The notes under the pieces are model-generated. The model saw only the letters and a program-made list of their open reading frames with translations, was not told where the DNA came from and did no database searches. Position numbers and translations under genes: made by a program. Positions 1 to 64,000 of a stretch of DNA of 64,000 nucleotides are shown here, piece by piece. The stretch lies in the IMG/VR virus record IMGVR_UViG_3300022752_000013; one strand, 5' to 3'. How positions within the stretch are numbered: position 1 is the stretch's first letter; the number at the start of each line of letters is the position of its first letter. Source of the stretch: a virus. Taxonomy: Duplodnaviria; Caudoviricetes.

Positions 1-2
1 GG

Positions 3-638
3 TGGCGATGGAAACAAAGCCACACCAATGTGGTACGTCGTATACTGGGTCATGCCAAACGCGGCACTCGCGTGGTATTCATAGCAGGCAATCATGATGA
101 ATTCCTGCGTCCCATGATACCATATGGTTTTAGTTTTGGACTAATAGAGATTCAAAATCAAACTGAACACATTGGTGCAGACGGCCGACATTATCTTGTG
201 GTGCATGGAGACCTGTTTGATGGTATCACAAGACTGGCACCGTGGATAGCATTTTTAGGAGACCGAGCATATGACTTTATTCTTGCGCTTAATAGCCGAT
301 TTAATTGGCTACTGCATCGTTTTGGTATTGGGTACTTTAGTCTTAGCCAGTACCTTAAAAAACGAGTGAAGAAGGCTGTAGACTTTATTTTCCACTTTGA
401 AAAAAATCTAGCCAATTACTGTCGAAAGCGAGGCTACGATGGAGTGATATGTGGACACATACATCATGCAGAGATCAAAGAGATAGATGGTGTTGTATAC
501 ATGAATGATGGTGACTGGGTTGAATCATGCACCGCTCTAGTGGAACATCATACCGGACGCTGGGAGATTGTAACATGGACACAAAAAAATGACAAAGAAG
601 ATACTGATAATAACAGACAACTTACCGGACCAGATTAA
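3..638 (+). CDS. plcP: PlcP-type phospholipase C / LpxH2-like metallophosphoesterase (5' truncated by window edge)
   Basis: Frame is open from base 3 (WRWKQSHTNVVRRIL). Motifs GNHDE, HGDLFD, ICGHIHH and YMNDGDWVESCTA match the COG2908/PlcP family. Overlaps a GT4 gene as in bacterial plcP-agt operons. Confidence 0.8.
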   Translation, partial: WRWKQSHTNVVRRILGHAKRGTRVVFIAGNHDEFLRPMIPYGFSFGLIEIQNQTEHIGADGRHYLVVHGDLFDGITRLAPWIAFLGDRAYDFILALNSRFNWLLHRFGIGYFSLSQYLKKRVKKAVDFIFHFEKNLANYCRKRGYDGVICGHIHHAEIKEIDGVVYMNDGDWVESCTALVEHHTGRWEIVTWTQKNDKEDTDNNRQLTGPD

Positions 639-1590
639 TGGCGTGGTTACCACTTACAAGAACATTGAGGCTTGTGCGGTATTGGATGGTTATACTGTGG
701 ATTATATTGATCCCGGGCGGTTCCGCTATGTTGATTGTCCTGGCTACAACGAAGTCAAACTTGCCATTCCGCGGGAGATGGGCAAGAAGATCGAAGAGAT
801 TGATCCGGATCATATCCACATCGCCACAGAAGGTCCTCTTGGTCTGTGGGCTAGAAAGTATCTTTCAATATGTGGTTATAGGTATAACACCGCTTATCAT
901 ACTAAGTTTCCTGAAGGGTTAAAGAAACTGTTTGGTATTCCTGAAGCAGTGACTTGGCCCTTGGTGCGTTGGTTTCACAAACATTCGGGCAAAGTTCTGA
1001 CCACAACCGAAACCATGGTACGTGAATTACAATCACACGGGTTTAAAGGTCAAATTGTTCCGTGGACTCGCGGTGTTGACCGTGCAATCTTTAATCCTAC
1101 TCATAGACAAAAAACCATCAGTCGATACATCTTGTGTGTGAGCCGTGTGAGCAAAGAAAAGAATCTTGAAAAGTTTCTTAAAATGGACTATCCGGGGTTC
1201 TTAAAGATCATGGTGGGTGACGGTCCCATGTTGGAAACTTATCGCCGGCAGTATCCTGAGGTTTGCTTTACAGGATTCAAAACAGGAGTGGATCTAGCCC
1301 AATACTATGCCAACGCCGAAGTATTTGTGTTTCCCAGTCAATGGGAAACATTTGGCATTGTGATGATTGAAGCCATGGCCTGTGGAACTCCTGTGGCTGC
1401 CTATCCTTGTCAAGGCCCCGAAGATGTCATTGACGAAGGTGTCACTGGCTGTATGAACACAGATTTAAAGCAGGCCGTCACTGATTGTTTGTTTTTAAAT
1501 CGACAAGGTGTGTGGCAAGGTAGTCAACGTTGGTCATGGGAACGTGCCTGGGCGATATTTAAAGACAACTTGGTGCCAGCAAAGTCATAG
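589..1590 (+). CDS. agt: GT4 glycosyltransferase, Agt-like (monoglycosyl/glucuronosyl-diacylglycerol synthase-like)
   Basis: ITD..P.Q.NGVV N-terminus, HIATEGPLG, YHTKFPE, VSRVSKEKN and ETFGIVMIEAMACGTPV (GT-B EX7E). Position directly after plcP supports the Agt call. Confidence 0.7.
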   Translation: MTKKILIITDNLPDQINGVVTTYKNIEACAVLDGYTVDYIDPGRFRYVDCPGYNEVKLAIPREMGKKIEEIDPDHIHIATEGPLGLWARKYLSICGYRYNTAYHTKFPEGLKKLFGIPEAVTWPLVRWFHKHSGKVLTTTETMVRELQSHGFKGQIVPWTRGVDRAIFNPTHRQKTISRYILCVSRVSKEKNLEKFLKMDYPGFLKIMVGDGPMLETYRRQYPEVCFTGFKTGVDLAQYYANAEVFVFPSQWETFGIVMIEAMACGTPVAAYPCQGPEDVIDEGVTGCMNTDLKQAVTDCLFLNRQGVWQGSQRWSWERAWAIFKDNLVPAKS

Positions 1591-1640
1591 TTTATTGTGT
1601 AGGTGCTTTTATTTCTAGTACCGGAGTTTAAATATATGCT

Positions 1641-1781
1641 ATGAGCAGTATTTTTGAAGAACTAAACGACCTAGTATCAGAAAACCCAGTTGGTAAAGTA
1701 CTGGGCATTACTTTGTTGATTCTTGTTTTCTCTGGAGCAGTTGCTCTTGGGTTTGCTTATTGGATAACACACAGGCATTGA
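1641..1781 (+). CDS. small single-pass membrane protein (46 aa; not in ORF track)
   Basis: MSSIFEELNDLVSENPVGKVLGITLLILVFSGAVALGFAYWITHRH; TAAATA at 1629-1634. Confidence 0.6.
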   Translation: MSSIFEELNDLVSENPVGKVLGITLLILVFSGAVALGFAYWITHRH

Positions 1782-1782
1782 G

Positions 1783-2559
1783 TTATCTTCCCGAATATCT
1801 TTTAGGTTCGGCTTCCAGTTGACGTTGACGTTCTGTTTTGGGTACAATGCCGGTGCCCAATTGGGGGTATTTCTCAATTCTGTCTTGTATCACCAACGCC
1901 ATCATTAATCCAACTGACAATGCAATAACCACAGCCGCCACTCCCCATATAGCATTGGCCCAAATAGCATCCATACGCCTTTTTCTACGAACCGCCCGGA
2001 TATGGTCTTGTCTCATTTGTTTAGCGATAAGAATCTTTTGTTGCTTGCCCATGATCAGCATCATGTCTTCCACTTCAGAGTGTAAAGCACCCAATTCAGG
2101 AGGTGATTGATACACCATTATCTCACGAAGTTCTGTGCCCATCTGTTCCAGTTGTTTTTTCATCAGCACACGTTGTAGGGCACGTTTGCCTAGACTAGCA
2201 TCACCTTCATAGATCTCGTGCTGACTGTGCTTTTCTTCTTCTTCAAAGATAGCCATGCACTTGTAGTAGTTGTCGTAGTATGCACCAAGATGTTCGCCAA
2301 GTTCGGTATAGATGCCCGCAGTCTCGCCGTCGCGCTTGTTTAGTTCAATTACACGATTTTTTTCTTTTACAAATTGATTACGTGCTTCTACGCTGACTGG
2401 TTTGTCAGGTGGATGTGCTTTGGCAAATTGCTCGTCGAGATCTTTGAGCACAGCCTTGACATCGCCAGCGGCACCTTTGATGTCTTTGTACAGTTGACAG
2501 CCTTTTTTCACAGCAGCCACAGCGCCATTGGCCAGGGCAAAGAGGGTTATGGGATCCAT
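1783..2559 (-). CDS. hypothetical coiled-coil protein with C-terminal TM helix
   Basis: 258 aa ORF; hydrophobic segment IWGVAAVVIALSVGLMMALVI. Confidence 0.75.
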   Translation of the reverse strand: MDPITLFALANGAVAAVKKGCQLYKDIKGAAGDVKAVLKDLDEQFAKAHPPDKPVSVEARNQFVKEKNRVIELNKRDGETAGIYTELGEHLGAYYDNYYKCMAIFEEEEKHSQHEIYEGDASLGKRALQRVLMKKQLEQMGTELREIMVYQSPPELGALHSEVEDMMLIMGKQQKILIAKQMRQDHIRAVRRKRRMDAIWANAIWGVAAVVIALSVGLMMALVIQDRIEKYPQLGTGIVPKTERQRQLEAEPKRYSGR

Positions 2560-2816
2560 TACTTGACCTCTTTCTTCAAACGATACTCAACACAGATTAC
2601 GATTCTATTGTTGACATCACCGATCCAGGCAGTTCGTACACATTCAGCAACACCGTGGTTGAGTCGTACTTCTCGTTCTCGAGCAGGTAGTTCTCGTGCC
2701 ACACTGGGTCGATCACCGCCATACATAGGCGAACTTGACACCATTGCAGACGCACATAGTATTAGCAATAATACCAAGATTACAATTCGATAGATAGCCC
2801 TTATTTTTGTCATCAT
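2559..2816 (-). CDS. hypothetical exported protein
   Basis: Signal-like N-terminus; coupled to the downstream gene; TAAATA on minus strand at 2847-2852. Confidence 0.6.
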   Translation of the reverse strand: MMTKIRAIYRIVILVLLLILCASAMVSSSPMYGGDRPSVARELPAREREVRLNHGVAECVRTAWIGDVNNRIVICVEYRLKKEVK

Positions 2817-2900
2817 ACTTCCAGTTCTTACGCTGAGAACTCAAAGTATTTACAGCAATGGTTGCGTTAGATTAAAGGGTGTTTAACTATTTTAGTCAAT

Positions 2901-2918
2901 AAAAAACCCCTTGCGGGG
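2901..2918 (-). terminator. rho-independent terminator
   Basis: Minus strand CCCC-GCAA-GGGG-TTTTTT just after the 2924 ORF. Confidence 0.7.
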
Positions 2919-2923
2919 CAATT

Positions 2924-3175
2924 TTAGTTGGTAGGAGTTTTCTTGGCTCGAGGTTTTTTGAGTACAACTGGCTTTTCAGCAGGCACCGCCTTAGGCTTGG
3001 CAAGTGCTCGGGACTTTTTAACAGGAGCAGTGGCTATCATTGGCGCCGGTTCCGGTGCAATTTCACTTGCTCTAGGAAATGGCCAATTGGTCACAGGCGC
3101 CTCAACTTTGTACGGTGCTTCGGTTGCGATCTCTTTTGATTTGCCAAAAAAGAATTCTTTGAACTTGTTAAACAT
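2924..3175 (-). CDS. small Lys/Pro/Ala-rich basic protein
   Basis: RBS AGGAG; tail KKPRAKKT; TAAATA on minus strand at 3193-3198. Confidence 0.7.
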   Translation of the reverse strand: MFNKFKEFFFGKSKEIATEAPYKVEAPVTNWPFPRASEIAPEPAPMIATAPVKKSRALAKPKAVPAEKPVVLKKPRAKKTPTN

Positions 3176-3195
3176 GCTGTTCTCCTATAGAATAT

Positions 3196-4290
3196 TTAGC
3201 GTGGTAACCATGAACTAATGAAGTTCTGTATAGGTTTGTGACGATGCTCCATGTTCCTAATCAGTTGATAATTGTGTACTAAAATTTCTTGTGCCTGTGC
3301 GTACAGCAGTTGCGGATCAGTCTGGGCTAGAAATTCTACTGCTTGCCATGCTTTGGCCCAGCGTTTGCAATCATCAACTATTTCATCATAACTTTCGTCA
3401 ATTAAGTCTTCAAAAGTACGATAGCCCTGTGCTTGTAATTGTGCCAGTGCCCTATACCCACCAAATAGCACAAATACACGTTGACCATGAATTGCTTTTC
3501 CTGTTTTTTCAGTTAAAAATGCAGTTTGTGTAGGGTTAGTTTCAGCCACAATGCTGTACCAACTGTTTTCGTACACTGCTCGAGGAATAAAAACATTTAC
3601 ATTCATTGTTTCGTCAAAAAAATAATTGTTGCCTTTGTAGTAATAGTTGGCGCTGTTATCTTGGAGATCTGCTCGAGCAGTTGTAGTCATTTGCGCATGA
3701 TCAAGTTGATTTAATGCTGGCGATCTATAAAAATATTCTGCTCCATGACTGCCGCTTACTGACAGTAAAGTTTGATCGATAAAATTACTCTGTTGAATCC
3801 ACGCAGACAATTCACGTCTAACTGGGGTGGCTTGTCCTAGTAGTGCTTCAAACAAAAAATCACGTTGTACTGGTTGTTTTAATTCAAGATTTTGGTTGGC
3901 TGCACATACCCTATCAAACGTAGTCAGTGTAGGTGTATATACTTGTTCGTGCCTGGGCCAATATCGAGGCACACCTCCAGTTAACACAATCACGTGTGAA
4001 CATTTTGTTTGTTGTTGAAGATCACTGATAAATTTGTCGGGAGATAATTGACTGTCAATGATTTCTGGAGTGTATCCTATGACCATGTCTGCCCAACTGC
4101 AATCTTTAAAATGGTCGTTTTGAAAAATTTCTACTATGGCAATTTTTTTCCTAGAGTCATTGATAAATTTTTCAACTGGTTCCCAGACCACTTCACAGTC
4201 TGGAATCCAAGGCCATCCGTGCGACTCAGCATAATGTGCCGGAAACCCAAAATGGTAATTGTCGCACAAAATTAAGTAAGGTTTGGACAT
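3196..4290 (-). CDS. GT10-like (fucosyltransferase-like C-terminal domain) protein, paralogue 1
   Basis: SIVAET..FLTEKTGKAI..FVLFGG..GYRTF..IDESYD motif, shared with the ORFs at 10247 and 11251. Confidence 0.55.
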   Translation of the reverse strand: MSKPYLILCDNYHFGFPAHYAESHGWPWIPDCEVVWEPVEKFINDSRKKIAIVEIFQNDHFKDCSWADMVIGYTPEIIDSQLSPDKFISDLQQQTKCSHVIVLTGGVPRYWPRHEQVYTPTLTTFDRVCAANQNLELKQPVQRDFLFEALLGQATPVRRELSAWIQQSNFIDQTLLSVSGSHGAEYFYRSPALNQLDHAQMTTTARADLQDNSANYYYKGNNYFFDETMNVNVFIPRAVYENSWYSIVAETNPTQTAFLTEKTGKAIHGQRVFVLFGGYRALAQLQAQGYRTFEDLIDESYDEIVDDCKRWAKAWQAVEFLAQTDPQLLYAQAQEILVHNYQLIRNMEHRHKPIQNFISSWLPR

Positions 4291-4360
4291 GTGAGATATT
4301 TAACGATTAGTGATTGCTCACTAGTAAAAACCATTGATTTGCAGTTGCAGGATCATATAT

Positions 4361-4396
4361 AATAGCACATAGGACGCTGGATAGGCCGGGTCCTAA
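4361..4396 (+). promoter_or_regulatory. 5'-UTR stem-loop ahead of the phasin-like gene
   Basis: TAGGAC-G-CTGG-ATAGG-CCGG-GTCCTA pairs; lies between TATAAT and the RBS AGGAG. Confidence 0.45.
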
Positions 4397-4423
4397 AGTA
4401 AACTCGCTTTATAGGAGAACCAT

Positions 4424-4699
4424 ATGTTTACAGCAGACGCAATCATCGATACAGTTCAAACTGGTAAAAAAACTTTCGTTAACACATTCGTAACAAACGA
4501 AGCAACCAAAGAAGCAATGATTAAATTCATTGACGCACAAGCCGATTACACCAAAAAAGCCTCCAAGGTTGGTTTGGACACAGCAACCACGCTCACAAGC
4601 GAAGCAATGAAACAAGTGCAAGAAGTGGTTAAATTTGACTATGTCAAAGCAGGACAAGAATTCTTCAAAGCATTCCAGCCAGCAACAAGTAAAAAGTAA
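4424..4699 (+). CDS. phasin-like protein
   Basis: 91 aa amphipathic helical Ala/Thr/Lys-rich protein (IDTVQTGKKTFV...FIDAQADYTK) resembling phasin family proteins; strong RBS. Confidence 0.55.
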   Translation: MFTADAIIDTVQTGKKTFVNTFVTNEATKEAMIKFIDAQADYTKKASKVGLDTATTLTSEAMKQVQEVVKFDYVKAGQEFFKAFQPATSKK

Positions 4700-4713
4700 T
4701 ACCTTAGTATTAC
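4696..4713. promoter_or_regulatory. GTA(A/G)TAC-N4-GTA(T/C)TAC palindrome, copy 1
   Basis: GTAATAC-CTTA-GTATTAC, a perfect inverted repeat. Confidence 0.7.
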
Positions 4714-4720
4714 CATTTGC

Positions 4721-4745
4721 AAGCCCTGTATAACGCAGGGCTTTC
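4721..4745 (+). terminator. rho-independent terminator
   Basis: GCCCTG-TATAACG-CAGGGC-TTTCT. Confidence 0.6.
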
Positions 4746-4747
4746 TC

Positions 4748-4776
4748 TTGACCAATAATTGCCATTCTGCTATACT
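4748..4776 (+). promoter_or_regulatory. sigma70-type early promoter
   Basis: TTGACC-17-TATACT. Confidence 0.8.
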
Positions 4777-4782
4777 TGCCAC

Positions 4783-5070
4783 ATGAGATACTTAATACCG
4801 TTGATTGTTGTGGTAGCAGGCTGTGCCAATGTGCGTCCACCTGTGGATGTTACTCTCATACCCAATGACTGTGCCAACCAGCCGGCAATCATCAATTGGT
4901 TGGAAGAACAAAGCCGACTTTCCCCTTCAACTTTTTCTGACAAGGATCAATATGCAAGACACCGTGCCTCGATTCGCCAACGTGTATGGAATATGCGTTA
5001 CACTTGCAATCCTGCTGACTACAGGTTGCTCAACTGTGCAAAGAACGCCAATGGCGTTTGTGGATCTTGA
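4783..5070 (+). CDS. lipoprotein A (two-Cys family)
   Basis: MRYLIPLIVVVAGC lipobox; start lies just downstream of the promoter. Confidence 0.7.
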   Translation: MRYLIPLIVVVAGCANVRPPVDVTLIPNDCANQPAIINWLEEQSRLSPSTFSDKDQYARHRASIRQRVWNMRYTCNPADYRLLNCAKNANGVCGS

Positions 5071-5293
5071 TCACTTCAAAGTCAATTGCAGAAAAAAAGG
5101 TGAGCAGATTGCATTCTTGCAAAGTATGAGACCCACAAATGATGAAAAATTACTTACAGGGTTCAGTGCTCTGTTACAACCCTGGACCTACATTACAGAT
5201 CCTTATGGGCATGACAGCAAACAAGCAGTATCAACAGGAAGATCAGAATGGGTAATAAATCAATTGTTAATGGAACTTCGCGACAACTGCTGA
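4952..5293 (+). CDS. lipoprotein B, paralogue of A, overlapping A by 119 nt
   Basis: RBS AAGGA before ATG 4952; lipobox LLTTGC. Confidence 0.7.
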   Translation: MQDTVPRFANVYGICVTLAILLTTGCSTVQRTPMAFVDLDHFKVNCRKKGEQIAFLQSMRPTNDEKLLTGFSALLQPWTYITDPYGHDSKQAVSTGRSEWVINQLLMELRDNC

Positions 5294-5841
5294 TTGCATG
5301 TTTGATTGCACCTGCTGTGGCTCTAGCCCAACAATGTGTGCTACAAACTCGTACAGTCACGCAAGGTCAAATTCAAGTGGAAGAACGTAGCCAAGTGTCG
5401 GCACAGATAGTGCCTGTTCCGGGCGGAGATCAACGATGCATGATCTCCATGCGCGGACGTGTGGGTGCCACATGGTATACTGGATTTGGTGAATTTGTAT
5501 TTTCTAGAACAGGCAGTCCTGAACAGGCATGTGTGAGTGCTCGATCACGAGCCGAAGCCAGCATTGTGTCACAAGCAGGATCACGACTGGTGTCTACAGA
5601 TAGTACTTTAGTTTGCAAAGAAGATCCCACACTAGATGCATTGCGTCGAACGGATATCGGTACTGTGGCCAAACTGGCACAATATCGTCCCCATCCGGAT
5701 TACCCAAATGACTTTAGACACAATGGTACTCGGTGCCGTTGGTTTTTGGATCCTGCGTGGACCGGGCGTGAATTGCGCACAGGACAAGGAGTAATTTGCC
5801 AATTACAAGATGACAACTATGTTGTGGTTGACAAATTTTAA
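5248..5841 (+). CDS. exported hypothetical protein with Cys pairs
   Basis: Signal-like LLIACLIAPAVALA-Q; exact start uncertain. Confidence 0.7.
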   Translation: MGNKSIVNGTSRQLLIACLIAPAVALAQQCVLQTRTVTQGQIQVEERSQVSAQIVPVPGGDQRCMISMRGRVGATWYTGFGEFVFSRTGSPEQACVSARSRAEASIVSQAGSRLVSTDSTLVCKEDPTLDALRRTDIGTVAKLAQYRPHPDYPNDFRHNGTRCRWFLDPAWTGRELRTGQGVICQLQDDNYVVVDKF

Positions 5842-5856
5842 GATATCGGTTATACT
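5828..5856 (+). promoter_or_regulatory. sigma70-type early promoter
   Basis: TTGACA-17-TATACT. Confidence 0.8.
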
Positions 5857-5886
5857 ACGTACACATTAATCACCAAAGAGGTAGAT

Positions 5887-6642
5887 ATGAAACTTTCAGT
5901 AATAGCACTAGCACTTGTTGCCAGTATCGGAGCCGCCCAGGCTCAAACACAACCGCATCCTTATGCGATGAATCAAGCACCTGTGTCAGCACCGCCTGCC
6001 GCACCCGCCTGGTTCACAAGACTGCCCGAGGATACTGCGGACATGATCTTTTCAGCCGCAGTGGGTTCCAGCGTAGATGAGCAGATGGCCTATGACAAGG
6101 CTCGTATGCAAGCCGAACGCAAACTGGTTGAACTCATGAGTTCTAGAGTTCGTTCAAACGTAAAAAGTTATCGCAATGATCGTGGTGACAACATGCAAGA
6201 AAGCACAGAGATCACTATCAACAAAACAGCCGATGGCGAGTTGATTGGGGCACAACGTGTGGACAGTCAAGCCACGTTTGACGGTCGGGTGTATCGTGTG
6301 TATGTGTTGCTACGCTACCCGCTGGCACAGAACAACACCTTGCGTAAAGAACGTGAGGGTGCTCAAAGCAAACGTGAAGCAGACTTGAGAGCCGCACGGG
6401 CACAACAAGATCTCGAGCGTGAAACTCAACGTCAGCGTACAGACGCGGAAGCCGCAGATCGCAGACTCAAAGAAGAAATCGGCCCACGCCCTGATGCTCC
6501 AGCACCAGCATCTGCACAGACAGTGAACACCACTGAAGGACCGGTAAAGTTACTGGATGTGGACAATGTTGAGTACAAGCAAAAACGCACCGAAGCACTG
6601 GCCAAACCTGGTGCTGTTATCGGTCAAACAGTCGTCCGATAA
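5887..6642 (+). CDS. exported LPP20-like protein with coiled coil
   Basis: Signal peptide ending AAQA; PAWF...FSAAVG...MAYDKARMQAERKL resembles the LPP20 fold; RBS GAGG. Confidence 0.6.
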   Translation: MKLSVIALALVASIGAAQAQTQPHPYAMNQAPVSAPPAAPAWFTRLPEDTADMIFSAAVGSSVDEQMAYDKARMQAERKLVELMSSRVRSNVKSYRNDRGDNMQESTEITINKTADGELIGAQRVDSQATFDGRVYRVYVLLRYPLAQNNTLRKEREGAQSKREADLRAARAQQDLERETQRQRTDAEAADRRLKEEIGPRPDAPAPASAQTVNTTEGPVKLLDVDNVEYKQKRTEALAKPGAVIGQTVVR

Positions 6643-6648
6643 ACGGCG

Positions 6649-6682
6649 TATAAATAGAAGCGGTGCCAACAACACCGCTTCT
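6649..6682 (+). promoter_or_regulatory. T4-type late promoter TATAAATA followed by a 9-bp hairpin
   Basis: TATAAATA at 6649-6656, then GAAGCGGTG-CCAACAA-CACCGCTTC. Confidence 0.6.
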
Positions 6683-6690
6683 TCCTCTTT

Positions 6691-7275
6691 ATGATTATGG
6701 CCACACAAGAAACTATTCAAACGGAACAAAATCACTCACAGTCCCTGGCCGATAATGGCATGTATGTTTTCATGGGTGATGTGGATGACGAAAACATCAA
6801 GCCAGTGGTGGAATGGGTGTTGTACGAAAACTATGTGACCAAGAAAAAGAAAAAGGAACTACTACTGATGATCTGCTCCGGCGGAGGAGACATGGGTGCG
6901 GCCTTTGCCCTAATTGACGTCATGATGAGTTCGCAGATTCCAATTAAAACTGTGGGCCTAGGAACCATTGCATCAGCAGGACTCTTGATCTTTATATCCG
7001 GCACTCACGGACGCCGAATACTCACACCCAACACCAGTATCCTGAGCCATCAGTTCTCCTGGTACAACGAAGGCAAGGTACATGAGTTGTTTGCCACCAT
7101 GAAAGAGTTTGAACTCACACAGGCTCGAATGTTGGCACACTATGAATTGTGTACAGGTCTGGGGCGAGAAGAGATACGCACGAACCTGTTGCCGGCACAG
7201 GATGTATGGCTTTCAGCATCGGAAGCACTGGCCTTGGGCGTGTGCGATGATATCAGCGTTTTAAATAGATCTTAA
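6691..7275 (+). CDS. clpP: divergent ClpP-like protease
   Basis: ICSGGGD, GTIASAG (catalytic Ser), ILSHQ (His), QDVWLSASEA. Confidence 0.8.
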   Translation: MIMATQETIQTEQNHSQSLADNGMYVFMGDVDDENIKPVVEWVLYENYVTKKKKKELLLMICSGGGDMGAAFALIDVMMSSQIPIKTVGLGTIASAGLLIFISGTHGRRILTPNTSILSHQFSWYNEGKVHELFATMKEFELTQARMLAHYELCTGLGREEIRTNLLPAQDVWLSASEALALGVCDDISVLNRS

Positions 7276-7448
7276 CCGCCACGTGCGCTACGGCGGGTGA
7301 CATTAGCACCACCAAAGCCTTTGGAGTTTGGTTTAGGACCTTGCTTTTTAGGTGCCTTGCCCAAACCAGGATGCAGTTCCTGGTTTTTCTTTTTGGCATC
7401 ATTGGCCATGTTAATAAATGGATTGGAACTTTTCTTTGGTTCTGTCAT
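7272..7448 (-). CDS. small basic protein (58 aa; not in ORF track)
   Basis: MTEPKKSSNPFINMANDAKKKNQELHPGLGKAPKKQGPKPNSKGFGGANVTRRSARGG; RBS AAGGAG. Confidence 0.7.
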   Translation of the reverse strand: MTEPKKSSNPFINMANDAKKKNQELHPGLGKAPKKQGPKPNSKGFGGANVTRRSARGG

Positions 7449-7460
7449 GATAACTCCTTA

Positions 7461-8585
7461 CTAGTCGTTAGTTTTTAATCCAGCATTTTTTAATATACTA
7501 GATAATTCTGTAGATTCGGCCATGCCACCTTTACGTTGTACTGGTACTTTTTCTTTCGATTTCAAATCAGGAGTCAGATCAACCTCGGGTCGGGTTGGTG
7601 CCGGTAATGCAGGAGTATCTTTTGCATACTGAACTGGACCCATGTCCTTGACTGTGGGGGCAGGCGCTTGATCTCCCCCACCAGCAACTCCTTTTGCCAA
7701 TCCGGCAAATCGCGATACGTTTGCCAGGTCCGTTGAAGAGTTGTCATCTGGGTCAATGTTAGCCTGCCACATTTTATACATTTTCTCGCGTACCTGGTCC
7801 GGGCTTAGAGCATTTGATAATTTGCTTGGATCGATATATTTCTCGCTATCTATCTTTACAGGTTTACCACCGCTAGTGGCTGTGAATTTCGTATATTTGT
7901 GAAAACGACTACCCGAACTCGAGCCATCACTTCTTATTATACTTTTAAGTTCTTCAACTGGGTCAGTTTCACGATTATCTCTAACATAGGTGTCCCCAAT
8001 ATTTCCATCAAAGTCGGTTTTGTAAATTATAATTTTGTTTTCTTCTGGCGTATTACTAGCATAATAATCATAAGGTTCACTGTCGTCTGGTTCCTTTAGT
8101 TTATTTTGATAACGCCAGTCACTTGGGTCATCGGCTCTTGACCTGAATGATGATTTTACTTTTGCAGGATTGATAGCGACACTTTGAAGATGTTTGATCA
8201 GTTGAGCAGCCGCCAGTTCGGGATTTTGTCGATACAAATCTAGTAAATCAAACATTTGATCTGTAGCAGATATATCATATTCATCATCAGCATCGGGATC
8301 GGCCTCTATATAATCAAAACCCAAATCGTGAGCCATGTCTTCCTGGGCATCAAACAGATCATCGTCATCCTCTGCGTCCCATTGATTGAGATGATCTTGA
8401 ATGCCTTTTAACAATGCAATTCCGGCCGGGATAGGCATAGTGGCAACACCTGCTGGTGTTGACAGCAGTTTAACTACAGGTGCAGGCACAGCCGCTGAAG
8501 CCGCAAAACTTGCCAGACCTTTAAGGAATCCACGACGATTTAGTTGTTCTTGTGCTTCGTTGACGTATTGTTTAAAAGTTTTCAT
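7461..8585 (-). CDS. putative internal head/ejected protein with capsid-targeting leader and Tat motif
   Basis: MKTFKQYVNE-A leader, then NRRGFLK plus an Ala-rich h-region. Confidence 0.65.
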   Translation of the reverse strand: MKTFKQYVNEAQEQLNRRGFLKGLASFAASAAVPAPVVKLLSTPAGVATMPIPAGIALLKGIQDHLNQWDAEDDDDLFDAQEDMAHDLGFDYIEADPDADDEYDISATDQMFDLLDLYRQNPELAAAQLIKHLQSVAINPAKVKSSFRSRADDPSDWRYQNKLKEPDDSEPYDYYASNTPEENKIIIYKTDFDGNIGDTYVRDNRETDPVEELKSIIRSDGSSSGSRFHKYTKFTATSGGKPVKIDSEKYIDPSKLSNALSPDQVREKMYKMWQANIDPDDNSSTDLANVSRFAGLAKGVAGGGDQAPAPTVKDMGPVQYAKDTPALPAPTRPEVDLTPDLKSKEKVPVQRKGGMAESTELSSILKNAGLKTND

Positions 8586-8594
8586 GACGTTTCC

Positions 8595-10217
8595 TTAGCG
8601 TTTCCTTACATTTCGACCCAGCACATCCTTGGTCATCTTGACTGCTTGACTTTGTTTGGCGGCTTTGGCACCCGGTCCAGTCAAGCGTTTTTTGTCAGTT
8701 TCTGCGTCCAGGGTGTCAGTGCTGACTCCAGGTCCCATGTAGTCCACAAGTTCGCCTGCTCGGCTCGGACCGGGTGCATCTGTGGTAGCCGCCTTTTCGA
8801 CGTTGGGAATCGCTTGAGGTTTTTCATTGATTCCAAACACCAGTTTACCACCTGAACTAGCAGTCGAACTATAACTCTTTTGTGCTTCCAGCGTGACTTC
8901 ACTAAACAACGTGCCGGGCCATATGGTTCTAAAACCTTTGATAATAATTTGACCGTCTTTGCTCTTGGTAGCATCAGTGTACATTTGCACAAAGGCCGAA
9001 TGGTTGAGAATGTCAGACGCCGCGTCTGAAAAATCGGTCTTTAAATTGATTTCGTTGCAGACTTTGTATGCAATAGAAGCCACCAGATGATTGAGTGGAA
9101 CAACCTTGCTGGGGTTTTCAGCAGTGCGATCGTGGTACAATTGTTTGAGATTGTCTGACAGATCGGTTTTGTCAATATTAAATTTTGGATTGCCTGCTGA
9201 TTGTTTGAGACTCATCACTTGAGGTATTTCATCCTTAGTGATAATTCCAAACTGCACAGCCAAGTTTAACGGACCAGAGTTGTGATCACCTTTGTCGATG
9301 GTGTTGAGAATATCAACAACCTCAGGATAATTCTGTGCAAACTCAGGCATGCCCGCGGCTTCCAGTTCACGCAAGGCAACCAACAAGTTCACACTACTGG
9401 CCTTGGCACCAGTAGCACCCTTGCTTGAAAGTTTGATTTGTTTACCCTCGGGACTGACCAACAAAGAGTCGTATAAGCCACCACTCACATTGGCATTAAA
9501 ACTAACGGTACAACCTGCAAATCCGTTTCTACCCATGAACAGTGCCGCTGCCTCACCAGCATTGCCTTTAACTTGGCCGCCATTGATCAACACACAGGGC
9601 TGTAGCATTTCACAAAAGTAATCACGAAAGCCTGTGAAGTCTATGCCTGTTCCATCAACCGACACAGGAAAAGTGGGCGAATTCATTATGATTTCAGACG
9701 CTCGGTATTCAGAACTGTCCACAGTAAACTTTTCACCAATTTGTGCCAGGATACTAGCAGGGGTTTGTTTCTTGAGATCAGTCAGAACATCACTGGGCTT
9801 GTAACCGGCTTTTTCCTTGCTACCACGAGCATCCGCTTGTTTGAATCCTCCGGGTATGTCTTTGGTTTGGAAAAATTTGTTTGCATCAAAAACAGGTTTG
9901 ATTTCTGAAGTAAATTTGGCTAGGTAGCGTGTGCCCACAGCAGTGTCAAATGCGGCAATACCAAATGCTCGTGTGGCGGCGGTGGGTTGATTGACTTTTT
10001 CAATTGGGTGATCAAGTGATTGCTCTGCAGTTATCCAAGCGTCCATAAAATCATGAGCATCTTTATACTTGCCAACTTTAGGATAGAATGTTAATGATTT
10101 AAACACGATTTGATCGTCGGCACTGTCACCTCTTTTGTATACAGCACCGGATTCTCTACCGCTGAGTCCGCGGCTTTCTGCAATTGAGTCTAGTAGGTTG
10201 ATTAAATCTCGCATCAT
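8595..10217 (-). CDS. hypothetical protein, possible PD-(D/E)xK-like fold, with leader MMRDLINLLDSIAE
   Basis: Start moved to 10217 (RBS GGAG); YDSLLV..KLSSKG resembles a D...SxK nuclease motif. Confidence 0.55.
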   Translation of the reverse strand: MMRDLINLLDSIAESRGLSGRESGAVYKRGDSADDQIVFKSLTFYPKVGKYKDAHDFMDAWITAEQSLDHPIEKVNQPTAATRAFGIAAFDTAVGTRYLAKFTSEIKPVFDANKFFQTKDIPGGFKQADARGSKEKAGYKPSDVLTDLKKQTPASILAQIGEKFTVDSSEYRASEIIMNSPTFPVSVDGTGIDFTGFRDYFCEMLQPCVLINGGQVKGNAGEAAALFMGRNGFAGCTVSFNANVSGGLYDSLLVSPEGKQIKLSSKGATGAKASSVNLLVALRELEAAGMPEFAQNYPEVVDILNTIDKGDHNSGPLNLAVQFGIITKDEIPQVMSLKQSAGNPKFNIDKTDLSDNLKQLYHDRTAENPSKVVPLNHLVASIAYKVCNEINLKTDFSDAASDILNHSAFVQMYTDATKSKDGQIIIKGFRTIWPGTLFSEVTLEAQKSYSSTASSGGKLVFGINEKPQAIPNVEKAATTDAPGPSRAGELVDYMGPGVSTDTLDAETDKKRLTGPGAKAAKQSQAVKMTKDVLGRNVRKR

Positions 10218-10246
10218 GTACTTATCTCCGCGATAAGTAAACCACA

Positions 10247-11254
10247 ATGAATATCACAATACCCATAGAAGTCAGCGGAGATATATGGTACAACGAAGTT
10301 GAAGTGCAACAAAAATTAAAAGAGTTATCCAGCGACGTCGAAATTACACTAGATTTACGCAGTGAAGGTCCTAGTCTACATCGTTTAGGCGTTGTTGCTA
10401 TGGTTGATGCCTGGCTTGCTAGACACAATTTGCTACCAACTGCAATCACTGTTACTAAATGGAGTAATGCCGGCGAATCTATTGCTTATAAAAAATTCCA
10501 GTGTAGTGTGCCCAGTCATTTTTGGTACTTTGCACGAGAATATCAACTGCAGCCAGAACAAGATTTTGGTGGCATAAAATCACACTTGTTTGGATTGTTC
10601 TTGGGCCGAGCAACAGTGCACCGTAATGCAATTTTGTATCAGGTGCAACAACAATGGGACAATAGATTTTTGATCAGTAGATTAACAGCACTCACACCCG
10701 AAGGTACTCCAGTGCCTGAACCTTGGCACATACGCAATTTCAAAGGTTGGTGCTTGCCAGAAACTCTAGCAGATTGGGCACCAGACAATCAACAAGACGT
10801 CATTGATTGGTTTGCCACACAAAAATTCTCAAGCCTAGACGGTAGAACTATTCGAGATCAATATGGAGATCCAGACAACCACTTTGTACATAATCGCAGT
10901 ATGATAAGTCATTATCACCGATTCAATATAGAACTTGTGTGTGAAAGTTACACGCTGGGTCAAACATTTTTCCCTACGGAAAAAACAGCAAGGCCTATTG
11001 CAGGAACACGGCCTTGGATCATCTATGGAGCATCAGGTTACATTCAACGGTTGAAACACATGGGCTTTTGTAGTTTTGATTCTGTATGGGACGAATCTTA
11101 TGATCAACTGGAAGGACCTGCTAGATGGTTGGCCATGAAAATAGTGATTCAGTCGCTGATTGATCTGGATGCCACAAAACTAAATTCTGTGCTGGAACAA
11201 GCCCATGCAATTGCATTGCACAATAGATTACATCTAGAAACATTATACCCATGA
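10247..11254 (+). CDS. GT10-like protein, paralogue 2
   Basis: ELVCES..FFPTEKTARPI..PWIIYG..GFCSFDSVWDESYD. Confidence 0.55.
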   Translation: MNITIPIEVSGDIWYNEVEVQQKLKELSSDVEITLDLRSEGPSLHRLGVVAMVDAWLARHNLLPTAITVTKWSNAGESIAYKKFQCSVPSHFWYFAREYQLQPEQDFGGIKSHLFGLFLGRATVHRNAILYQVQQQWDNRFLISRLTALTPEGTPVPEPWHIRNFKGWCLPETLADWAPDNQQDVIDWFATQKFSSLDGRTIRDQYGDPDNHFVHNRSMISHYHRFNIELVCESYTLGQTFFPTEKTARPIAGTRPWIIYGASGYIQRLKHMGFCSFDSVWDESYDQLEGPARWLAMKIVIQSLIDLDATKLNSVLEQAHAIALHNRLHLETLYP

Positions 11255-12240
11255 TAATTACGACATTTGATCAAGGCTGGGGACGTGAATACCCGCTCAA
11301 ACAGTACGAGCAAGGTATTGTGAGTGATCTTGTGAAACCGTTTGTTAAGAGTGATCAACGTGTGGTCATAATCAACAGCGTGTGGTACACTGGGGAAATG
11401 CACGAACAAGTGATGTTGTGGTTGCGTGAGAATGAGTGGGATCAGATTGTGTTGATTGCCATGTTGGATGCTGCCATACCCTATCCTGACCGCTATGAGG
11501 AATTTGGTCGTCCGGTCACCGGTATAGGTTACTATCCGGGCGCAGGTCAAGTGGATTTTTGTGCATTATTTGTTGATCACTTTTTACAGGCCCCTGATAA
11601 CACTGTATTGTTGGAGGTCAACACAATTGACACTGCATACATGTGTTTGAATCGAAAACCTCACTGGCACAGACAAAAACTATACAGCAAACTACAGGCC
11701 ATGAATCTGGTCAATCAAGGCATTGTGAGCATGGGCGGCGACGGGCAGGCTGTAGTAGCATTGGCACAAGATCGAGATCACGACACCCTGGCACCCAATG
11801 CCACTAGCGATCATTATGGTATACCCAACGATATTGTGAGTTTGGGACACCCGGGTAATTGGCAACGACACCTGCTCAATGTGGTCACTGAAACCTTTTA
11901 CAACATAAATAGTTCAGGCTTTGTAAGTGAAAAAATCTACAAACCCATTGTGGGTTGCAGACCGTTTTTGGTATATGACCCAGATGGTGGCACACGTTGG
12001 TTGCGTGATCGAGGGTTTGAACCTTACACACAGGACTTTGAGGACATTTCGAATTTGGATCTGGCAGAACCACACAACCTACCCGGATTTCTAAAGGTTC
12101 TGTGTGAGCAAACACCTGCGTACTGGCAAAAGAAATTTGTTGACTTACAGGAAAAAATCCTATACAATCAGGCTCACTTTGCTGATTACGTCAAACAGCA
12201 ACAATCTATAGTCGAAAAAGGAATACCATGCCCCATTTAG
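11251..12240 (+). CDS. GT10-like protein, paralogue 3
   Basis: [26 protein letters not shown]; [12 protein letters not shown]. Confidence 0.55.
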
Positions 12241-12824
12241 TGCCAATTGTGCTTGAACAAACTGCCAAAGGCGAGCGCAGTTACGATATCTACAGTCGTC
12301 TATTAAAAGACCGTGTGATCATGCTGGACACAGAAGTGAGCGAACACACAGCCAGTCTGCTGGTAGCACAAATGCTGTTTTTGGAAAGTGATAACCCTGA
12401 TAAAGATATTTCCTTGTATATTAATTCGCCAGGTGGAAGTGTAACAGCGGGCATGGCCATTTATGATACCATGCAGTTTATTCGCTGTGATGTACAAACT
12501 ATCGTAATGGGACAGGCCTGCTCCATGGGGTCGTTGTTGGCCACAGCAGGAGCCGCAGGCAAACGTATGATCCTGCCCAATGCCCGACACATGATTCACC
12601 AGCCATCAGGTGGTGCTTCAGGACAAGCCACAGACATCCAAATTCAAGCACGTGAAATTCAAAAGATGAAAGAGTATCTTACCAACATCTATGTCAAACA
12701 CAACACAGCAGGCAAAGACTACGATGTACTGAGTGCAGACATGGAACGTGATTTCTTCATGAGTGCCCAAGAAGCAGTGGACTATGGTTTAGCAGATCGA
12801 ATCATCAATCAACGTGACCAATAA
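12228..12824 (+). CDS. clpP: ATP-dependent Clp protease proteolytic subunit (canonical)
   Basis: [40 protein letters not shown]. Confidence 0.95.
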
Positions 12825-14094
12825 TTTAAAAAACAATTTTTGTCCCAGCCCGTGGTTCCATATGAGAATCAACAATGCCGGGCATTATGAATACTGTCGT
12901 TGGGCGGCAACAGATCAACGCTATTCTGCTGACAATATCTACAACATAACACCAGTTGAGTTTTTTCAACAACGCATGACCAGTGTTAGACAAGAGTTAG
13001 CAACAGGTAATTCACCTCCTGGTTGTGCAAAATGCACACAGATGGAACGTCACAACAAAATCAGCGGACGACAAAAACAACTGCTCAAAGCAGGTGTTAG
13101 ACTTGAACATTTTGAAAAGACTCTAGCATCATCGCCGTGGTTGACAGAATTTGCCCAAGGTGGCGAGACAACACAAATGCCCCAGGATTGGCAAATAGAT
13201 CTTGGCAACTATTGCAACGGTGCCTGTGTATTTTGTAGCCCACATTCAAGTTCGCGCCTGGCGTCGGAGTTTAAAAAGATCGGCATCATCAATGATCTAC
13301 CACCTGCAAACTGGACCGACGATCCTGTGCGGGTTCAACAGTTGGTTGATACCTTGATCTCAAGTTCACACATACAATACTTGCATTTCATTGGTGGTGA
13401 AACACTGATAACTCCCGCATTCAAAACCATACTTGAGGCTCTGATTCAAGCCGGCTTGAATCGCACGGCCACAATTGGGTTTACTACTAATCTAGGCGTA
13501 TGGCGCGATGATGTGGTTGAACTGTTGACCCAATTCCAGGGAGTGAATCTTGGCATGAGTGTGGAGAGTTTTAAGATTGTGAATGACTATGTGCGTTATC
13601 CTGTGTGTTTGCCCACTGTGTTTGAAAGTATGGAACGTTGGTTAGAAATAAGTCAGCAACAAGATTGGTTAGTGCAGTTTAGAACCACGCCCACAGCACT
13701 CACAGTTGGTCACATGCTAGGAGTATATGAATATGCCTGGCACCACAACATTGCTGTGGAAAGTTGTAATTTTTTAAACAAGCCTGAGTGTTTGCGCCCA
13801 TCAGTTCTGCCTCTGGAATACAGACAACGCATTGTGTCCGACCTTGAAGCCTGGATAGACCAGCATCCGGTTGGCAGCGATGTGGTAGTAAACATTCGTG
13901 ATCCAAATGTAGCCCAACAACAAATTGTACAGGATCTACAGAGTTATGTGAATTATCTCAAGGCCGAATCGGATGAAAGTTGGCGTCTGCCAGACCTAGT
14001 TGAGTATTTGAAAAGACTGGAAGCCAATCGTGGCAACTCAATTGTAACTTATTTGCCTGAATATGAAGAACTTTTTACAACTGCTGGATACTGA
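12814..14094 (+). CDS. radical SAM protein with N-terminal SPASM/twitch-like Cys cluster
   Basis: CNGACVFC (CxxxCxxC), FIGGETL, FTTN; N-terminal FCPSPW..YC..CAKC. Confidence 0.85.
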
Positions 14095-14311
14095 ACTATT
14101 GCTGACCGTGGTTGATAATCACAGTCAATCAACTGTGAGTTTGCATGACCACTTGGAGTTTGATGCTGATCATGTGGTAACAATTGATGGCATTGATGTG
14201 TTGCCAAGATATTGGCATTTGGCTCAGAATGGAGTGTTAACCATTTCAGAACCGTTTTATTGCTGGTATCACCGAGTGTCAGGGCAAGGTTGGTTGCTGA
14301 CCCCACACTAG
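14063..14311 (+). CDS. hypothetical protein
   Basis: 82 aa ORF coupled to the radical SAM gene. Confidence 0.6.
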   Translation: MKNFLQLLDTELLLTVVDNHSQSTVSLHDHLEFDADHVVTIDGIDVLPRYWHLAQNGVLTISEPFYCWYHRVSGQGWLLTPH

Positions 14312-14366
14312 GGGTGAACTTCCCAACCTTCATGTGCCCAACGACACAGCATCAATAGATCTGCAA

Positions 14367-14486
14367 TCATTTTGCGTACATGGCCTTGGCTTCGTTTATT
14401 TTACCTGCTCTGGCCAACACGCTGGCTGCACGGGCTTCGCCCATGGATTCAAGAAAATTCCAAACTGAGTTAAAAAATTGTTTCAT
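14367..14486 (-). CDS. small protein (39 aa; not in ORF track)
   Basis: MKQFFNSVWNFLESMGEARAASVLARAGKINEAKAMYAK; ATGA overlap with the upstream gene. Confidence 0.6.
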   Translation of the reverse strand: MKQFFNSVWNFLESMGEARAASVLARAGKINEAKAMYAK

Positions 14487-14653
14487 GCAAAATTCCTATC
14501 TGATTGTTTGTCGTACTGACGTTGCCAGTATTCTACGTCTGCTTCGCTGGCAATGCATTTGGTGCTCAAATACTGTTCCAAGCGAGATTGGTAATTTTGC
14601 TTGGGGAACATCTCAGCAAGACGTTCTATTAATTGAATAAACATTTGTGACAT
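14483..14653 (-). CDS. DUF3563-like small protein (56 aa; not in ORF track)
   Basis: RLEQYLSTKCIASEADVEYWQRQYD; RBS AAGGAG; TAAATA on minus strand at 14673-14678. Confidence 0.55.
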   Translation of the reverse strand: MSQMFIQLIERLAEMFPKQNYQSRLEQYLSTKCIASEADVEYWQRQYDKQSDRNFA

Positions 14654-14716
14654 TTATTTTTCTCCTTCTCAGTATTTACCACGAGTCTCTCGTGGTTTAT
14701 ACTAATATAATCAAGA

Positions 14717-14734
14717 TTAGTACTCAAGTACTAA
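14717..14734. promoter_or_regulatory. palindrome copy 2
   Basis: TTAGTAC-TCAA-GTACTAA, within a longer inverted repeat CAAGATTAGTACT..AGTACTAATCTTG. Confidence 0.7.
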
Positions 14735-14744
14735 TCTTGGGAGT

Positions 14745-14773
14745 TTGACTTGAAATACCCAAAGTGCTATAAT
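14745..14773 (+). promoter_or_regulatory. sigma70-type early promoter
   Basis: TTGACT-17-TATAAT. Confidence 0.8.
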
Positions 14774-14798
14774 GTACACATGATTAACCTTTTGGAGC

Positions 14799-16022
14799 AT
14801 GATTGTGCCAAAAATTTGTTGTTTATTAATGTGTCTAGCACTTGTGGCCTGTGGGGGCGGGGGTGGTGGCGGAAGCAGTGGGACTCCTGCAAGTTCTGCA
14901 TCTATTGCCGTGAAAATAATCAATCAAGGCACTGCAATACATAACAACAAGGTCAAAAACTATGCGGTGGGAGATTTAAACAACGATGGACTTGATGATG
15001 TGGTAATTGGGGGGTGGTCAGGATCTGGGACCTCGTATCTTGCAATTATGATACAAAACTCCAACGGAACGTTAACAGAGCGCACCACAGAACTATTAGG
15101 CAGCAACTCTTACCCGGGCAGTGGTCACATTTTTATTTGGGATTTTGACCACGATGGCCATGCGGATATATGGCTACCGGGTGCTGATGATTTTGTTAGT
15201 TCTTCTAACAGTCTAATGTTGTGGGGTAGCGCCGCCGGAACTTTTAGTAAACAAACCTTCAGTGAATCCATGTCTAGTGCCGGTGCCTGTTTATTTGATC
15301 TCAACAACGACGGCAACATGGACATGCTGGTTCGAGGAACCTACAATCGAAATACAAATACATACGGATATTACTTGAATCAGGGCAATAGAACTTTTAC
15401 ATTTGTTGCTGATCAATATGTAAATGGTGCCAGTGCATGTGCAGTGATACGTGATTCTACCACTGGGCATCTGGCCGCGATGCAAGGTGGCAACAGCCAA
15501 GGTGCCACTGCGGACGCCATTAGCATTGTTGATGCAAATCTTGGGTTGATCAAACTGATACCCGTTCCCAGACAAGACAATGCCATGGCCGGAATGATTG
15601 GGGTTGTGACAGCAGATGTTAATGAAGACGGACTGTTGGATTTTATAACTCTATATGAGGCCTCTAGTGCAGGATTACCAGGACGCAAAGAAGTTTGGTT
15701 AAATCAAGGATCAGACAATTTTTCCTATGCCTACGCTTTGGATACTGCCTATAACAGCAATGGAGATATTGTTAATTTTGTTTATCAAGGTATACAATAT
15801 TACTTCTTTAATGGGCCCAATGGGGATGCTACATTTTACCAACTGGCCAATGGCGTTTTAAATCTTTATCAACGTGATACTTTTTTGAGCATGGCTCGAT
15901 TGTTAGGAGCCAATCCTGGTGTAAAAGATTGGAGCGTGTTTTCTGCTACTGTATATCGTGGCAGTGAGGGGATTTATATACTTCAGGAGTTGAAATCGAT
16001 ATACTACACACAAAAACTTTAA
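14799..16022 (+). CDS. FG-GAP/VCBS-repeat beta-propeller lipoprotein
   Basis: Lipobox LVAC followed by poly-Gly; repeats GDLNNDGLDD, DFDHDGHAD, DLNNDGNMD, DVNEDGLLD. Confidence 0.8.
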   Translation: MIVPKICCLLMCLALVACGGGGGGGSSGTPASSASIAVKIINQGTAIHNNKVKNYAVGDLNNDGLDDVVIGGWSGSGTSYLAIMIQNSNGTLTERTTELLGSNSYPGSGHIFIWDFDHDGHADIWLPGADDFVSSSNSLMLWGSAAGTFSKQTFSESMSSAGACLFDLNNDGNMDMLVRGTYNRNTNTYGYYLNQGNRTFTFVADQYVNGASACAVIRDSTTGHLAAMQGGNSQGATADAISIVDANLGLIKLIPVPRQDNAMAGMIGVVTADVNEDGLLDFITLYEASSAGLPGRKEVWLNQGSDNFSYAYALDTAYNSNGDIVNFVYQGIQYYFFNGPNGDATFYQLANGVLNLYQRDTFLSMARLLGANPGVKDWSVFSATVYRGSEGIYILQELKSIYYTQKL

Positions 16023-16032
16023 ATACACTATG

Positions 16033-16061
16033 TTGACCAGGCGTCAAACATGTGCTACAAT
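16033..16061 (+). promoter_or_regulatory. sigma70-type early promoter
   Basis: TTGACC-17-TACAAT. Confidence 0.75.
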
Positions 16062-16089
16062 ACATTATCGATTTTACAAAGGAGTTGAC

Positions 16090-16314
16090 ATGAACAATTG
16101 GGACAAAGGAAATTTGGATTTTATCTTGAATTCAACTGATGCGGATATGGAAGATTTCTTATCCTGGGCATCAGATGAAGATTTAAGATATGCGCTAGAA
16201 TTGATTCAAATAGCCAAAAACGAATTGGTTATACAAGAAATTGAAATTCTAGATATCAAGGCCGATGAGGATTTTTCACAAGCACAGGCAGTGCTAGAAC
16301 GATTCCGCTTGTGA
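16090..16314 (+). CDS. hypothetical protein
   Basis: RBS AGGAG before ATG 16090. Confidence 0.7.
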   Translation: MNNWDKGNLDFILNSTDADMEDFLSWASDEDLRYALELIQIAKNELVIQEIEILDIKADEDFSQAQAVLERFRL

Positions 16315-17384
16315 AAATACGACTGATCGGTAAACGCAACAACTTGGGTATTGGCACCCATTTTGCAAACTTTGCAGATGCATTGAAACGTGTGAGTCAC
16401 TGGGGTGCCTGTGTTGAAGAGTTTGATTGCGAAGATCCGCAGAGACTACTGGCCGAAGCACGTATCAGTGAACCAGGCGATATCAACATCTGTTTTGTGA
16501 GCATACCCTTGCAAGATTACTTTAAAGGTACCAACATTCAATGGGTGGTGTTTGAAAGTACCCTAGTACCACCCACCGTGATGAGCACCATGCTCACCGC
16601 AGATCAAGTGTGGGTTCCTAGTGCCTGGGGTCAATCTGTGCTGATTGAAAATGGTCTGGATCCTGCCCGTTGTGAGATAGTGCCGGAAGGGGTGGATACA
16701 GATCGATATCATCCTTATGCACCCAGAGTCAACAGTCCTATCTTGACCTATTTGATCACAGGCAAATATGAATTGAGAAAAAGCATCATAGAAACTGTGT
16801 ATGCCTGGCACCAAGAATTTGGCAATGATCCTGATGTTGAACTGGTGATCAAGACTGATCATTTCTTCAACAAAGAAGCCAAGTACAATGAACTCACTCA
16901 ATGGATTGGGGAACTTGGCTTGACCAATGTGCGTGTGATGTGGGGCTCAGTACCAGCCAATGACATGGCAGATCTTTATCAACAGGCTCATGTGTTTGTG
17001 TTGCCCTCCAAAGGTGAAGGTTGGGGACTTCCGCTAATCGAAGCCGCGGCAGTGGGCCTGCCTATCATCACAACCTGGCACAGTGCTCACACAGAATTCT
17101 TGCAACACATACAATCCAGTGTGATAACAGTGGAATATGACATGGTGCCGGTTGCTTGTCAGGATTATCAGTTGTTCTACCCCACAACAGATGGCAATTG
17201 GGGCGAGTGGGCACAACCCCGAATTGACAGCATAAGGCAAGCATTAAAAACCAGTCGACAAAGTTATACATATCTACAAAAAAGAGCCAGAGAAAACAGC
17301 CACATTATACGCAACAACTTTTCCTGGGCACAGGTAGCAGACAGAGCCTTGCAGATACTGCAAAAACACGGGTTGCTAAAGTAA
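16311..17384 (+). CDS. GT4 glycosyltransferase
   Basis: VFVLPSKGEGWGLPLIEAAAVGLPII (EX7E). Confidence 0.85.
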   Translation: MKIRLIGKRNNLGIGTHFANFADALKRVSHWGACVEEFDCEDPQRLLAEARISEPGDINICFVSIPLQDYFKGTNIQWVVFESTLVPPTVMSTMLTADQVWVPSAWGQSVLIENGLDPARCEIVPEGVDTDRYHPYAPRVNSPILTYLITGKYELRKSIIETVYAWHQEFGNDPDVELVIKTDHFFNKEAKYNELTQWIGELGLTNVRVMWGSVPANDMADLYQQAHVFVLPSKGEGWGLPLIEAAAVGLPIITTWHSAHTEFLQHIQSSVITVEYDMVPVACQDYQLFYPTTDGNWGEWAQPRIDSIRQALKTSRQSYTYLQKRARENSHIIRNNFSWAQVADRALQILQKHGLLK

Positions 17385-17398
17385 TACTTTAGTACTAC
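17381..17398. promoter_or_regulatory. palindrome copy 3
   Basis: GTAATAC-TTTA-GTACTAC. Confidence 0.7.
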
Positions 17399-17409
17399 TT
17401 TTTAAAAGA

Positions 17410-17468
17410 TTGACTCAAAACCGTACTTTTGCTATAATAATGACATGTTAAGCAAAAAGGAGATCCAA
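17410..17468 (+). promoter_or_regulatory. early promoter plus conserved leader cassette
   Basis: TTGACT-17-TATAAT then CATGTTAAGCAAAAAGGAG; leader also at 31989 and 32705. Confidence 0.8.
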
Positions 17469-17720
17469 ATGCGACATGTAGCCGGGTTTAGTAACAGCAC
17501 CCGAATTCGTTTTATCGTCAACGGTTTTGGTATGTACGGTACCATCAATGACATCTACACAAAAACAGCCACAGTCACACATGGTGCCGCTCTGCGCTTG
17601 GCAATCCAAAAATTGGCTTACGATCGCCGTCGCAGTAGTTTCACAGGTGCCGGTCGCCCAGTGGGTGTGGGCATCACGCATGAAGGCATCGACGTACAAA
17701 TCACTTTAATGGCCAACTAA
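17469..17720 (+). CDS. hypothetical early protein
   Basis: RBS AAGGAG. Confidence 0.7.
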   Translation: MRHVAGFSNSTRIRFIVNGFGMYGTINDIYTKTATVTHGAALRLAIQKLAYDRRRSSFTGAGRPVGVGITHEGIDVQITLMAN

Positions 17721-17736
17721 TCACAAGGAGCATCAT

Positions 17737-18015
17737 ATGAGTTACTATGTCATTTCTAAAGGTTCAGGTCTTATTGTCAACGACGGCCCTGCCAAAACTC
17801 GTGCATACAAAACTTTTGGTGCCGCTATGGCCACCCGCACTCGTCTTTGCCGAAAGTCAGGTTGGAACATCTCCGAACTCAGCATCATTGCCACTAGTCA
17901 TTACAAACCTAAAATGGTCACCCGTACAAATTTGATGACTGGCAAGACATTTGAGGAAGATGTCAACACCCCAAATTGTTGCTCACCAGCATCAGAAACT
18001 TTTTGGAGCATGTGA
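17737..18015 (+). CDS. hypothetical early protein
   Basis: RBS AAGGAG; C-terminal NLMTG...TP.CCSPASETFWSM. Confidence 0.75.
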   Translation: MSYYVISKGSGLIVNDGPAKTRAYKTFGAAMATRTRLCRKSGWNISELSIIATSHYKPKMVTRTNLMTGKTFEEDVNTPNCCSPASETFWSM

Positions 18016-18137
18016 TGAGTGAACCTGTTTGGACCATATCCTGGACCCAGAATTATCTCAACTGGGAACCCATTGAATTACCAATCACAGACTTCTCCCA
18101 AGCACAAGAAGTCATAGCAAGGATCATGTCACTATGA
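18015..18137 (+). CDS. small protein (40 aa; not in ORF track)
   Basis: MSEPVWTISW...EVIARIMSL; overlaps neighbours at both start and stop. Confidence 0.55.
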   Translation: MSEPVWTISWTQNYLNWEPIELPITDFSQAQEVIARIMSL

Positions 18138-18481
18138 AATGGTTTGCAGAAACTACTGACTACAAAGATAACACCCCCAACGGTGTGTACTTGCTGGACG
18201 ATGGCAAGAGCAAGATGTATGCGTTCAAGCCAAAAGGCACAGGCACTATCAAAGTATTCAAGAATCCCATCCGCATCGATGTGCGTGGGCGTAAGTTTGC
18301 CATCAACTCTGTTCAGTTTAAAACTAAACTAAAAGAAGAACAGCCCGAAGGGCGTGTGATTGAAGTTACAGGCAGTAAAGGCGACGTATACAAGGTTACC
18401 GAACTCAATGGCAACTTGTCTTGCACTTGTTCAGGATTCCGTTTCCGCGGCGACTGCAAGCACGTCAAGAGCGTGGCATGA
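18134..18481 (+). CDS. SWIM zinc-finger protein
   Basis: CTCSGFRFRGDCKHV (CxC-xn-CxH). Confidence 0.85.
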   Translation: MKWFAETTDYKDNTPNGVYLLDDGKSKMYAFKPKGTGTIKVFKNPIRIDVRGRKFAINSVQFKTKLKEEQPEGRVIEVTGSKGDVYKVTELNGNLSCTCSGFRFRGDCKHVKSVA

Positions 18482-18723
18482 AGTTTGCTTTTAAAAATTC
18501 ACCCGAGTGGTTTACTAACTATGTGACCGAAACTTATGTGGACGAGTTCCACCAACGAGTAAAAGACATCAATTGGGATCAAACAGGTCGTATCGAATTA
18601 TTAGATGCGGCCGTGAAATTCTTTAGTGAAAAAGGCTTTAGGGTTTACTGCTACAATAGAGAACTTTGGTTTGACTTGGACGAAGACCAAGAGACCACAA
18701 TGCTGGCTCTACAGTGGTCTTGA
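18478..18723 (+). CDS. small protein, distant member of the F-x-L-K/R-W family
   Basis: C-terminus LWFDLDEDQETTMLALQWS; ATGA coupling. Confidence 0.65.
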   Translation: MKFAFKNSPEWFTNYVTETYVDEFHQRVKDINWDQTGRIELLDAAVKFFSEKGFRVYCYNRELWFDLDEDQETTMLALQWS

Positions 18724-18724
18724 C

Positions 18725-19156
18725 TTACTTGTAAATGTAGTTGATGGTGTCCGAATTTTCGCGATAGACTCCAGCACCATTCTTTAAATGGAAACGTCGG
18801 GCCATCTCGGTCTTGGGACTTAGTGTAACATAGGTATCAATACCAGGGAATTCTTGCTTGATCGACTTCTGTGTTTCCACAATCAACTCACGCCCAGACC
18901 CTGCGGCGTAACTCCAAATTGTATAAAATACTGCAACAGTGGCACTTCCAACCAACTCAGCCAAGTCATCCACAGCCGCCGGAATGGCCTGCAAGAATTT
19001 GACACAGGTCACTGCTTGAGTTTGGTCCCCATCCTTCAACATGTAGATTCGACTGTTGGAGTTTATCCGTTTGGTCATGGGGATTTCAGGACGCACAGGG
19101 TCATCCTTGATCAGGGTTTCTAAGTCTTCTGTAATGGTGGTGATGGTGTGTAACAT
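18725..19156 (-). CDS. minimal malonyl-CoA decarboxylase-like (GNAT-fold) protein
   Basis: AVFYTI, G.G..LI, EFPGIDTYVTLSP, ARRFHLKNGA and NYIY match the order of MCD catalytic-domain motifs. Confidence 0.65.
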   Translation of the reverse strand: MLHTITTITEDLETLIKDDPVRPEIPMTKRINSNSRIYMLKDGDQTQAVTCVKFLQAIPAAVDDLAELVGSATVAVFYTIWSYAAGSGRELIVETQKSIKQEFPGIDTYVTLSPKTEMARRFHLKNGAGVYRENSDTINYIYK

Positions 19157-19224
19157 AATCTACGCCGTTAATGTTTATGTAAAGGTATTTATCACAACCT
19201 TTGTTACATTAAAATTACAGAGTG

Positions 19225-19566
19225 TTAGGTGTGGAGTTCTCGGTACCGAGCCATGGCTCGAGCACGGGCCACTGCCAGTCTCACCTGGACATACGCAGAC
19301 AACTCATCATCTGGTTGGTCGGTTGGTGGTGCCACCTTGGGACGTCGAGCCAAACTACTACAAAGAAATTCATCATCTGGAGCATCATAAGGATTGGTAC
19401 CTTGCAAACGAATGGCAGTGAATCTGTGTGGATTACTCCGCAATAGTTTGACTCTTGGCACTCGCGGTTGGTGCGCCCGTGTGTGCAAATCTTTAGATAC
19501 GTGAACAGGCACCTGGGCCCAGGCGGTGACGGATAATATGGCCACAATGATCAAGAAGTGTTTCAT
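19225..19566 (-). CDS. hypothetical exported protein
   Basis: Signal peptide MKHFLIIVAILSVTAWA. Confidence 0.6.
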   Translation of the reverse strand: MKHFLIIVAILSVTAWAQVPVHVSKDLHTRAHQPRVPRVKLLRSNPHRFTAIRLQGTNPYDAPDDEFLCSSLARRPKVAPPTDQPDDELSAYVQVRLAVARARAMARYRELHT

Positions 19567-19602
19567 GTGTATATATAACGCCTTGACCCTGGTTTACGCT
19601 GA

Positions 19603-19635
19603 CACAAAAAAAGGCTCCGAAGAGCCTTTTGTGTG
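19603..19635. terminator. bidirectional-type rho-independent terminator
   Basis: CACAAAAAAAGGCTC-CGAA-GAGCCTTTTGTGTG. Confidence 0.75.
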
Positions 19636-19648
19636 AATCAAATAATGG

Positions 19649-20191
19649 TTAACCCATTGTGTTATCTTGTTTTTCTTTTGGATGGCCCATTGCTCCGACT
19701 TGCCCTCTTCCTCTTCCAAAAAATGTATCAGCAAACATTAATAGTAATATTCCGATTGGAATAAGAATGCCAGATGCAACACCCATACCGGTACCGGCCA
19801 CGCCAGGTTGTGAACCTAAATATCCTCCAACAGCGGAACCTGCTATACCAATGGTGTATAACAATTGAATTAATTTACCTTTCCAATCTCCTGCTAAGCC
19901 CCAAGTAACTTCATCAAGTTGTTGTTCGGCCACTGCCTTTTTTGGTGCAATTTTGTCGAAACCAAGTGCTTTTGCTACCTTAATAGCATTTTCTTGACTT
20001 GGGGTAAAATCTCCGCCTGTGGCTTGTTTTACTTGCTGTGCAATTTGTTGAACTGTATCACCGCCCAAAAGTTTCATTGCTTTAGGTACCAGTGATTTGA
20101 TAGTATCCATCATGCCTTCATCAAGTTGAACCTTGGGTTGTTCTGCTTCCTTGATAATATCAATGTAGTTTCTTAAGAATTCTGTGCTCAT
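19649..20191 (-). CDS. putative virion/ejected membrane protein with LxE sites and Gly-rich TM hairpin
   Basis: Leader MSTEFLRNYIDIIKE; QLDE twice; two Gly-rich hydrophobic helices; TAAATA on minus strand at 20214-20219. Confidence 0.65.
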   Translation of the reverse strand: MSTEFLRNYIDIIKEAEQPKVQLDEGMMDTIKSLVPKAMKLLGGDTVQQIAQQVKQATGGDFTPSQENAIKVAKALGFDKIAPKKAVAEQQLDEVTWGLAGDWKGKLIQLLYTIGIAGSAVGGYLGSQPGVAGTGMGVASGILIPIGILLLMFADTFFGRGRGQVGAMGHPKEKQDNTMG

Positions 20192-20335
20192 ATCATCTCC
20201 AAATAATTGCTTTTATTTACCTTATGTGCAAGTTTAGGCAAATGAGTTGTCAAAAAGCCTTGCTATTGCCAGCAAGATGCCTTATACTTGTTGAATGCTG
20301 TACGCAACGGCTATTTTACATGAAAGGTAATTTAT

Positions 20336-20602
20336 ATGCGTTTTAATCCAGAAACTAAGACTTTTAAAGTCTTCAATGCACTCTACAACGGCGAAACTTT
20401 GACTCCATCAGAAGCAAAGAAGCGTTTTGGCGTGGGCAACCTCAGTGCCGAAGCCAGCCGTATCCGTCAAGCCGGTTTTGCTGTTTATAGCAACAGCCGT
20501 GTTGCCGGTAATGGTGTCAAGGTTACAGAATATGTAATTGGGAAACCATCAAGAAAAATCGTAGCCGCAGGCTACAAAGCAATGGCCATGGGCTTGGTCT
20601 AA
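20336..20602 (+). CDS. winged helix-turn-helix DNA-binding protein
   Basis: LYNGETLTPSEAKKRFGVGNLSAEASRIRQAGF. Confidence 0.65.
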   Translation: MRFNPETKTFKVFNALYNGETLTPSEAKKRFGVGNLSAEASRIRQAGFAVYSNSRVAGNGVKVTEYVIGKPSRKIVAAGYKAMAMGLV

Positions 20603-20643
20603 AATTTAGACACGCTGTCCAATTCAGACTGGACACATTGATA

Positions 20644-20670
20644 AAACCCTGTTCACGACAGGGTTTTTTC
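20644..20670 (+). terminator. rho-independent terminator
   Basis: AAACCCTGT-TCACG-ACAGGGTTTTTT. Confidence 0.8.
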
Positions 20671-20699
20671 TTGACTGCATATTCCTAATCCTGTATAAT
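20671..20699 (+). promoter_or_regulatory. sigma70-type early promoter
   Basis: TTGACT-17-TATAAT. Confidence 0.8.
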
Positions 20700-20730
20700 A
20701 ACTTTATCGTTTAACATTTGGAGCATATAA

Positions 20731-21648
20731 ATGACAACAAAAAAATCTAGTCTAGAAACAGAATTGTTATTTGCAAGCAAAGATAAAAATCTGCTCATCG
20801 AGCAAGGAAAACTCGAAGACGAAAAATCAAGGAATTTTATAAAATCTGCATTAGGTATAAAAAAGAAATTAGTTGAAGCCACACGACATAGCATTTTGTC
20901 TGGCCCGCCCGGCGTAGGAAAGACTCATGGCACTATGGACGAATGTAGAAATGCGGGACTCAAATATATAACTATTGCTCCTGGTATGACTGATTTACAG
21001 TTGGCTATCAAGTTAGCAATCGGTGTTGCTGAACTTAACGACAATGAAGAATTAGTTGTCATCTTAGATGATGCAGATGATGTTGTTTTTGGTGCATACG
21101 AAACACTTAATAAGTGGAAATTAGCAATGGGGGATATTGACTACGAATTGGGCATTATCCCGCATTATCACTATCCTGCAAGTATGATCTCAACTATCTC
21201 TTCGTTGACTAAACAAAATAGAATGAAGATTGTGAGTACCATACAAAAATGGCAATCTGACTCTGACATTGGACTGTCCATCCCAATGGATAGAGTTAGA
21301 TTCATTGTATTATGTAATTTAGATTTAGAGAATCCGAAAGCATTTACTAGTCCAAAAATTCGAAGTGCAGTAGCCCCTGTTCTAGATCGATTTAATTATA
21401 AACGTATGTCTATTCCCTGGACACACCAATGGGGGTGGCTGGCATACACACTTAAAAACACGCAACCATTTCCAGAATTTCCATTATCTGTAGACCAAAA
21501 GAAACTTCTATTAGATTGGTTATATAGCAATTGGTCCCAATTACGCGGTGGCGGGGCATCATACAGAACTGTTAGAAAATTAGCGGCTGACATGATTAAT
21601 GAAACGGAGTACGAAGATGCATGGAAAGAAAATCTCAAAGGAAACTAA
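20731..21648 (+). CDS. AAA+ family ATPase
   Basis: Walker A GPPGVGKT, Walker B VILDDAD, sensor LCN, Arg finger VLDRF. Confidence 0.8.
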   Translation: MTTKKSSLETELLFASKDKNLLIEQGKLEDEKSRNFIKSALGIKKKLVEATRHSILSGPPGVGKTHGTMDECRNAGLKYITIAPGMTDLQLAIKLAIGVAELNDNEELVVILDDADDVVFGAYETLNKWKLAMGDIDYELGIIPHYHYPASMISTISSLTKQNRMKIVSTIQKWQSDSDIGLSIPMDRVRFIVLCNLDLENPKAFTSPKIRSAVAPVLDRFNYKRMSIPWTHQWGWLAYTLKNTQPFPEFPLSVDQKKLLLDWLYSNWSQLRGGGASYRTVRKLAADMINETEYEDAWKENLKGN

Positions 21649-22141
21649 AACTTTTGATGAATCAATTGATTCGTTACTAGCAGAGTTAGAATTACCATCA
21701 GACTCCGAAATCAAAAAACATACTGGTAATGTCAAACAAGCACAAAAGGTTAAGGGAAGAAAACGTCCAGATCAAAGTACTCGAATGGCAGGCGATCGCA
21801 ACTCGATGGCTGGCAAAACGCATCCTAACAAAGGTAAGTCTTTACCGCAGATAGGAAGACCGGGGCAGAAGAAACCAGAAGGGTTCGGTGAAAAGATTAG
21901 AAAATCTCGAAAAGGTATTCCAAATTTGAAAGCACTCGGTGTAGAAAGACCAGACCATAGTGAGTTGATGAAAACAAAAAATCCTATGTTTCGTCCTATC
22001 CGAACCCCACACGGTGATTTTGATTCTATACGATTTGTAATCGCTGATGAAAAAGCCAGAGGAATGAAAAATGTAGAACGCCGTGTGCGTAACTTGCTCG
22101 CTATCTCGGGCTCGGGATATTACTACATTGACCATAATTAA
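21599..22141 (+). CDS. NUMOD3-like basic repeat protein with no recognisable nuclease domain
   Basis: KGRKRPDQS..M.G..N.M, KGIPN, RPDHSELMK..NPM; start uncertain. Confidence 0.5.
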   Translation: MKRSTKMHGKKISKETKTFDESIDSLLAELELPSDSEIKKHTGNVKQAQKVKGRKRPDQSTRMAGDRNSMAGKTHPNKGKSLPQIGRPGQKKPEGFGEKIRKSRKGIPNLKALGVERPDHSELMKTKNPMFRPIRTPHGDFDSIRFVIADEKARGMKNVERRVRNLLAISGSGYYYIDHN

Positions 22142-22156
22142 ACTTTCCTGTATAAT
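22128..22156 (+). promoter_or_regulatory. sigma70-type early promoter
   Basis: TTGACC-17-TATAAT. Confidence 0.8.
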
Positions 22157-22162
22157 AGCAAC

Positions 22163-22615
22163 ATGCTTAAAAAACTCTTTGACCGCTTGGGTCGGTACCG
22201 TATTATTATGGACCGTGTGGATAATCAACCATACTTGGAACGCTACTATGTGTTTCTCCGAGATCGGGAACGATTTCCGTTCAACGTGTTTGTACACAAG
22301 TTTTTGAAAAGTGATACCGAAGATGTGCATGACCATCCTTGGCCGTTCCTGACCATAATTCTCCGAGGCGGCTACTGGGAATGGACACCGCAGTTTGATG
22401 CCCAAGGTCGCAAGGCGGGTGAGATTGCCCGCTGGTGTGGACCGGGAAGCATGCGTTGGGCCAAGGCCCGTCAGTATCACAGAGTTGAACTGGACCCAGA
22501 TGTCACGTGCTGGACCTTGTTCTGCCCGGGTGTCAAACAACGTGATTGGGGATTCCTGGTCCAGAACCAGTGGATACAATGGGAACAGTATCTAGCCACT
22601 CGCTCAAGTAAATAA
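22163..22615 (+). CDS. cupin-fold protein
   Basis: HDHPW..GGYWE..YHRVEL metal-binding cupin motifs. Confidence 0.7.
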   Translation: MLKKLFDRLGRYRIIMDRVDNQPYLERYYVFLRDRERFPFNVFVHKFLKSDTEDVHDHPWPFLTIILRGGYWEWTPQFDAQGRKAGEIARWCGPGSMRWAKARQYHRVELDPDVTCWTLFCPGVKQRDWGFLVQNQWIQWEQYLATRSSK

Positions 22616-22632
22616 CACAAGGAAATCATATT

Positions 22633-23010
22633 ATGAACTTAGAAACTATCATAGCCGCCATGTTTACCGGAGTAGGATTTGGTGTGATTGTGTTCTTGCT
22701 ATTTGTTTGGATAATATCTCGACGAATCCAGTTTCGGATTGATTCAGAAATATCGGGTGTGATAGAAAAATTAGCCCAGGATCGACTGATAGCACTCACG
22801 GTGGAAATTGACAACAATCAGTACTTCTGCTACAATGCACTTACCAAAGACTTTGTATGCCAAGGCTACAGTTTGAAAGAAATCATAGAACGATTTCGTC
22901 TGCGTTATCCCGACAAGGCCGCCGCAATATATGACGGCGATGAAACAGCAGTACAGACACTCAAATCTCAAATGGATCAACTTGATAAATCAGACACAGT
23001 GCAATCTTAA
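22633..23010 (+). CDS. membrane-anchored hypothetical protein
   Basis: N-terminal TM helix; TAAATA at 22609-22614. Confidence 0.7.
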   Translation: MNLETIIAAMFTGVGFGVIVFLLFVWIISRRIQFRIDSEISGVIEKLAQDRLIALTVEIDNNQYFCYNALTKDFVCQGYSLKEIIERFRLRYPDKAAAIYDGDETAVQTLKSQMDQLDKSDTVQS

Positions 23011-24091
23011 AGGCACCCAAAAATTATTTTTTATCCAGTTAAATCAGGCTGCCTCTTGTTGTAGAAGTAATCTTGAATCGTTGCCGGCTGACATGTCAGA
23101 CTTGCTTGAGCATTGGCAACTGGAACATGATCAATTGACACAAGGCATTGCCGTTCAAAATTGTTCTGTTTGTTGGAAACAACAGGCCCAAGGTCATACA
23201 TCTTGGAGACAACTACACGGTCACCAGAATAACAACACCGTTGAACTGTGGTTGAACAATTCCTGCAATCAAATGTGTAGTTATTGTAGTCCAAAATTCT
23301 CTAGCACTTGGCAACAGAATATCATTGACCACGGACCTTTTGAAAATATCAGTAGCACAGCCAAATCCAATCTTGACCTGCCACCAATAGCAATAGATCA
23401 GCAACAGTGGATAGAAAAAATAGGTGAATATTTACAATCTCAACCTCCAGAATCAGTTGATCTAAAGTTGTTGGGCGGTGAGCCCTTGATGCAGATTCGA
23501 AATTTACAAAAATTAATTGATCTTTCTGGTAATAGTATAAATCAACTGATGATAAACACCAATCTCAATCCTCCCAACAATCGATTCCTGCATTGGTTAT
23601 TGGACACAGTGCCTGCTTACAAACTCAAATTTGAGATAAGTCTAGACGCCAGTCCCAAATATAATCATGTGCCAAGAGCAGGATTTGATCCAGAACGATT
23701 CCATACCAATTTAGAATTGCTGATTGAAAAAAATATAAATTTTGGTTTTTTGTCGGTTATGAGTGTGCTGAGTATTTTTGACTTGCCCGACTTTACGAAA
23801 TGGTCTCAACCATATCAAGTGGCATTTAACAAAATCAACAATCCGGATTGCCTGGACCCAATTTGGTTACCAATGGAAATCTTAGACCAAATAAACAACC
23901 AGTTTGAGCAAGAACCGCCAATGATTTTCCAAGAATTATACAACAAGCCGCAATCTTTGGTTGACCTAAAATTGTTTGAGCAGTATAATTACTTGTGTCA
24001 GTATTTTTCTAGAACTGGCATAAACATCAAACAAATCGATAATCTCTTGTTCCAACAATATTGGACTTGGCTAGAAGAAAGACAAAAATGA
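22931..24091 (+). CDS. radical SAM protein
   Basis: CNQMCSYC, LLGGEPL, INTN; true start uncertain. Confidence 0.75.
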   Translation: MTAMKQQYRHSNLKWINLINQTQCNLKGTQKLFFIQLNQAASCCRSNLESLPADMSDLLEHWQLEHDQLTQGIAVQNCSVCWKQQAQGHTSWRQLHGHQNNNTVELWLNNSCNQMCSYCSPKFSSTWQQNIIDHGPFENISSTAKSNLDLPPIAIDQQQWIEKIGEYLQSQPPESVDLKLLGGEPLMQIRNLQKLIDLSGNSINQLMINTNLNPPNNRFLHWLLDTVPAYKLKFEISLDASPKYNHVPRAGFDPERFHTNLELLIEKNINFGFLSVMSVLSIFDLPDFTKWSQPYQVAFNKINNPDCLDPIWLPMEILDQINNQFEQEPPMIFQELYNKPQSLVDLKLFEQYNYLCQYFSRTGINIKQIDNLLFQQYWTWLEERQK

Positions 24092-24942
24092 AAATCTCAC
24101 TGGTCAGTGACGTACATTTAGAATTTGGAGACTTGGACTTTGAAAATGATCAAGGTGCTGAAGTCTTGATTCTGTCTGGCGACATTTGCGTGGCTAAAGA
24201 CATTGCCCAACGTGATCCCTATGGCATCATGGGCCCAGGATATCGTAGCAATCGCTTTCATGATTTCTTTCAACGCTGTCATGACCGGTTTCCACATGTG
24301 ATCTACATTGTGGGCAATCATGAATACTACCATGGCGACTTTGCCACCGCTTTTGCACATCTCAAGGATGTGCTGGGCTACTTGCCCAACTTGCATATCC
24401 TGGAAAAAGAATCTATTACTATTGGTGACACCACATTCTTGTGTGGTACGCTGTGGACTGACATGAACCGTGAAGACCCGGATACCTTGTATCGCATTCG
24501 CAGTTACATGAATGATTTTAGAATCATCAAAGACAGTCGCCATCCTGTACACTTCAAGGACTCGGAAGGTCACAGGCACACACGTGATGGCAAATTCAGC
24601 CCCGAGGCAACGGTGGAAGAGCACCGGGCCATGTTGAAGTTTGTGAAGGAGTCAATTGAGGCCAATCCTGCAGGTAAGTATGTGGTAGTTGGTCATCATG
24701 CACCCAGCCGGGCGTCGACTCATGCACAGTACGCAGATCAAACCATGGTGAATGGTGCTTACAGTTCAGACCTGGATCAGTTTATTCTTGATCGTCCACA
24801 AATCAAACTATGGACACATGGACACACTCATCATGAGTTTGACTACATGATCGGCTCGTGCCGTGTGATGTGCAACCCACGTGGTTATGATGGCTATGAA
24901 CAACAGGCGGAACAATGGAAACTAAAAACAGTAGATATCTAA
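24088..24942 (+). CDS. calcineurin-like metallophosphoesterase
   Basis: SDVHLE, LSGD, VGNHE, GHHAP, HGHTH. Confidence 0.9.
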   Translation: MKISLVSDVHLEFGDLDFENDQGAEVLILSGDICVAKDIAQRDPYGIMGPGYRSNRFHDFFQRCHDRFPHVIYIVGNHEYYHGDFATAFAHLKDVLGYLPNLHILEKESITIGDTTFLCGTLWTDMNREDPDTLYRIRSYMNDFRIIKDSRHPVHFKDSEGHRHTRDGKFSPEATVEEHRAMLKFVKESIEANPAGKYVVVGHHAPSRASTHAQYADQTMVNGAYSSDLDQFILDRPQIKLWTHGHTHHEFDYMIGSCRVMCNPRGYDGYEQQAEQWKLKTVDI

Positions 24943-25121
24943 ACTGGTTGCGTTACAGTGGTGCCAGCATCATTGTAACGCTTAATCCCTTGCATTGGCG
25001 ATGGGTGCCTCAAGCACGTCGCGAACGCAATACAGAATGGCCCAGCCCCAATGAGGTCACTTACATGGTGAGTTGGTTGTTTGTGACCATACGTGGTTGG
25101 GTAGATGATGGTGATTGGTAG
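24915..25121 (+). CDS. hypothetical protein
   Basis: 68 aa ORF in a coupled series. Confidence 0.55.
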   Translation: METKNSRYLNWLRYSGASIIVTLNPLHWRWVPQARRERNTEWPSPNEVTYMVSWLFVTIRGWVDDGDW

Positions 25122-25273
25122 TGCGAGATCTAGTGTCATACATAGTTTATGCCCTGATGTTTATAGTGGTATATAACCACAACTCTGTAATGGGCCCGGA
25201 CCGTGAACGTGCAGAACTGGCTCGGCTACGAGACTCAAGTGGATACTTAATACGATATGAACCAACAGACTAA
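25121..25273 (+). CDS. small membrane protein (50 aa, GTG start; not in ORF track)
   Basis: VRDLVSYIVYALMFIVVYNHNSVMGPDRERAELARLRD; fills the gap between flanking genes. Confidence 0.4.
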   Translation: MRDLVSYIVYALMFIVVYNHNSVMGPDRERAELARLRDSSGYLIRYEPTD

Positions 25274-25529
25274 ACAACTAGCAGAACAAGCAGGCTTTGT
25301 TCTAGATGACTTGCCAGACTCGGTTCTACAGCCATTGGAGACGTTTGCTGATCTATTGAGAACTGCCAACACTCGTGAAGTGATTGCATTGTGTGCCAGC
25401 ACAATTAATAATAACATCAATGAGCAAAAGCAAAAAACAAAACATCGTTGGGAAATCGTAGAAGCCCTAGTGATCGTAACAGCATTGATAGCCTGGGCCA
25501 CCTGGTGGTACACTCAGTCACACACTTAA
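25257..25529 (+). CDS. hypothetical protein with C-terminal TM helix
   Basis: IVEALVIVTALIAWATWW. Confidence 0.6.
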   Translation: MNQQTKQLAEQAGFVLDDLPDSVLQPLETFADLLRTANTREVIALCASTINNNINEQKQKTKHRWEIVEALVIVTALIAWATWWYTQSHT

Positions 25530-25539
25530 AGGATAACAC

Positions 25540-26253
25540 ATGAAAGTATATATTGGTAAACCTCGAGATCACTGGATCTCACCTTACACCATGTTGGACT
25601 ATGCGTTCTGGTGGACTGATTGGTCACGGTGCAGTCGTGACCGGCGTATCCGCAGTCTTGAAGAAGAAAGCAAGTATGTGGAACATCCTGCCTGGGTAGA
25701 ACGTTGGAGCAACTACTTGACTCCTGTTAGTCGTGCTATTGCCTGGGTATTGGATCGTGTGCATCCGGCCATCAACCTTGTGAAGATTGACTACTGGGAT
25801 ACCTGGAGCATGGATCATACTCTGAGTCCCATTATCCTTCCCATGCTCCGGCAATTGAAAACAACTCAGCACGGTGCAGGATTTGTTGATGATACGGATG
25901 TGCCTGAAGAACTAAAATCAACGTCAGCACCCGCCAAAGAGAACGAGTGGGACACTGATGCCAATCACTTTGCTCGCTGGGAACATGTGCTGAACGAAAT
26001 GATCTTTGCATTTGAATGCAAAGTGGATGACTCATGGGAAGATGCGTTCCGTTCAGGAGAACATGACATGTTGTGGGTGCCTGTAGACGTACATGGCAAC
26101 GAAGTGCCTAAAGGTGAGCACCGGTACTATGAAATGAAAGACGGTCCCAAGAACACATACAAGTGCGATTACGAAGGAATGCGAGTGGTTGAAGCACGTA
26201 TTCAAAACGGTTTCCGTTTGTTCGGCAAATACTATCAAAATCTCTGGGACTAA
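25540..26253 (+). CDS. hypothetical phage protein
   Basis: 237 aa; RBS AAGGA; DTWSMD..L..IILPML and GFRLFGKY motifs. Confidence 0.75.
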   Translation: MKVYIGKPRDHWISPYTMLDYAFWWTDWSRCSRDRRIRSLEEESKYVEHPAWVERWSNYLTPVSRAIAWVLDRVHPAINLVKIDYWDTWSMDHTLSPIILPMLRQLKTTQHGAGFVDDTDVPEELKSTSAPAKENEWDTDANHFARWEHVLNEMIFAFECKVDDSWEDAFRSGEHDMLWVPVDVHGNEVPKGEHRYYEMKDGPKNTYKCDYEGMRVVEARIQNGFRLFGKYYQNLWD

Positions 26254-26726
26254 TGGAAGAATCCAACTCCGCCAAGGGTAGAGACAGTTTTGATATTTCT
26301 ACCGGCAACACCTTGGTGCATTTCTTTAATCGTAATGTAACACCTTACGCCACTAGCACTCTGGGCCCGACATTTGATCTAGTGCCAGTAGAAAAACAAA
26401 AAGATCTCATGATCAACCATGCTAGGATGTATGCCCAGCAGGAATATAATCGCATTATGGAATTGGTGGCGGTATTACAACGACAAGCCGAGGATATCCG
26501 ACGTAGATTAGAAGTTACCGATATGGTCCACGGTGCTGAGTATCAGTTTCAAATTGTGATGGGCAACTGCTATTGGTTGGTATGGCACCGGAGATTTGAG
26601 AAAACTCTCTTGGTTGTGACTGGTCCGGATGAATGGAATACTGGTGTACCCGAAGATTATGAATACTTGACGCAGGTACGATACATGGGAGACCATACCT
26701 GGCTAGAGATTGACTCCAAATCCTAA
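26253..26726 (+). CDS. DUF2452-like protein
   Basis: LQRQA...GNCYWL...GPDEW...MGDHTW pattern. Confidence 0.55.
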   Translation: MEESNSAKGRDSFDISTGNTLVHFFNRNVTPYATSTLGPTFDLVPVEKQKDLMINHARMYAQQEYNRIMELVAVLQRQAEDIRRRLEVTDMVHGAEYQFQIVMGNCYWLVWHRRFEKTLLVVTGPDEWNTGVPEDYEYLTQVRYMGDHTWLEIDSKS

Positions 26727-26738
26727 ATGTGCTACAAT
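26710..26738 (+). promoter_or_regulatory. sigma70-type early promoter driving the paralogue array
   Basis: TTGACT-17-TACAAT. Confidence 0.75.
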
Positions 26739-26743
26739 AAATC

Positions 26744-26920
26744 ATGACTACCATAACTGTTGAAGGTGTTGATCGAGCAATTAATGCTGGTGCCTGGCTT
26801 GAAGAACAATGCATAAAGTATGAACTGTTTGGCATTGGACTATTGTCCTCTGATCCCAAATATCAGTTTAAATTTGCCAGCGCCCAGGACGCAACACACT
26901 TTGCACTACGATGGCGATAA
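26744..26920 (+). CDS. F-x-L-K/R-W family small protein 1 (58 aa; not in ORF track)
   Basis: Ends YQFKFASAQDATHFALRWR. Confidence 0.75.
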   Translation: MTTITVEGVDRAINAGAWLEEQCIKYELFGIGLLSSDPKYQFKFASAQDATHFALRWR

Positions 26921-26923
26921 GAT

Positions 26924-27154
26924 ATGTTCGAGCATGAGATACGTATAGAAAATGCTGGTCCTGACGACGGCATATACTGGAGCCATGAACTGCAAGTGAC
27001 CGGCCTGATTCAAGATCAAGACTATGTGTGGCAATACATGCCGGCTTGGGACGACAATTTTGGATCCGACAATTCATCGCCTCGAGCCGTGGTGTTTGCG
27101 TTTAGCAATCCTGCCCTGGCAACCTTTTATCAATTGAAATGGCAACGTTGCTAA
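26924..27154 (+). CDS. F-x-L-K/R-W family small protein 2
   Basis: Ends VVFAFSNPALATFYQLKWQRC. Confidence 0.75.
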   Translation: MFEHEIRIENAGPDDGIYWSHELQVTGLIQDQDYVWQYMPAWDDNFGSDNSSPRAVVFAFSNPALATFYQLKWQRC

Positions 27155-27372
27155 TGAAACAACACATGCTACCCGAAACTGCTCGAATGTTTGACCAGTG
27201 TGTACATTGTGTGACACCACGAAAAGATGCATACGGACCAGATATCATGCGTTGGCTTACTGAAAATATAATCAAAACTGAAGCAGGATTCAGGCCTTGG
27301 ACTAGAACAGATCGAGAATTCCGATTCATGCACGAACGTGATGCTGTGGTGTTTGCACTCAAATGGTCATGA
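27139..27372 (+). CDS. F-x-L-K/R-W family small protein 3
   Basis: Ends REFRFMHERDAVVFALKWS. Confidence 0.75.
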   Translation: MATLLMKQHMLPETARMFDQCVHCVTPRKDAYGPDIMRWLTENIIKTEAGFRPWTRTDREFRFMHERDAVVFALKWS

Positions 27373-27560
27373 CTCATACAGTAAGAATACCCTGGCGAAA
27401 GGGCGACACGATTTCTAAATGGGACGAAGTATGTGTTTGGGTAATTGAAGAATTTGGCTTGCCTGGTGAACGTTATTCAACACACCCTAAACACGATGCT
27501 ATGTTTTTTGTTTTCCAGGACAGCCGGGACGCTATATACTTCAAACTCCGATGGCTATAA
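27369..27560 (+). CDS. F-x-L-K/R-W family small protein 4
   Basis: Ends MFFVFQDSRDAIYFKLRWL. Confidence 0.75.
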   Translation: MTHTVRIPWRKGDTISKWDEVCVWVIEEFGLPGERYSTHPKHDAMFFVFQDSRDAIYFKLRWL

Positions 27561-27787
27561 AAACTGCTGAAGACACAATACGATTGGGCGACAGTTTCAG
27601 TCATGCCTGTAGAATTCAAAAAAACTACGGTGTGTTGGAACAAATACTAGCATGGTCAAAAGAGAGTTTGACAGCAGAATGGCGTTGGCAACTGGTCAGT
27701 GTAAGTTCAGATATCCGCCCAGGAGATTACATTTTCTACTTTGATAGTGAGCGTGACTATCTAGCATTTGTTATGAAATGGTTATAA
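27551..27787 (+). CDS. F-x-L-K/R-W family small protein 5
   Basis: Ends YIFYFDSERDYLAFVMKWL. Confidence 0.75.
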   Translation: MAIKTAEDTIRLGDSFSHACRIQKNYGVLEQILAWSKESLTAEWRWQLVSVSSDIRPGDYIFYFDSERDYLAFVMKWL

Positions 27788-28083
27788 GTAAAATTATGCA
27801 CACACCTCAAGAACGAGACAAAAGAAATCTACGTATTCAACGTGACGAAAATGCCATTCGAAAACAAGCCAAGATTGCCCGGGCACATGGCATGGATGTA
27901 AAAGAGCCACACAAGTTTGTCAAGCATCATGCCATGGACTGTGGACAACCAGGTTGTGTCCTGTGTGGTAATCCAAGAAAAACATTTAGTGAATTGACCA
28001 CACAAGAAAAACGCCTGTTCCAGGATGTAGAACAGCCGCGTGACAAACATTCAAACGGCTTGCCCCGGGATCAAAATGATTGA
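27778..28083 (+). CDS. basic protein with putative Zn-binding motif
   Basis: HAMDCGQPGCVLCGNPR. Confidence 0.65.
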   Translation: MVISKIMHTPQERDKRNLRIQRDENAIRKQAKIARAHGMDVKEPHKFVKHHAMDCGQPGCVLCGNPRKTFSELTTQEKRLFQDVEQPRDKHSNGLPRDQND

Positions 28084-28285
28084 TTTTGACATAACCATGC
28101 AACGTATTAAGAACTTGGCTGAGTACGAAGTTCAAGTCACTGTGCCTGAAACATTTAGTTTTCGCGGCCAAGTGCCTTGGGACATGCAGATCCTGGGCAA
28201 CCAGGCCTTTGTGACAGTTATCGCAGCCAGCCTTACTGAGGCTCGAAGCAGAGTAGAAGAATATTTTAATTTCAAGGAAGAATAA
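28076..28285 (+). CDS. hypothetical protein
   Basis: Start re-called at the overlap with the upstream stop. Confidence 0.6.
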   Translation: MIDFDITMQRIKNLAEYEVQVTVPETFSFRGQVPWDMQILGNQAFVTVIAASLTEARSRVEEYFNFKEE

Positions 28286-28286
28286 T

Positions 28287-28532
28287 ATGGACATGGATCA
28301 ATCGGCAGTATTTTTGGCCGGAAGTATTTTAACAGCACTAGGATTTGTTGTGTTTGTTATTGCTATTGTCATAGTCAACAACATCATACATCGTTGGTGG
28401 AAGCCATTGGGTTGGACATTTGGATGGATAGCCGCACCCACAAGATTTGCCACACCGGAAGAACTGGAACAACCTCCAAAAATAGAACCTGTAATCGATA
28501 AAAAAGATGAACCGAAAGCAAAAACTAATTGA
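28287..28532 (+). CDS. membrane protein
   Basis: TM segment AVFLAGSILTALGFVVFVIAIVIV. Confidence 0.7.
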   Translation: MDMDQSAVFLAGSILTALGFVVFVIAIVIVNNIIHRWWKPLGWTFGWIAAPTRFATPEELEQPPKIEPVIDKKDEPKAKTN

Positions 28533-28719
28533 GCAGGCAGGCTTTAGTAAGACCTTTGAAGCAGATCGACTGAATCACTTGATTGATCTTACTGTAAACC
28601 AATGCATTGTTGCTATCACCAACTCTTCACGAGATCACTGTCCCACAACCTATGATCAGGACCAATGGGCCAGCACCATCGAACGGTGCGTTCAAAGTGT
28701 AAAACAACAGTTTCGGTAA
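28507..28719 (+). CDS. hypothetical protein
   Basis: 70 aa coupled ORF. Confidence 0.6.
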   Translation: MNRKQKLIEQAGFSKTFEADRLNHLIDLTVNQCIVAITNSSRDHCPTTYDQDQWASTIERCVQSVKQQFR

Positions 28720-28721
28720 GA

Positions 28722-28750
28722 TTGACAACTTAATCCTGTGGTGTTATACT
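28722..28750 (+). promoter_or_regulatory. sigma70-type early promoter
   Basis: TTGACA-17-TATACT. Confidence 0.8.
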
Positions 28751-28769
28751 ATGATCAAAGGAGCAGGTT

Positions 28770-29105
28770 ATGGGCACAAGTACTTTTGTGGTGGTATGGG
28801 ACAATACTGGTTTGGAATATGTGGGCAACGTCACTGAGGACGAGCAACGCCGTGTGTGGGGTGAACTCAACGGCAAGCCTGTGTCGAGCCAACTGCCCAA
28901 CGTAAACCATCTTGTGCTCAGGGCTAGATACAACAGCCAACGTCATTATGAAATCTATTTGATAGCGGCCACAGATGGAATAACTACAAATGACATACGT
29001 AATATGTTTGAGGCTTCTCCCCAAACAGCCGCGGACACCATACGTAGACTTGGTCACTGTTACTACAGTGGCCGAGCAGATACAAGTAAAATACTAATTA
29101 CATAA
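28770..29105 (+). CDS. hypothetical protein
   Basis: RBS AAGGAG. Confidence 0.7.
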   Translation: MGTSTFVVVWDNTGLEYVGNVTEDEQRRVWGELNGKPVSSQLPNVNHLVLRARYNSQRHYEIYLIAATDGITTNDIRNMFEASPQTAADTIRRLGHCYYSGRADTSKILIT

Positions 29106-29111
29106 ATCAAA

Positions 29112-29756
29112 ATGGCAACTCTACAACAAGTTTGTGATTATAATCGGGCTCAGGTAAATTGGATCAAACTGTATTCAATGATCGATACTCTCGGCACAAC
29201 CATGAACGGAAAAAAAGATCGGTTTGACAAAAGCGATCTCATTGAGATGGGCATGGACATCTATAGTAATGGAGGAATCAAACTTGTAAATCTTGATGGT
29301 GTGGACCACGAACTGGTAAACTTGCCAAGCGCAAAAGGCCTACCAACCACACAGGAAATGAAGTTTGATAGCAAACTTTTTTACAAAATGATTAGTGTCC
29401 AACGTGCCAATCGACGTCGAGGAATCGAAGGCCGGAAAGAATTGCAACGATCAAATGATCCTGTCACGCTAAAATTGGTCAACACACAGGGAGAGAACAA
29501 TTACACTGAGTTGCCAGATACATACGCAGAATTTTTACTAGCGGCAGACAACCATAGTGCTCATGTGATCGAGGTTGCCACATTGAAGCCGTATTTGAAA
29601 TTTCCTAATGATGGAATCACAGCAGTCAACGTTCCATCAAACTTGTTTATGCAGGTGGTTGGCCCAGACGATATCACTGCCAGGCAGCCCCTGGCAAATT
29701 TCAACTACAAACAAGAGAAGTTGGCATTTCAAAGAAACTTTTTAAACAAGTTCTAA
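29112..29756 (+). CDS. putative PD-(D/E)xK-fold nuclease
   Basis: Helix LIE, then DGVD...QEMK. Confidence 0.4.
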   Translation: MATLQQVCDYNRAQVNWIKLYSMIDTLGTTMNGKKDRFDKSDLIEMGMDIYSNGGIKLVNLDGVDHELVNLPSAKGLPTTQEMKFDSKLFYKMISVQRANRRRGIEGRKELQRSNDPVTLKLVNTQGENNYTELPDTYAEFLLAADNHSAHVIEVATLKPYLKFPNDGITAVNVPSNLFMQVVGPDDITARQPLANFNYKQEKLAFQRNFLNKF

Positions 29757-29757
29757 A

Positions 29758-29775
29758 GTAGTACTTTAGTATTAG
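29758..29775. promoter_or_regulatory. palindrome copy 4
   Basis: GTAGTAC-TTTA-GTATTAG. Confidence 0.65.
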
Positions 29776-29776
29776 A

Positions 29777-29805
29777 TTGACAACGACCGAGTTTTGCTAT
29801 ATAAT
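29777..29805 (+). promoter_or_regulatory. sigma70-type early promoter
   Basis: TTGACA-17-TATAAT. Confidence 0.8.
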
Positions 29806-29880
29806 AGAAACTGTTGGGTAGGCATAGTGCCTACTAACACTTAACCAATCCTGTATTGTACAGGTAAAGAAGGAAAAATT

Positions 29881-30933
29881 ATGGCACAGAAACGCCTCAC
29901 ACGTAAACTTACGGATGTGATTGCTGAAGTTGAAACTCAACTACGAGCACACTACGGTGTAACCCAAAAAGATCTCGATGCATGGCGAGTCCGTGCAAAG
30001 GCTTTATCACACCGATTTCCCACTAGTTCAATGATTGCTATTGAAGACCTTTGGATTGATTATGAAGTCCAACGTGATGTCTTGCACAAGCACATTATTA
30101 ATATCATTCGGAAATGGGATCCACGCATTTGTAGTCCTGGTTCTGCTTGCCGCTTTGGCGGAAAACCTCCGATCTATTTGTATGATGCACAACACCGTAC
30201 CATTGCGGCCGGACTGCTAGGCTATACTGAAATTCCGTGTGCTGTAGTAGAAACAGATGAACTTAATTTTGCAAGTTATGCATTTGAACTGCTCAATGAC
30301 ACAGGCGTCAAACGATTAACTCCGGGGGATTTGCATCGCAATGCCTTGGTGCGTTTTAAAAATGGCAGCGGTGATAAGAAAGTTGTGGATGCCCGCACCA
30401 TGCAGGATCAATTTGATACCGCAGGTATTGACTTGCAAGACAAAGGATCACGTGCGTCAGACAACTTGCGTGGTGACAATGATTACTTCTTTAGTCACTT
30501 TAAGTATGCACAAAAAGGCATTGAGATTGATGACAGTGGCAAAATACTTTTAGAAATTTTAACTGCAATCAAAGACACGTTTCCACTGCAAGAAGAAATT
30601 GATCAAGGTTGCTACATTGGATTATACGAACTGCATCGTATCTCGAGCAATAGTGCCAACAGCAAACTACCAACAGGATGGATGAAGGCAGTACTTGAAG
30701 CAATCAAGCCCACGTTCAAGAGTTCCTCATTGATACATACCAAGGCTAAAATACAATGGGATTATGTAAACCCTGGTGCTACTTGGTCAGCCCCTAGTGC
30801 TATGTCTAACTTTTTACGTGAGTTATACATCCGTAATAGTGGCAAGATTAATTTACCATACCACGGTGAAGGTGCCAAGATGGGTATCGAAGAAGGCAAC
30901 ATTGCCCCAGGCTTGTTTCCTGAAGGAGCATAA
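29881..30933 (+). CDS. ParB/Srx-like N-terminal domain protein
   Basis: IDYEVQR..WDP..YLYDAQHRTIAA (DGQHR-type motif)..IPCAVV. Confidence 0.7.
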   Translation: MAQKRLTRKLTDVIAEVETQLRAHYGVTQKDLDAWRVRAKALSHRFPTSSMIAIEDLWIDYEVQRDVLHKHIINIIRKWDPRICSPGSACRFGGKPPIYLYDAQHRTIAAGLLGYTEIPCAVVETDELNFASYAFELLNDTGVKRLTPGDLHRNALVRFKNGSGDKKVVDARTMQDQFDTAGIDLQDKGSRASDNLRGDNDYFFSHFKYAQKGIEIDDSGKILLEILTAIKDTFPLQEEIDQGCYIGLYELHRISSNSANSKLPTGWMKAVLEAIKPTFKSSSLIHTKAKIQWDYVNPGATWSAPSAMSNFLRELYIRNSGKINLPYHGEGAKMGIEEGNIAPGLFPEGA

Positions 30934-30934
30934 A

Positions 30935-31399
30935 ATGAATTTCATGATTGAAAATTTATTGGGTAAGCAAGCAGATAAAAAGGTTACCTTTGCTCAGGCA
31001 TTTAAAACTTTGCTAGATATGGACTTGATCAACATTGGCGAAGTAGGCGAGCAGACTATTAGTAATGCCAGTGGTGTTGAAAGATGTCCTCGCAATACCG
31101 CTAAAATTGATTTAGTATCAGGTGTGCAAATTAAAACCGCACAAACCCATCCTGACAAAGAAAAATTGCAGGCGTATTTTGCACCAGGTAACACCAACGC
31201 CCCAATATTGTTAATGGTAATAGAAAGATTAACTGGAAAAGAGTACTTTTTCTTTTTTCAATATAAAGATTACAAAAATACAATCGGTTCTAGTGTTTGT
31301 CTACCGTTTTTCTTGGATGGAACCCCACGTCGATCTAACAGTTGGTGGGATTACGAAATTACATTCGATGAACTTTGTAAGTTAGCAAAAAATGATTAA
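30935..31399 (+). CDS. putative PD-(D/E)xK (QxK variant) nuclease
   Basis: GEVGEQ helix, IDLVSGVQIKT. Confidence 0.45.
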   Translation: MNFMIENLLGKQADKKVTFAQAFKTLLDMDLINIGEVGEQTISNASGVERCPRNTAKIDLVSGVQIKTAQTHPDKEKLQAYFAPGNTNAPILLMVIERLTGKEYFFFFQYKDYKNTIGSSVCLPFFLDGTPRRSNSWWDYEITFDELCKLAKND

Positions 31400-31955
31400 T
31401 CTTAAAGAATCCTTAGACCAATTCACAGCACCGGTGTACGGCAAAACCAAACGCACCGCTGACACTTATCAGACGGTAGCCGACTATTGTCGCCGCAACT
31501 TGGTTCGCTTGGTTGCTGACTATCATGCCGTTCAAAACGATCAACAACTGCTGAGAGAGATCCGCAACGACATTGACACATATCTACGCAGGTATCACGA
31601 GTACTGTATCCAACAACGTGATGGTATGAAAGCACACTACCACGAAATTGGAGCGGATGAAGAATGTGATTTTGAGCATTTGATTCCAGCGGCTCGTATT
31701 CGTGACTTGCTTTTGGCCAGTGCCATTTCTGTAGAGCAGGCTCTCAATGCACCAACTGTGAGGTTGAGTCGTTCCAAACACATGGCTCTTAAGGAAGCAG
31801 GTTGGGCCAGTACCACTCCAGACATGTGGCAACCGTTTAGGCGTTACACTCAAGTGTTTGACGCTAAGTACGAAACACATGATGGAACACCAATTGACCC
31901 CGAAACTTGGACCTTGCAACAGCACTTTGACTATTTCAAGCATCTTGTGCTTTAA
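31392..31955 (+). CDS. putative His-Me finger (HNH-like) protein
   Basis: DFEHLIP followed by VRLSRSKH. Confidence 0.45.
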   Translation: MINLKESLDQFTAPVYGKTKRTADTYQTVADYCRRNLVRLVADYHAVQNDQQLLREIRNDIDTYLRRYHEYCIQQRDGMKAHYHEIGADEECDFEHLIPAARIRDLLLASAISVEQALNAPTVRLSRSKHMALKEAGWASTTPDMWQPFRRYTQVFDAKYETHDGTPIDPETWTLQQHFDYFKHLVL

Positions 31956-31959
31956 AAAA

Positions 31960-31977
31960 GTAATACTCAAGTACTAC
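31960..31977. promoter_or_regulatory. palindrome copy 5
   Basis: GTAATAC-TCAA-GTACTAC. Confidence 0.7.
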
Positions 31978-31988
31978 TTTTTGCCCGG

Positions 31989-32046
31989 TTGACCAATATC
32001 TACCAAAATGCTATAATACGGCATGTTCAGCAAAAAGGAGCCCACA
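31989..32046 (+). promoter_or_regulatory. early promoter plus leader cassette
   Basis: TTGACCAATATCTACCAAAATGCTATAATACGGCATGTTCAGCAAAAAGGAG. Confidence 0.8.
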
Positions 32047-32277
32047 ATGGGATACAAGGTAATTGCAGACCGTTTCGAAACAGACATGATGCGTCAAAAA
32101 TATGGCCCCCGCAAAGGGCTTGAAGGGCCATTCATGTATGCGTCAGGTCGTGTGTTATACTACGATCCCAAAGAGGGCCGGTACTGGGATCCCCGTACTG
32201 ACTTTTATGTTTCGAACGAAGAGATGGATGCTGAACACGGCATTCTTGTGCAACGTCTTGTAGACTTTCAGAGGTAA
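32047..32277 (+). CDS. hypothetical early protein
   Basis: GRVLYYDPKEGRYWDP; RBS AAGGAG. Confidence 0.75.
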   Translation: MGYKVIADRFETDMMRQKYGPRKGLEGPFMYASGRVLYYDPKEGRYWDPRTDFYVSNEEMDAEHGILVQRLVDFQR

Positions 32278-32282
32278 TACTT

Positions 32283-32708
32283 TTGCTTTACTTTGCTTAT
32301 GGCATGAATACCAATCGTAGAGGTATGGCCCAGCGATGCCCTGGTGCATTGAGTCTGGGTCACGCTCGCCTGATCGATTACTCGTTTAGATTTGCCATCC
32401 ACGCTGACGTGGTCAAATGCAAAGGCTCCTATGTGGATGGGGTGCTGTGGACCATTGATGATTTTCACTTGAACAGCCTGGATCGCCTGGAAGGTTATCC
32501 TCTCTACTACAATCGCCGTGCCCTGCGTGTGGCACACGAAGATCGTGTTGTGATGGCCGAAACTTACTACATGCAACCCGGCAACTTGGATAACCTTCCA
32601 GGGCAGGGATATTTTGACATGGTGGTCGAAGGCTACAAGGAGCACAACGTGCCCACAGAACAACTGTTTAATAATGTATACGAAAGTACTACATTTGTAA
32701 AAGGTTGA
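32283..32708 (+). CDS. gamma-glutamylcyclotransferase (AIG2-like)
   Basis: YFAYGMN, GVLW, LDRLEG. Confidence 0.85.
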   Translation: MLYFAYGMNTNRRGMAQRCPGALSLGHARLIDYSFRFAIHADVVKCKGSYVDGVLWTIDDFHLNSLDRLEGYPLYYNRRALRVAHEDRVVMAETYYMQPGNLDNLPGQGYFDMVVEGYKEHNVPTEQLFNNVYESTTFVKG

Positions 32709-32765
32709 CCAATAATCACCAAAATGCTATAATACGGACATGTTCAGCAAAAAGGGAGTTTGAAA
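32705..32765 (+). promoter_or_regulatory. early promoter plus leader cassette
   Basis: TTGACCAATAATCACCAAAATGCTATAATACGGACATGTTCAGCAAAAAGGGAG; degenerate palindrome at 32675-32692. Confidence 0.8.
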
Positions 32766-33077
32766 ATGGAAAAACTTACATCAATTCAGCAAATTAATTC
32801 TTCTATCATGTTTGGTACCTGGACTGATGTAGAACTTCGTAGCATGGCTGACGCCATCCGTTTTGCACAGGCCAGTCTTCGCAAGCAGGTCAAGCGCCAA
32901 TTGGATGTAGGCGTTCAAGTTCGTTGGATCAGTTCCAAAAACCCTTCTGGTGCCACAGGCACAGTAAAAAAGATTGCTATTAAATATGTCACAGTTCGTA
33001 GTGACAGAGACGGTGGCTTGTGGAAGATCCCGGCCAACATGCTGGAGATCGTTGAAGGTCAGATGGTGACAGCATGA
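32766..33077 (+). CDS. hypothetical protein with SH3/KOW-like C-terminus
   Basis: VGVQVRW..GTVKKIAIKYVTVR..WKIPANML. Confidence 0.7.
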   Translation: MEKLTSIQQINSSIMFGTWTDVELRSMADAIRFAQASLRKQVKRQLDVGVQVRWISSKNPSGATGTVKKIAIKYVTVRSDRDGGLWKIPANMLEIVEGQMVTA

Positions 33078-33128
33078 ACGTAGCAATGGCCATAATCTTA
33101 TTAATCGAATCACTCAGGAATATCTAAT

Positions 33129-33908
33129 ATGCCAGGATTTGTAGATGTATCAAATATGACAGCCCGTGAAGTTCGTATGATGGACCATGCGGCTGATGCT
33201 GACGAAACCGATCAGCCACGCCGTCAATGGAAATCTCGTGCCAAGCCCGAGGGCATCAAGCACTCAGTGGACAATGTTTGGGGTGCGGCAGTGGCGGCAC
33301 AACGTATCAATGGCTCTTATATTAAAGAGACTGTGTACAAGGTTGATCCAGAAATGTCCAGCAATACCGTGGTAGACAAACGTCGCAACCGCGACATCAT
33401 GGTGGACATTTTGGCCAACCCTGCTCAACTCACTGTGGAAGATATTTCACAGGGTCAGGAGTGCCGCAAGTTCTTGCAAAACGACATTACCTTCCGTGCT
33501 CTTAAAAACAAACTCACAGAGTTTGACGGTGCTGTCAGCAAGGTCTTGGCAGTTGAAGATGAGTTTGATACTGTAAAACACAAGTTGGAATTGGCTGTGG
33601 TTGCATGTCTCCCACAAAGTCATACCCGCAGTTTGGAGCGCCAGGCTGTGCAGGAACGTGTGCGCCAAACATCAGGCGCCTTGATCGGCACCCCTGGTGA
33701 CAAAGTGCAACTGGACGTGGAGATCATCAAATCAAACTACAGTCAGCAATGGAACACCTGGTACGCCACTGGCGTTACCCAAGACAACTCTGCTGTGTTT
33801 TTTGCATACCGCCAAGAACTGGCGAAGGATGCAAAACACACTATCCAAGGAACCGTCAAGGCTCACAGAGACGGCTCCACTCAACTCAATCGCGTGAGCA
33901 TTATCTAA
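33129..33908 (+). CDS. hypothetical protein with C-terminal OB-like domain
   Basis: IGTPGDKVQLDVEI..GTVKAH..TQLNRV. Confidence 0.7.
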   Translation: MPGFVDVSNMTAREVRMMDHAADADETDQPRRQWKSRAKPEGIKHSVDNVWGAAVAAQRINGSYIKETVYKVDPEMSSNTVVDKRRNRDIMVDILANPAQLTVEDISQGQECRKFLQNDITFRALKNKLTEFDGAVSKVLAVEDEFDTVKHKLELAVVACLPQSHTRSLERQAVQERVRQTSGALIGTPGDKVQLDVEIIKSNYSQQWNTWYATGVTQDNSAVFFAYRQELAKDAKHTIQGTVKAHRDGSTQLNRVSII

Positions 33909-33917
33909 GGACACATC

Positions 33918-34046
33918 ATGAGCAAACTCATAATTGGATTCATTCTAGGCTTGGTGGTCAGTGCTGTGGGATTTTCGGGCATTGCTCGAATGTTTGACAA
34001 AGGCGTACAGACCATCCAAACTCAGAGCAAGGAACTGGCACAATGA
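33918..34046 (+). CDS. small membrane protein (42 aa; not in ORF track)
   Basis: MSKLIIGFILGLVVSAVGFSGIARMFDKG; RBS AAGGA. Confidence 0.65.
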   Translation: MSKLIIGFILGLVVSAVGFSGIARMFDKGVQTIQTQSKELAQ

Positions 34047-34237
34047 CCAAAACAAAAACATCAGACCGTTTCGATCTGGAACAACAAATTTTAGACTGCT
34101 GGAAAATCACAGACGATCTACGATTGGTCGCTGAGAAGGGCGAACACGCCGTTGAAGCAGTGGCCACTTTATACGAACTCAAATTTGAACAACTGTGGAG
34201 CACATTTGAAAGCATGATTCACGAAAGAAAAATGTGA
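34043..34237 (+). CDS. hypothetical protein
   Basis: DRFDLEQQILDCW; coupled to neighbours. Confidence 0.7.
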   Translation: MTKTKTSDRFDLEQQILDCWKITDDLRLVAEKGEHAVEAVATLYELKFEQLWSTFESMIHERKM

Positions 34238-34416
34238 GTGACGTACAAAAACGCATGGCCGAACTCATGGTACCGGTTGATCGTCAGATCATGATGTGTG
34301 ATGATGGCAATGAGTTACTAATGATGGCCTGTGCCATGTTACAACGTACCAAAGAATTATTTGACCAAACTTTGGGCGAACAAGGTCGGAAAGAAATGTT
34401 TAAGGACTTAATATGA
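34234..34416 (+). CDS. hypothetical protein
   Basis: GTGA coupling. Confidence 0.65.
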   Translation: MSDVQKRMAELMVPVDRQIMMCDDGNELLMMACAMLQRTKELFDQTLGEQGRKEMFKDLI

Positions 34417-34607
34417 AATTTTATGCATGGTTTGTAAAACACCAAGATGTGATATCTGGCTTTGTGTCAGGTATTGCGTTGATGACTGCCGCCGATTACT
34501 TTTCTCGAGGTGATATGGCGTATGGTTGTTTGAGCCTGTTTGTTTCGGTAGCAAACTTATTGCTATCGGGTAAAAAAATCGGACAAAACCTTGAGCCAAA
34601 AGAATAA
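34413..34607 (+). CDS. small two-TM membrane protein
   Basis: Two hydrophobic helices. Confidence 0.6.
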   Translation: MKFYAWFVKHQDVISGFVSGIALMTAADYFSRGDMAYGCLSLFVSVANLLLSGKKIGQNLEPKE

Positions 34608-34645
34608 TTTTGGCAAAACTACCCAATCTTTTGTGGCAGAATTGG

Positions 34646-34674
34646 TTGACCAAAATCAACCATTCTGTTACAAT
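34646..34674 (+). promoter_or_regulatory. sigma70-type early promoter
   Basis: TTGACC-17-TACAAT. Confidence 0.75.
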
Positions 34675-34734
34675 TAGATATGTTGTTAACAGCAACATTT
34701 TTTAAACTTAAAAGCACTTTGAAAGGCATTTATT

Positions 34735-35070
34735 ATGGCATCGGAAAAACTCTTTACAGTGGCGGGCACTGCAACAAACCCGGATGGTACTACCAAGGCT
34801 CGTTTTGCAAATGACTTGGTTGCTCGTGTGAAAATCTTGAGCAAGAACAACTGTACCAACATCAACTTGGTTGAGTTGCCCAAGGCAATGAGCAAGTTGG
34901 AAGCCTTGCAGTATTTGCAAGAGCAAGGTATCACCGCAGGTGATGCTGGCTTTGCGGTCGCTAACAAGTTGGCCGAGAAAAGCAAGATCGCCAAGAAGGG
35001 CGAGATCATGGTCAAGGCTACAAAGGCCACAGTCTCTACCAAATCGGTAGACGCAAAAGTCTCTGCCTAA
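34735..35070 (+). CDS. hypothetical T4-like phage protein
   Basis: FTVAG..KARFAND..LVELPKAMSK; followed by a terminator. Confidence 0.7.
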   Translation: MASEKLFTVAGTATNPDGTTKARFANDLVARVKILSKNNCTNINLVELPKAMSKLEALQYLQEQGITAGDAGFAVANKLAEKSKIAKKGEIMVKATKATVSTKSVDAKVSA

Positions 35071-35080
35071 GCGGATGACT

Positions 35081-35116
35081 TCCCAAAGCAACGGCCCTAA
35101 GTGGCCGTTTCTTTTT
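35081..35116 (+). terminator. rho-independent terminator
   Basis: AACGGCC-CTAAGT-GGCCGTT-TCTTTTT. Confidence 0.65.
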
Positions 35117-35175
35117 GAACAAAAAGATTGAATTGGTGTAAATAATATCGGGTCCACTAACTGCGACCCAACTCG

Positions 35176-35421
35176 ATGGCAAAATATAACAAGACCGAGA
35201 GCGAGGCTCTCTACATCGTGGTACTCCACGAATCACAAGGCGAACAAAGACTCAAGGACTGGCAAAAACGAAATCCCACTGCCTCAGCATCCATTGCTGG
35301 TGGACGTATGAGATTGTTTGACCAACGTAGCCTCAGCCTGTTCCAGGTCAGTTGGCGTGGCAACTGGGATCAAATAACCATCTGGGATACCTGGCAACGT
35401 CGCCATATTTTCATAGAATAA
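35176..35421 (+). CDS. hypothetical protein
   Basis: TAAATA at 35139-35144 upstream. Confidence 0.65.
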   Translation: MAKYNKTESEALYIVVLHESQGEQRLKDWQKRNPTASASIAGGRMRLFDQRSLSLFQVSWRGNWDQITIWDTWQRRHIFIE

Positions 35422-35423
35422 TC

Positions 35424-35452
35424 TTGACAGACCGTGTGCAGGCGTATATAAT
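35424..35452 (+). promoter_or_regulatory. sigma70-type early promoter
   Basis: TTGACA-17-TATAAT. Confidence 0.8.
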
Positions 35453-35458
35453 AGCACT

Positions 35459-35689
35459 ATGTCTACTACACCAATTGTTGTTACTTGGCACCAGGCCCTT
35501 GTGTCCGCAGGCAGTGCCGATTCAGACTCAGTTTGGCAACAGGATCAACTGTTGGCGGAATGGATAGGCAATCGCTCAGTTCGAGTGGTTGCACTGGGCA
35601 ATCGATCATACGAATCAATTGCCAACTTAGAAGATCTACCTCAAGTAGATATTGTCATAATCAAGGAGAAATCAAATGACCAATCATGA
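35459..35689 (+). CDS. hypothetical protein
   Basis: 76 aa ORF directly after the promoter. Confidence 0.55.
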   Translation: MSTTPIVVTWHQALVSAGSADSDSVWQQDQLLAEWIGNRSVRVVALGNRSYESIANLEDLPQVDIVIIKEKSNDQS

Positions 35690-35861
35690 ACAAATCGTAG
35701 CCGCTTACGAAAACTACATTGCCGAAAACGAAAAATTCACTACCAAAGGTGTCAAGGCCGCTGCCGCTCGTGCTCGCAAGGCCCTGCAAGAAATGACCAA
35801 GGGTATCAAAGAGCGCCGCAAAGAAATCACTGCTGAAAAAGAAGCCCTGGCAGCCAAGTAA
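35676..35861 (+). CDS. Hc1-like (histone H1-like) small basic protein
   Basis: KGVKAAAARARKALQEM..RRKEI resembles the Hc1 N-terminal family; RBS AAGGAG. Confidence 0.7.
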   Translation: MTNHEQIVAAYENYIAENEKFTTKGVKAAAARARKALQEMTKGIKERRKEITAEKEALAAK

Positions 35862-36052
35862 TGCCAATGGTTCAAGTGGTTGAAGACCCAGACAATCCTG
35901 GAGAACTACTCCTGGACCTTGGTACAGAAGTGTGTGCCCAACTTGGTTGGCAAGTGGGCGACACAATTGAATGGAAAGACAACAAGGACGGCACATGGCT
36001 AATGACCAAATCAGCCTCGACGAATACCTCGCCCAACTCAACTCAAGAGTAG
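35861..36052 (+). CDS. AbrB/MazE-like swapped-hairpin protein
   Basis: ELLLDL..LGWQVGDTIEW. Confidence 0.6.
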   Translation: MPMVQVVEDPDNPGELLLDLGTEVCAQLGWQVGDTIEWKDNKDGTWLMTKSASTNTSPNSTQE

Positions 36053-36528
36053 AAGTAGAAGACTACAAAGCACTAGACTGGAAGTGGGAAGCAAATCCTA
36101 TCGAGCAGTTAACAATTAATGGCATTGACCCTCTCACAACCTACAGTAGTGGTACAAGTCACCCTTCATACGGTGCTATACCCAATGTGTCCATTGGTGG
36201 TGGTAGTAATATCAGCCCAACTGTTTGGACTACAACTACTAACAATACTGGCGGATATACTTTTGCCAATCAAAACATTCAGCCCAACAACACAGTTCAC
36301 ATCAAAGGTGAAAACGCTGATCTCTTGATCAATGAAAAGAGTCTCAAGACCTGGATGGAGAAGGTTGAAGAACGATTGAACATACTCGCTCCCAATCCTG
36401 AAATGGAAAAGGAGTGGGACCAATTGCGTAAGTTAGGTGAGAGATATCGTAAGTTAGAGAAAAAATGCAAGGAAAAATCAGATATGTGGAACAAACTAAA
36501 GGCCATGCCTAAACCGGAGATCAAATGA
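35995..36528 (+). CDS. hypothetical protein
   Basis: Thr-rich linker plus C-terminal coiled coil. Confidence 0.65.
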   Translation: MANDQISLDEYLAQLNSRVEVEDYKALDWKWEANPIEQLTINGIDPLTTYSSGTSHPSYGAIPNVSIGGGSNISPTVWTTTTNNTGGYTFANQNIQPNNTVHIKGENADLLINEKSLKTWMEKVEERLNILAPNPEMEKEWDQLRKLGERYRKLEKKCKEKSDMWNKLKAMPKPEIK

Positions 36529-37301
36529 CACCCCGACAAAGAATCAAACACATCACCAAGTGGATCAAAGCCTACGCCCGGAGTGCCAAAATTGACACTT
36601 TGGTGGTGGGAATTTCCGGCGGCATTGACTCCAGTGTGGTATCCACTCTGTGTGCCGAAACAGGACTCAAGACCATTGTGGTTCAAATGCCAATCCGTCA
36701 AAATCGGAAACTAGATAATCGTAGCAGTATGCAGGCCAACTGGTTGCTGGAACGTTACAAAAACGTCACCCATGTGAGCATGGATCTAACCCCAGTGTTC
36801 ACATCATTTGAAAAGAAACTTGAACCCATTTGCCGAGACAGCACGGACATAACCCTAGCATTTGCCAACAGCCGTGCTAGATTGCGCATGATGACTCTAT
36901 ATCAAATTGCGCAAAGTTATGGTGGAATTGTGGTAGGCACAGGCAACCGGGTAGAGGATTTTGGTGTGGGCTTCTTTACCAAGTACGGTGACGGTGGCGT
37001 GGACATCAGCCCCATTGGCGACTGCATGAAAACAGACGTTTGGGCTATGGGCAGTGAATTTGGTTTGCCACAAGAAATCATTGACGCAGAACCCACTGAC
37101 GGACTCTGGGATGATGACCGCACAGACGAAGGACAACTGGGCATGACCTATCCTGAACTGGAACGAACTATGTGGCTGGACGAGTCCGGAGACCAGTCTG
37201 TAACCAGTACAGAAAAAGCAAATCTTAAAAAGTATCGAGCAATTCGCGCCAGAAATCTGCACAAGATGGAACCAATTCCTGTGTGCAAAATATCTGAGTA
37301 A
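36525..37301 (+). CDS. nadE: NH3-dependent NAD+ synthetase
   Basis: GISGGIDSS, NSRARLRM, GTGN, FFTKYGDGGVD, PTDGLW..TDE..LGMTY; no glutaminase domain. Confidence 0.92.
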   Translation: MTPRQRIKHITKWIKAYARSAKIDTLVVGISGGIDSSVVSTLCAETGLKTIVVQMPIRQNRKLDNRSSMQANWLLERYKNVTHVSMDLTPVFTSFEKKLEPICRDSTDITLAFANSRARLRMMTLYQIAQSYGGIVVGTGNRVEDFGVGFFTKYGDGGVDISPIGDCMKTDVWAMGSEFGLPQEIIDAEPTDGLWDDDRTDEGQLGMTYPELERTMWLDESGDQSVTSTEKANLKKYRAIRARNLHKMEPIPVCKISE

Positions 37302-37383
37302 ACTACGCCGTTTACACCAAAACGGTACCATTTTTGCCCGGTCTGAGCCCGGTTCTGCAACCCATTGAGTAAGTAAAACTACC

Positions 37384-37959
37384 ATGAAAGCACAAGTAAA
37401 CCACATCAGCGATCAAATCGCAATCTGGAGTTCAAGGGCGTTCCGAGTCGCAGGACTTTGGATCATTGCCCTTGCGGTGATCGCTGTATGCAATCACAAA
37501 CTCAGCGAACTCCGCGCAGGTGTTGAAGCCATGCCAGCGGGCTATGTCAGCACTACAGAAAAAATCAAGCAACTGGAATGCTTGACTCGCAACATCTACT
37601 GGGAAGCAGCCTCGGAGCCTTTTGAAGGCAAAGTAGCAGTGGCCCAAGTCACAATGAACCGTGTGGCCCACGGAAAATTTGGTGATTCAGTTTGCGGTGT
37701 GATCTATCAAAAAAACGTATTCTATGAACGAGTAATTTGCCAGTTCAGTTGGGTGTGTGAAACCACACACAAAACTCGACCAGTACACCCGCCCTTGTGG
37801 GCAGAATCTGAATTGGTGGCCAAAAAAGTTCTATTAGAAAACTTTAGACTGCCCGGCTTAAAAGGCGCACTTTATTATCATGCAGATTATGTCAGCCCGG
37901 GCTGGAAACTGCCCAAAATTGATAAAATTGGTCGTCACATCTTTTACGGAGAACGCTAA
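37384..37959 (+). CDS. SleB-like cell wall hydrolase (Hydrolase_2) with N-terminal TM
   Basis: CLTRNIYWEA..GKVAVAQVTMNRV..CQFSW..LYYHADY..IGRHIFY. Confidence 0.88.
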   Translation: MKAQVNHISDQIAIWSSRAFRVAGLWIIALAVIAVCNHKLSELRAGVEAMPAGYVSTTEKIKQLECLTRNIYWEAASEPFEGKVAVAQVTMNRVAHGKFGDSVCGVIYQKNVFYERVICQFSWVCETTHKTRPVHPPLWAESELVAKKVLLENFRLPGLKGALYYHADYVSPGWKLPKIDKIGRHIFYGER

Positions 37960-38273
37960 TGCCTTTCAATCTGCCTGTCACAATCATTGCCATTCGTGAC
38001 TACATTACCAACAGCCTGGCAACTCTTTCAGCAGACACTCTGGGCTGGTTGTCGGTCATAGTGTTGCATTGTGCAACCCTGCCCAGTTTCTTGGCCTTGA
38101 TGACCGGACTGAGCGATAAAACTCCGGGTCTGGACATGATCTTTTTCTTGTGGAGTGGCCTGATCCTGCTGTTCCTACGGGCAGTGGTGCTCCGGGACAT
38201 GTTGAACATCATCACAATTGGGTTTGGATTTATACTGCAAGCAGGATTCATGGCCCTGATCCTGTTTAAGTAA
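37959..38273 (+). CDS. small multi-pass membrane protein
   Basis: About three hydrophobic helices; coupled to the hydrolase gene. Confidence 0.7.
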   Translation: MPFNLPVTIIAIRDYITNSLATLSADTLGWLSVIVLHCATLPSFLALMTGLSDKTPGLDMIFFLWSGLILLFLRAVVLRDMLNIITIGFGFILQAGFMALILFK

Positions 38274-38771
38274 ATGACCCCTGAAGAAATTGAACAAAAG
38301 TTAACTGACTGGATGGTTAACTTTGTTGAACAGCCTCACCCTGGCTTGGGTCAGTGGGCACCATGCCCTTATGCTAGACAGGCCAGAATTACTAATCAAA
38401 TCAAGATTGTGCATAGTGGCCACCAAAGATTGATGGCCACAGTTGAACAACAGTTACCCGAGTTAGAATACAAAGAAGTTGTGGTCATTTGTTTTGATCA
38501 TACCAAAATTTCTGCCCTGGATCTAGAAAAACTAATTAAAGTATACAACCAGCAGGTGCTGATGGCAAGAAACTATGTGATCCTTGAGGATCATCCGGAT
38601 GCTGTGGAATTGGTCAATGGTGTTCACATGAACTTTGGTCATTGTGGGCTATTGGTAATTCAACGACTAGACAAACTAACAACAGCAAGTGAACAACTCA
38701 AATCAAAAGGCTACTACAATACCTGGAATCAGGCTGAACTGGATCAGGTGGTAACATGGCGAAGTCAATGA
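38274..38771 (+). CDS. DUF1415-like protein
   Basis: WMVNFVE..PCPYARQA; LEDHP. Confidence 0.55.
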   Translation: MTPEEIEQKLTDWMVNFVEQPHPGLGQWAPCPYARQARITNQIKIVHSGHQRLMATVEQQLPELEYKEVVVICFDHTKISALDLEKLIKVYNQQVLMARNYVILEDHPDAVELVNGVHMNFGHCGLLVIQRLDKLTTASEQLKSKGYYNTWNQAELDQVVTWRSQ

Positions 38772-39196
38772 AATTTTGCAGAATCAATCTGTCAAAAACC
38801 AACTACAGTTATTATCCCGGTGCTGAACGATTTACCTGGGCCAGCGGCCTGGCACCATATGAACAGATCTATCGTGATTACTGTGCCCACAAACAGTTTG
38901 AGAGCGTGATGCCTTTGTTCTTGCAACAGTTTCAAGACTCACACAACGACACACATGTGTATCGGAATGGCACAGATATCGTGGCCTGGAGCCTGTGTCG
39001 ACGCTGGGACAGTTGCAATGCAGAAAGTCTACAGTTTGCCTGGAACTATCATGAACCAGAACTGGAACTGGGCAGACGCAGTCTTGAACATGAATGTGCC
39101 TACTACAAACAACTGGGTTATGAATATTTGTATCTAGGTCAAGCGTCTGAATACAAGACTCGCTTTGATGGTTACGAAGAATTAGGAAGACTATAA
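38756..39196 (+). CDS. ATE_C/Bpt-like aminoacyl-transferase domain (stand-alone)
   Basis: YRDY, LG..SL..E..LGYEYLYLG, YKTRF..YEEL. Confidence 0.6.
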   Translation: MAKSMKFCRINLSKTNYSYYPGAERFTWASGLAPYEQIYRDYCAHKQFESVMPLFLQQFQDSHNDTHVYRNGTDIVAWSLCRRWDSCNAESLQFAWNYHEPELELGRRSLEHECAYYKQLGYEYLYLGQASEYKTRFDGYEELGRL

Positions 39197-39528
39197 TGGA
39201 CTTGTATACAATCTGGGCAGATAAACAAGGTGACATCACTGACTTGGAATGGGTCAACGGAATGAAGAGTTTCTTTGATCACCTAATCTCAGAAGGTAAA
39301 ATGGAGACGTACAGAATTACCAGATGCAAGATGGGATTCCGTAGCATAGCAGACATGCCAGAATGGATGATCATCATGGAGTTTAAGGACATGGGTCAAA
39401 TGGATTCAGCGTTCCGTCGTGTGGCTCCACTGGAAGGCGAATTGGAAGTCAAGCACAAAAGTTTCAACCAGTTTGTTTCGGGCAACATACAACACGCCTT
39501 GTTTAGAGACTGGCCCGATCAGTTCTAG
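39196..39528 (+). CDS. DUF6614-like dimeric alpha/beta barrel protein
   Basis: MDLYTIW..HL..EG..YRITR.K.GF..IMEF.DMGQMD.AF. Confidence 0.55.
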   Translation: MDLYTIWADKQGDITDLEWVNGMKSFFDHLISEGKMETYRITRCKMGFRSIADMPEWMIIMEFKDMGQMDSAFRRVAPLEGELEVKHKSFNQFVSGNIQHALFRDWPDQF

Positions 39529-39542
39529 TACTTTGGTATTAC
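39525..39542. promoter_or_regulatory. palindrome copy 6
   Basis: CTAGTAC-TTTG-GTATTAC abutting the -35. Confidence 0.65.
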
Positions 39543-39571
39543 TTGACTAGGAATCATGTTTCTGCTATAAT
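39543..39571 (+). promoter_or_regulatory. sigma70-type early promoter
   Basis: TTGACT-17-TATAAT. Confidence 0.8.
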
Positions 39572-39577
39572 GTAGAC

Positions 39578-39805
39578 ATGTTTGAGACTTCTACACACAC
39601 ATTCCGGACGCTGAGGCCTAAAGACACTGACTTTAATTTCAGCCCCGACGGTATAACACTGATACCACGTGCAGGAATTGAGATTTCAAACAATTGCCCC
39701 GACAACTATTTTCAGATACTTCAAACTTGTATCAACAAAGGATGGATCAAGCCTGTTGCCCACATGCGAGATACAGAATACACCATGGAGTTACTATACA
39801 AATGA
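39578..39805 (+). CDS. hypothetical protein
   Basis: 75 aa ORF after the promoter. Confidence 0.7.
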   Translation: MFETSTHTFRTLRPKDTDFNFSPDGITLIPRAGIEISNNCPDNYFQILQTCINKGWIKPVAHMRDTEYTMELLYK

Positions 39806-40017
39806 CTGATACTGATCCCACCGACTATGGTACTGTGGGAGTAAAAGACGATGCTATTGCTTTTCACTCTCATGGCGGTCAAGAAATGCTCAGAATAACA
39901 CCTGATGGTTTTTGGGTGCGTGGGGAAAAGATTCCTGCGGATGACAAAGAAGCCCAATCAGTATATAATGCATTTAAACAGTGGCTGGCTTGGGCCAGTA
40001 TTCAACGAGAGGAATAA
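39802..40017 (+). CDS. hypothetical protein
   Basis: ATGA coupling; EMLRITPDGFWVRG. Confidence 0.65.
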   Translation: MTDTDPTDYGTVGVKDDAIAFHSHGGQEMLRITPDGFWVRGEKIPADDKEAQSVYNAFKQWLAWASIQREE

Positions 40018-40019
40018 TT

Positions 40020-40412
40020 ATGACCATGCACTTACATCACCCCAGTCTCAGCCTCAACGGTCGCAAGAAGGGCAAAGTAAAATTTCGTAATGCTGAAGAA
40101 GCACAACGTGCCCGTGAACTCGATGCAAGTTGGAAAGAACTACTCAAACGCCAAGGCCTTGAGTTAGAAGAAAAGCGTCGCAAACGTGCTATGAAGGCCG
40201 AGCCCTTGGTATACAAATTGTCCGCACCAGAAGGCCGTATGACCACGCATCATATTCCCAGTGTTGACACAGGTGGCAACGCCACCTTGGCACCGCCAAA
40301 AGTATACACAGGTACCAAGGTCAAAGGTATTGCTACCATGCACAAATCAAATGCTGTACCTGTGTTCTCAGACGAAGAAGCAGTAGAAATTTCCAGAATG
40401 CGTCGTGGATGA
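40020..40412 (+). CDS. hypothetical T4-like phage protein
   Basis: YTG..VKGIATMHKSNAVPVF; RBS GAGGA. Confidence 0.75.
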   Translation: MTMHLHHPSLSLNGRKKGKVKFRNAEEAQRARELDASWKELLKRQGLELEEKRRKRAMKAEPLVYKLSAPEGRMTTHHIPSVDTGGNATLAPPKVYTGTKVKGIATMHKSNAVPVFSDEEAVEISRMRRG

Positions 40413-40450
40413 TTAAAAAACGTTTATTAACCTATAAAGGAGATTTTGAA

Positions 40451-40843
40451 ATGGGTGGTATGTGGGAAAAAGATGAAGTGGTTCGCTTGCTCAGAAGCCA
40501 GCCTGGCACTCAATATCAAGAAGCAGATGATCAGGTCAAAGAACAAATACGTGAATGGATTAGAGGCCTATTACAAAACAGTGAAGCCACTGTGACATTC
40601 ACCAAAGCAGATGGTACCGACCGTGACATGTTGTGTACGCTGGATCACAGTAGAATCCCTGTTCGACCGGTAGCACCAACCACAAGTACCGCTCCAGTGG
40701 ATGGCATTGTGCGTGAGAGTCGGAAACCCAAAAAAGAACCCGACCCGCACAGTATCCGTGTGTTTGATTTGGAAAAGCAGGAGTGGCGCAGTTTCCGTTT
40801 TGAACGACTCAAAAAGGTCACGGCTACCCTGGATTTCCAATAA
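40451..40843 (+). CDS. WYL_2/DUF2693-like SH3-fold protein
   Basis: VTFTKADGTDRDMLCTL..VFDLEKQEWRSFR. Confidence 0.7.
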   Translation: MGGMWEKDEVVRLLRSQPGTQYQEADDQVKEQIREWIRGLLQNSEATVTFTKADGTDRDMLCTLDHSRIPVRPVAPTTSTAPVDGIVRESRKPKKEPDPHSIRVFDLEKQEWRSFRFERLKKVTATLDFQ

Positions 40844-40853
40844 GTAATTGCTT

Positions 40854-41072
40854 ATGGCAAAAGAAGATATTATAAACATGGAAGGCCGTGTTGAAGAGGT
40901 ACTACCGGCTACCATGTTTAGGGTCAAGTTAGACAACATAGACGCTCAGGTATTAGGACACTTGAGTGGGCGTATGCGCAAAAACAACATCAAGGTGTTG
41001 CTAGGAGATCGGGTTGAAATGGAATTTTCACCCTACGATCTTACCAAGGGTCGTATTACCCGACGCAAGTAA
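40854..41072 (+). CDS. infA: translation initiation factor IF-1
   Basis: [43 protein letters not shown]. Confidence 0.95.
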
Positions 41073-41074
41073 AC

Positions 41075-42640
41075 ATGTATCATGTAAAATTAAATGATTC
41101 AACTGCTCGAGTACTATTCCTTGGCAACAACAATGAATCTACAGATCATCAAGTGTCAACTCTGGCAACAGAACACGACATTGTCAATCATGGACTAGTA
41201 ATCGAATCTAAGGTTGTTCATGACCAACCAGGATTTTATCATACCACTGTGGTAGACATTCCCTGGGGCGATTTAATTTCATTTGCATCAAAATTTGATT
41301 TGATTGTCATGTTAGATCAGCCGCAGGCTCAATGGAGTCATTGGAAATGCATGCAGGCCACATTTAAGTTAATGGTCAAACTGGAACAAATGGGGTGTGA
41401 TACTGTATTTCGTAACAATAAAAATATTAAAAAAATCTTATATTGGTCCGACTTGGTGTACAAAGAAAACAAAAGTTTTTGTATATACCCATGGATTAAT
41501 TTCTTCAATGACGGAAAAGAACTTAGATTATGTTCACGTGCTGACACTGCGGTGACCAAAATTGATCAATTTCAAGACTGGAAGTCTGATCCTAATTATA
41601 CCCAAATTCGCGATTCAATGTTACAAGGTCACAAACTGCCAGAACATTGCAAAGTGTGTTATGAGTATGAAGATCATGACATTGAAAGTTACAGGCAATT
41701 TGAAACCATGGACTGGGCAGTGCAATTGGATTTAGAAACAGTTGAAGATCTGGAGAAAATTCAACACCCTTATTTTTACGAAATTCACACAGGTAATCAT
41801 TGCAACATCAAATGTAGAGGTTGTCAACCAGCGTTCAGTGAGCCCATTGGTAAAGAATTAAAAAAATTCAATATTGTCACACCCGGTACCATGATGTGGA
41901 CTCCCAGCACGTCAACTCTAGATCAAATCAGCATAGACGACTTAGACAGCAAATCTACTGTTTATTTTCAAGGCGGCGAACCCACGATCATGCCAGAAGT
42001 TCTGGACTTTATGAAACAGTGCATCAAGAAAAATCAGACAGATTTCAATCTCACCATGTGTACCAACGGAGTAAAATTTTCTGACGAATTTTTAGAAACA
42101 GTTTCGCATTTTCCCAACACCAATTTTAGTTTCAGCATTGATGGGTACGCCAAGGTCAATGACTACTGGAGATCAGGATCCAAATGGGACCGAGTCATAG
42201 CAAATGCACACATGATACAGAATCTTGGTCATTCTGTCAGTATTAACACTGTGCCGGGTATTTACAATGTGACCAACTTGCATCTGTTGTTTGAATTTTT
42301 AGATCGTGAATTCCCGTTTACTGCTATCTATCTACAAATCAATTACCTGGCTTGGCAGTCAGCATTCAATCATCCTCGTCAAGATCTAGTAGTTGAATCC
42401 ATGCTCAAATGCATGCAGACATCTGTGTATCATTCCAATGGTAAAAGTTGCAAAAGTGGTATAGACAGCATTTACAATCATTACAACAATAATCCAGTTT
42501 GTGACCTCAAAGATCTCAAAGATTTTTTTGCATACAACGATCAGTTGGACCGTGCTCGCGGCACAAAACTAGCAGATTACATACCTGAATTAGAGGCCGC
42601 AAGAAGTTACATTTTGGAACTCAATCATGAAACCATGTGA
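41075..42640 (+). CDS. radical SAM protein with SPASM/twitch-like domain and N-terminal extension
   Basis: CNIKCRGC, FQGGEPT, CTNG, FSIDG; FCIYPW..C..HCKVC. Confidence 0.85.
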   Translation: MYHVKLNDSTARVLFLGNNNESTDHQVSTLATEHDIVNHGLVIESKVVHDQPGFYHTTVVDIPWGDLISFASKFDLIVMLDQPQAQWSHWKCMQATFKLMVKLEQMGCDTVFRNNKNIKKILYWSDLVYKENKSFCIYPWINFFNDGKELRLCSRADTAVTKIDQFQDWKSDPNYTQIRDSMLQGHKLPEHCKVCYEYEDHDIESYRQFETMDWAVQLDLETVEDLEKIQHPYFYEIHTGNHCNIKCRGCQPAFSEPIGKELKKFNIVTPGTMMWTPSTSTLDQISIDDLDSKSTVYFQGGEPTIMPEVLDFMKQCIKKNQTDFNLTMCTNGVKFSDEFLETVSHFPNTNFSFSIDGYAKVNDYWRSGSKWDRVIANAHMIQNLGHSVSINTVPGIYNVTNLHLLFEFLDREFPFTAIYLQINYLAWQSAFNHPRQDLVVESMLKCMQTSVYHSNGKSCKSGIDSIYNHYNNNPVCDLKDLKDFFAYNDQLDRARGTKLADYIPELEAARSYILELNHETM

Positions 42641-43722
42641 TCTCAAGAGACGTATCACTTGTAGAAAATAATTTTATGTCAGCAACCGATTTACGCAAGC
42701 AATCTTTTTATAATTTCCAATTAGGTAAAATAGAGTTCTCCGCAGAAACAATCATACCTGCAACCGATGACATTGTTCCTTTTTTGAATTTATATGCAGT
42801 TTTGTATTATGGACATTTTCATAAACAAGTTTATATTGACAGATTTTTGCAGGTACGAAATCAATTAGTACAACAACTCATTGATTTGTCAGCATACAAG
42901 TCTTGTCAATGGTCGGATCATTTTTTTGAGAATAGGGGTTCATATCAAAGTGCATCATTTATCATGTACATGTGTAGACTGGCCAGTGACACGGTATGGA
43001 ATTTTCCTACATTGTGCAATTATAGTAAATGGGTAAATGGTGGTAGCAGGTCTGTGGCAACTGGCATGCATAAACGTGATCCGTGGAATAGTGTGTTGGG
43101 CTTCGAGTTAGTTGAATTAGGGCAATCAAGCACCATGCTATCTGATCCCAAAGAAATAACATCCACTGAGATGTTGCACAATGTTCTACAATTAGATAAC
43201 AACCCGCCACACGATTCAGCAAAAGTTATGTTAATCACTGAATTAATAAAAAATAAAATTTATTTTCTATCAATCGAAAACAAATTAGACAAGTTTGATA
43301 ATTTTAGTAATATTAACAGTTATAATATTTGGGATAGTTATTCCGCCTGGCGGAGTCAATACCCAATAAAACCAAAAATAAAAATATACACTAACTGGCC
43401 CGAACAAATACACAATTACTTCGACGCTTGGGACATAGTAGAAATTGAGTCTGGCCAACACATCATTGATGAAATTCAAGGCTTTGGCGGAAGATCAGGA
43501 AGATTGGAACGCTTTGCAACCGAGGAATACCGAAATCCTAAAGAAATCGTGGACCATGTGTTGTATGTAATTGATCCTAGACCAATTGAACTTGGTGAGT
43601 TGTTGATATGGATGGACATGGAACACAATGCTTACATCGAATCGGAATGGAAGTTTCTTTTGTATAGAAAAGCAGATATCTACAAAACCACTTACATTGA
43701 CACAAGTTATATCATGCAATAA
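42637..43722 (+). CDS. hypothetical protein
   Basis: 361 aa, AT-rich, coupled to the radical SAM gene. Confidence 0.7.
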   Translation: MISRDVSLVENNFMSATDLRKQSFYNFQLGKIEFSAETIIPATDDIVPFLNLYAVLYYGHFHKQVYIDRFLQVRNQLVQQLIDLSAYKSCQWSDHFFENRGSYQSASFIMYMCRLASDTVWNFPTLCNYSKWVNGGSRSVATGMHKRDPWNSVLGFELVELGQSSTMLSDPKEITSTEMLHNVLQLDNNPPHDSAKVMLITELIKNKIYFLSIENKLDKFDNFSNINSYNIWDSYSAWRSQYPIKPKIKIYTNWPEQIHNYFDAWDIVEIESGQHIIDEIQGFGGRSGRLERFATEEYRNPKEIVDHVLYVIDPRPIELGELLIWMDMEHNAYIESEWKFLLYRKADIYKTTYIDTSYIMQ

Positions 43723-43729
43723 ATACAAC

Positions 43730-44272
43730 ATGCGCAAACACATCGATTTATTAGAAGCAACAACCCGTCCAGCCAAATTGGAAACAATCCCTTTGCCATA
43801 CGGTGAAGACGACCTAAATCCTGTGCTCAGCGGAGACAGTATCAATTATCATTATGAGCATTTGGCCAAGGGCTATGCCAAACGCTACAACGCCGGCGAA
43901 GGTGATTCAGATTTCAATCGTGCTGGCAGTTTCTTACACAACAAGTTTTTTCCACAATTGCAACCTCCCAAAGGCAACAACCGCCCACGTGGTGCTGTAC
44001 TGGAACTGATTGAACGCAAGTTCAAGAGTTACGAAAACTTCCAGGATGAAGTTAAAAAAGTCGCAATGAAGATCCAAGGTTCTGGGTGGGTGTATTTGAG
44101 CACCGGTGGTGAAATCAAAACCATTCGCAATCATGCAGTGCGTACAGATATATGCGTACTTATTGACTGGTGGGAACATGTTTGGGCCTTGGACTACCAG
44201 TGGGAAAAAGAAAAATACCTGGACAATATCTGGCGTATCATCAATTGGGACGTTTGTTCTGATAGACTATAA
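43730..44272 (+). CDS. Fe/Mn superoxide dismutase with short leader MRKHIDLLE
   Basis: Ligand positions NYHY, FLHNKFF and DWWEH retained; QGSGWVYL; TAAATA at 43720-43725. Confidence 0.88.
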   Translation: MRKHIDLLEATTRPAKLETIPLPYGEDDLNPVLSGDSINYHYEHLAKGYAKRYNAGEGDSDFNRAGSFLHNKFFPQLQPPKGNNRPRGAVLELIERKFKSYENFQDEVKKVAMKIQGSGWVYLSTGGEIKTIRNHAVRTDICVLIDWWEHVWALDYQWEKEKYLDNIWRIINWDVCSDRL

Positions 44273-44284
44273 AGTAGGTACATT

Positions 44285-44605
44285 ATGAAACTAGAATCTG
44301 GCGCAGTTGAGAAACTTCGTGAACTTGTGGCTGAAGAAGGCAACCCTGATCTCATGCTCCGAGTGTTTGTGCAGGGTGGCGGCTGTTCGGGCATGAGTTA
44401 TGGATTCACTTTTGACGAAATGCAAAACGAAGATGACTTTGATTTTGCCTACGAAGAGGTGAAGGTAGTGGTCGACTCCATGAGCATGCAGTACCTGCAG
44501 GGTGCTACCATTGACTACAAAGAAGATATCATGGGCAGTAGTTTTGTAATCAACAATCCTCAAGCACAAACCACCTGCGGTTGCGGAAGCAGTTTTTCCG
44601 TGTAG
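44285..44605 (+). CDS. erpA: A-type Fe-S cluster carrier (ErpA/IscA)
   Basis: [28 protein letters not shown]. Confidence 0.9.
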
Positions 44606-44658
44606 CCCAAAACACATAGACCTTCTCTGCCGCTAAATACAGCAGAGGATACAGATCT

Positions 44659-46620
44659 ATGACTCAAGAAGTAATCGATATAGGGACTGCGCCAAATGAC
44701 GGCTTGGGCGACCCACTGCGCGAGGCATTTGCCAAAACCAATAACAATTTCAGTCAACTTTTTGCCACCAGTGGTGTAAGTGGTATTTCCAATGGTTCTA
44801 GCAATGTAAATATTCCTCTAGTCAATGGAAATGTGGTTATTTCCTCAGCCGGCACTGCCAATGTGCTCACAGTCACTGGTACCGGCGTTAATGTAGCAGG
44901 AACCCTAAATTCGTCAGGACTGGCCACTCTCGGCAATCTCAGCGTGACTGGTACTGTGATCAGTACCGGAACAATTCAAGGTCTTGGCGCTGTGACTGCG
45001 GTCACGGTGACAGCATCGGGCAATAGTTCAGCCAACAACGCAATAGTCAGCAACTTGTTGACTGCGGGTCAACTGAGTTTGACCGGTAATATTGTGTCAG
45101 CCACAGTGACAGGTAACATTGTGGGCAGTAATATTGCAACCAGTGGGCTGGTGACGGCAACTGGCAATATCACAGGTGGTAACGTGATAACTGCTGGACA
45201 AGTCAGTGCTGTGGGCAATATCACTGCGGCATTCTTCACAGGTAACGGTGCAGGTTTAACTGGTGTTGTTGCATCGGGCAACGTGGGTGCGGCAAGCAAA
45301 TTGCTCAATGGCACCAGTGAAATGAATATTCCTGCCTCAGGCGGAAACATCGTTGGTAACGTGGCCGGTGTGACCAACGTCTTTACATTGACCACTGCAG
45401 GTTTGATCATTGCTGGTGTTGTGAGTGCAAGTGGCAATGTAACCAGTGGCAACTTGTTAACTGCGGGTTTGATAAGTTCTACAGGTACTGTTACCGGTTC
45501 AAGTTTATTGGGTTCAGTTGTATCTGTAACTGCCAACGTAACTGGTGGCAACTTGTTAACTGCGGGTTTGATAAGTTCTACAGGTACTGTTACTGGTTCA
45601 AGTTTATTGGGTTCAGTTGTATCTGTAACTGCCAACGTAACTGGTGGTAACATCACAACAGGTGGGCTGGTATCTGCGTCTGGTAACGTCGCAGCCACAT
45701 ATTTCTTGGGCAATGGCGCTTTACTAACTGGTGTGATCACTTCAGTTGCTAATATCAATTCAGGCACAAGTAATGTTGTTATTGTGAGTTCAGGTGGCAA
45801 CGTTGCAGTTGGAGTTGGCGGGACATCAAATGTGGCTGTGTTTGCTACATCAGGAGAATATGTAACAGGCGTAGTAAGTGCGTCAGGCAACATCACGGGT
45901 GGTAACTTGATCACAGGTGGCCAAGTATCAGCCGCTGCCAACATCACTGGTGGTAATATTTTAACAGGTGGCTTGATTAGTTCTGCTGGTAACATTACAT
46001 CAATTGGACTTACCACAATCGGTGCTGGTGGAGCAATTTCAGGCACAGGCAATATCACTGCTGGTAATTTCTTAACCAGCGGATTGATCACAGCCACCGG
46101 TAACATCACTGGCGGCAACTTGACTGTGGGCACTGGCAATGTAACTGCAGGCAACATTGTAAACGCCAATGGCAATGCTGTGGGCAACATTGGATCATCC
46201 AGTAATTATTTCAATCAGGTGTTTGCTCAAGCAACCACAGCATTGTATGCTGACTTGGCCGAGGTATATTCAGCAGATGCTAAATATTCTGCAGGTACTG
46301 TGGTTGTATTTGGTGGCACCCAAGAAGTGACCGTAAGTACCGTAGATTCCAGTCGCAGAGTGGCTGGGATAATATCCGAGAAACCCAGTTACCTAATGAA
46401 CTCCGGACTTGAAGCAGAACATTGTGCTGTGGTAGCACTGACTGGTCGAGTGCCCACTCAGGTAATTGGTCCAGTGGTCAAAGGCGACATGATGGTTTCA
46501 ACCAGTAGTGGTCGGGCCCGTGCAGAAGCCGAACCAATGTCGGGCGCTGTTATTGGCAAGGCCTTGGAAGATTTTGACGGCGTAGAAGGCACAATTGAAA
46601 TTGTGGTAGGAAGACTGTAA
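44659..46620 (+). CDS. tail fibre/baseplate protein with gp9/gp10-like N-terminus, Gly/Asn/Thr repeats and conserved C-terminal (peptidase G2-like) domain
   Basis: IDIGTAPNDGLGDPLREAF..NNNF; many (T/S)GN(I/V)TGGN units; DLAEVY..VALTGRVP; TAAATA at 44634-44639. Confidence 0.8.
   Translation: MTQEVIDIGTAPNDGLGDPLREAFAKTNNNFSQLFATSGVSGISNGSSNVNIPLVNGNVVISSAGTANVLTVTGTGVNVAGTLNSSGLATLGNLSVTGTVISTGTIQGLGAVTAVTVTASGNSSANNAIVSNLLTAGQLSLTGNIVSATVTGNIVGSNIATSGLVTATGNITGGNVITAGQVSAVGNITAAFFTGNGAGLTGVVASGNVGAASKLLNGTSEMNIPASGGNIVGNVAGVTNVFTLTTAGLIIAGVVSASGNVTSGNLLTAGLISSTGTVTGSSLLGSVVSVTANVTGGNLLTAGLISSTGTVTGSSLLGSVVSVTANVTGGNITTGGLVSASGNVAATYFLGNGALLTGVITSVANINSGTSNVVIVSSGGNVAVGVGGTSNVAVFATSGEYVTGVVSASGNITGGNLITGGQVSAAANITGGNILTGGLISSAGNITSIGLTTIGAGGAISGTGNITAGNFLTSGLITATGNITGGNLTVGTGNVTAGNIVNANGNAVGNIGSSSNYFNQVFAQATTALYADLAEVYSADAKYSAGTVVVFGGTQEVTVSTVDSSRRVAGIISEKPSYLMNSGLEAEHCAVVALTGRVPTQVIGPVVKGDMMVSTSSGRARAEAEPMSGAVIGKALEDFDGVEGTIEIVVGRL
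45448..45645 (+). repeat. 99-bp tandem duplication (2 copies, 1 mismatch)
   Basis: 45448-45546 vs 45547-45645; encodes GNLLTAGLISSTGTVTGSSLLGSVVSVTANVTG twice. Confidence 0.9.
46207..46259 (+). repeat. 53-bp exact repeat shared by both fibre genes (copy 1)
   Basis: TATTTCAATCAGGTG...GACTTGGC is identical to 48589-48641. Confidence 0.85.
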
Positions 46621-46630
46621 GGAAAATATT

Positions 46631-46771
46631 ATGAGTTTATCAATTGGATCAGGATGGCAAATAGGATCTGGGTGGGTACTTCAAGGAGGCACACCCAGCG
46701 GTAGTTATATTACCACTATAAGTGGACTTTATATTACCACGCTCGCGGGCGACAAATTTATTACAATTTAA
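46631..46771 (+). CDS. small fibre-associated protein (46 aa; not in ORF track)
   Basis: MSLSIGSGWQIGSGWVLQGGTPSGSYITTISGLYITTLAGDKFITI; RBS AAGGA. Confidence 0.7.
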   Translation: MSLSIGSGWQIGSGWVLQGGTPSGSYITTISGLYITTLAGDKFITI

Positions 46772-46782
46772 GGAAATAGAAA

Positions 46783-49002
46783 ATGGCAGATACAACCATA
46801 TCGGGATTAACCAATACCAACACCATCGATGGTGCTACAGTAGTCCCTGCTGACTACAGCGGCGCAACTTACAAGGTAACAGCAAACACTCTAGGAAGTT
46901 TTATAACAACCAATGCGGTGACTGTGACTGCTACTGGCAATATCACCGGTGGTAATTTGCTCACAGGTGGACTGATCAGTGCCACTGCCAACGTGACTGG
47001 TGGTAATATAAGAACTGGCGGATTGATTAGTGCTACTGCCAACATCACCGGCGGTAATTTGCTCACAGGTGGATTGATTAGTGCTACAGGCAATATTACA
47101 GGTGCTTACATTGTGGGCAATGGGTCATTATTGACTTCAATTCCAGCAGGTAATATCACTGGACAAGTTGCCAATGCATTGGCTGCTGGCACAGTGTATA
47201 CCAACGCACAACCAAACATTACTAGTGTTGGTTCTTTAACTTCACTCACAGTTAGTGGCAACACACAGTCAGGTAATTTACTGACTGGAGGCTTAGTATC
47301 AGCCTCGGGCAATGTGACTGGTAACTATATTTTTGGTAATGGCGCTTGCTTAACAGGCGTTATCACTTCGGTCGCTAATATCAATTCAGGCACATCAAAC
47401 GTCACAGTGGTAAGTTCAGGCGGCAACATCAGTGTTGGTGTAGGCGGAACATCGAATGTAGCAGTATTTGCCACCACAGGCGAGTATGTAACAGGTATAG
47501 TCAGTGCCAGTGGCAACATCATATCATCAGGCAACGTGTCAGGTGGTAACTTGTCAACAGGTGGCCAAATAAGTGCCAGCGGTAACATAAACACATCTGG
47601 ATATTTTGTGGGTAACTTTGCCGGCAATATTTCTGGTAACCTAACAGTTCCTGGGTCAAACACACAGGTACTCTTTAACTCTAATGGTAATGCAGGTGCC
47701 GCCTCCGGATTGACTTTTGCGTCAGATACTAATTTATTGAGTGTCACCGGCAATGTCTTGGCCAACAATGGCATGTTTACCAACGTTGTGAACGTGGCCA
47801 GTCATACAGGTGCCGTGGTGAGTGTCACAGGCAACGTCACAGCCAACAATGGCATGTTTACCAACGTTGTGAACGTGGCCAGTTTCACTGGTGGTCTTGT
47901 TTCTGTTACAGGTAACGTCACAGCCAACAACGGCATATTCACTAACATTGTGAACGTGGCCAGTTTCACTGGTGCCGTAGTATCAGTAAGTGGTAACGTA
48001 ACTGGTGGCAACATCTTGACCGGTGGGCTAATAAGTTCAACCAGTACCATAACCGGCACAAGTTTCTTGGGTGCAGTAGTATCTACAACTGGCAACATTA
48101 CCGGTGGAAACGTCACTCTAGATACAGGCACAGGCAATTTATATGCACACGATGCATCTTTTGGTGGAGTCGTAAGTGCCACTGGCAACATATCTGGTAG
48201 TTACATCCTGGGTAATGGTGCTTTGTTAAGCGGAGTTATCACTTCAGTTGCTAATATCAATTTGGGTAATAGTAATGTTACTGTGGTCAGTTCTGGCGGC
48301 AACGTTGCAGTTGGAGTTGGCGGAACATCGAACGTAACTGTGTTTGCTACTTCAGGTGCATACGTAACTGGTATAGTAAGTGCATCGGGTAACATCACAG
48401 GCGGTAATATTGTTACGTCCGGTGCCGGCGGAGCAATTTCAGGCTCGGGTAATATCACAGCCGGTAATTTCTTAACAGGTGGACTGATCAGCGCCACTGG
48501 TGCTATCACAATCAATAGTGGTAATGCTGCCACTGCCATTATAAATGGTGCCGGCAATGCAGTGGGCAATATCGGATCATCCAGCAAGTATTTCAATCAG
48601 GTGTTTGCTCAAGCAACCACAGCATTGTATGCTGACTTGGCTGAGGTATACTCAGCAGATGCTGAGTACGCTCCTGGTACTGTGGTGAGTTTTGGCGGCG
48701 ATCAAGAAGTTACAAAATCTATCACACCCAGCGACCCAAGAGTGGCTGGTGTAATATCAGAGAAGCCCAGTTACTTGATGAACTCAGGACTTGATGCTGA
48801 GCACCGTGCCGCAGTGGCTCTAACCGGGCGTGTGCCAACCCTGGTTATTGGTCCGGTGCGCAAAGGCGACATGATGGTATCTGCTGGCAATGGATGGGCA
48901 CAAGCCTGTACAACACCAGCAATGGGAACCGTGATTGGTAAAGCACTTGTAAACTTTAATGGTGATTCAGGAATAATTGAAATAGTTGTAGGAAGAATGT
49001 AA
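46783..49002 (+). CDS. second tail fibre-like protein with Gly/Asn/Thr repeats and the same C-terminal domain
   Basis: MADTTISGL N-terminus; repeats; DLAEVY..VALTGRVP. Confidence 0.8.
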   Translation: MADTTISGLTNTNTIDGATVVPADYSGATYKVTANTLGSFITTNAVTVTATGNITGGNLLTGGLISATANVTGGNIRTGGLISATANITGGNLLTGGLISATGNITGAYIVGNGSLLTSIPAGNITGQVANALAAGTVYTNAQPNITSVGSLTSLTVSGNTQSGNLLTGGLVSASGNVTGNYIFGNGACLTGVITSVANINSGTSNVTVVSSGGNISVGVGGTSNVAVFATTGEYVTGIVSASGNIISSGNVSGGNLSTGGQISASGNINTSGYFVGNFAGNISGNLTVPGSNTQVLFNSNGNAGAASGLTFASDTNLLSVTGNVLANNGMFTNVVNVASHTGAVVSVTGNVTANNGMFTNVVNVASFTGGLVSVTGNVTANNGIFTNIVNVASFTGAVVSVSGNVTGGNILTGGLISSTSTITGTSFLGAVVSTTGNITGGNVTLDTGTGNLYAHDASFGGVVSATGNISGSYILGNGALLSGVITSVANINLGNSNVTVVSSGGNVAVGVGGTSNVTVFATSGAYVTGIVSASGNITGGNIVTSGAGGAISGSGNITAGNFLTGGLISATGAITINSGNAATAIINGAGNAVGNIGSSSKYFNQVFAQATTALYADLAEVYSADAEYAPGTVVSFGGDQEVTKSITPSDPRVAGVISEKPSYLMNSGLDAEHRAAVALTGRVPTLVIGPVRKGDMMVSAGNGWAQACTTPAMGTVIGKALVNFNGDSGIIEIVVGRM
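47749..47991 (+). repeat. 81-bp tandem repeat (3 copies)
   Basis: Units start at 47749, 47830 and 47911; consensus GNVTANNGMFTNVVNVASFTGxxVSVT. Confidence 0.85.
48589..48641 (+). repeat. 53-bp exact repeat (copy 2)
   Basis: Identical to 46207-46259. Confidence 0.85.
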
Positions 49003-51611
49003 TGGCACAGCCACAGTGGCAAACTGCCGCAGGCCACTTGGGTACCATACCCGAAGGTGAGTTCTACCAAATTCAATTGGTAGCAACAGATCCTGCTGAT
49101 CCGTTTGATCCTACCGCAGTGACCTATAGAGCAATTGCAGGTGCTTTGCCCTTAGGTATACAATGTACCACAAGTGGCCTATTAAAAGGTATACCTTATG
49201 TTATCAACGGTATAAACAATGTTGACAGTCGATTTGTGATTAGAGCAAGTAGCAACTCAATTCCGCCACGTTTTGCCGATAGAACATTTGATTTTACTGT
49301 GCTGTCACAGGTGCCTCCGGTATTTGTAACTCCAGCAGGCAATGTGGGTACATTCTACGACGGCGCACCTATTGCTCCCATTCAAATTGAAATATCCGAT
49401 CCCAATCCTGGAGACAATGTTGTGATATCATTGGCTGCCGGTACATTACCTCCAGGACTAAGTTTAAGCCCAACCGGTTTGATCACAGGATACATTGTGC
49501 CATTGGTTCCTGTTGAACAAACCCCAGGGTTTGATGCCACACCTTTTGATCAATACCCATTTGATTTTGCTACCAATAGTCTCAATACCAACTATCAATT
49601 TACACTGGAACTCAATGATGGTAGAGAAACAAACATACGCACATTTGAGATTTATGTTTATAGCCGTAGTTCATTAACGGCTGACACAATAGATATCACA
49701 GCAGACAACACTTTTGTCACTGCCGATGAAACCAATGTATATCTACCATTCTTGGTCAACTCTGAGCCCAGCGACTTGGGACAAGTTCGTAGTGACAATT
49801 TCTGGGCCTATCAGTTTATTGGCCTAGACTTCGATAGCGATGCTATTGAATATTTAGAATATCAAACTGATGGATCCACAAGTGCATTGCCGCCTGGTAC
49901 CACTCTTGATCTGCAAACCGGTTGGTTATATGGTTACCTGCCCTATCAAGGTGCCACAGAAAATATCTACAATTTCGAAATCTATGTAAGAAAAGCCGCT
50001 TACCCACAATATCGCAGTGAAAATTATACGTTCTCACTGACTCTGGTTGGACAAGTCAACACCGATGTTACCTGGTTGACCGCCGCCGATCTTGGCACTA
50101 TCATCAATGGCAGCACCAGTACATTATATGTGGCAGCAGTCAATACCTTGGGTGGGCGACTTTTGCAGTATCGTCTCATGCCAGGATCATATCCCTCCCC
50201 TAACATTGGTGTGTACAACAAGTTGCCACAAGGCCTACAGTTGTTGTCATCAGGAGACATTGCAGGACGTGTGAGTTTCAACACCTTTGCTGTGGATCTT
50301 GGAACCACAACATTTGACCAAGGCACCACAACATTTGATTCCGTATACACATTCACAGTAAACGCCTACAGTCAAGATGGCTTGATCAGTGTGTTTAAAA
50401 CGTTCTCCATAACTGTGTTACGAGAGTACAACGAACCCTACGAAAATCTCTACATCAAATGCATGCCCCCACAAGCAGACAGAGATTTGATCAATCAGTT
50501 GATTCAGAATCAAGATATTATTCCAGTTGATCTGGTGTATCGTATTGATGATCCCAACTTTGGCATTGCCAAGAATGTGATATATGAACATGCCTATGGA
50601 CTTACTGCGGCCACCTACGAAGCCTATGTCAGTAGTTTGGTAATCAATCACTACTGGAAAAATCTTGTGCTGGGGTCAATTCAAACAGCACGGGCACTTG
50701 ATGATGCAGGCAATGTATTGTATGAAGTGGTGTATAGCAGTATCATTGATGATCTAGTGAACAATTCAGGACAAAGCGTGAGCAAGAGTGTGACCTTGCC
50801 CTATCCAATCAATCAATTTGACTCTACAGAAATTGCCACAGTGTATCCCAATAGCCTGATCAACATGCGAGACCAAGTGATTGATACCGTGGGACAAATT
50901 TCAAAACTGTTGCCACGTTGGATGTTGAGCAAACAGGCAAACGGGCGAGTACTGGGCTTTACTCCTGCCTGGGTAATTTGTTATTGCATGCCCGGTAAGT
51001 CTGGACAAGTGGCCTACAACATAGCCCAGCAGTATGGAGATCAACTGAACCGGGTAGACTTCAAAGTTGATCGCTATGAACTGGATCGATTGTTGACCAA
51101 GAATTGGAACCCAACTGTTCAACGATGGGTCAGTTCTCAACCTCCTTTTGTGCCAAATTCAACCACATTTGATTTGCTCTTGCACTACCAGGTCACTGCC
51201 ATTGGAGGCGGTGGCGGAACTGGATATCGTGGTATTGAGCGTAGTACAACCGGAATAATTGTTTATCCCGGTGATGAAATTTTAATTTTAGGATCCCAAG
51301 TTGGGGGAGATGATGGCATCAATGACATCACAATTAGAGTGCAAGATGTGGGCAATACTGGGAACATAACCTTGGTAACCTTGCAAGGTCAAGCACCACG
51401 TTTCTCTAGCGGTGACACTTATACCGGTATTTCAGGAACTGATATTACTGGATCGGGCACAGGAGCCACGTTTAACTTTGTGGTAGCCAGCGGTGAAATA
51501 ACCACATTTGATGCTTCAAGTATGAGATTTGAAGCACCAGTAGATATGTACTCCAGCACAGACGTTTACGATAAATATCTTGTGTTTCCCAGACGGAATA
51601 TATTAGTGTAA
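49002..51611 (+). CDS. baseplate wedge-like structural protein with Ig-like (He_PIG) domains
   Basis: Repeated GxLPxGLxL..xGxIxG units; TTFD repeats. Confidence 0.7.
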   Translation: MAQPQWQTAAGHLGTIPEGEFYQIQLVATDPADPFDPTAVTYRAIAGALPLGIQCTTSGLLKGIPYVINGINNVDSRFVIRASSNSIPPRFADRTFDFTVLSQVPPVFVTPAGNVGTFYDGAPIAPIQIEISDPNPGDNVVISLAAGTLPPGLSLSPTGLITGYIVPLVPVEQTPGFDATPFDQYPFDFATNSLNTNYQFTLELNDGRETNIRTFEIYVYSRSSLTADTIDITADNTFVTADETNVYLPFLVNSEPSDLGQVRSDNFWAYQFIGLDFDSDAIEYLEYQTDGSTSALPPGTTLDLQTGWLYGYLPYQGATENIYNFEIYVRKAAYPQYRSENYTFSLTLVGQVNTDVTWLTAADLGTIINGSTSTLYVAAVNTLGGRLLQYRLMPGSYPSPNIGVYNKLPQGLQLLSSGDIAGRVSFNTFAVDLGTTTFDQGTTTFDSVYTFTVNAYSQDGLISVFKTFSITVLREYNEPYENLYIKCMPPQADRDLINQLIQNQDIIPVDLVYRIDDPNFGIAKNVIYEHAYGLTAATYEAYVSSLVINHYWKNLVLGSIQTARALDDAGNVLYEVVYSSIIDDLVNNSGQSVSKSVTLPYPINQFDSTEIATVYPNSLINMRDQVIDTVGQISKLLPRWMLSKQANGRVLGFTPAWVICYCMPGKSGQVAYNIAQQYGDQLNRVDFKVDRYELDRLLTKNWNPTVQRWVSSQPPFVPNSTTFDLLLHYQVTAIGGGGGTGYRGIERSTTGIIVYPGDEILILGSQVGGDDGINDITIRVQDVGNTGNITLVTLQGQAPRFSSGDTYTGISGTDITGSGTGATFNFVVASGEITTFDASSMRFEAPVDMYSSTDVYDKYLVFPRRNILV

Positions 51612-51623
51612 CAAGGAAAAAAA

Positions 51624-52505
51624 ATGACCAGCCAAATTAACCCAAACGACATTGACGGCGCTTATCCAGTAGCCGGGCAAGACAACGACAGCCAAGGCTT
51701 TCGTGACAATTTTACCAATACCTCAACCAACTTTCAATATGCAGCCGATGAAATTACTGATCTGCAAAATAATGCTGTGCTGAAAGCCGCGTTGACCGGA
51801 ACCACTTTGGACAACAACATGAACGGGAGTTTGTTGTACAACTTTGAGGCTAGTCAAGTTGCTGGAGCGGTCAATCCGTTGGGTACCACATCAGGTACAG
51901 TTACACTGGATTGGGACAACGGCTCTTATCAAACTCTAACCACATCGGGTTCAGTCACACTGGGATTTACTAACTTTCCTGCCTCGGGCGTGGCGGCTTC
52001 AATTGTGTTGCGGATCACCGTGGCCAGCACAGCACATACGCTAACACTGCCAGCCGCTGTGTCTATTGGTACTGCAAACTTGCAAGGTTATGCCTCAAAC
52101 ATAATCACCTTCAGTACTACAGGAACCTTCATATTTGAATTTACCACGGTTAATGGTGGTTCCGCAATCAGCATTGTTGATCTTAACCGCAACAGAGATC
52201 CATTGTACTTGCCCAGTTCTGAAGATTTGGCTGCAAGTGCTGCCGCCAGTTTGGGCAAAACTACCAGTTATTTTTCAACTTCTACCTCAGAAACTGCCAC
52301 GCTGGCAGCCGGAGTTGCAGGACAAATCAAAGTGTTTGCCATGTATGCTGATTCTGGAGACATGGTGATCACTGTTTCAAATGCCGGCTGGAAATCAAGC
52401 GGTTCAGGAACAATTACGTTCAATGACATTGGTGATGCTTGTACCTTGATGTACATCAATGCCAAATGGTTTGCCATCGGCGCCAATGGTGTAGCATTTG
52501 CCTAA
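51624..52505 (+). CDS. virion structural (tail/baseplate-associated) protein
   Basis: YPVAGQDNDSQGFRDNF N-terminus; Thr/Ser-rich beta content; within the structural cluster. Confidence 0.65.
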   Translation: MTSQINPNDIDGAYPVAGQDNDSQGFRDNFTNTSTNFQYAADEITDLQNNAVLKAALTGTTLDNNMNGSLLYNFEASQVAGAVNPLGTTSGTVTLDWDNGSYQTLTTSGSVTLGFTNFPASGVAASIVLRITVASTAHTLTLPAAVSIGTANLQGYASNIITFSTTGTFIFEFTTVNGGSAISIVDLNRNRDPLYLPSSEDLAASAAASLGKTTSYFSTSTSETATLAAGVAGQIKVFAMYADSGDMVITVSNAGWKSSGSGTITFNDIGDACTLMYINAKWFAIGANGVAFA

Positions 52506-52511
52506 CAGGTA

Positions 52512-52540
52512 TTGACAGGCCACTGTAATTCCTGTATACT
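52512..52540 (+). promoter_or_regulatory. sigma70-type early promoter
   Basis: TTGACA-17-TATACT. Confidence 0.8.
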
Positions 52541-52558
52541 CTACACACAAGGAGTAAC

Positions 52559-52795
52559 ATGGAACATCCATTCATCAATGATCTAGATGGTTTGACCCTG
52601 GAACAACTGGGGTCGAAAATTTCCGAACTTCATAAAAAATTGGGCATTGCCATGCGGTCTGGTAATCCCTACCTCTGTGATCAAATACGAATGGCCCTGA
52701 GCAGTTACACAACCAAACAACAAGAAAAAACAGCCGAACTTTACCGACCCAAAGACGGGGAAGATCCTTTTAATTCCAAGATTGATATATCATGA
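52559..52795 (+). CDS. hypothetical protein
   Basis: RBS AAGGAG. Confidence 0.75.
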   Translation: MEHPFINDLDGLTLEQLGSKISELHKKLGIAMRSGNPYLCDQIRMALSSYTTKQQEKTAELYRPKDGEDPFNSKIDIS

Positions 52796-53406
52796 ACGTA
52801 AGATTAGAATATGACATGCAATGGCGTGCCGCCATCTGGTTTGAAAACTGTCTACAGATCAACAGTTACAACATAGAATTGGCCATCACAACCAATACTT
52901 CCAACGCAGATGATCATGTGGTCAGTCTGAATAGACTCAATCACTTTGTCTACAACGAAATGGCCAATACTGTGTACATTCATCAAAATGATGTCACGCA
53001 GATCCAAGCACTGACTTCGGCCGGAATCAAAGTAACCACCATGCCTGAACAACCCATTGACCAGATCATTGGTATTGCGTTATACTGCAAACTCAATGCT
53101 ATATTGCAGGAGCGAATGTTTGTGAACGGTGTGACCATACAAAGTGATTTGGGGGATAATGTGCGATACCTGCACAGTGACCGTGAAAGCGCAGGCCCTA
53201 TGGCACAACCGGGCTGGTGGCAGGATCACACACCCGTGCATTCCGATTTCAAATCCTCTGCTAGTAAGAAACATGTGGTCAAACTCAGTAGAACACTGAG
53301 TTGGCAGGATCTTGAACTGGAATGGTCAGATGTAGAACCCACCGACAACACTGGCAACACTGGCAACACCGTGGTATTTGCAAAGTTTGGGCCCGATGAA
53401 AACTGA
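52792..53406 (+). CDS. hypothetical protein
   Basis: 204 aa coupled ORF. Confidence 0.75.
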   Translation: MNVRLEYDMQWRAAIWFENCLQINSYNIELAITTNTSNADDHVVSLNRLNHFVYNEMANTVYIHQNDVTQIQALTSAGIKVTTMPEQPIDQIIGIALYCKLNAILQERMFVNGVTIQSDLGDNVRYLHSDRESAGPMAQPGWWQDHTPVHSDFKSSASKKHVVKLSRTLSWQDLELEWSDVEPTDNTGNTGNTVVFAKFGPDEN

Positions 53407-53905
53407 TAGTGTAGGACAAATTGTACTAGGTGAAGCAGATCTAATCAACTTGGTCATGCAAGGGCGTGATCTCGAAAGTGTGGGCGGCACCCTGGTAGAC
53501 GATTCCGTGGACATAGAAGCCGCGGCCTTTTGGTTGGAGCATGTGCCTGATTTCACACACTGGTCAGAACCGGATGCTCAAGCAGTGTTTGATCACATGC
53601 AACAAAGCACATGGCACATGCCCGAAGAATACCGGACGTTGGACATTGCAGAACATGTGCTGAAACTTTGTGCTACAGAAGCACAACTACAACGCTGTGG
53701 TGCAGAACTGTTACAGTATCAAGAGCGTGGCCTGTTTGATCTTTTGCGTTACTTGAAGTATCTAGTGGACGTTATGAAACAAAATCATGTGATATGGGGC
53801 GTGGGTCGAGGATCTAGTGTGGCCAGTTATGTGTTATACCTGTTGGGCGTACACAGAATTGACAGTTTATACTATGAATTAGATCCTGCAGAGTTCCTGC
53901 GTTAA
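53396..53905 (+). CDS. dnaE: DNA polymerase III alpha (DnaE)-like N-terminal palm fragment
   Basis: WGVGRGSSVASYVLYLLGVHRIDS..L..EFL aligns with DnaE GPGRGS..SLVAY.L.IT..DP..L.FERFL; stops before the PDxDxD motif. Confidence 0.75.
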   Translation: MKTDSVGQIVLGEADLINLVMQGRDLESVGGTLVDDSVDIEAAAFWLEHVPDFTHWSEPDAQAVFDHMQQSTWHMPEEYRTLDIAEHVLKLCATEAQLQRCGAELLQYQERGLFDLLRYLKYLVDVMKQNHVIWGVGRGSSVASYVLYLLGVHRIDSLYYELDPAEFLR

Positions 53906-53927
53906 ATAAAAATCAAGGAGAAAAACA

Positions 53928-54332
53928 ATGACACAAAAAACCTATCGAACTGCACAAGGCAAGATTGTGGACCTGGGTGCCATGATGGTACAAAACGAAA
54001 ATGTTCGTGCTGTGGGCAACATGAAAGCCAACGCACGTGGTGATATTATTGACAATCACGGACATGTTGTGGCCACTCGTGGCCAACAAGTAAACCGAAA
54101 TCTCAATCGTCAAACCAATGCCAACGCAGGACCAATACCCACAAGCAATCGTAATCCAACTCCAGAACCAAAGTTGACTGAAGCAGAACAACTGGAACAG
54201 GATCGCCAGCAACGCCAGGCCAAGCGTGAAGCCATGGAACGTGGGGAAAAGGTAGAACTCAAGGGCGATGCACCCACACAGGGTCTGGCGGCTGCCATGG
54301 CTCGTGCAGAAAAACTCAAGGATCAAGAATGA
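53928..54332 (+). CDS. hypothetical protein
   Basis: RBS AAGGAG; TAAATA at 53903-53908. Confidence 0.75.
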   Translation: MTQKTYRTAQGKIVDLGAMMVQNENVRAVGNMKANARGDIIDNHGHVVATRGQQVNRNLNRQTNANAGPIPTSNRNPTPEPKLTEAEQLEQDRQQRQAKREAMERGEKVELKGDAPTQGLAAAMARAEKLKDQE

Positions 54333-54730
54333 CAAAATTAGCATATCAAGCACATCAGATCACCCGAGATCAACTGCGTCCCTTAAACGACTCAGTTATC
54401 GTGGGAGAAATGACATTTGACCAACGCTTTACCACAGGTGGTATTGTGTTGCTCAACGACAACGGCAAGAGCACAGGTATTCGTCCACGCTGGGGACAGG
54501 TGTATGCTGTGGGTCCAGAACAACATGATGTCCGGGTAGGCGAATGGGTGTGTATTGCACACGGTCGTTGGACACGTGGTATCGATATCGAAGATGAAAA
54601 CGGCAAACAAACACTACGCCGAGTTGACCCCAAAGACATACTGATACAAACAGACGAAGAGCCCAAAGACGAAACTTTTAGCACGGCCATTCATGTGGAA
54701 GCCAAGCCAGACTGGATGCAACACAATTGA
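54329..54730 (+). CDS. groES: GroES-like co-chaperonin (T4 gp31 analogue)
   Basis: LRPLNDSVIV..TTGGIVL..GQVYAVGP..VRVGEWV. Confidence 0.85.
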   Translation: MTKLAYQAHQITRDQLRPLNDSVIVGEMTFDQRFTTGGIVLLNDNGKSTGIRPRWGQVYAVGPEQHDVRVGEWVCIAHGRWTRGIDIEDENGKQTLRRVDPKDILIQTDEEPKDETFSTAIHVEAKPDWMQHN

Positions 54731-54957
54731 TTATAGATTGGAATGTAAAAAACGTCATTGGCGAATGCCAAAAGATGTACCGTGGTGCCAACGACCCTTA
54801 CATGACGGGTTATGTCAATTGGCCTTGCAAACAAGACTTGTATCGTGTAAAATTTGCTGTAGACGAGATGCTGAAAAAGACGTCAGGCTTTGCTGGTGAA
54901 GAGGAATGGCTTCGCGAACAAGAAGCAGAATGCATTGTCAACATACTTAAAAAATGA
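54727..54957 (+). CDS. hypothetical protein
   Basis: 76 aa coupled ORF. Confidence 0.65.
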   Translation: MIIDWNVKNVIGECQKMYRGANDPYMTGYVNWPCKQDLYRVKFAVDEMLKKTSGFAGEEEWLREQEAECIVNILKK

Positions 54958-55430
54958 TATTCAACCACATCAAACAACTCAAATCAGAAGGTAAGCGCAT
55001 TGGCATTACTTTCTCAACCTTTGACATGGGCCCACATGCAGGCCACATTGCCATGCTGAGTGAAGCCAAGAATCATTGTGACTATCTGATCTGTGGGTTA
55101 CAAACGGACCCAACTATCGATCGGCCAGACACCAAAAATCGCCCTATACAAAGTATTGTTGAGCGACAGATACAGTTGGCCGCATGCCGTTACGTTGATG
55201 AAGTTGTTGTATACCAAACCGAACAAGATCTTGTGGACTTGTTGCTGATCCTGCCAGTTGATGTTCGTGTGCTGGGTGTGGAATATCAACACCAAAACTT
55301 TTCTGGCTATGAGGAATGTGGCATGCGCGGGATTGAACTGGTGTTCAACGGCAGAGATCATTCGTTCTCCAGTTCAAGTTTACGTAAAAGAGTAGTGGCA
55401 GCAGAAACAATAAAGGCATTGAAGCAATGA
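54954..55430 (+). CDS. TagD-like glycerol-3-phosphate cytidylyltransferase family protein
   Basis: STFD..HAGH, LICGLQTD, ER...L.ACRYVDEV, SSSSLR. Confidence 0.85.
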   Translation: MIFNHIKQLKSEGKRIGITFSTFDMGPHAGHIAMLSEAKNHCDYLICGLQTDPTIDRPDTKNRPIQSIVERQIQLAACRYVDEVVVYQTEQDLVDLLLILPVDVRVLGVEYQHQNFSGYEECGMRGIELVFNGRDHSFSSSSLRKRVVAAETIKALKQ

Positions 55431-56350
55431 AAGAACTATGGGTAGAAAAGTATAGGCCAAAAACTGTAGATGGCTATGTGTTTGTGGACGATGCACAACG
55501 TGAACAAGTTGAGCAATGGATTCAAGATAAAAGTATTCCGCATCTGTTGTTGTCGGGTCCAGCAGGCACAGGCAAAACAACCTTGGCCAAACTGCTGATC
55601 AATCAACTGGGTGTGGATGAATATGATGTGATGTATGCCAATGGTTCCAAAGAAGGTCGTGTGATTGCCTGGGTAGACAAATTGATATCATTCTGTCAGA
55701 CCATGCCGTTTGGTGAATTAAAAATTGTGCTGGTAGATGAGGCTGATTATCTAGGAGTAAACACAGTTCAACCAGCACTTCGCAACTTGATGGAAGACTA
55801 TAGCCAAACTGTTCGTTTCATTCTCACTTGCAACTATCCATCAAAGATTATTCCACCTTTGCACTCACGTTGCCAAGGGTTTCACATTGCCAAAACTGAT
55901 CACACAGAGTTCACTGCCAGAGCCGCAACTGTGCTGGTCACAGAAGGTGTGGAGTTTGATCTTGATGTGCTGGACACCTATGTCAAGGCCACGTACCCAG
56001 ATCTACGCAAGTGCCTGAACTTGTTACAGCCCAACAGCCAGTCAGGACAATTGATTGCACCCAAGGCCGCGGACAAGAGCATGGGCGACTGGCGACTGGA
56101 GTGTGTGGACCTGTTCAAACAAGGCAGAGTTCGCGACGCAAGAACACTCATGTGTCAAAGTTCCACGCCGGAAGAAGCCAATGAAATATTCACATGGATG
56201 TACAACAACTTGGACTTGTTTGGAAAGACCCCTGAACAGCAGGATCAAGCCATTGTGATCATTCGTGATGGCATTGCTAAAATTCCTCTAGTGGCTGATC
56301 AAGAGATCAACTTGAGTGCTACCTTGATTGAACTTGGACAAATCAATTAA
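55427..56350 (+). CDS. sliding-clamp loader small subunit (RFC / T4 gp44-like)
   Basis: LWVEKYRP, GPAGTGKTT, VLVDEAD, LTCNY..IIPPLHSRC. Confidence 0.92.
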   Translation: MKELWVEKYRPKTVDGYVFVDDAQREQVEQWIQDKSIPHLLLSGPAGTGKTTLAKLLINQLGVDEYDVMYANGSKEGRVIAWVDKLISFCQTMPFGELKIVLVDEADYLGVNTVQPALRNLMEDYSQTVRFILTCNYPSKIIPPLHSRCQGFHIAKTDHTEFTARAATVLVTEGVEFDLDVLDTYVKATYPDLRKCLNLLQPNSQSGQLIAPKAADKSMGDWRLECVDLFKQGRVRDARTLMCQSSTPEEANEIFTWMYNNLDLFGKTPEQQDQAIVIIRDGIAKIPLVADQEINLSATLIELGQIN

Positions 56351-56903
56351 CAACTGTTATCAACCAGCATGGAACCATCGTGGTCAGACTGTACGTGCAT
56401 GGGGTAAAGATTCCACTGGGTTGATTGAATATCGATTTAATAATCAAGGGTATCGGCATAGTCAAAACTACAATTGGCCAGCAGATTGGGCATTTTTTGG
56501 CAACAGCATTGTGTTTGGAACTGGTGTTGCCGAATTGGATATATTGACATCACAGTTTGAACGCAGTCAAAATTATGGATTGTCGGGCAATTACATGAAT
56601 CATCACAGTGTGACCAACTTGTCAAATTTTGTTGAATCAACATGCTACACACCAACAACTCGTATTGTATTTTTTTGGATTGATCGAGATCAAGAAGATG
56701 TTGATGCACTGATTCAACAGGTCAAAATCCTGGCACCTGGTTGTTTGCATATCAGTTCTGGACAATCGCGATCCAAGGCTATCAATCTCATGCCATCGTG
56801 TGATCAAGATGTTTCAGGTACTCACCCAGGACCAAACACTCACAAGATCTGGGCCAAAACAATAAAATCGTTAAGTCATGCTCAAACAACTAATTGTAAT
56901 TGA
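56328..56903 (+). CDS. SGNH-like hypothetical protein
   Basis: YRFNNQGYR, FFGNSIVFG, terminal HP. Confidence 0.5.
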   Translation: MNLDKSINNCYQPAWNHRGQTVRAWGKDSTGLIEYRFNNQGYRHSQNYNWPADWAFFGNSIVFGTGVAELDILTSQFERSQNYGLSGNYMNHHSVTNLSNFVESTCYTPTTRIVFFWIDRDQEDVDALIQQVKILAPGCLHISSGQSRSKAINLMPSCDQDVSGTHPGPNTHKIWAKTIKSLSHAQTTNCN

Positions 56904-57591
56904 TTATCAGGAAGGTGCAGGCGGGGAATTCATAGCCAGTTGGTTGTCTGCACATTTTGGACAACAGTTAGAAATCAACACACAGGATGATCCTAACTAT
57001 TTGCAAAAATGGTTGAATTCTCACAGTTTAATCACGCCTGATTGGCAAATAAACTTTACTGAATATTTGTTGAATTTTAACAATCTCTGCAGTGAACACA
57101 ATATTCAACACATCTGTATTCCTTATCATTTGTATAAATGGCCCGAACATGTAGACATATTAAAAAAAATCAATCAGGCAAGATTTATACGCATCAACTG
57201 TGAAGGGTATGAATTTCAAATTGCTGAAGATTTCAAAAGAAAAATACTTGATCGTGTGTTGGGGCCCAACGACTTTGCTGAAATTAAGTTCATGCTAGGC
57301 AACCAAGGCAAAGAAAAACGCAAACATTGTTTGAATTTGTTCAAACAAGGAAAATTAACCTATAGTGAACTTGTTCCAACTACATCAAGCGCCGAATCAA
57401 AGCATTTGCCCAGCGCAGATTTAGAAATAATGTATGGAGATTTTTTTGTTGATTTTACCGGGACTCTGGCAGCATACAAACAACTGTGCAATCAATTGGA
57501 AATATCACCCAATCTTGTGTTGTTGGACGCACTTGTTGATCGTAACAGAAAAAATTTACAACACCATCAAAAGCATTTAAGTACAGCATGA
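56878..57591 (+). CDS. sulfotransferase-like P-loop hypothetical protein
   Basis: N-terminal YQEGAGGEFI; late YGDFF. Confidence 0.4.
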   Translation: MLKQLIVIDYQEGAGGEFIASWLSAHFGQQLEINTQDDPNYLQKWLNSHSLITPDWQINFTEYLLNFNNLCSEHNIQHICIPYHLYKWPEHVDILKKINQARFIRINCEGYEFQIAEDFKRKILDRVLGPNDFAEIKFMLGNQGKEKRKHCLNLFKQGKLTYSELVPTTSSAESKHLPSADLEIMYGDFFVDFTGTLAAYKQLCNQLEISPNLVLLDALVDRNRKNLQHHQKHLSTA

Positions 57592-57896
57592 GATATCTAT
57601 TAATTACCTACTATAAAAAACCCAATGGCCAAATTGACGAAAGCACCGCAATCAGCCGAAATCTAAAAAAGCGAGACATTCAAACTTGCAATGTAATACT
57701 TGACTTTCGCACCCTTTCTGTAGTAAAATGTAGCATGGTTGGTACAGTGGTTCCTAGAGATTGGGACCGAATTGTTTCCTACTACAATCAATATTATGAA
57801 AACATTATTGAACGCTTACTAAAAGAGAACGGATACGAAATTGTCAAACCTGAAGAAACCCCAGAAGTACAACCCCAAACAGTTGATCCTAGTTGA
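57588..57896 (+). CDS. hypothetical protein
   Basis: 102 aa coupled ORF. Confidence 0.75.
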   Translation: MRYLLITYYKKPNGQIDESTAISRNLKKRDIQTCNVILDFRTLSVVKCSMVGTVVPRDWDRIVSYYNQYYENIIERLLKENGYEIVKPEETPEVQPQTVDPS

Positions 57897-58455
57897 TGCC
57901 GACGGCGTTATCTTAGATTGGGAATATGCCTTCTCAGTCTGGATGGAAGAGCATGGCTTTGTGAGAACTGAAGGCAGTCAGTTCATGTATGATATAGGAC
58001 AACGCTACGGAATTGACCATGAACAAGGTCGCAAGTTGATTAAGATTTTTAACGAATCGGCTGCCATTGGTTTTTTGCCTCCATTACGTGATGCCATGTA
58101 TTATGTCAAACGCTTGCACGAAGAACACGGTTACGTATTTCACTGTATTACCAGTCTAAGTCTTGATGCCAACGCCGGCAAACTGAGAGAAATGAATCTA
58201 CGTAAGTTATTTGGAAAAACTGCATTTGAACGCATTGTGTGTTTGGACACCGGTGCAGACAAGAATGATGCATTGAGTGAGTATCAGAATTCTGGTTGTC
58301 ACTGGATTGAAGACAAACCGGAAAATGCTGAAGTTGGACTAGATTTAGGTTTACGTAGCATCCTGATGGAGCATGGGCATAATATGAATCATGTCAACGA
58401 ACAAATTCCGGTAGTCAAAAACTGGCGAGAAATTTACGAAATCGTCACCTCCTAA
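57841..58455 (+). CDS. HAD-family 5'(3')-deoxyribonucleotidase-like phosphatase
   Basis: LVDADGV (DxDG), CITS, K, WIEDK. Confidence 0.85.
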   Translation: MSNLKKPQKYNPKQLILVDADGVILDWEYAFSVWMEEHGFVRTEGSQFMYDIGQRYGIDHEQGRKLIKIFNESAAIGFLPPLRDAMYYVKRLHEEHGYVFHCITSLSLDANAGKLREMNLRKLFGKTAFERIVCLDTGADKNDALSEYQNSGCHWIEDKPENAEVGLDLGLRSILMEHGHNMNHVNEQIPVVKNWREIYEIVTS

Positions 58456-59186
58456 TCTTCGTACAATCTCAGCACTGAGCCAATTATAGGGTGACGCTGG
58501 ATATCTTTTCCGGTCAGTCTGCACACAGCCATACCTGCCACGGGCCGTGCCTCTAATTTGATACACAGATCCAACAGTCCATTGTTGTGCTCTTTGCGAT
58601 CTGCTTGTTCCACATCTCCAGTTACCACAATCTTGCTGCCGGTGCCGATGCGGCTCAGGAGCATTTTCATTTGTGCGGGAGTAGCGTTTTGCATTTCATC
58701 TGCAATGATCCAGGCATGCTTGAACGTGCGTCCACGCATGTAGGCCAAGGGTGAAATTTCAATGTTGCCTTCTTCGATCATGGCAGTGATCTCAGCGGGC
58801 CGGTAATACTCACGCAGTACATCAAGCAAGGGTCTTGTCCAGGGTTCCATTTTGGCCACTAGATTGCCGGGTAAGAAGCCATGTTGTTCATCCTCCACGC
58901 CGATGGCGGGACGAGTTAGAACGATACGCTTGGCTTCGCCGCTTCTGAAGGCTTTGACCGCTGCCAGCATGGCTAGATAGGTTTTACCAGTTCCTGCTGG
59001 CCCTGCTGTTACAATGATGTGTTGGTCTGCGTCGAGTAGATTTAGTATGAGATGCTCTTGGTTTCGTGTTTTGGGTATTAGTTCTATGGGTCGTTGTCGT
59101 GCCTTTGGTTGTGTGTTAAACGGAATTGTGTTTTCAATGTTTGTTTGCATACGTTGTTGCGCCTTAGCGCCTCTGTTTCTACTCAA
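58452..59186 (-). CDS. phoH: PhoH-like ATPase
   Basis: GPAGTGKT, LTRP, GFLPG, LAYMRGRT, IADEMQN, VTGDVEQ. Confidence 0.95.
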   Translation of the reverse strand: MSRNRGAKAQQRMQTNIENTIPFNTQPKARQRPIELIPKTRNQEHLILNLLDADQHIIVTAGPAGTGKTYLAMLAAVKAFRSGEAKRIVLTRPAIGVEDEQHGFLPGNLVAKMEPWTRPLLDVLREYYRPAEITAMIEEGNIEISPLAYMRGRTFKHAWIIADEMQNATPAQMKMLLSRIGTGSKIVVTGDVEQADRKEHNNGLLDLCIKLEARPVAGMAVCRLTGKDIQRHPIIGSVLRLYED

Positions 59187-59195
59187 GTGCGATTC

Positions 59196-59233
59196 TCCTT
59201 TTGAAACAGCCGGTCTGGCTGTGTGAATATTTA
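59196..59233 (-). promoter_or_regulatory. late-type TAAATA plus 5'-UTR hairpin before phoH
   Basis: Minus strand TAAATA (59228-59233), then ACAGCC-AGACC-GGCTGT, then RBS AGGAG. Confidence 0.5.
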
Positions 59234-59349
59234 GGTGAGTTAGCCCGGAGTTTTCTGACCATGTATTTCAGATATTTCTAGCATAAGTATTCCACTGTCC
59301 GGAGCAAATTTAAACAAACCCGGAATTGATGTTTGCCATAAATATCTGC

Positions 59350-59958
59350 ATGGCACTCAAAGACGAAGCAATTTTTAAAGATCATCAGGATTACTGGATG
59401 GTGGCTGACAACATCCGCGATATCTATCTATCAGAAGGCAGTTTGCTTACTCTCCTGGATTTTGAGCGTGTGCTGGACGAAATGGACTTGTATGCATTCA
59501 AAAACTGGGACCGCGGTGAACTGGTACAAGGTCCCGACATTGGCAAGTACAAAGTGGGCTGTATCTTTATGTGGCCGGAAAAACTCATGCCTGATCCACG
59601 TGGCGCACGTCGACTGCTGCCGTTTGATTGCGATGTCAAGTTCAAAAAAACCACTATCAAAATACCCATCAAAGTGGAGCAACCTGCAGACTACATGGCT
59701 GGTACGCACACCGCTCGCTTGGTGGACAAACATGTATGGCTGGTGGAAATTGTCATGCCCAAGGCCTTGATTTCAGACATCCGCACAGGATCAATTGAGT
59801 TGGAAGACGAGGAAATTGATCTAGAAGATTTGGATTCAGCCTATCAAGAAGATCTTGATGGAGAACAATATCAAAATGACCAGAGCGCAGAAAATGCACA
59901 ACAATCACTACAACAACCAGGAGCACCAATTGCAGCCGCACCGCCAGTCGCTTCTTGA
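59350..59958 (+). CDS. hypothetical late protein
   Basis: TAAATA at 59339-59344; acidic C-terminus. Confidence 0.75.
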   Translation: MALKDEAIFKDHQDYWMVADNIRDIYLSEGSLLTLLDFERVLDEMDLYAFKNWDRGELVQGPDIGKYKVGCIFMWPEKLMPDPRGARRLLPFDCDVKFKKTTIKIPIKVEQPADYMAGTHTARLVDKHVWLVEIVMPKALISDIRTGSIELEDEEIDLEDLDSAYQEDLDGEQYQNDQSAENAQQSLQQPGAPIAAAPPVAS

Positions 59959-60478
59959 AGGTCTTGGCTACAAAGACCTTGAGGGCATACTCAAGCCCAC
60001 TATTCACATTGATGAATTCTCATCCAAAATGGGTGACGATGATGACATCATTGTTGTGAGTTTCTTTGCCCGTGACAAAGCCGCTGCCAAGGACCTGATG
60101 AATTGGTTTGAAAAAGGCTATGACTTTGTGCTGGACGCTGATCAAAGCCCTGGCGAAATCAAACCCAATAGATATCTGGTTTACGTGGAAATGCGACGTC
60201 GCAGAGCCGCTCCTGAGCAGATCAACGAACTCTTGGAAGACCTGGCTACACTAACAGAGTTTGAACCTGAAGACTGGACCATGGTCTACAAGGAAAAGAC
60301 ACACCCTTGGAGTACTGAAGAATTTGCTCGCTTGGTGCCACTCAGTCCAAGAGAGTATCGCGAGCGCACAGAGCGCGATCTCAACGAATGGCGCACGGCC
60401 GCAGGTTTGCCTGTGAAGGCCACTTACGATCGAGATGATGCTATTCGCACGATACAATCCGCCGCAGGTATCCTATGA
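59894..60478 (+). CDS. hypothetical protein
   Basis: LLE-GL..IHIDEFSSKMG; start overlaps the upstream gene. Confidence 0.7.
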   Translation: MHNNHYNNQEHQLQPHRQSLLEGLGYKDLEGILKPTIHIDEFSSKMGDDDDIIVVSFFARDKAAAKDLMNWFEKGYDFVLDADQSPGEIKPNRYLVYVEMRRRRAAPEQINELLEDLATLTEFEPEDWTMVYKEKTHPWSTEEFARLVPLSPREYRERTERDLNEWRTAAGLPVKATYDRDDAIRTIQSAAGIL

Positions 60479-61389
60479 GACTGAGAGAATTTGCACCCTC
60501 AGGTGGCGGAGATTCAGGCAACTACTTCCAAGCCCTGGCCTCGGCCTGGTACAATGGTACCTTTGACACAGGTAGTCTGCAAAAAGGTATCAAGAGTCAA
60601 CAAGATGTTGAACGTTTACTAAATCGCGGCATTGTTTGTCCTGATGGTAAAACACGTAAACTGCATATTGATTACAATGGTGACTTTGACGGTGTGGAAA
60701 TCTACAGTGATGACTACTATGAATATGGTGATCACGATGACACTATAGACAGTCGCACAGGACAAAAGTGGGGACCATATGATTTTATGGCCTTTTCAGA
60801 TGAGGACTTGAGCGAAGGCCTAAATGAATTTGCAGCCGATGATGGTGACAGTGGCGGTGAAGACGATGCCTTACATAACTACGCTAGAATGTGGTGGGCC
60901 GGAGACGAAGCAACACAAATGCAAATTGAAGCCGCACTGGCAAAAATGGGCTGGGAAATTGGCGAAGACGAAGGCGGCTACGACAACGGTGGCGTGTTTG
61001 TGATACGTGCTGGTGACATCAATGGCGATAGTTACGTCTCATGGGCCGCAGAAGATTTAACAGAAGGTGTATGGGACAATATTAAAAAGTCTTTTACTCC
61101 TGACCCTAATTGGCAAAAACGTGCTGGCCAAGCGGCAGGACACGTGGCACAGGGTGCTGTGGCCGGAGGAGCACACGGCCATGCTGTGGGCCATGCTATG
61201 GCAGATACCGGAGTACACGAAGGCGACTTGAATGAAAAGTCCACAAGCCAAGCACAGTTCCGCACAATGGCAGCGGCTGCGCACAATCCCGAGTTTGCTC
61301 GCAAAGTAGGCATCAAACAATCAGTAGCACGAGAGTTTAATCGCGCTGACAAGAAATCCAACTACAAAGCATTGCCCAAAAAGGCCTAA
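60475..61389 (+). CDS. modular putative internal head polyprotein
   Basis: Modules separated by LRE, LSE/LNE, LTE and LNE; two modules begin EFA..GG. Confidence 0.65.
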   Translation: MRLREFAPSGGGDSGNYFQALASAWYNGTFDTGSLQKGIKSQQDVERLLNRGIVCPDGKTRKLHIDYNGDFDGVEIYSDDYYEYGDHDDTIDSRTGQKWGPYDFMAFSDEDLSEGLNEFAADDGDSGGEDDALHNYARMWWAGDEATQMQIEAALAKMGWEIGEDEGGYDNGGVFVIRAGDINGDSYVSWAAEDLTEGVWDNIKKSFTPDPNWQKRAGQAAGHVAQGAVAGGAHGHAVGHAMADTGVHEGDLNEKSTSQAQFRTMAAAAHNPEFARKVGIKQSVAREFNRADKKSNYKALPKKA

Positions 61390-61397
61390 GGTACCCA

Positions 61398-61826
61398 ATG
61401 AGACAGTACATCAATCTTGTGGAAGCGGTGCAAAAGGGCTGTCCTATTGCCACGCATGATATCACCTTAAATCTTAAAAATCGCCAAACAGCCATTGACG
61501 ACTATCACTACGGCCCGGCTAATCCACTAGAGCCAGGCGACTATTGGGCAGGTGCTGCCAAGCGTTGGGCGGTGCCAGAAAAAACTGTAAAGACCATGCT
61601 TTGCGGCAACTGTGCGGCGTTTGATGCCAGTGACAGTATGCGCAAGTGTATCGAGTCAGGAATCCAAGGCGATGAAAAACATGCAGACGCTGTGGCCACA
61701 ATAAACTTGAGTGATCTTGGCTACTGCAATTTTCTACACTTTAAATGTGCTGGAACCAGAACCTGTGCGGGCTGGGTAGTAGGCGGTCCTATCACTGAAA
61801 AAGATCGCGGGCAAAAGGCCAACTAA
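61398..61826 (+). CDS. Cys-rich protein with leader MRQYINLVE
   Basis: CGNCAAF, GYC..LHFKC..RTC. Confidence 0.7.
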   Translation: MRQYINLVEAVQKGCPIATHDITLNLKNRQTAIDDYHYGPANPLEPGDYWAGAAKRWAVPEKTVKTMLCGNCAAFDASDSMRKCIESGIQGDEKHADAVATINLSDLGYCNFLHFKCAGTRTCAGWVVGGPITEKDRGQKAN

Positions 61827-62576
61827 ATGAATCTGGGTGATATCTTTGAATCCAGCGGCCCTAGTTTAGAGGGCAGTTACACGCCGGATCTGGTGTTCAG
61901 CAAACTGTGGCTGGCCCGTGAACTCAAATTGATACTGGAACAACAGGGCGTTGAATCAGTACCTGTTGCTTACATACTGGGCTCTTGGTACAGCAATCTC
62001 AGCACAATCCTACGCAGAACAGGCGTGCCTATTGATCGAATTGTGGATGTAGAACAACGAGGCGAATGGTTGCGTACTGGTCAGCAATTGCAACAAGATA
62101 TGAATATTTCAGGTGTGGAACACATGCAGGCTGATGTCAATGAACTAGACTACAGACAACTTGAACAGCCCGGACTAGTCATAAACACCAGCATCAACGA
62201 CATTGCTGACCACGGATGGTTTGATAATATTCCTGACGGCACCCTGGTGATCATGCAAGGACGAGATGCTGTGGAACAAAACGCATACGAATCTCCTGAA
62301 GAACTGTTACAGGCATATCCATTAGAATCAGTACTGTATTCAGGCACATGGGACCTGGAAGATCCTGAAACTGAGTATCAACGCTCAATGGTCATTGGCA
62401 TCAAAGGACGTGAGCAATTGAGTGAATTACAGTTCCTGGGCTCAACCTGTACCAAGGACTGCTCAGGACATCGTGCTGGCTACAATTGGAGCAAGCGCAA
62501 AGGTTTGGTTCAGGCCAACAGTCCCTGGAGTCCCAGTTTCAACAAAGGCGCCGCACTGGCAGTGGCTGGAAAATAA
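61827..62576 (+). CDS. methyltransferase-like domain plus C-terminal CTKDCSGH module
   Basis: YILGSWY..VDVE..ADVN..VINTS; LSE precedes CTKDCSGHRAGY. Confidence 0.55.
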   Translation: MNLGDIFESSGPSLEGSYTPDLVFSKLWLARELKLILEQQGVESVPVAYILGSWYSNLSTILRRTGVPIDRIVDVEQRGEWLRTGQQLQQDMNISGVEHMQADVNELDYRQLEQPGLVINTSINDIADHGWFDNIPDGTLVIMQGRDAVEQNAYESPEELLQAYPLESVLYSGTWDLEDPETEYQRSMVIGIKGREQLSELQFLGSTCTKDCSGHRAGYNWSKRKGLVQANSPWSPSFNKGAALAVAGK

Positions 62577-62610
62577 ACTACACATATAATTCACAATATA
62601 TAACTGCACT

Positions 62611-63255
62611 ATGAAGTTGAAAAGTTTCGGGTGCAGTTTTATTTTTGGCAGTGATCTTTCTGACATTACCACCAAATCAAAAAAATACAGTCAATTGACA
62701 TGGCCGGCCATAATTGCCCAACGTCAAGGATTGGAGTATCAGTGTTATGCCAGGCCAGGATCGGGCAATTTACAAATACTAAACAACATACTGGATCAGG
62801 TGGCACAACACAGCAGTGATGTTTATGTAATCAATTGGACTTTTGTAAATCGTTGGGACTATATGTATGCTGGCAACAATCAATGGCATTCTGTCTTGCC
62901 TTGGGATCAACATGAGCGAGCAGAATTTTATTATCGACACTTCCAAGCAGAATACACAGACAAATTAAACAATTTAATTTGGATTGATTGTGCTGTGCAA
63001 GCACTACAGTCCGTGGGAGCAAAGTTTTGCATGACTTACATGGACGAATTATTGCTGGATTCAAGATGGAACATCAGTCCAGGCATTGCACAATTACAAC
63101 AAAAAATTGCGCCACACTTGCATTTGTTTGACGGTGCAAACTTTGTGGCCTGGAGTCAACGCAATGGGCATGCTATTAGTACAGAATATCATCATCCATT
63201 GGAACAGGCACATTCTGCAGCCGCCAACTACCTGCAAAATCACAGTTTGGTATAG
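62611..63255 (+). CDS. SGNH-hydrolase-like protein
   Basis: SFGCSF, GSGN, INWT, terminal HP..AH. Confidence 0.55.
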   Translation: MKLKSFGCSFIFGSDLSDITTKSKKYSQLTWPAIIAQRQGLEYQCYARPGSGNLQILNNILDQVAQHSSDVYVINWTFVNRWDYMYAGNNQWHSVLPWDQHERAEFYYRHFQAEYTDKLNNLIWIDCAVQALQSVGAKFCMTYMDELLLDSRWNISPGIAQLQQKIAPHLHLFDGANFVAWSQRNGHAISTEYHHPLEQAHSAAANYLQNHSLV

Positions 63256-63965
63256 ACAAAATACAATCGATCATTGGCATCCTTTTTGTAGGTATCCAAA
63301 TGTAAATTGTACTGCTCAGCAAATTCATTTACTACTTCAAATGTCCAGGGGAATATTTCCACATAAGGTCCTGTTTTGTGTGTGATACCAGGATTGGCAC
63401 GTAAGTAAAATTTTCCACCCTGTTTCAACAAACTCACACAGTGTGCAAAACGTTGCTCAATTTCGTCTCGACTATTAAAGTTGATTGATCCCAGCGCAAT
63501 AATAACATCGTATTGATGCTTGACTCGGTACTCTAAGATATCAACTTCATAATCTGCACAGTTATTGTAAGGGTCAATTCCAACAATGTTCTGTATGCGC
63601 CCTTTGAATGGGTGATAGCCACAGCCCACGTCCAACACACGCTCAGGATTTAATTTGTTGATCTCATCAGCAAGTTCCCAACCTGTGTGTTCATAGTCGC
63701 CTGTGCGTGGCTTCCATATTTCACTGAAGAAACGTAGAATATAACGTTCTGAAAGATCGTCTACTATGCTTCGTAATGTACCCACATAATCGCAAGGCAA
63801 CGATAACTCTGCTTCCACAGCGTCCTTGAACTTTGAATAACGTGCTGGGGTCCAGGGCAGGTCTTGTACAACAGTATCAGCATCAATAGAAATATTTGCA
63901 TACTTGGGTAAATTAAACGCTAGTTGCAAATTTTTTGTTAAGAGGTTAAAAATTTTGGTGTTCAT
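63240..63965 (-). CDS. class I SAM-dependent methyltransferase with N-terminal extension
   Basis: VLDVGCG, GIDP, YDVIIALGSINF. Confidence 0.8.
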   Translation of the reverse strand: MNTKIFNLLTKNLQLAFNLPKYANISIDADTVVQDLPWTPARYSKFKDAVEAELSLPCDYVGTLRSIVDDLSERYILRFFSEIWKPRTGDYEHTGWELADEINKLNPERVLDVGCGYHPFKGRIQNIVGIDPYNNCADYEVDILEYRVKHQYDVIIALGSINFNSRDEIEQRFAHCVSLLKQGGKFYLRANPGITHKTGPYVEIFPWTFEVVNEFAEQYNLHLDTYKKDANDRLYFVYTKL

Positions 63966-64000
63966 AAGAAATTTTGGTAAATAAAGTTGATTTTCAAATA

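Follow-up and report, generated by a model that had tools for sequence, protein, structure and literature searches.

A freshwater phage of ~330 kb, a giant phage of lake water, carries two overlapping genes whose products belong to the PlcP phospholipase C and Agt glycosyltransferase families. We consider it fairly likely that this pair is a PlcP-Agt lipid renovation cassette under a putative PhoB switch, from which the phage would gain phosphorus held in the host membrane. In the proposed mechanism, PlcP would cut the phospho-head group off host glycerophospholipids and leave diacylglycerol, which the Agt-type GT4 would then glycosylate with glucose and/or glucuronate taken from a UDP-sugar donor. 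The membrane would thus stay intact as phosphorus-free glycolipid and the freed phospho-head groups would serve as a phosphorus source. Transcription would most likely start from a promoter in which direct repeats of PhoB type (Pho box), phased at 11 bp, stand in for the -35 region, and the cassette would be switched on by the host phosphate-starvation regulator upon infection of P-starved cells. The expected benefit would be extra phosphorus to replicate a ~330-kb genome in P-poor lake water.

The window, i.e., the whole stretch of 64,000 nucleotides that was analysed, opens inside the cassette. The predicted plcP-type phospholipase C gene lies at 3..638 (+); its ORF is open at the 5' end of the window, which holds the last 211 codons and the stop. 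Its full length, read from metagenome contigs encoding an identical GT4 protein, is 264 aa (L002:9256-10050), the first 53 codons preceding the window. The agt-type GT4 gene, predicted to encode a diacylglycerol glycosyltransferase, is complete at 589..1590 (+; 333 aa) and shares its first 50 nt (589-638) with the end of plcP. A sequence-only reading of this DNA had described a metallophosphoesterase gene overlapping a GT4 gene, and both the ORFs and their Pfam matches agree; it had also asked whether the flanks might be host chromosome, and the surrounding sequence proved to be phage. A megablast search of window positions 1-6000 against 50,697 phage records returned no match, and hence the phage has no cultured close relative among them. 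The plcP gene is nonetheless very common in viral and metagenome data: it occurs on at least 588 IMG/VR contigs, and a search of 5.8 billion metagenome proteins found at least 8000 matching the phage PlcP, as all 8000 scored proteins do.

Other genes of the same phage were considered alongside the cassette. The same reading had pointed to a phoH gene in the window, and a PhoH profile match (PF02562, 225 bits) indeed locates it at 58452..59186 (-). To our knowledge phoH is nearly universal among large phages, and it therefore adds little to the phosphorus reading. The phage also encodes, 5 kb upstream of the cassette, a dehydrogenase of NDP-sugars (UDP-glucose-type), which counts as supporting context for the cassette. 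Directly after the GT4 gene, a TAAATA element and a small ORF span 1629..1781 (+): TAAATA occupies 1629-1634 and is followed 6 nt on by a 46-aa ORF (1641-1781) predicted to form one hydrophobic helix. This ORF is called as a gene on every contig extending that far, and its membership of the cassette is uncertain. Contigs from four lake metatranscriptome runs cover plcP and the GT4 gene, some without differences, and hardly any fall on 1618-4400. As these runs were chosen for holding this stretch, and as the contigs are assembled and may reflect DNA carry-over, they are not evidence of transcription. Rfam gave no match around a small transcript upstream of the cassette.

The phosphoesterase matches Pfam Metallophos and Metallophos_2. 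In keeping with the motif order already noted, it has the complete set of metal-binding and catalytic motifs (D12-x-H14, G41-D42, G82-N83-H84-D85, H121 and G204-H205-x-H207), all invariant in an alignment of 30 homologues. It shares 58% identity over 233 aa (E 5e-93) with the orthologue of Pseudomonas aeruginosa PA3219, recognised through azoR3-csaA-plcP-GT-cyaB synteny, and 49% (E 1e-84) with the orthologue of Sinorhizobium meliloti SMc00171, recognised by the adjoining sinR and sinI. Characterised PlcPs are mutually just 46-47% identical (PMC8528852). In the literature, PlcPs have been delimited by a BLASTP E value below 1e-40 against the MED193 PlcP (PMC4796936); with the PA3219 and SMc00171 orthologues used in its place, the phage protein falls below this value against both. 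The AlphaFold model (pLDDT 87) presents an LpxH-like core with a helical insert. PHROGs has no family for the phosphoesterase, and neither the pelagimyophage paper (PMC7029224) nor the Burkholderia cenocepacia PlcP paper gives PlcP-defining residues. Based on these sequence comparisons the protein is a PlcP, and is predicted to act as a phospholipase C on host glycerophospholipids.

The GT4 protein matches Glycos_transf_1 (E 1e-23), Glyco_trans_1_4 and Glyco_transf_4 in Pfam, and its Glyco_transf_4 plus Glycos_transf_1 layout and 333 aa fit the Agt-type GT-B architecture (~330-350 aa expected). The suggestion that it be compared with Agt and with other GT4s was followed, and the comparison identified the plcP-linked Agt type. 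It is 38% identical to P. aeruginosa Agt1 over its full length (330 aa, E 1e-75) and 37-46% identical to plcP-adjacent bacterial GT4s. In each of four whole bacterial genomes its best GT4 match was the plcP-adjacent gene (223-286 bits), the next GT4 reaching at most 46 bits. Phylogenetic analysis placed the phage GT4s as one clade, albeit on a long stem, inside the plcP-linked Agt clade. Members of the Agt clade are mutually 35-58% identical (PMC8528852, bioRxiv 10.1101/2021.03.25.437072), while GTcp and its close homologues are less than 25% identical to other GT4s (bioRxiv 10.1101/2021.03.25.437072). This identifies the protein specifically as an orthologue of the Agt encoded next to plcP, distinct from GT4s in general, and it is predicted to transfer sugar from a UDP-sugar to diacylglycerol.

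One departure concerns its catalytic acid. GTcp relies on a His104-Asp256 dyad and carries the motifs GRVAXEKN and FPSXTDTFG (bioRxiv 10.1101/2021.03.25.437072). The phage GT4 retains the His (AYHTKFPE, aligned with AIHTRFPE of Agt1) and has the motifs SRVSKEKN and FPSQWETFG, in which Glu replaces the catalytic Asp. This replacement is found in the window protein and in all 31 phage copies, and six plcP-linked GT4s from bacteria have Glu as well; Comamonadaceae and Sphaerotilaceae carry it naturally in GT4s of this kind. In GTcp, D256E abolishes more than 90% of activity (bioRxiv 10.1101/2021.03.25.437072). Both phage genes are under purifying selection, with dN/dS, at saturated dS, of 0.03-0.05 among the plcP copies and 0.09-0.17 among the GT4 copies (0.03-0.17 overall).

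The two genes do not adjoin by chance. Of 80 bacterial loci, 55 have the plcP-GT4 pair with order and orientation unchanged, as do about 30 of 80 related viral loci, the latter being the best 80 of at least 588 contigs. Among these best 80 viral loci, 78 have a glycosyltransferase at the plcP end or within ~900 nt of it, a GT4 in 32 and an unrelated GT2 in 46, mostly in direct succession (three loci are ~700-900 nt off). In sister phages the GT4 is thus replaced by an unrelated GT2 of 239 aa, no homologue of which adjoins plcP in the 80 bacterial loci examined. GT4 and GT2 partners are intermixed across the PlcP tree, and the partner of plcP has been exchanged repeatedly between the two families. 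Four of the 80 relatives have plcP next to pstS; the window itself holds no pstS.

A Pho-box-type direct repeat precedes plcP. Its consensus is TGT[A/C]AY-N5-TGT[A/C]AY, followed after 11 nt by TAAATA. The box is present in 35 of 73 distinct plcP upstream regions, and of the 37 exact copies that 697 kb of phage sequence contains, 22 sit at -70 to -25 of plcP. Other exact boxes precede pstS in related phages (pstS profile scores of 395-398 bits, above the cut-off), and phage lineages in which the other neighbouring genes have changed retain the box. The spacing is identical in the TGTCAY boxes of bacterial plcP loci. A search for a Pho box in the retrieved upstream sequence, as proposed from the window alone, found a site of Pho-box type: in the phage under study TGTAACAAAATAGTAAC stands at -38 (L002:9218-9234), with TAAATA after a further 11 nt. 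This box matches 11 of 12 positions, and its sequence partly coincides with the end of the gene before it.

This signal emerged only once the phage half-site was read from aligned upstream regions; scoring against CTGTCATNNNNCTGTCAT did no better than background. Within the window, the canonical TGTCAY-N5-TGTCAY with at most one mismatch had no match, and the TGTAAY form with at most one mismatch was not enriched overall (3 matches against 2.1 expected). The sole exact copy in the window, TGTAAT-N5-TGTAAC at 19203..19219 (-), stands out in combination with TAAATA: GATAAATA follows 9 nt later, an architecture found before plcP and pstS of related phages. Behind it lies a 143-aa gene (18725..19156, -) with a weak Pfam match to MCD (malonyl-CoA decarboxylase C-terminal), a possible second member of the plcP regulon in this phage.

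The TAAATA-N4-6-ATG arrangement occurs five times in the window, and TAAATA is a general promoter feature of this phage. Since it stands merely 4-6 nt ahead of the plcP ATG, the plcP message is probably leaderless. We tried TAAATA as a T4-type late promoter and rejected it, TATAAATA occurring once in the window and not ahead of a gene. The pstS genes of relatives have the same box and TAAATA, yet their leader is an ordinary one that includes a Shine-Dalgarno site. From these two observations we read TAAATA as the phage -10 element and the repeats as the specific part. PhoB would control the cassette through the repeat. Because the phage half-site is mostly TGTAAY instead of the canonical TGTCAY, and the PhoB site of the host may differ, another regulator of the OmpR/PhoB family possibly acts on the box.

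The same enzymes could serve the phage in a way unrelated to phosphorus, by blocking superinfection, altering envelope charge or keeping the cell stable until lysis, Pho control then being a mere inherited trait of a captured operon. Lipid composition and PlcP renovation are indeed discussed in relation to phage attachment and predation in three papers (PMC9938194, PMC9804370, PMC9457565), and the repeated exchange of GT4 and GT2 could mean selection on the displayed head group. We nevertheless regard this explanation as unlikely. In relatives plcP shares its box with pstS, which is known for nothing other than phosphate uptake; plcP lies beside pstS in the four relatives and in Pelagibacter phage Mosig; the box has outlasted changes in the other neighbours; and lipids of the inner membrane are no obvious receptor surface.

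That the substrate is not a lipid at all, the phosphoesterase trimming nucleotides or nucleotide-sugars and the GT4 glycosylating phage DNA, a virion protein or a polysaccharide, strikes us as quite improbable. Glycosyltransferases are common phage morons (the GT4 matches phrog_2170 and phrog_4356), the window contains further tailoring genes, a second GT4 among them, and the catalytic acid departs from the Agt consensus. Yet both proteins are specific orthologues of a lipid-acting pair instead of generic family members, the structural model retains the helical insert that holds the acyl chains in LpxH, and the Pho-type box and the linkage to pstS fit a role in phosphate supply.

Finally, the phosphoesterase could be LpxH of the lipid A pathway, the pair then modifying lipopolysaccharide, a proposal that sequence already contradicts and to which we attach hardly any credence. 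Its appeal comes from source annotations, which read 'UDP-2,3-diacylglucosamine pyrophosphatase LpxH', and from LpxH coming closest among solved structures both in sequence (E 2e-5) and in fold (E 7e-12, TM 0.54-0.6), the two proteins having in common a superfamily and an overall fold (calcineurin-like core plus helical insert). The phage protein is, however, only 26% identical to Escherichia coli LpxH over a 120-aa fragment, against 58% over 233 aa to PlcP. It scores 47.5 and 35.2 bits against the NCBIfam LpxH equivalog models NF003743 and TIGR01854 (cut-offs 134 and 190), and experimentally characterised PlcPs likewise fall below both cut-offs. In genomes with both genes, the true LpxH is a separate gene that reaches 240-333 bits, against 46-57 bits for the PlcP-like paralogue. 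In the tree, LpxH and 114 PlcP-like rows are separated with 100% support; the window protein has GNHD and CGHIH, as is typical of the PlcP clade, where LpxH has GNRD and HGHTH (GNRD and GHTH in four true LpxH sequences), and its genomic partner differs too. Comparison of the protein with PlcP and LpxH, a check that had been called for, therefore groups it with the PA3219 and SMc00171 orthologues, apart from true LpxH. The systematic labelling of this gene as LpxH means that virome surveys currently file it, as 'lpxH', under lipopolysaccharide biosynthesis (PMC9611531, PMC10653327).

A PlcP-Agt phage would bear on a wider problem. Phosphorus limits bacteria and their phages in many lakes and ocean regions, and the phage answers known so far, pstS and phoA for example, are genes for uptake. 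Mining of host-membrane phosphorus, which this phage probably performs, would be a different answer if true, recycling phosphorus locked in the host membrane with the cell intact until lysis. As a rough estimate, a 330-kb genome contains ~0.66 million phosphorus atoms and a small bacterium a few million phospholipid molecules, so the membrane could pay for several extra genomes. A broader proposal, for and against which we see the case as evenly balanced, is that lipid mining under a PhoB switch is widespread, being the strategy of a freshwater giant-phage lineage that is abundant and of some marine phages such as Mosig. Under phosphate starvation such phages would turn host phospholipid into glycolipid to fund a large genome, partner swaps between unrelated families would leave different glycolipids, and most 'lpxH / LPS biosynthesis' auxiliary genes of aquatic viromes would be PlcP. 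Whether part of the phospholipid-to-glycolipid shifts in P-poor waters is virus-driven thereby becomes a testable question.

In the literature searched, we found no paper describing a phage PlcP or plcP-agt cassette, and none joining 'PlcP' with 'AMGs'. Bacterial PlcP-Agt systems include P. aeruginosa PA3219-PA3218 (Agt1), S. meliloti SMc00171, Phaeobacter MED193, PlcP with Agt/GTcp in SAR11 HTCC7211, and the Agt of Agrobacterium tumefaciens (PMC4796936, PMC8528852, bioRxiv 10.1101/2021.03.25.437072). The phage cassette resembles these operons in its two families, their order, orientation and overlapping arrangement, in an upstream direct repeat of Pho-box type phased, like theirs, at 11 bp, and in identities to characterised members that are as high as those among the members themselves. 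It differs in being carried by a lytic-type phage and not a cell, with phage copies forming their own clades, in its mostly TGTAAY half-site and a TAAATA -10 near the ATG, and in the Glu of its GT4 and the GT2 of sister phages. Among cultured phages, Pelagibacter phage Mosig EXVC030M encodes a PlcP-type protein of the PlcP-like clade, Mosig_00120 ('putative UDP-2,3-diacylglucosamine hydrolase'), which is 45% identical to the phage PlcP (tblastn) and whose gene is divergent from a phage pstS; this phage is marine, however, its genome measures 141 kb and no glycosyltransferase follows Mosig_00120. Cyanophages, according to Zeng and Chisholm in 2012, reportedly carry pstS and phoA with Pho boxes, under host Pho control. 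The likeness lies in a host-derived Pho-regulon gene behind a PhoB-type box, the pstS of our phage's relatives standing behind the very box that precedes plcP, whereas plcP-agt would tap the phospholipid of the host membrane and not external phosphate.

A cassette for converting phospholipids to glycolipids was proposed at 3-1590 by the sequence-only reading, which also noted phoH in the window. ORF calls and Pfam bear out two overlapping plus-strand genes, a metallophosphoesterase (3-638, 211 aa; Metallophos, Metallophos_2) open at the first base of the window and a GT4 glycosyltransferase (589-1590, 333 aa; Glyco_transf_4, Glycos_transf_1), which share 50 nt; phoH lies at 58452-59186 (-). 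The finding is genuine and was read correctly, its sole flaw being that the window edge removes the first 53 phosphoesterase codons and all upstream sequence. Ten metagenome contigs (ENA, JGI; the longest 0.2-1 Mb) encode a protein identical to the window GT4, and contigs with the identical GT4 carry the phosphoesterase complete at 264 aa (P0001; 9256-10050 of contig L002), its calcineurin-like metal-binding motifs being complete and invariant among 30 homologues. An unrelated second calcineurin-like phosphoesterase is found at 24061-24942 (+) (293 aa; Metallophos, E 3e-6).

The flanking DNA is that of a phage rather than host chromosome, as judged from the gene content of the window and the viral contigs of relatives. 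Encoded in the window are a clamp loader of T4 type (phrog_168, E 4e-75), a protein that matches a virion structural one, several radical-SAM proteins and two ClpP-type proteases (6691-7275 and 12228-12824, both +; CLP_protease, 91 and 269 bits) amid many ORFs without family match. Near relatives of the phosphoesterase occur on viral contigs in IMG/VR that reach 331 and 359 kb, and the gene content of the latter is similar in kind. No close cultured phage was found by megablast of window positions 1-6000 against 50,697 phage records. An NAD synthase gene was also observed at 36525-37301 (+) (NAD_synthase, E 8e-48), as were ClpS and HSP20 genes on L002 upstream of the window. The 359-kb relative (L007) encodes a 71-aa protein with a Pfam eIF-1a match (IF1-like S1 fold; 5557-5772) just upstream of plcP and, downstream, a superoxide dismutase and Fe-S assembly proteins (NifU, two Fe-S_biosyn).

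Source annotations label the phosphoesterase LpxH, whose structures are the nearest solved ones by sequence, yet only at E 2e-5. Model scores, identities, the tree and motifs speak against this label and for PlcP. P0001 scores 47.5 bits on NF003743 (cut-off 134) and 35.2 on TIGR01854 (cut-off 190), and its top cellular homologues, from Alpha-, Beta- and Gammaproteobacteria, are 50-58% identical. True LpxH and the PlcP-like homologue are separate genes in Pseudomonas graminis (333 and 57 bits) and Acidovorax kalamii (241 and 46 bits); in Chromobacterium haemolyticum, too, true LpxH is a gene apart (282 bits), the plcP-like one falling below the search threshold. Characterised anchors were taken from two records mislabelled as plasmids, a P. 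aeruginosa fragment and the S. meliloti Ak57 chromosome. The gene order of the former (azoR3, csaA-like, regulator, phosphoesterase, glycosyltransferase, cyaB) matches the PA3223 to PA3217 region, which identifies the pair as PA3219 (PlcP) and PA3218 (Agt1), while the homologue of the latter lies where SMc00171 does, beside sinR and sinI. With P. aeruginosa PlcP, P0001 shares 58% identity (E 5e-93), and with S. meliloti PlcP 49% (E 1e-84); for E. coli LpxH the figure is 26%, over 120 aa. Characterised PlcPs share 46-47% identity among themselves (PMC8528852) and, like the phage protein, score low on the LpxH model (55 and 38 bits). In a tree of 118 rows, four true LpxH stand apart from every PlcP-like row (n=114) at 100% support, and the giant-phage copies (n=19) form one clade (99%) within the PlcP-like group. 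The motifs GNHD and CGHIH of PlcP-like proteins read GNRD and HGHTH in LpxH. LpxH structures match the AlphaFold model (pLDDT 87) over its whole length, all others far worse; helices modelled over residues 122-195, between core strands, lie where LpxH holds acyl chains, a position that would fit a lipid substrate.

The GT4 likewise proved to be of the plcP-linked Agt type rather than a generic GT4. Full-length homologues (37-45% identical) occur in 55 of 80 bacterial loci, nearly all directly 3' of plcP on the same strand, and in four whole bacterial genomes the top match was every time the plcP-adjacent GT4 (223-286 bits), the next GT4 scoring at most 46 bits. Identity to characterised Agt1 is 38% over 330 aa (E 1e-75); Agt1 and the Phaeobacter MED193 Agt are 41% identical (PMC8528852). 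Phage GT4s form one long-stemmed clade (100%) within the plcP-linked clade containing Agt1.

A relative of the phosphoesterase is found on at least 588 contigs of IMG/VR. Among the best 80 (79-88% identical), one ends too early to judge its partner and 78 have a glycosyltransferase 3' of plcP, mostly directly and in three some 700-900 nt away; the remaining neighbours vary in place. The partner is a GT4 in 32 of the 78 and an unrelated 239-aa GT2 in the other 46 (46/80 loci; e.g., L007:6907-7626), for which the best NCBIfam match, TIGR04283, lies below cut-off at 61 bits. None of 80 proteobacterial loci has a homologue of this GT2 beside plcP. Since GT4- and GT2-partnered copies are interspersed across the PlcP tree, the partner was exchanged more than once with the pairing retained, which argues that both products act on one pathway. 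Between phage copies, synonymous sites are saturated, dN is 0.07-0.14 (plcP) and 0.12-0.28 (GT4), and dN/dS is 0.03-0.17; in phages, purifying selection acts on both genes.

A Pho-box search of the sequence upstream of plcP, read from L002 outside the window, found the Pho-box-type repeat TGTAACAAAATAGTAAC 38 nt before the ATG, followed by 11 nt, TAAATA, 4 nt and ATG. TGTAAY-N5-TGTAAY (at least 10/12 matching) occupies the same place in 35 of 73 distinct plcP upstream regions of related phages, usually with TAAATA about 11 nt on and ATG 4-6 nt later; some boxes have canonical TGTCAY halves (e.g., L007, L129). Exact TGT[A/C]AY-N5-TGT[A/C]AY sites number 37 in 697 kb of related phage loci, 22 of them at -70 to -25 of plcP, and the majority of the others share the box, 11 nt, TAAATA layout. 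Three lie 5' of phage pstS, whose products pass the NCBIfam PstS cut-offs (395-398 bits); pstS adjoins the cassette in 4 of the best 80 viral loci and is divergent from the PlcP homologue in Pelagibacter phage Mosig. The only exact box in the window (19203-19219, -; GATAAATA 9 nt downstream) lies 46 nt 5' of a gene for a 143-aa protein that weakly matches a malonyl-CoA decarboxylase domain. The repeats do not suit a sigma-70 -35 element, their distance to TAAATA being too short or too long. Between the end of the last repeat and the TAAATA -10 lie 10-11 nt, the gap also seen in E. coli Pho promoters. Boxes of TGTCAY halves, spaced like those of the phage, occur at plcP in 17 of 80 bacterial loci, and a Pho box at plcP was published for P. 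aeruginosa (PMC8528852). We read the box, in which the half-site is mostly TGTAAY, as a putative Pho box of the host; a different OmpR/PhoB-type regulator possibly acts on it. In related phages, an unassigned gene lying directly after the glycosyltransferase (214-315 aa, N-terminus MRFEDLAARL, coiled-coil-like; L142:4309-4950, L172:6706-7650, L126, L140, L152) has its own exact box-plus-TAAATA promoter and would be a third member of a putative phage Pho regulon; it has no Pfam match, and no copy was found in the window.

TAAATA is a general -10-like element of the window's phage and the repeats are the specific part. Five of 28 TAAATA sites in the window (1629, 16020, 43720 and 59339, +; 4302, -) are followed by ATG after only 4-6 nt, without a Shine-Dalgarno sequence, a spacing suggestive of a leaderless class of transcripts. 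Some 750-840 nt before the first base of the window, a putative small RNA (about 70 nt; L002:8418-8512) is flanked by a promoter with both box and TAAATA (TGTAATATTATCGTAAT, 11 nt, TAAATA) and by an intrinsic terminator. It has three predicted hairpins (z = -2.7) and no Rfam match. Beside the cassette, its core, GATAGAGTG...GGAACTCGTAACCAG, is conserved at 8 of the 82 phage loci (L002, L102, L108, L111, L112, L120, L154, L178); stem and terminator sequences differ. Directly 5' of plcP, a gene with a Pfam BPL_N (glutamine-amidotransferase-like) match (L002:8545-9230, 215 aa) is preceded by a weaker box of its own (AGTCATAAAAATGTCAA, 12 nt, TATAAA), with ATG 5 nt after the -10-like element; its position and orientation vary among related phages.

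The phage carries conserved, selected and linked PlcP and Agt orthologues behind a box shared with pstS of related phages. We are highly confident of this family membership. In a phosphate-starved host, PhoB would turn the cassette on, PlcP would split PE, PG or PC into diacylglycerol and phospho-head groups, the GT4 would add a sugar to the diacylglycerol, and phosphate liberated by host phosphatases would feed nucleotide synthesis. An NDP-sugar dehydrogenase of UDP-glucose type, scoring below curated cut-offs, is encoded about 5 kb upstream in the window's phage and could be a source of UDP-glucuronate, which known Agts use as their second donor. The chemistry predicted for both enzymes is likely, and a phosphorus-scavenging role is favoured by a modest margin over even chances.

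Among the papers searched, none has both "PlcP" and "AMGs", and those found on PlcP and phage deal only with lipid renovation in bacteria and how it affects attachment by phages. Two virome papers (PMC9611531, PMC10653327), one of them on the surface water of an oligotrophic sea, class "lpxH" with the viral LPS genes; this is probably the plcP-type gene. The enzyme families are already known, and phage PlcP and GT4 are ordinary members; new are their presence on a phage, the form of the promoter, the exchangeability of the partner and a Glu variant. In SAR11 GTcp a His104-Asp256 dyad lies in the FPSXTDTFG motif, and the D256E change removed >90% of activity (bioRxiv 10.1101/2021.03.25.437072). 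All phage GT4 copies instead read FPSxWETFG, with Glu, as do six bacterial plcP-linked GT4s (Comamonadaceae, Sphaerotilaceae), whose origin is independent of the phage clade. On plcP-linked orthology, identity to Agt1 and the tree, we assign the window GT4 to the Agt clade as a predicted diacylglycerol glycosyltransferase, one which departs from the family description in having Glu where the catalytic dyad of GTcp has Asp256.

Follow-up and report, generated by a model that had tools for sequence, protein, structure and literature searches.

T4-like N-terminal leaders on unrelated proteins of a PA5oct-related jumbo phage suggest a set of capsid cargo

Why should a superoxide dismutase (SOD), a methyltransferase-fold protein and a membrane protein of one phage begin with the same kind of short peptide? 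The question arises from a 64-kb stretch of DNA (the window) of an uncultivated freshwater jumbo myovirus with a genome of ~330 kb, a relative of PA5oct and RaK2. At least seven window proteins carry a short T4-like leader ending in Glu (Table 1), and these carriers are mutually unrelated, with Pfam, fold and BLAST outcomes that all differ. The leaders take the form of an amphipathic helix of 5-15 residues without Pro or Gly that ends in hydrophobic-x-Glu, and the next residue is usually Ala, Ser or Gly (a slash marks the proposed cut). The original prediction held that they tag unrelated proteins as head cargo, as in T4, for processing by a gp21-like protease; translation placed all seven N-termini that it had named at the positions and on the strands in Table 1, and every indirect test available supported the reading. 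By analogy with T4, we think it likely that the leaders are propeptides for capsid targeting, which the prohead protease cuts off, and the phage probably loads the proteins that bear them into its head, as T4 does with its internal proteins.

Table 1. Leader-bearing genes and upstream boxes in the window
Feature	Position	Strand	Description
P0001	7461-8585	-	374 aa; N-terminus MKTFKQYVNE
P0002	8595-10217	-	~539 aa; N-terminus MMRDLINLLDSIAE
ATAAGTA box	10219-10225	-	1-4 nt upstream of P0002 start
P0003	19649-20191	-	180 aa; leader MSTEFLRNYIDIIKE/A
Extra candidate beyond the seven	31392-31955	+	187 aa; start MINLKE/S
ATAAATA box	43719-43725	+	4 nt upstream of SOD start codon
P0004 (SOD)	43730-44272	+	180 aa; N-terminus MRKHIDLLE
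P0005	60475-61389	+	304 aa; N-terminus MRLRE
P0006	61398-61826	+	142 aa; leader MRQYINLVE/A
P0007	61827-62576	+	249 aa; leader MNLGDIFE/S

P0004 is an SOD, as had been proposed (Pfam Sod_Fe_C, 1.4e-20; E 3e-23 against PDB SODs). The longest open reading frame opens at 43628, and all orthologs begin at the Met at 43730, from which the leader (followed by Ala), an 8-residue linker and an Fe/Mn SOD domain with a shortened N-terminal hairpin are laid out in that order. The SOD fold starts at residue ~18, a delay of ~17 residues relative to cellular SODs. Of the four metal ligands, three are aligned exactly; one position away from the fourth stands a conserved His. In nearly all of 80 ortholog loci the leader ends in ..[IL][DN][LI][LIV]E/A[ST], with MRATEFLTE/S in its place in some. 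No Shine-Dalgarno sequence was found upstream of P0004. The ATAAATA box there resembles a T4 late promoter, and of 60 distinct sequences from upstream of SOD orthologs, nearly all have ATAA[AG]TA at the same place. The ATAAGTA box before P0002 has a similar resemblance, with ATAAGTA or TAAATA boxes recurring upstream of its orthologs, so that late-promoter-like boxes before window genes are a further likeness to T4.

The other carriers differ from the SOD and from one another. The methyltransferase-like domain of the original prediction was borne out in P0007, which has a class I SAM-methyltransferase fold (~residues 20-192; Foldseek E 4.6e-9 and probability 1.0 against the PDB methyltransferases TehB, aKMT and METTL5) and a disordered tail with Cys/His. 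After its leader, P0006 has a Cys-rich domain, and in GenBank its homologs go by the name of high-potential iron-sulfur protein (HiPIP); the homologs so annotated align with it from residue ~14-26 on, and in phage DSL-LC01 the gene of a HiPIP homolog adjoins the capsid maturation protease. P0003 is the predicted membrane protein, with one strong, C-terminal transmembrane segment by hydropathy (residues 130-161). P0002 has a folded core (residues 15-475) and a disordered, basic C-terminal tail. In the AlphaFold model its leader (residues 1-12, pLDDT <50) lies outside the core, and in both proteins tested in this way, P0002 and P0007, the leader forms a short low-confidence helix outside the fold. 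P0002 possibly has a PD-(D/E)xK-like nuclease domain: VIA paired it weakly (Z <=4.2) with four restriction enzymes, MspI, NlaIV, SwaI and HinP1I, Atlas leads were the R-HINP1I and RE_HaeIII clusters, and D249 and S263-S264-K265 are invariant. The earlier suggestion of a nuclease stays a weak lead. The putative cargo would comprise an Fe/Mn SOD, a HiPIP-like Fe-S protein, a SAM-methyltransferase-fold protein and a large, weakly restriction-endonuclease-like protein, and besides these the membrane protein P0003, P0001 with its Tat-like or hydrophobic segment, and P0005, an apparent polyprotein made up of small modules.

Such N-termini might be generic, with chance, composition or codon bias yielding amphipathic helices with Glu that have no common function. 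The loose motif, (L/I)xE near the start, on which the original prediction had leaned, does not discriminate alone. Among the predicted proteins of the window and two related genomes, [LIV]xE occurred in the first 20 residues of 203/903 (22%), with no excess over peptides that follow an internal Met (738/3431; 21.5%); the count within the window alone was 22/103 proteins. An unsupervised EM motif search likewise ended at M-K-K-L, the generic make-up of N-termini. In contrast to the loose motif, two strict leader classes matched 15 genes, where shuffled N-termini would give 0.09, and 0/3337 peptides after an internal Met. The regexes for these classes, like the scoring matrix below, were devised with the data already in view, and some of the sequences behind them were orthologs of proteins in the window. 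A T4-derived DNA pattern encoding M-K-T-[FY]-x-[QE]-[FY]-h-x-E, which retrieves T4 ipII and ipIII (both MKTYQEFIAE/A), matched the window once, at the start of P0001, and matched 0/100 shuffles. A six-frame scan from every Met in 1.85 Mb gave 56 matches in all; among those listed for the window and two related genomes, 16/17 coincided with one of the first two Met codons of an open reading frame.

A scoring matrix trained on leaders from outside the window ranked P0004, P0006 (p 0.0009), P0003 (p 0.0012) and P0001 at the top (p ~0.001), with MINLKE, a weak candidate, fifth in the window (p 0.0045); P0002 came out at p 0.008. Family searches with the MINLKE candidate gave no match. P0005 and P0007 scored at background (p 0.05-0.06), as a generic origin would have it, and the putative leaders of these two depend on their orthologs alone. 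The motif is also not fully specific, because T4 gp61.1, which is not known as a head protein or to be packaged, begins MKTFKEFIKE.

Conservation speaks against a generic origin. Every leader is kept in its orthologs, from 4 to ~290 contigs per family, and hundreds of orthologs hold both leader and final Glu while synonymous codons in the leader vary freely (Leu in six codons, Ser as AGY and TCN). The orthologs of P0002 begin at its second Met (10214), which gives a leader M(M)RDLINLLDSIAE with SRGLSGR after the proposed cut, and 66/66 IMG/VR loci keep a leader ending in E and then [SAG]RGL. For P0006, MR[NDQK][YLF]I[NTR]L[VL]E/A..KGCP recurs in ~290 IMG/VR contigs. Glu8 of P0007 is invariant in 13 orthologs despite leaders of varied length and sequence (for example MKLLE/F, MRIRHLLE/T, MRFKELNE/I and MILE/S; in others, MKSRDLKE/A and similar). 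The leaders are also modular: types swap among orthologs of the same cargo, with the final Glu fixed and the length variable. SOD orthologs have either ..IDLVE/AS or MRATEFLTE/SK; those of P0003 begin MSTDFLRNYIDIIKE/A, MSTELFRNYIDLINE/N or MDPRFFRKYANLVE/A; and those of P0001 begin MKITDIINE/G, MKTLKEYINE/S or MKTFKQYIEILE/A, each followed by RRGFLKGLASFAA. The first of these is close to MKINDIITE/G of the PA5oct core protein gp150 and to MKINDVLFE/F of P0005 orthologs. Conversely, the exact peptide MKTFKQYV starts 12 unrelated protein families on 33 IMG/VR contigs, always at the start of the open reading frame, and Peptidase_S77 is present in three of the five longest of these contigs, among them the only near-complete one. 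With leader genes also enriched among PA5oct virion proteins (below), we regard a generic origin as very unlikely.

Could the leaders instead be another signal, for membrane or Tat/Sec export, or for recognition by Clp protease as degron or adaptor tags? The P0001 leader, at 8556-8585 and followed by Ala, precedes a twin-arginine/hydrophobic segment, RRGFLKGLASFAASAAVPAP, with the twin-arginine motif RRGFLKG and a hydrophobic stretch at residues 23-41 by hydropathy; Tat-signal models scored just under their cut-offs, the body beyond is acidic and of low complexity, and P0003 has its transmembrane segment. There are two Clp-protease-family genes in the window and ClpX, ClpA, ClpS and ClpP in PA5oct, and a cut after Glu in the P0005 family would expose Phe, Tyr or Leu, which are bacterial N-degrons. 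However, the same leader types occur on the SOD, the methyltransferase-fold protein and the HiPIP-like protein, which are soluble and have no hydrophobic segment, and an invariant Glu with a small residue after it conforms to the gp21 rule and not to the A-x-A of Sec/Tat cleavage or to known Clp tags. Nor would export or Clp recognition explain why a PA5oct head-core protein encoded beside the portal carries a leader, why a similar site starts the capsid protein or why leaders are associated with virion mass spectrometry (MS). We judge an export or Clp signal to be quite unlikely.

The reading of the leaders as head propeptides calls for a protease. A T4 gp21-type prohead protease (Peptidase_S77, E 1e-23 to 5e-27) was found in 5/5 near-complete relatives of 300-350 kb; the protease was thus seen in relatives, and of this phage the 64-kb window alone was read. 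Its gene has the portal and small core proteins for neighbours on one flank and, on the opposite flank, the scaffold and a Gp23-type capsid protein. The relatives' heads are built with a T4-type module of portal, core proteins, S77 protease, scaffold and gp23-type capsid protein. That capsid protein, 65% identical between PA5oct and the related genome G003, itself starts MSQELLE/S...ALLE/G.

Among cultured relatives with virion data, PA5oct is the closest (Lood et al. 2020, PMC7318152; GenBank MK797984). Leaders are present in 7/91 of its virion-MS genes against 3/244 others (odds ratio 6.7, p 0.005), or in 10/93 virion-MS genes when annotated starts are used. Among the leader-bearing virion proteins is EST35_0261, the ortholog of the window SOD (39% identity, E 9e-40; leader MNDSIKKYISIAE/A), which is flagged ESI-MS/MS, that is, detected in PA5oct virions. 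In the text examined, PMC7318152 has nothing on leaders, propeptides or a packaged SOD; gp261 is annotated as hypothetical. Detection in PA5oct virions is not proof of a location inside the head, because the virion list includes enzymes that are plainly not structural (ribonucleotide reductase, thymidylate synthase, ligase and ClpP). For six of the seven window proteins, no PA5oct homolog was found.

P0005 looks like a polyprotein. It starts MRLRE/FAPSGGGDSG..., with Phe after the Glu, a departure from the small residues in the other leaders that weighs against the cargo reading; the module is repeated at residue 116 (LNE/FAADDGDSGG), and additional junctions, LTE/G and LNE/K, lead to a basic, DUF3008-like last module. 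L-x-E occurs five times in the protein, where 0.8 would be expected, and 0/5000 shuffles reached five. For its last 48 residues, the matches were phrog_16759 and the N-terminus of families named 'virion structural protein'. Orthologs start MKINDVLFE/FAPSGGG or MNLNDVFLE/FAPG, or have the domain internally after ..LNE/FAP, so that [LV]-x-E always precedes the FAPSGGG-type domain, whether it ends a 5-9-residue leader or a long upstream polypeptide. The recurrence of this junction inside longer orthologs argues for processing of head cargo. The string of small modules in P0005, with its basic end, would also suit a different outcome, in which the leaders are prohead-targeting propeptides on proteins that serve the structure or assembly of the head, as core, scaffold-like or DNA-condensing parts, and that are degraded or retained and not delivered as effectors; the T4 protease also cuts gp22, gp67 and gp68, which are core proteins, into small pieces. 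Intact enzyme features, namely the SOD ligands, the Rossmann methyltransferase fold and the HiPIP-like Cys-rich domain, are hard to reconcile with scaffold filler, and the closest analogues, T4's internal proteins along with Alt, are injected. We therefore hold it unlikely that the cargo consists of head parts.

For head cargo that is delivered, we infer the following course, from packaging in this phage through cleavage to injection. The leader would dock its protein onto the scaffolding core during prohead assembly, and the prohead protease would cleave after the leader Glu and, in P0005, at the internal L-x-E junctions too, as the sequence rule and conservation suggest. The mature protein would be kept in the head beside the DNA, for which the PA5oct virion proteome gives indirect support, and by analogy with T4's internal proteins and with Alt it would probably exit with the DNA at infection.

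This mechanism is already known, and the phage group and the enzyme cargo are new. The capsid-targeting sequence of T4 IPI, IPII and IPIII and its processing by gp21 are established (Mullaney & Black 1996, reviewed in PMC9026906 and PMC3012670), with positions 4 and 7 reported as important for targeting and 8 and 10 for processing (PMC9026906). Both systems have a ~10-residue N-terminal leader that ends in (I/L/V)-x-Glu before Ala or Ser and is common to otherwise unrelated proteins, and P0001 agrees with MKTYQEFIAE/A at the key positions, with aromatic residues at 4 and 7, an aliphatic one at 8 and Glu at 10; the gp21-type protease and T4-like head module of the relatives add to the likeness. 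Unlike T4, a member of the Straboviridae whose internal proteins are small, basic and encoded in one locus, this PA5oct/RaK2-like phage, where the system is predicted from sequence, has several leader types (MKTF.QY..E, MRA.EF.TE, ..R..I[DN]L[LV]E and MKINDI..E) on mostly enzyme-sized or enzyme-like cargo from genes scattered over 55 kb. T4 Alt, an ADP-ribosyltransferase packaged by a propeptide, cut by gp21 at both ends and injected so as to act ahead of phage gene expression, offers a precedent for the loading by short cleavable propeptide that is proposed for the SOD, the methyltransferase-fold protein and the nuclease-like protein; the enzyme classes differ, and no ADP-ribosyltransferase was seen in the window.

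In the phiKZ-like giants (phiKZ, 201phi2-1 and SPN3US), a homologous, gp21-related protease cuts many head-internal proteins after Glu, at S/A/G-x-E or A-x-E, and paralogs share conserved N-terminal propeptides (PMC5694885). Some mature fragments, such as that of SPN3US gp47, begin with a transmembrane helix, as that of P0001 would. The propeptides there are mostly >100 residues, whereas those here are 5-15; P3 is small there (A, S or G) and aliphatic here, as in T4; and the lineage differs, with no virion RNA polymerase cargo here.

Among giant eukaryotic viruses, the chlorovirus PBCV-1 and Megavirus chilensis package a Cu/Zn SOD, presumably blunting the oxidative response of the host at entry. 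If the window SOD is head cargo, both kinds of enzyme would be carried by the particle, although theirs is of the Cu/Zn and not the Fe/Mn family, their hosts are eukaryotic and their packaging route is another. Against the cargo reading, the SOD of Vibrio phage 2.275.O, from the clade of the window phage, is without an N-terminal leader; as an anecdotal observation, it has a leader-like peptide at its C terminus.

The window clearly is phage DNA: its genes include some for tail-fibre-like proteins, three for radical-SAM enzymes, one that is clamp-loader-like, and others for a glycosyltransferase, ClpP and a superoxide dismutase (SOD). The original prediction had singled out seven of its proteins, here P0001 to P0007, as sharing leaders like those of T4 internal proteins, and on translation we found all seven N-termini as written. 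The leader is in each case a short N-terminal peptide that ends with a hydrophobic residue, any residue and Glu, and a slash marks the proposed cleavage point throughout. At the level of sequence, the gp21 cleavage motif (L/I)-x-Glu stands at the propeptide end, and its Glu is invariant in orthologs. The leaders of P0002-P0007 form short N-terminal propeptides of 5-15 residues, although their residue spacing differs from that of T4. Those of P0002, P0003, P0004, P0005 and P0006 are without Pro or Gly and that of P0007 has one Gly. For five of the six proteins besides P0005, the leader end is the sole [LIV]xE[ASG] in the whole sequence. Orthologs also settle the start sites: the longest SOD (P0004) ORF runs from 43628, and all orthologs begin at the Met of MRKHIDLLE (43730), right behind the stop of the upstream gene; P0002 orthologs place the start at MRD (10214), not MMRD. 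AlphaFold modelled the leaders of P0002 and P0007 as short, low-confidence helices that lie outside the folded core.

Positions of the features discussed, in the window and in other genomes
Feature	Sequence	Position (strand)	Leader end or remark
P0001	window	7461-8585 (-)	VNE/A
P0002	window	8595-10217 (-)	IAE/S
P0003	window	19649-20191 (-)	IKE/A
P0004	window	43730-44272 (+)	LLE/A
P0005	window	60475-61389 (+)	LRE/F
P0006	window	61398-61826 (+)	LVE/A
P0007	window	61827-62576 (+)	IFE/S
Eighth leader candidate	window	31392-31955	MINLKE/S
ATAA[AG]TA box before P0002	window	10219-10225 (-)	1-5 nt from start
ATAA[AG]TA box before P0004	window	43719-43725 (+)	1-5 nt from start
Only exact TATAAATA	window	6649	precedes first Clp gene
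First Clp-protease-family gene	window	6691-7275 (+)	Pfam CLP_protease 1.5e-25
Second Clp-protease-family gene	window	12228-12824 (+)	
Radical-SAM genes	window	12814-14094, 22931-24091, 41075-42640 (+)	
IF-1-like gene	window	40848-41072 (+)	contains ...FRVKL
gp61.1	T4, NC_000866	18966-19130	MKTFKEFIKE/D
SOD of Vibrio phage 2.275.O (locus L341)	MG592671	34051-34620	
Locus L342 of phage DSL-LC01, with the P0006 homolog	OQ999401	63051-65614	
MRA.EF.TE-leader clusters	G003	54-74 kb, 263 kb	
MRA.EF.TE-leader clusters	G001	19-20 kb, 53-62 kb, 162-185 kb	
MRA.EF.TE-leader pairs	G003	72854 + 73336; 263121 + 263489	
MRA.EF.TE-leader pair	G001	19734 + 20114	

The loose rule behind the prediction, [LIV]-x-E within the first 20 residues, did not survive as a diagnostic. 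It occurred in 22.5% of the 903 predicted proteins of the window and two related near-complete IMG/VR genomes, G001 and G003 (22/103 in the window), as against 21.5% of internal-Met 25-mers, and we dropped it as sole evidence. Adding the absence of Pro and Gly from the leader and a small residue after Glu gave a modest enrichment (35/903 versus 80/3345, p 0.02). EM motif discovery on the 903 N-termini returned nothing specific and collapsed to a generic M-K-K-L composition, and a first core regex, [LIVFYHM][LIV][NDE][LIVF][LIVFM], was rejected as too loose, with numerous chance matches in G001 and G003. We then defined two strict classes. Class A resembles the T4 capsid-targeting sequence (CTS) and comprises P0001 (MKTFKQYVNE/A) and, in G001 and G003, MKTFAQYLTE/S, MKPFAKYLLE/S, MRFREFITE/S, MRAHEFLSE/G, MRANEFVTE/G, MKAREFITE/A, MRAQEFITE/G and several MRAREF.TE genes; class B, ..R-x-h-[IL]-[DN]-[LI]-[LIV]..E/[AS], takes in P0002, P0003, P0004 and P0006. 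Together the classes were found in 15 genes of the window, G001 and G003, versus 0.09 from shuffled N-termini, and in 0/3337 internal-Met peptides. A six-frame scan from every Met across 1.85 Mb gave 56 matches in all; of the 17 tabulated, which are those in the window, G001 and G003, 16 were at the first or second Met of an ORF. Because the strict regexes were written after the data had been seen, the independent checks that follow weigh more. A scoring matrix trained on leaders from outside the window gave a good score to an eighth window candidate and, with the strict classes, suggests some 10-20 leader genes per genome in G001 and G003. The genes with MRA.EF.TE leaders cluster in these two genomes, some of them as pairs, and the clusters resemble variable cargo islands such as the T4 IP locus.

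As a control, we scanned a DNA pattern for M-K-T-[FY]-x-[QE]-[FY]-h-x-E on the T4 RefSeq genome and on the window. In T4 it matched three sites, namely ipII and ipIII (both MKTYQEFIAE/A) and the start of gp61.1, and read backwards it had no match in that genome. Its one match in the window was the start of P0001, with 0 in 100 shuffles. The CTS sequence is given in the literature as well. Residues 4 and 7 of the T4 CTS are important in targeting, and residues 8 and 10 in processing (PMC9026906); at these positions P0001 has Phe4, Tyr7, Val8 and Glu10. gp61.1 is a 54-aa hypothetical protein whose gene adjoins the primase gene, and its match means either that the motif lacks full specificity or that gp61.1 is a head protein not recognised so far.

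Orthologs provided a second check. A search with P0002 led to 66 IMG/VR loci, several of which lie on 300-350 kb contigs, and all 66 carry a leader of varying length that ends in E before [SAG]RGL (MRDLLNLLDNILAE/S, MRTFIEILTE/G and MLLRHIFETRIEVLIE/G, for example). Nearly all SOD orthologs (80 loci fetched of 213 relatives) read ..[IL][DN][LI][LIV]E/A[ST], with a variable number of residues before it, and P0006 is represented by MR.[YLF]I.L[VL]E/A..KGCP on about 290 contigs. P0003 orthologs have MSTDFLRNYIDIIKE/A and MDPRFFRKYANLVE/A, and P0001 orthologs MKITDIINE/G, MKTLKEYINE/S and MKTFKQYIEILE/A, each time with RRGFLKGLASFAA next. The leaders of P0007 orthologs (MKLLE/F, MILE/S, MRIRHLLE/T, MRFKELNE/I, MKSRDLKE/A and MQTKDFYE/A) precede a common S-P-x-T-[LF]-x-G-S fold start, and the leader Glu is invariant in 13 aligned orthologs. 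Leu in the leaders uses all six codons and Ser both AGY and TCN; because synonymous codons vary freely, the conservation is at the protein level, and a DNA- or RNA-level constraint from a promoter or mRNA overlap was rejected.

The leaders also move between proteins. Some SOD orthologs carry the class A leader MRATEFLTE/SKEK instead of a class B leader, and the MKITDIINE of P0001 orthologs is close both to the start of a small core protein beside the portal in the cultured relative PA5oct (MKINDIITE/G) and to that of P0005 orthologs (MKINDVLFE/F). The exact octapeptide MKTFKQYV was present on 33 IMG/VR contigs (loci L299-L331), always at an ORF start, usually followed by x-E, and in 12 mutually unrelated families; Peptidase_S77 was found on three of the five longest of these contigs, including the sole near-complete one. 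One of the families, found in 11 contigs, is a P-loop kinase-like protein of 201 aa that reads MKTFKQYVTE/VDNKYVYAVEQPKIVLIGGPGSGKST. An origin of the leaders by chance, or as generic helices, is not reduced to zero, because the motif is short and occurs in gp61.1, which is not known as packaged, but such an origin is hard to reconcile with the conservation in orthologs, the swapping of leaders and the T4 control.

The prediction had also called for a gp21-like protease elsewhere in the genome. The window itself covers 64 kb only, and it is in the relatives that the enzyme appeared: a Peptidase_S77 (T4 gp21) prohead protease is present in 5/5 related near-complete genomes. The S77 protease of PA5oct is gp152. 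Both genomes searched for a Gp23-type major capsid protein, G003 (352,754 bp, with terminal repeats) and G001 (331,654 bp), each fetched whole, encode one. Their gene order, namely portal, 72-aa protein, acidic 275-aa protein, protease, scaffold-like protein and capsid protein, is that of a T4-type head module. Their capsid protein shares 62-66% identity with its counterparts in the cultured jumbo phages PA5oct, Vibrio phage 2.275.O, Serratia phage BF, Yersinia phage fHe-Yen9-04 and Sinorhizobium phage Phosso. Megablast with 8 kb of the window against 50,697 deposited phage genomes gave no near relative, and tblastn with P0002 had no match among cultured phages in 50,697 phage records.

PA5oct, for which a virion proteome has been published (PMC7318152), allowed the leaders to be compared with virion content. 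We took as the virion set the 93 proteins marked ESI-MS/MS in the GenBank record and applied one rule to all called genes, read from the first ATG: no Pro or Gly, and an end in [LIVFM]xE before A, S or G. Such leaders were found on 7/91 virion genes versus 3/244 others (odds ratio 6.7, p 0.005) and, with annotated starts, on 10/93 virion proteins. The leader-bearing virion proteins include the capsid protein (MSNRLFE/S), the small core protein gp150, gp140, gp175, gp226, gp237 and gp238. EST35_0261, the PA5oct ortholog of the P0004 SOD (39% identity over 174 residues, E 9e-40), has the leader MNDSIKKYISIAE/A and is among the ESI-MS/MS virion proteins. The list is not free of carry-over, because ribonucleotide reductase, thymidylate synthase, ligase and ClpP are also on it. 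P0001, P0002, P0003, P0005, P0006 and P0007 are without a homolog in PA5oct. Proteomics of phage MIJ3 comprises four proteins only.

Together, these data suggest, as the simplest account and in agreement with the original prediction, that the leaders are probably T4-type capsid-targeting propeptides removed by a gp21-type protease, and that the proteins behind them are head cargo. The leader would dock to the scaffold during prohead assembly, the protease would cut after the Glu, and the proteins would then reside in the head of the window's phage until the cargo is ejected. In T4, exchanging the Glu for Asp stops the trimming and leaves packaging intact. The proteins might instead be internal to the head without being delivered effectors, which we regard as quite improbable. 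A phage-nucleus import signal was considered and dismissed, as PA5oct/RaK2-like phages have, to our knowledge, not been described as nucleus-forming.

The functions proposed for the cargo fared unevenly. The SOD was borne out: P0004 scores 73.7 bits for Sod_Fe_C (cut-off 20.9) and matches SODs in the PDB (E 3e-23). Its Sod_Fe_N score, 24.3 against a cut-off of 27, falls just short because the N-terminal hairpin is shortened, and compared with cellular FeSODs its SOD fold begins late, by about 17 residues. Of the metal ligands (His, His, Asp, His), three align exactly, with the H of YHY and with the D and H of DWWEH; the second His (FLHNKFF), which is conserved in PA5oct, is displaced by one position from the fourth ligand in the alignment. 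P0004 is a predicted Fe/Mn SOD with a shortened N-terminal hairpin. The SOD of Vibrio phage 2.275.O, a cultured member of the clade, is without an N-terminal leader; its C-terminus reads ...KMLDE/SVNIRHLINFISK, in which a class-B-like peptide follows an L-x-E site. In T4, Alt carries propeptides at both ends.

Two further enzyme assignments are less firm. For P0007, described as having a methyltransferase-like domain, Foldseek supported the Rossmann-type fold (E 4.6e-9, probability 1.0, TM 0.5-0.6 to TehB, aKMT and METTL5), whereas motif I is LGSWY(S/G)N, not GxGxG, and there was no Pfam family match; the protein is predicted to have the fold of a class I SAM methyltransferase, its motif I being atypical. 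P0002 (539 aa), put forward as a possible nuclease, gave a confident AlphaFold model that had no Foldseek match in the PDB. Restriction endonucleases recurred among its weak matches, none of them reliable: the best VIA Z values (4.2 MspI, 4.0 NlaIV, 3.6 SwaI and 3.1 HinP1I) are all under the reliable level, and the Atlas leads score below 0.9. The invariant residues D249 and S263-S264-K265 could be a variant of an MspI/HinP1I-like motif. Because the restriction-endonuclease matches are weak and no structural match is clear, the nuclease, which would be of the PD-(D/E)xK type, stays a lead only. P0006 is Cys-rich, and its GenBank homologs, in which the homology begins after the leader, are named high-potential iron-sulfur protein (HiPIP). 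Homologs of P0006 (loci L342 and L343) sit among the head genes of smaller, unrelated phages. One such phage is Actinomycetia phage DSL-LC01, where the homolog has a different and longer N-terminal extension and its gene immediately precedes that of the capsid maturation protease, a position that is a further hint of head association for P0006.

The reading of P0003 as a membrane protein was upheld by a strong TM segment. In P0001, the residues right behind the leader (11-41), NRRGFLKGLASFAASAAVPAP, comprise a Tat-like twin-arginine motif and a hydrophobic stretch; NRRGFLKG and the hydrophobic residues 23-41 are kept in 3/3 orthologs that cover the N-terminus, and Tat models score just below their cut-offs (Pfam TAT_signal 19.0 versus 22.7; TIGR01409 15.4 versus 16.7). 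P0001 and its orthologs appear to combine two signals in series, a T4-like leader and then a twin-arginine/hydrophobic segment. A different destination for the leaders altogether, such as export, the membrane or recognition by Clp, would fit P0001 and P0003, but the soluble enzymes and the virion data do not fit it. If the leaders instead serve head loading, cleavage in the prohead would make the twin-arginine/hydrophobic segment the new N-terminus of P0001. Injected in folded form with its Tat signal unmasked, P0001 might then be routed by the host Tat machinery into the membrane or periplasm, or might block that machinery. More broadly, the clade might bring a ready-made redox/defence kit into the host at infection, composed of the Fe/Mn SOD, the HiPIP-like protein, the methyltransferase-fold protein and the nuclease-like protein. 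We consider this whole reading unlikely.

P0005 has the motif inside the protein as well. Its FAPSGGG..NYFQALASAWYNG domain is directly preceded by [LV]-x-E in every ortholog, and upstream of the domain stands either a 5-9-residue leader or a long polypeptide (..TVNE/FASG, ..GLNE/FAPA, ..RLAE/FAAD). The module is repeated within P0005 (LRE/FAPSGGGDSG and LNE/FAADDGDSGG), which contains five L-x-E sites versus 0.8 expected (0/5000 shuffles with five). For its final 48 residues, the matches were phrog_16759 and the N-terminus of families named 'virion structural protein' from Asteriusvirus and phiKZ-like phages. Were the proteins cut after the leader Glu, the new first residue would be Phe, Tyr or Leu in members of the P0005 family and Phe in several orthologs of P0007 (for the two together, the window's P0005 and loci L200-L214 and L218-L223). 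Such N-termini are destabilising under the bacterial N-end rule (ClpS/ClpAP), and the P0005-family cargo and some P0007 cargo would be short-lived if cut after the leader Glu.

Of 60 distinct sequences upstream of SOD orthologs (loci L116-L195), nearly all have an ATAA[AG]TA box 4-5 nt before the start codon, with no Shine-Dalgarno sequence in these regions, and similar boxes precede P0002 orthologs (loci L001-L066). In the window, such boxes stand before P0002 and P0004, and none was found before P0005-P0007. ATAAATAC is not enriched across the window (2 versus 2.05 expected), and only the position upstream of orthologs is informative. The T4 late promoter is TATAAATA; the boxes resemble it and hint at late, nearly leaderless transcripts.

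The T4 CTS is established, as is the idea that T-even phages load a varying set of proteins with it (PMC9026906). The mechanism proposed here is that of T4; the novelty lies in the lineage, in the presence of several leader types and in a cargo rich in enzymes. In phiKZ-like phages a related protease processes many head proteins after Glu, but there the propeptides are long and the P3 residue is small (PMC5694885). In the literature searched we found neither CTS-like leaders described in PA5oct/RaK2-like jumbo phages nor a report of a packaged phage SOD, and the RaK2 paper only infers cleavage of the capsid protein. Should the leaders function as they do in T4, head loading of the CTS type would extend beyond T-even phages as a general and modular route across the wider T4-head superfamily, and environmental jumbo phages would use it to bring about 10-20 proteins per genome into the host. 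A sequence rule would then predict which 'hypothetical' jumbo-phage genes encode injected proteins, themselves candidates for anti-defence or host-takeover functions. The analysis also points to a virion-borne Fe/Mn SOD that is widely conserved (>200 contigs), and the short natural leaders could be packaging tags in jumbo phages, like the CTS in T4.

Among the other genes of the window, two belong to the Clp protease family, the first of which adjoins the P0001/P0002 operon; the PA5oct annotation includes ClpX, ClpA and ClpS, and the lineage thus carries these too. The small gene just ahead of the last radical-SAM gene looks like translation initiation factor IF-1 and has an ATAAGTA box before its start.

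Follow-up and report, generated by a model that had tools for sequence, protein, structure and literature searches.

A stand-alone miniature protein of the malonyl-CoA decarboxylase lineage in a giant lake phage and its relatives

The gene and its resemblance to malonyl-CoA decarboxylase

The locus studied here raises the question of what kind of protein is encoded by a short, stand-alone gene of a giant lake phage, and what such a protein might do in the host. In the window analysed (the whole stretch of phage DNA, 64,000 nucleotides), the open reading frame list and its translation place a stand-alone GNAT-fold domain of 143 aa at 18725..19156 on the minus strand, with the ATG at 19156 and the stop codon at 18725-18727 included in the span. 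A sequence-only reading had pointed to this place and proposed a miniature malonyl-CoA decarboxylase (MCD) fold on the basis of five motifs compared with MCD. It had also offered two hedged functions, the draining of malonyl-CoA and an ancestral-like GNAT acyltransferase. The frame was found where it had been claimed, all five motif pairings were reproduced by programs (phmmer, family profile and hhalign), and the two functions are the two readings that remain. The protein, termed mini-MCD hereafter, belongs to a known kind of enzyme, of which it represents a new, stand-alone form. It is unstudied in the literature searched, in which no relevant work turned up on MCD in phages or as an auxiliary metabolic gene, on PF05292, or on FabH in Pelagibacter. 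The MCDs known so far all have two domains and about 450 residues.

The query matched the Pfam model of the MCD C-terminal domain (PF05292) with 26.6 bits against a cut-off of 23.2 (E 5.5e-6), and the match spans the GNAT core of the model only. Among PDB sequences, phmmer found only the bacterial MCDs 4ksa and 4ksf and paired AVFYTI, VTLSP and RFHLKNGA of the query with AVFYSI, VTLSP and RFHLGNGA, respectively. A profile of the 108-sequence family recovered all five solved MCD entries (E 8e-8 to 5e-6), the rest of its PDB rows being three unrelated chains at E 0.17-0.36, and it aligned the N-terminal motif of the query with the human HPVK..KRRVGPYRRCY region. Comparison of the query with a bacterial MCD profile by hhalign gave 98.7% probability (E 4.5e-16) over residues 28-143, where KR (29-30) is paired with RR (R197-R198), TLSP with TLSP, FHLKNGA with FHLGNGA and NYIY with NYLY. 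The agreement between the query and MCD is far beyond chance. PHROGs and NCBIfam contained no meaningful family for the query, and neither the acetyltransferase models of Pfam and NCBIfam nor the Pfam model PF09500 (Mad) matched it. Among cultured phages, megablast of the region found no match and tblastn found one real relative, in Pelagibacter phage Mosig (34.6%), annotated as hypothetical.

The AlphaFold (AF2) model of mini-MCD, with a pLDDT of 96.9, has a complete minimal GNAT fold. When the model was searched with Foldseek, a check that the sequence-only reading had suggested, the top 17 rows were all MCD, with E from 1.7e-7. In a Foldseek-independent search the closest fold match was human MCD (Z 15.9, 143/143 residues, rmsd 2.0 A, 27% identity), and four of the six best chains were GNAT-fold decarboxylases aligned over 138-143 of the 143 residues. 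The other decarboxylases in this search scored Z 14.9 (SxtA), 13.9 (CmMCD), 13.8 (GphF) and 13.6 (CurA), while ordinary acetyltransferases in the same table were mostly aligned over 116-135 residues with Z of at most 13.4, serotonin N-acetyltransferase being the exception. Identity in the structural alignments was 27-28% for MCD, about twice that to any acetyltransferase (8-18%). The proposal of a miniature MCD-type GNAT domain is thus supported by sequence profiles, the confident model and fold searches alike.

MCDs (MCD/MatA, EC 4.1.1.9; PF05292; 2ygw, 4f0x, 4ksa, 4ksf, 4ks9) and mini-MCD have in common the GNAT-type catalytic core, the motifs AVFY(T/S)I, (T/S)LSP, FHLxNGA and NYxY, the Ser-His dyad, the Tyr anchoring the His, the Phe platform and a conserved Arg of the α2 region. 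They differ in length, mini-MCD having 143 aa and MCDs 415-490. The VIA superposition placed residues 1-143 of the model on residues 196-457 of 2ygw (human MCD), with residue 1 corresponding to human residue 196 in the first GNAT strand. Together with the hhalign alignment, it bore out both absences that had been claimed, that of the N-terminal helical oligomerisation domain (130-150 residues) and that of the three-to-five-helix insert (α5-α7) which lies in MCDs between β5 and β6, that is, between LSP and FHL. Where MCDs carry this insert the model has a single helix at 117-125, and Ser113 and His123 are spaced by ten residues, compared with about 50-95 in MCDs. Also missing are an insertion of about 14 residues in the last hairpin, which carries a conserved Asp, and the C-terminal tail. 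In the tree, the mini family forms a separate, well-supported branch from the outgroup of four alphaproteobacterial MCDs. A stand-alone core of 143 residues with every catalytic residue would show that the chemistry can proceed without the helical domain and the inserts. It would also show how small the scaffold of a cofactor-free acyl-thioester decarboxylase can be and how a GNAT acetyltransferase fold became a decarboxylase.

Active-site residues and the proposed reaction

Residue counts refer to alignment columns over 107-108 family representatives, and the chain numbering of human MCD uses an offset of 35 derived from the family-profile alignment. All features described in this section lie on the minus strand. 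The catalytic Ser and His motifs, said earlier to be retained, were found to align with their human counterparts. Alignments place T111-L112-S113-P114 (18815..18826) at the end of β5, where Ser113, a Ser in 107/108 representatives, corresponds to the catalytic human Ser329 (Ser312 in RpMCD, Thr355 in CurA). The S329A change in human MCD causes a 110-fold loss of kcat (Froese et al., PMC3701320). The segment F122-H123-L124-K125-N126-G127-A128 (18773..18793), also located by alignments, belongs to helix α4 and contributes His123 (His in 106/107), the equivalent of the catalytic human His423 (His389 in CurA), at the position occupied by the general-acid Tyr in ordinary GNATs. N126, G127 and A128 are kept in 99, 103 and 106 representatives, and Arg121 corresponds to Arg387 of RpMCD/CurA, which contacts the CoA 3'-phosphate.

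Two further features of MCD, beyond those noted earlier, are kept as well, namely the Tyr holding the His and the Phe platform. Superposition and hhalign set Tyr142 of the last strand, N139-Y140-I141-Y142 (18731..18742), on human Tyr456 (CurA Tyr419), and it is Tyr in 106/107 representatives. Human Tyr456 holds the catalytic His, the Ser, His and Tyr have been shown or proposed to be catalytic, and the Ser-His dyad of MCD has been equated with the His and Thr dyad of CurA (Froese et al., PMC3701320). Strand β4, F77-Y78-T79-I80-W81-S82 (18911..18928), was defined by alignments and counts; pairing of AVFYTI with AVFYSI/AIFYSI matches Phe77 to human Phe288, the platform for the leaving carboxylate (Froese et al., PMC3701320), and Tyr78 to human Tyr289. 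Tyr78 is present in 108/108 representatives, and position 77 is Phe in 67/108 (62%) and Leu or Ala in 24. Arg30 (19067..19069), identified by hhalign and counts, is present in 103/107 and aligns with an Arg invariant in the five aligned bacterial MCDs.

Other residues set the family apart. Asp19 and Cys51 are invariant in the mini family, unlike in MCD, and W81 is family-specific. Column counts delimit an N-terminal motif, D18-D19-P20-V21-R22-P23 (19088..19105), in which P20 and R22 occur in at least 90% of the 108 representatives along with the invariant D19; it sits in the α1-α2 region, which in GNATs lines the acceptor/acyl pocket. Cys51 (19004..19006; counts and alignment) is family-specific and found in 108/108, its counterpart being His254 in human MCD and Glu in bacterial MCDs. 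A role for it as acyl-enzyme nucleophile was considered and is unlikely. The equivalent human His254 adjoins and packs on Ser290, which faces away from the pantetheine (Froese et al., PMC3701320), and Cys51 is probably a packing residue beside β4. The GNAT motif A, or pyrophosphate-binding loop, G86-S87-G88-R89-E90-L91 (18884..18901), was recognised from the gap in the hhalign alignment and from counts. Its pattern in the family is Y-x-x-G-x-G/A-x-x-L, with G86 in 102/108 and G/A88 in 108/108, and its first position is Tyr83, compared with Gln/Arg in the canonical (Q/R)xxGx(G/A). The loop is of canonical length in mini-MCD, whereas MCDs have a 5-residue insertion there and have lost the pattern; their motif A has been described as degenerate (Froese et al., PMC3701320). 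As this insertion is absent, the canonical GNAT G-x-G loop is kept in mini-MCD.

Since an MCD core with the known catalytic residues is common in aquatic phages and SAR11-like bacteria, the protein probably acts on a building block of fatty acids. By analogy with its relatives, mini-MCD may be a decarboxylase of malonyl thioesters that needs no cofactor and draws on the host pool, and the chance of this being correct is put at about even. The chemistry of such a stand-alone minimal GNAT-fold enzyme of the MCD lineage, which we infer from MCD and CurA, would begin with a malonyl thioester (malonyl-CoA or malonyl-ACP) whose phosphopantetheine arm lies along strand β4 and whose phosphates are bound by the G86-x-G88 loop and by the dipole of the next helix. 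Ser113 and His123, the latter held by Tyr142, would form hydrogen bonds with the carbonyl of the thioester and stabilise the enolate as CO2 leaves over Phe77, and Ser113 would protonate the carbanion to give the acetyl thioester. Neither a cofactor nor the helical domain would be needed. At the physiological level, the draining of host malonyl units would brake fatty-acid elongation and return acetyl units; alternatively, the enzyme might make acetyl primers. The host pool would be used because an ACP, a condensing enzyme (KAS) or a FabI-like gene of the phage's own was not found in the related phage records searched.

Two known kinds of decarboxylase can be compared with this proposal. The GNAT decarboxylases of PKS and toxin loading modules (CurA GNAT_L 2ree/2ref, GphF 6mfc, SxtA 7uci) have, like mini-MCD, a compact GNAT fold without a helical domain, and a dyad of His and Thr/Ser with an anchoring Tyr. 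They align with 141/143 residues of mini-MCD at Z 13.6-14.9, with an identity of only 15-16%. These are domains of about 190-200 residues within multidomain synthases which hand the product to an adjoining ACP, whereas mini-MCD is free-standing; no ACP or PKS genes occur near it, five related phage records showed no PP-binding domain, and none was seen beside the examined cellular copies. MadA (YiiD)/MadB (PF09500) catalyse the reaction that is proposed here for mini-MCD, from malonyl-phosphopantetheine thioester to acetyl thioester. Mad is a non-homologous malonyl-ACP decarboxylase which supports FabH-independent initiation of type II fatty-acid synthesis (PMC8666670), a precedent for the priming role proposed here. 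It has an unrelated hot-dog fold with a catalytic Asn, compared with the GNAT fold of the mini-MCD model, and the likeness would be one of functional analogy only.

Some features of the protein count against a decarboxylase. Motif A is canonical and the ordinary GNAT size is kept, Phe77 is Phe in only 62% of representatives, and the Asp that MCDs conserve where CurA has Arg404 (Asp378 of the L115 protein) belongs to the hairpin insertion that is missing from the mini family, where the near-invariant Asn134 is the nearest residue to it. It is possible, at well below even probability, that mini-MCD is an acyl-CoA-dependent GNAT acyltransferase which happens to be the closest relative of MCD. The acceptor would be a small amine or other metabolite (polyamine, amino-acid analogue, toxin), the product of which would be exported by an adjoining efflux protein in cells, while in phages a host or phage metabolite would be neutralised or modified. 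Canonical GNAT N-acetyltransferases (RimI 5isv, PaiA 1tiq, AANAT 1kuv) share with mini-MCD the size, the full topology and the motif A loop (x-x-G-x-G/A-x-x-L) that MCDs have lost; hundreds of acetyltransferases match the fold at Z 11-13, and the family-specific invariant D19, P20, R22, C51 and W81 could form an acceptor site. These enzymes, however, have the general-acid Tyr where mini-MCD has His123, and Ser-His-Tyr is the set defined for decarboxylases. The twofold lower identity to acetyltransferases and the failure of sequence searches to find an acetyltransferase family for the query argue in the same direction, and the PKS GNAT-like domains sharing the dyad are described as decarboxylases in the titles of the matched chains.

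The differences in the acyl pocket, Cys51 for His/Glu and the family-specific Trp81, would also suit an MCD-type decarboxylase or lyase in which the catalytic set is kept and the substrate is another activated acid, such as methylmalonyl-CoA or another beta-carboxy- or beta-sulfo-acyl thioester, the link to fatty acids being incidental. Consistent with this are the Leu or Ala found in place of Phe77 in a quarter of representatives and the varied malonyl derivatives accepted by GNAT-fold decarboxylases (SxtA, GphF, CurA), and a TauE/SafE-type anion exporter found as a neighbour would suit an anionic product or substrate. Such a substrate is nevertheless unlikely, as no pathway genes for these compounds lie beside the gene in the contexts examined, and, given the diversity of these phages, malonyl thioesters are the only substrates of this type that all their hosts must contain. 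Phages often reprogramme their hosts with small binders, and a small, stand-alone protein with a conserved CoA-binding loop could be a non-catalytic CoA/acyl-CoA-binding protein, a sensor or sequestering factor on the MCD scaffold. This is very improbable, since Ser113, His123, Tyr142, Asn126 and Asn139 are near-invariant in a family which diverges down to about 31% identity, as expected of an active site.

Family distribution and cellular neighbourhoods

The related-locus search was run with a 14-row family alignment. The family proved to be very large, a feature beyond the scope of the sequence-only reading, with 6052 clusters at 90% identity and at least 557 IMG/VR loci. Its members are almost always stand-alone; one longer relative (360 aa) has a C-terminal extension. 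The top representative hit, P0122 (2180 aa), was rejected as an artefact in which a tandem FN3-like repeat added up weak scores. Several distant representatives sit on short contigs only, which bounds the context look-ups. Aquatic phages commonly carry a member, the carriers ranging from T4-like pelagiphages to lake phages of 330-520 kb, and of the small, unstudied genes in such phages this is one of the more widespread. Besides phages, it is chromosomal in roseobacter-like bacteria and in 41/151 (27%) genomes of a SAR11-like family. In the MCD-rooted tree the cellular clades nest among viral sequences, the outgroup branch being very long and the viral sample having been picked by likeness to the query.

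In one SAR11-like clade, mini-MCD follows fabA, fabB and fabI as the fourth gene of a co-oriented cluster, the genes being 18-123 nt apart, a location that speaks for the decarboxylase reading. As it is confined to one clade in the tree, it represents one evolutionary event, and the gene lies at the 3' end, a site at which a newly gained gene could settle without consequence. The SAR11-like genomes carry mini-MCD in at least seven different contexts. The single origin of the fab-cluster location, the variety of contexts and the presence of the gene in only 27% of genomes all count against the decarboxylase reading. FabH over the cut-off of the model was found in 0 of 151 SAR11-like genomes and in 0 of 15 genomes of a second host lineage, and Mad (PF09500) in 0 of the 151, which likewise favours that reading. 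In these most abundant of marine bacteria, mini-MCD is a candidate means of starting fatty-acid synthesis in place of FabH and Mad. It cannot be essential for initiation, because just 27% of the SAR11-like genomes have it although none shows FabH over the cut-off, and FabB alone is reported to initiate synthesis in Pseudomonas putida (PMC10869286). One in seven SAR11-like genomes with KAS III-like hits carries mini-MCD, compared with 27% overall; an anticorrelation with FabH-like genes was dropped, as the numbers are too small to mean anything.

If mini-MCD acts on malonyl thioesters, it would represent an undescribed phage route to control host fatty-acid synthesis. A broader proposal is that the family is an unrecognised GNAT-fold malonyl-ACP/CoA decarboxylase which gives or tunes the acetyl primer in FabH-less streamlined bacteria (SAR11), was taken up by thousands of aquatic phages to control host lipid synthesis, and preserves the pre-accretion state before the two-domain MCDs. 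In this full form the proposal is doubtful.

Exporter-type membrane proteins recur beside the cellular copies in separate lineages. EamA follows both mini-MCD paralogues in a Paracoccaceae-like genus, and further neighbours of this type are SMR, MatE, and TauE/SafE with a small GNAT; a LysE-like 5-TM protein and a 9-TM protein were judged by eye. Exporters of such different families fit an acyltransferase that modifies a compound for export better than they fit a decarboxylase, and a spermidine acetyltransferase is coupled to an efflux pump in the blt-bltD pair of B. subtilis. The association was, however, noticed after the fact, in transporter-rich streamlined genomes, and no transporter genes lie beside the phage copies.

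Gene order around the phage copies

Upstream of mini-MCD in the window, the ORF list contains a co-oriented frame of 113 aa (19225..19566, minus strand) with a signal-peptide-like N-terminus and no Pfam match. It is present in 7/82 loci, all of them of the closest relatives, and thus represents a neighbour specific to this lineage rather than a conserved partner. A consensus scan found, as a pattern match only, a terminator-like hairpin with a T run after a 180-aa gene (19609..19630, minus strand), the probable upstream boundary of a two-gene minus-strand unit formed by the 113-aa frame and mini-MCD. The promoter scan near the gene gave weak consensus matches only. Recurrent neighbours of the phage copies are a nucleotidyltransferase-domain protein, a DnaB-like helicase, a metallophosphatase and a 2OG-Fe(II) oxygenase. 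A pathway formed by these genes was rejected; they are replication/early-region genes of one phage clade and reflect synteny. One lake metatranscriptome contained short contigs from a related strain that match parts of the ORF at about 88%; they were not counted as evidence of expression owing to this origin and to possible DNA carry-over. The giant lake phage itself also carries a putative PlcP-Agt pair for membrane-lipid remodelling.

Sequence and predicted fold of mini-MCD

The mini-MCD gene (18725-19156, minus strand) is an ATG-to-stop reading frame of 143 residues. Pfam matched its product to the C-terminal domain of malonyl-CoA decarboxylase (MCD; PF05292) with a score of 26.6 bits (curated cut-off 23.2), and phmmer against all PDB sequences returned two bacterial MCDs as sole matches. 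A family profile of 108 representatives recovered all five solved MCDs among PDB sequences (E 8e-8 to 5e-6) and, apart from MCDs, found no significant PDB match. By hhalign, residues 28-143 aligned with a profile of five alphaproteobacterial MCDs at 98.7% probability and E 4.5e-16. The five motif pairings that the sequence-only reading had proposed were all recovered by these programs. As judged from the alignments, the likeness to MCD is confirmed and goes beyond chance resemblance.

The AlphaFold2 model, built with the family alignment (mean pLDDT 96.9, pTM 0.91), showed the complete GNAT order of β1, α1, β2, β3, a short helix, β4, α3, β5, α4, β6 and β7. The comparison with MCD structures proposed from the sequence was done by Foldseek against PDB, and MCD chains ranked first; rows 1-17 were all MCD chains (E from 1.7e-7), followed by ordinary acetyltransferases from 1e-5. 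A second fold search, independent of Foldseek, aligned human MCD over 143/143 residues (Z 15.9, rmsd 2.0 Å, 27% identity), followed by SxtA decarboxylase (Z 14.9, 141 residues, 15%), C. metallidurans MCD (Z 13.9, 138 residues, 28%), the GphF GNAT-like decarboxylase (Z 13.8, 141 residues, 16%), serotonin N-acetyltransferase (Z 13.7, 139 residues, 9%) and CurA GNAT_L (Z 13.6, 141 residues, 16%); the Z gaps of 1-2 between ranked chains are small. Lower-ranked ordinary acetyltransferases mostly aligned over 116-135 residues. Coverage of the whole protein is a trait of the decarboxylase members of the superfamily, and identity to MCD in the structural alignments was about twice that to any acetyltransferase.

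Active site and architecture

In MCD the catalytic pair is Ser329 and His423, with kcat falling 110-fold in S329A and 7-fold in H423N. Tyr456 holds the catalytic histidine and Phe288 on β4 sits under the leaving carboxylate, while the canonical GNAT general-base Glu and general-acid Tyr are absent and motif A is degenerate, with the GNAT pattern lost (Froese et al., PMC3701320). Residue equivalences were taken from HMMER alignments, where chain numbering is human numbering offset by 35, and from structural superposition, in which model residues 1-143 lie on human residues 196-457. Retention of the catalytic Ser and His, claimed from the sequence, held up: Ser113 corresponds to Ser329 and His123 to His423. 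Likewise Tyr142, Phe77 and Tyr78 correspond to Tyr456, Phe288 and Tyr289, and Arg121 to the CoA 3'-phosphate arginine of RpMCD and CurA. Among the 108 representatives (~31-59% identity to the query), Tyr78 and Thr111 were conserved in 108/108, Ser113 in 107/108, His123, Tyr142, Ala128 and Asn139 each in 106/107, Gly127 in 103/107, Asn126 in 99/107 and Phe77 in 67/108. It is very improbable that mini-MCD is a non-catalytic CoA binder. Asp19 and Cys51 were invariant in the representatives and specific to the family. Cys51 is read as structural because its human counterpart, His254, packs by a β4 residue which points away from the pantetheine (Froese et al., PMC3701320).

The hhalign alignment with MCD also bore out the predicted omission of MCD's N-terminal helical domain, which spans 130-150 residues there, and of the sizeable helical insert lying between β5 and β6. 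As the latter is missing, Ser and His stand ten residues apart in mini-MCD. A 5-residue insertion in the β4-α3 loop of MCD, a ~14-residue insertion in its last hairpin and its C-terminal tail are absent as well. Without the loop insertion the family keeps a canonical GNAT pyrophosphate loop, G86-x-G88 (G/A in 108/108). In its motif A loop mini-MCD thus looks ancestral, on sequence grounds, rather than like a trimmed-down modern MCD. Sequence-model and active-site tests for MCD were passed, but neither the helical domain nor the β5-β6 insert, the two architectural hallmarks of MCD, is present, and mini-MCD is therefore not to be filed as MCD. It belongs to the MCD branch of GNAT-fold decarboxylases as a distinct stand-alone family, monophyletic against MCD with 100% support.

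Distribution of the family

A word-indexed search with a limit of E <= 1e-3 gave 6052 clusters at 90% identity, nearly all of 143-160 aa and on contigs of up to ~335 kb, and an exhaustive search gave 354 matches among 50%-identity representatives. A single longer form (P0168/P0272, 359-360 aa) has an N-terminal mini-MCD domain followed by a ~215-residue C-terminal extension. IMG/VR holds at least 557 loci; one record of 524,565 bp (G1071) carries two copies (104358-104795 and 429480-429917). The nearest ESM Atlas clusters are 100% viral and automatically named 'MCD C-terminal domain-containing protein'. No study of a small stand-alone MCD-like protein was found in the literature searched; the Pfam domain is already tagged automatically in databases.

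A prokaryotic scan with one genome per species yielded 19 loci, part of them clear phage contigs binned into MAGs and the others chromosomal. Copies on two Haliscomenobacter MAG contigs (L009 and L010; 62 and 70 kb) shared 83% and 77% identity with the query and fell inside the viral clade of the window; these contigs are phage DNA placed in the wrong bin, or else they point to the host. Their GC of 44.6% is the same as that of the phage. In a low-GC Paracoccaceae-like genus (one of its genomes bears the title Paracoccaceae bacterium), the gene occurred in 6/15 genomes at a syntenic locus flanked by an Anbu-type peptidase operon and panE. A SAR11-like family of alphaproteobacterial genomes (0.6-1.6 Mb, 26-33% GC) carried it in 41/151, the contigs being as long as 1.2 Mb. 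We infer the SAR11-like label from the size, GC and class of the genomes and because a protein of Pelagibacter phage Mosig groups with this clade (99% support). Other alphaproteobacterial genomes had the gene in 3/400 and other genomes of the phylum in 0/400. A 170-aa ORF of a Rhodobacterales genome (G038; L123 1291-1800) matched MCD only in its C-terminal part, starting at the motif A helix, and probably derives from a full-length MCD by truncation or breakage, outside the mini family.

Genomic context and possible function

In nine SAR11-like loci, all of one clade, mini-MCD comes directly after fabA, fabB and fabI, all co-oriented and separated by 18-123 nt, and a convergent pnp lies beyond it. 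FabH above the cut-off of the model was found in 0 of 151 SAR11-like genomes, while the control detected it in 13/14 reference genomes; eight SAR11-like genomes gave weaker KAS III-like matches. Mad/YiiD_C (PF09500) was likewise found in none of the 151, and FabH above the cut-off in none of 15 genomes of the Paracoccaceae-like genus. Malonyl-ACP decarboxylation is an established FabH-independent start of fatty-acid synthesis (PMC8666670). Together with the fab-cluster placement and the lack of Mad matches and of FabH above the cut-off, this precedent makes the context point to malonyl thioesters. The context argument calls for caution, as the fab-adjacent location is one evolutionary event, three in four of the SAR11-like genomes sampled are without mini-MCD, and in Pseudomonas putida FabB suffices to start synthesis (PMC10869286). 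In five genomes checked from the SAR11-like family of G553 (e.g. G1043:C4:73605-76622), the single strong KAS I/II-type match was FabB of the fabA-fabB-fabI cluster.

The likeliest reading, at about even odds, is that mini-MCD is a cofactor-free malonyl-thioester decarboxylase. It would work as proposed for MCD and CurA, and the phage protein would act on the host pool of malonyl-CoA or malonyl-ACP. The phage might benefit because fatty-acid elongation is slowed and acetyl units are regained, or because additional acetyl primer is made. That the same chemistry is run on another activated acid seems unlikely. The abundance of mini-MCD in aquatic phages and SAR11-like bacteria makes it of interest, as do its usefulness as a minimal scaffold for a decarboxylase and a link to FabH-less fatty-acid synthesis that can be tested.

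In SAR11-like genomes mini-MCD occurs in at least seven different contexts, and exporter-type membrane proteins of different families recur beside chromosomal copies in separate lineages. An EamA gene follows each of the two paralogues in one Paracoccaceae-like genome (G003). Other cellular copies lie beside an SMR protein, a divergent MatE, a TauE/SafE protein with a small GNAT, and, as judged by eye, a LysE-like 5-TM and a 9-TM protein. Coordinates of such neighbours are 6517-7425 (L021), 6091-6426 (L132), 6441-7757 (L133), 556-1308 (L148) and 2012-2608 (L139). This adjacency, for which the decarboxylase reading offers no explanation so far, is the best evidence that mini-MCD is instead a GNAT acyltransferase tied to export, a possible though less probable role.

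The window comes from a large T4-like lake phage whose DNA turns up in metagenomes from lakes and fresh waters across many studies; related records are 331-525 kb long with an estimated completeness of 95-100%. Its genes encode, among others, an FG-GAP protein, glycosyltransferases, three radical SAM proteins (12814-14094, 22931-24091 and 41075-42640) and two ClpP-family proteases, one strong (6691-7275; E 3.5e-80) and one divergent (12228-12824; E 1.5e-25), the radical SAM and ClpP genes all on the plus strand. A metallophosphoesterase (3-638) followed by a GT4 glycosyltransferase (589-1590), both on the plus strand, is consistent by Pfam domains with a putative PlcP-Agt membrane-lipid remodelling cassette, and a mini-MCD that interferes with the lipid metabolism of the host would be in keeping with it. 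In phages the neighbours of mini-MCD are early or replication-region genes without a metabolic theme, and five related phage records yielded neither an ACP gene nor one for a ketoacyl synthase or a FabI-like protein. The co-oriented 113-aa ORF upstream is restricted to the closest relatives. Two genes away and convergent lies a SWIM-zinc-finger-like protein of 115 aa (18134-18481, plus strand), which co-occurs with mini-MCD in 17/81 other viral loci examined. A 180-aa gene (19649-20191, minus strand), with a hydrophobic, glycine-rich C-terminal half and a terminator-like hairpin after it, seems to have been inserted or deleted at strain level. It is missing in the locus of a close relative (L002), whose flanking genes are separated by 170 nt, and in one metagenome contig 19584 is joined directly to 20252.
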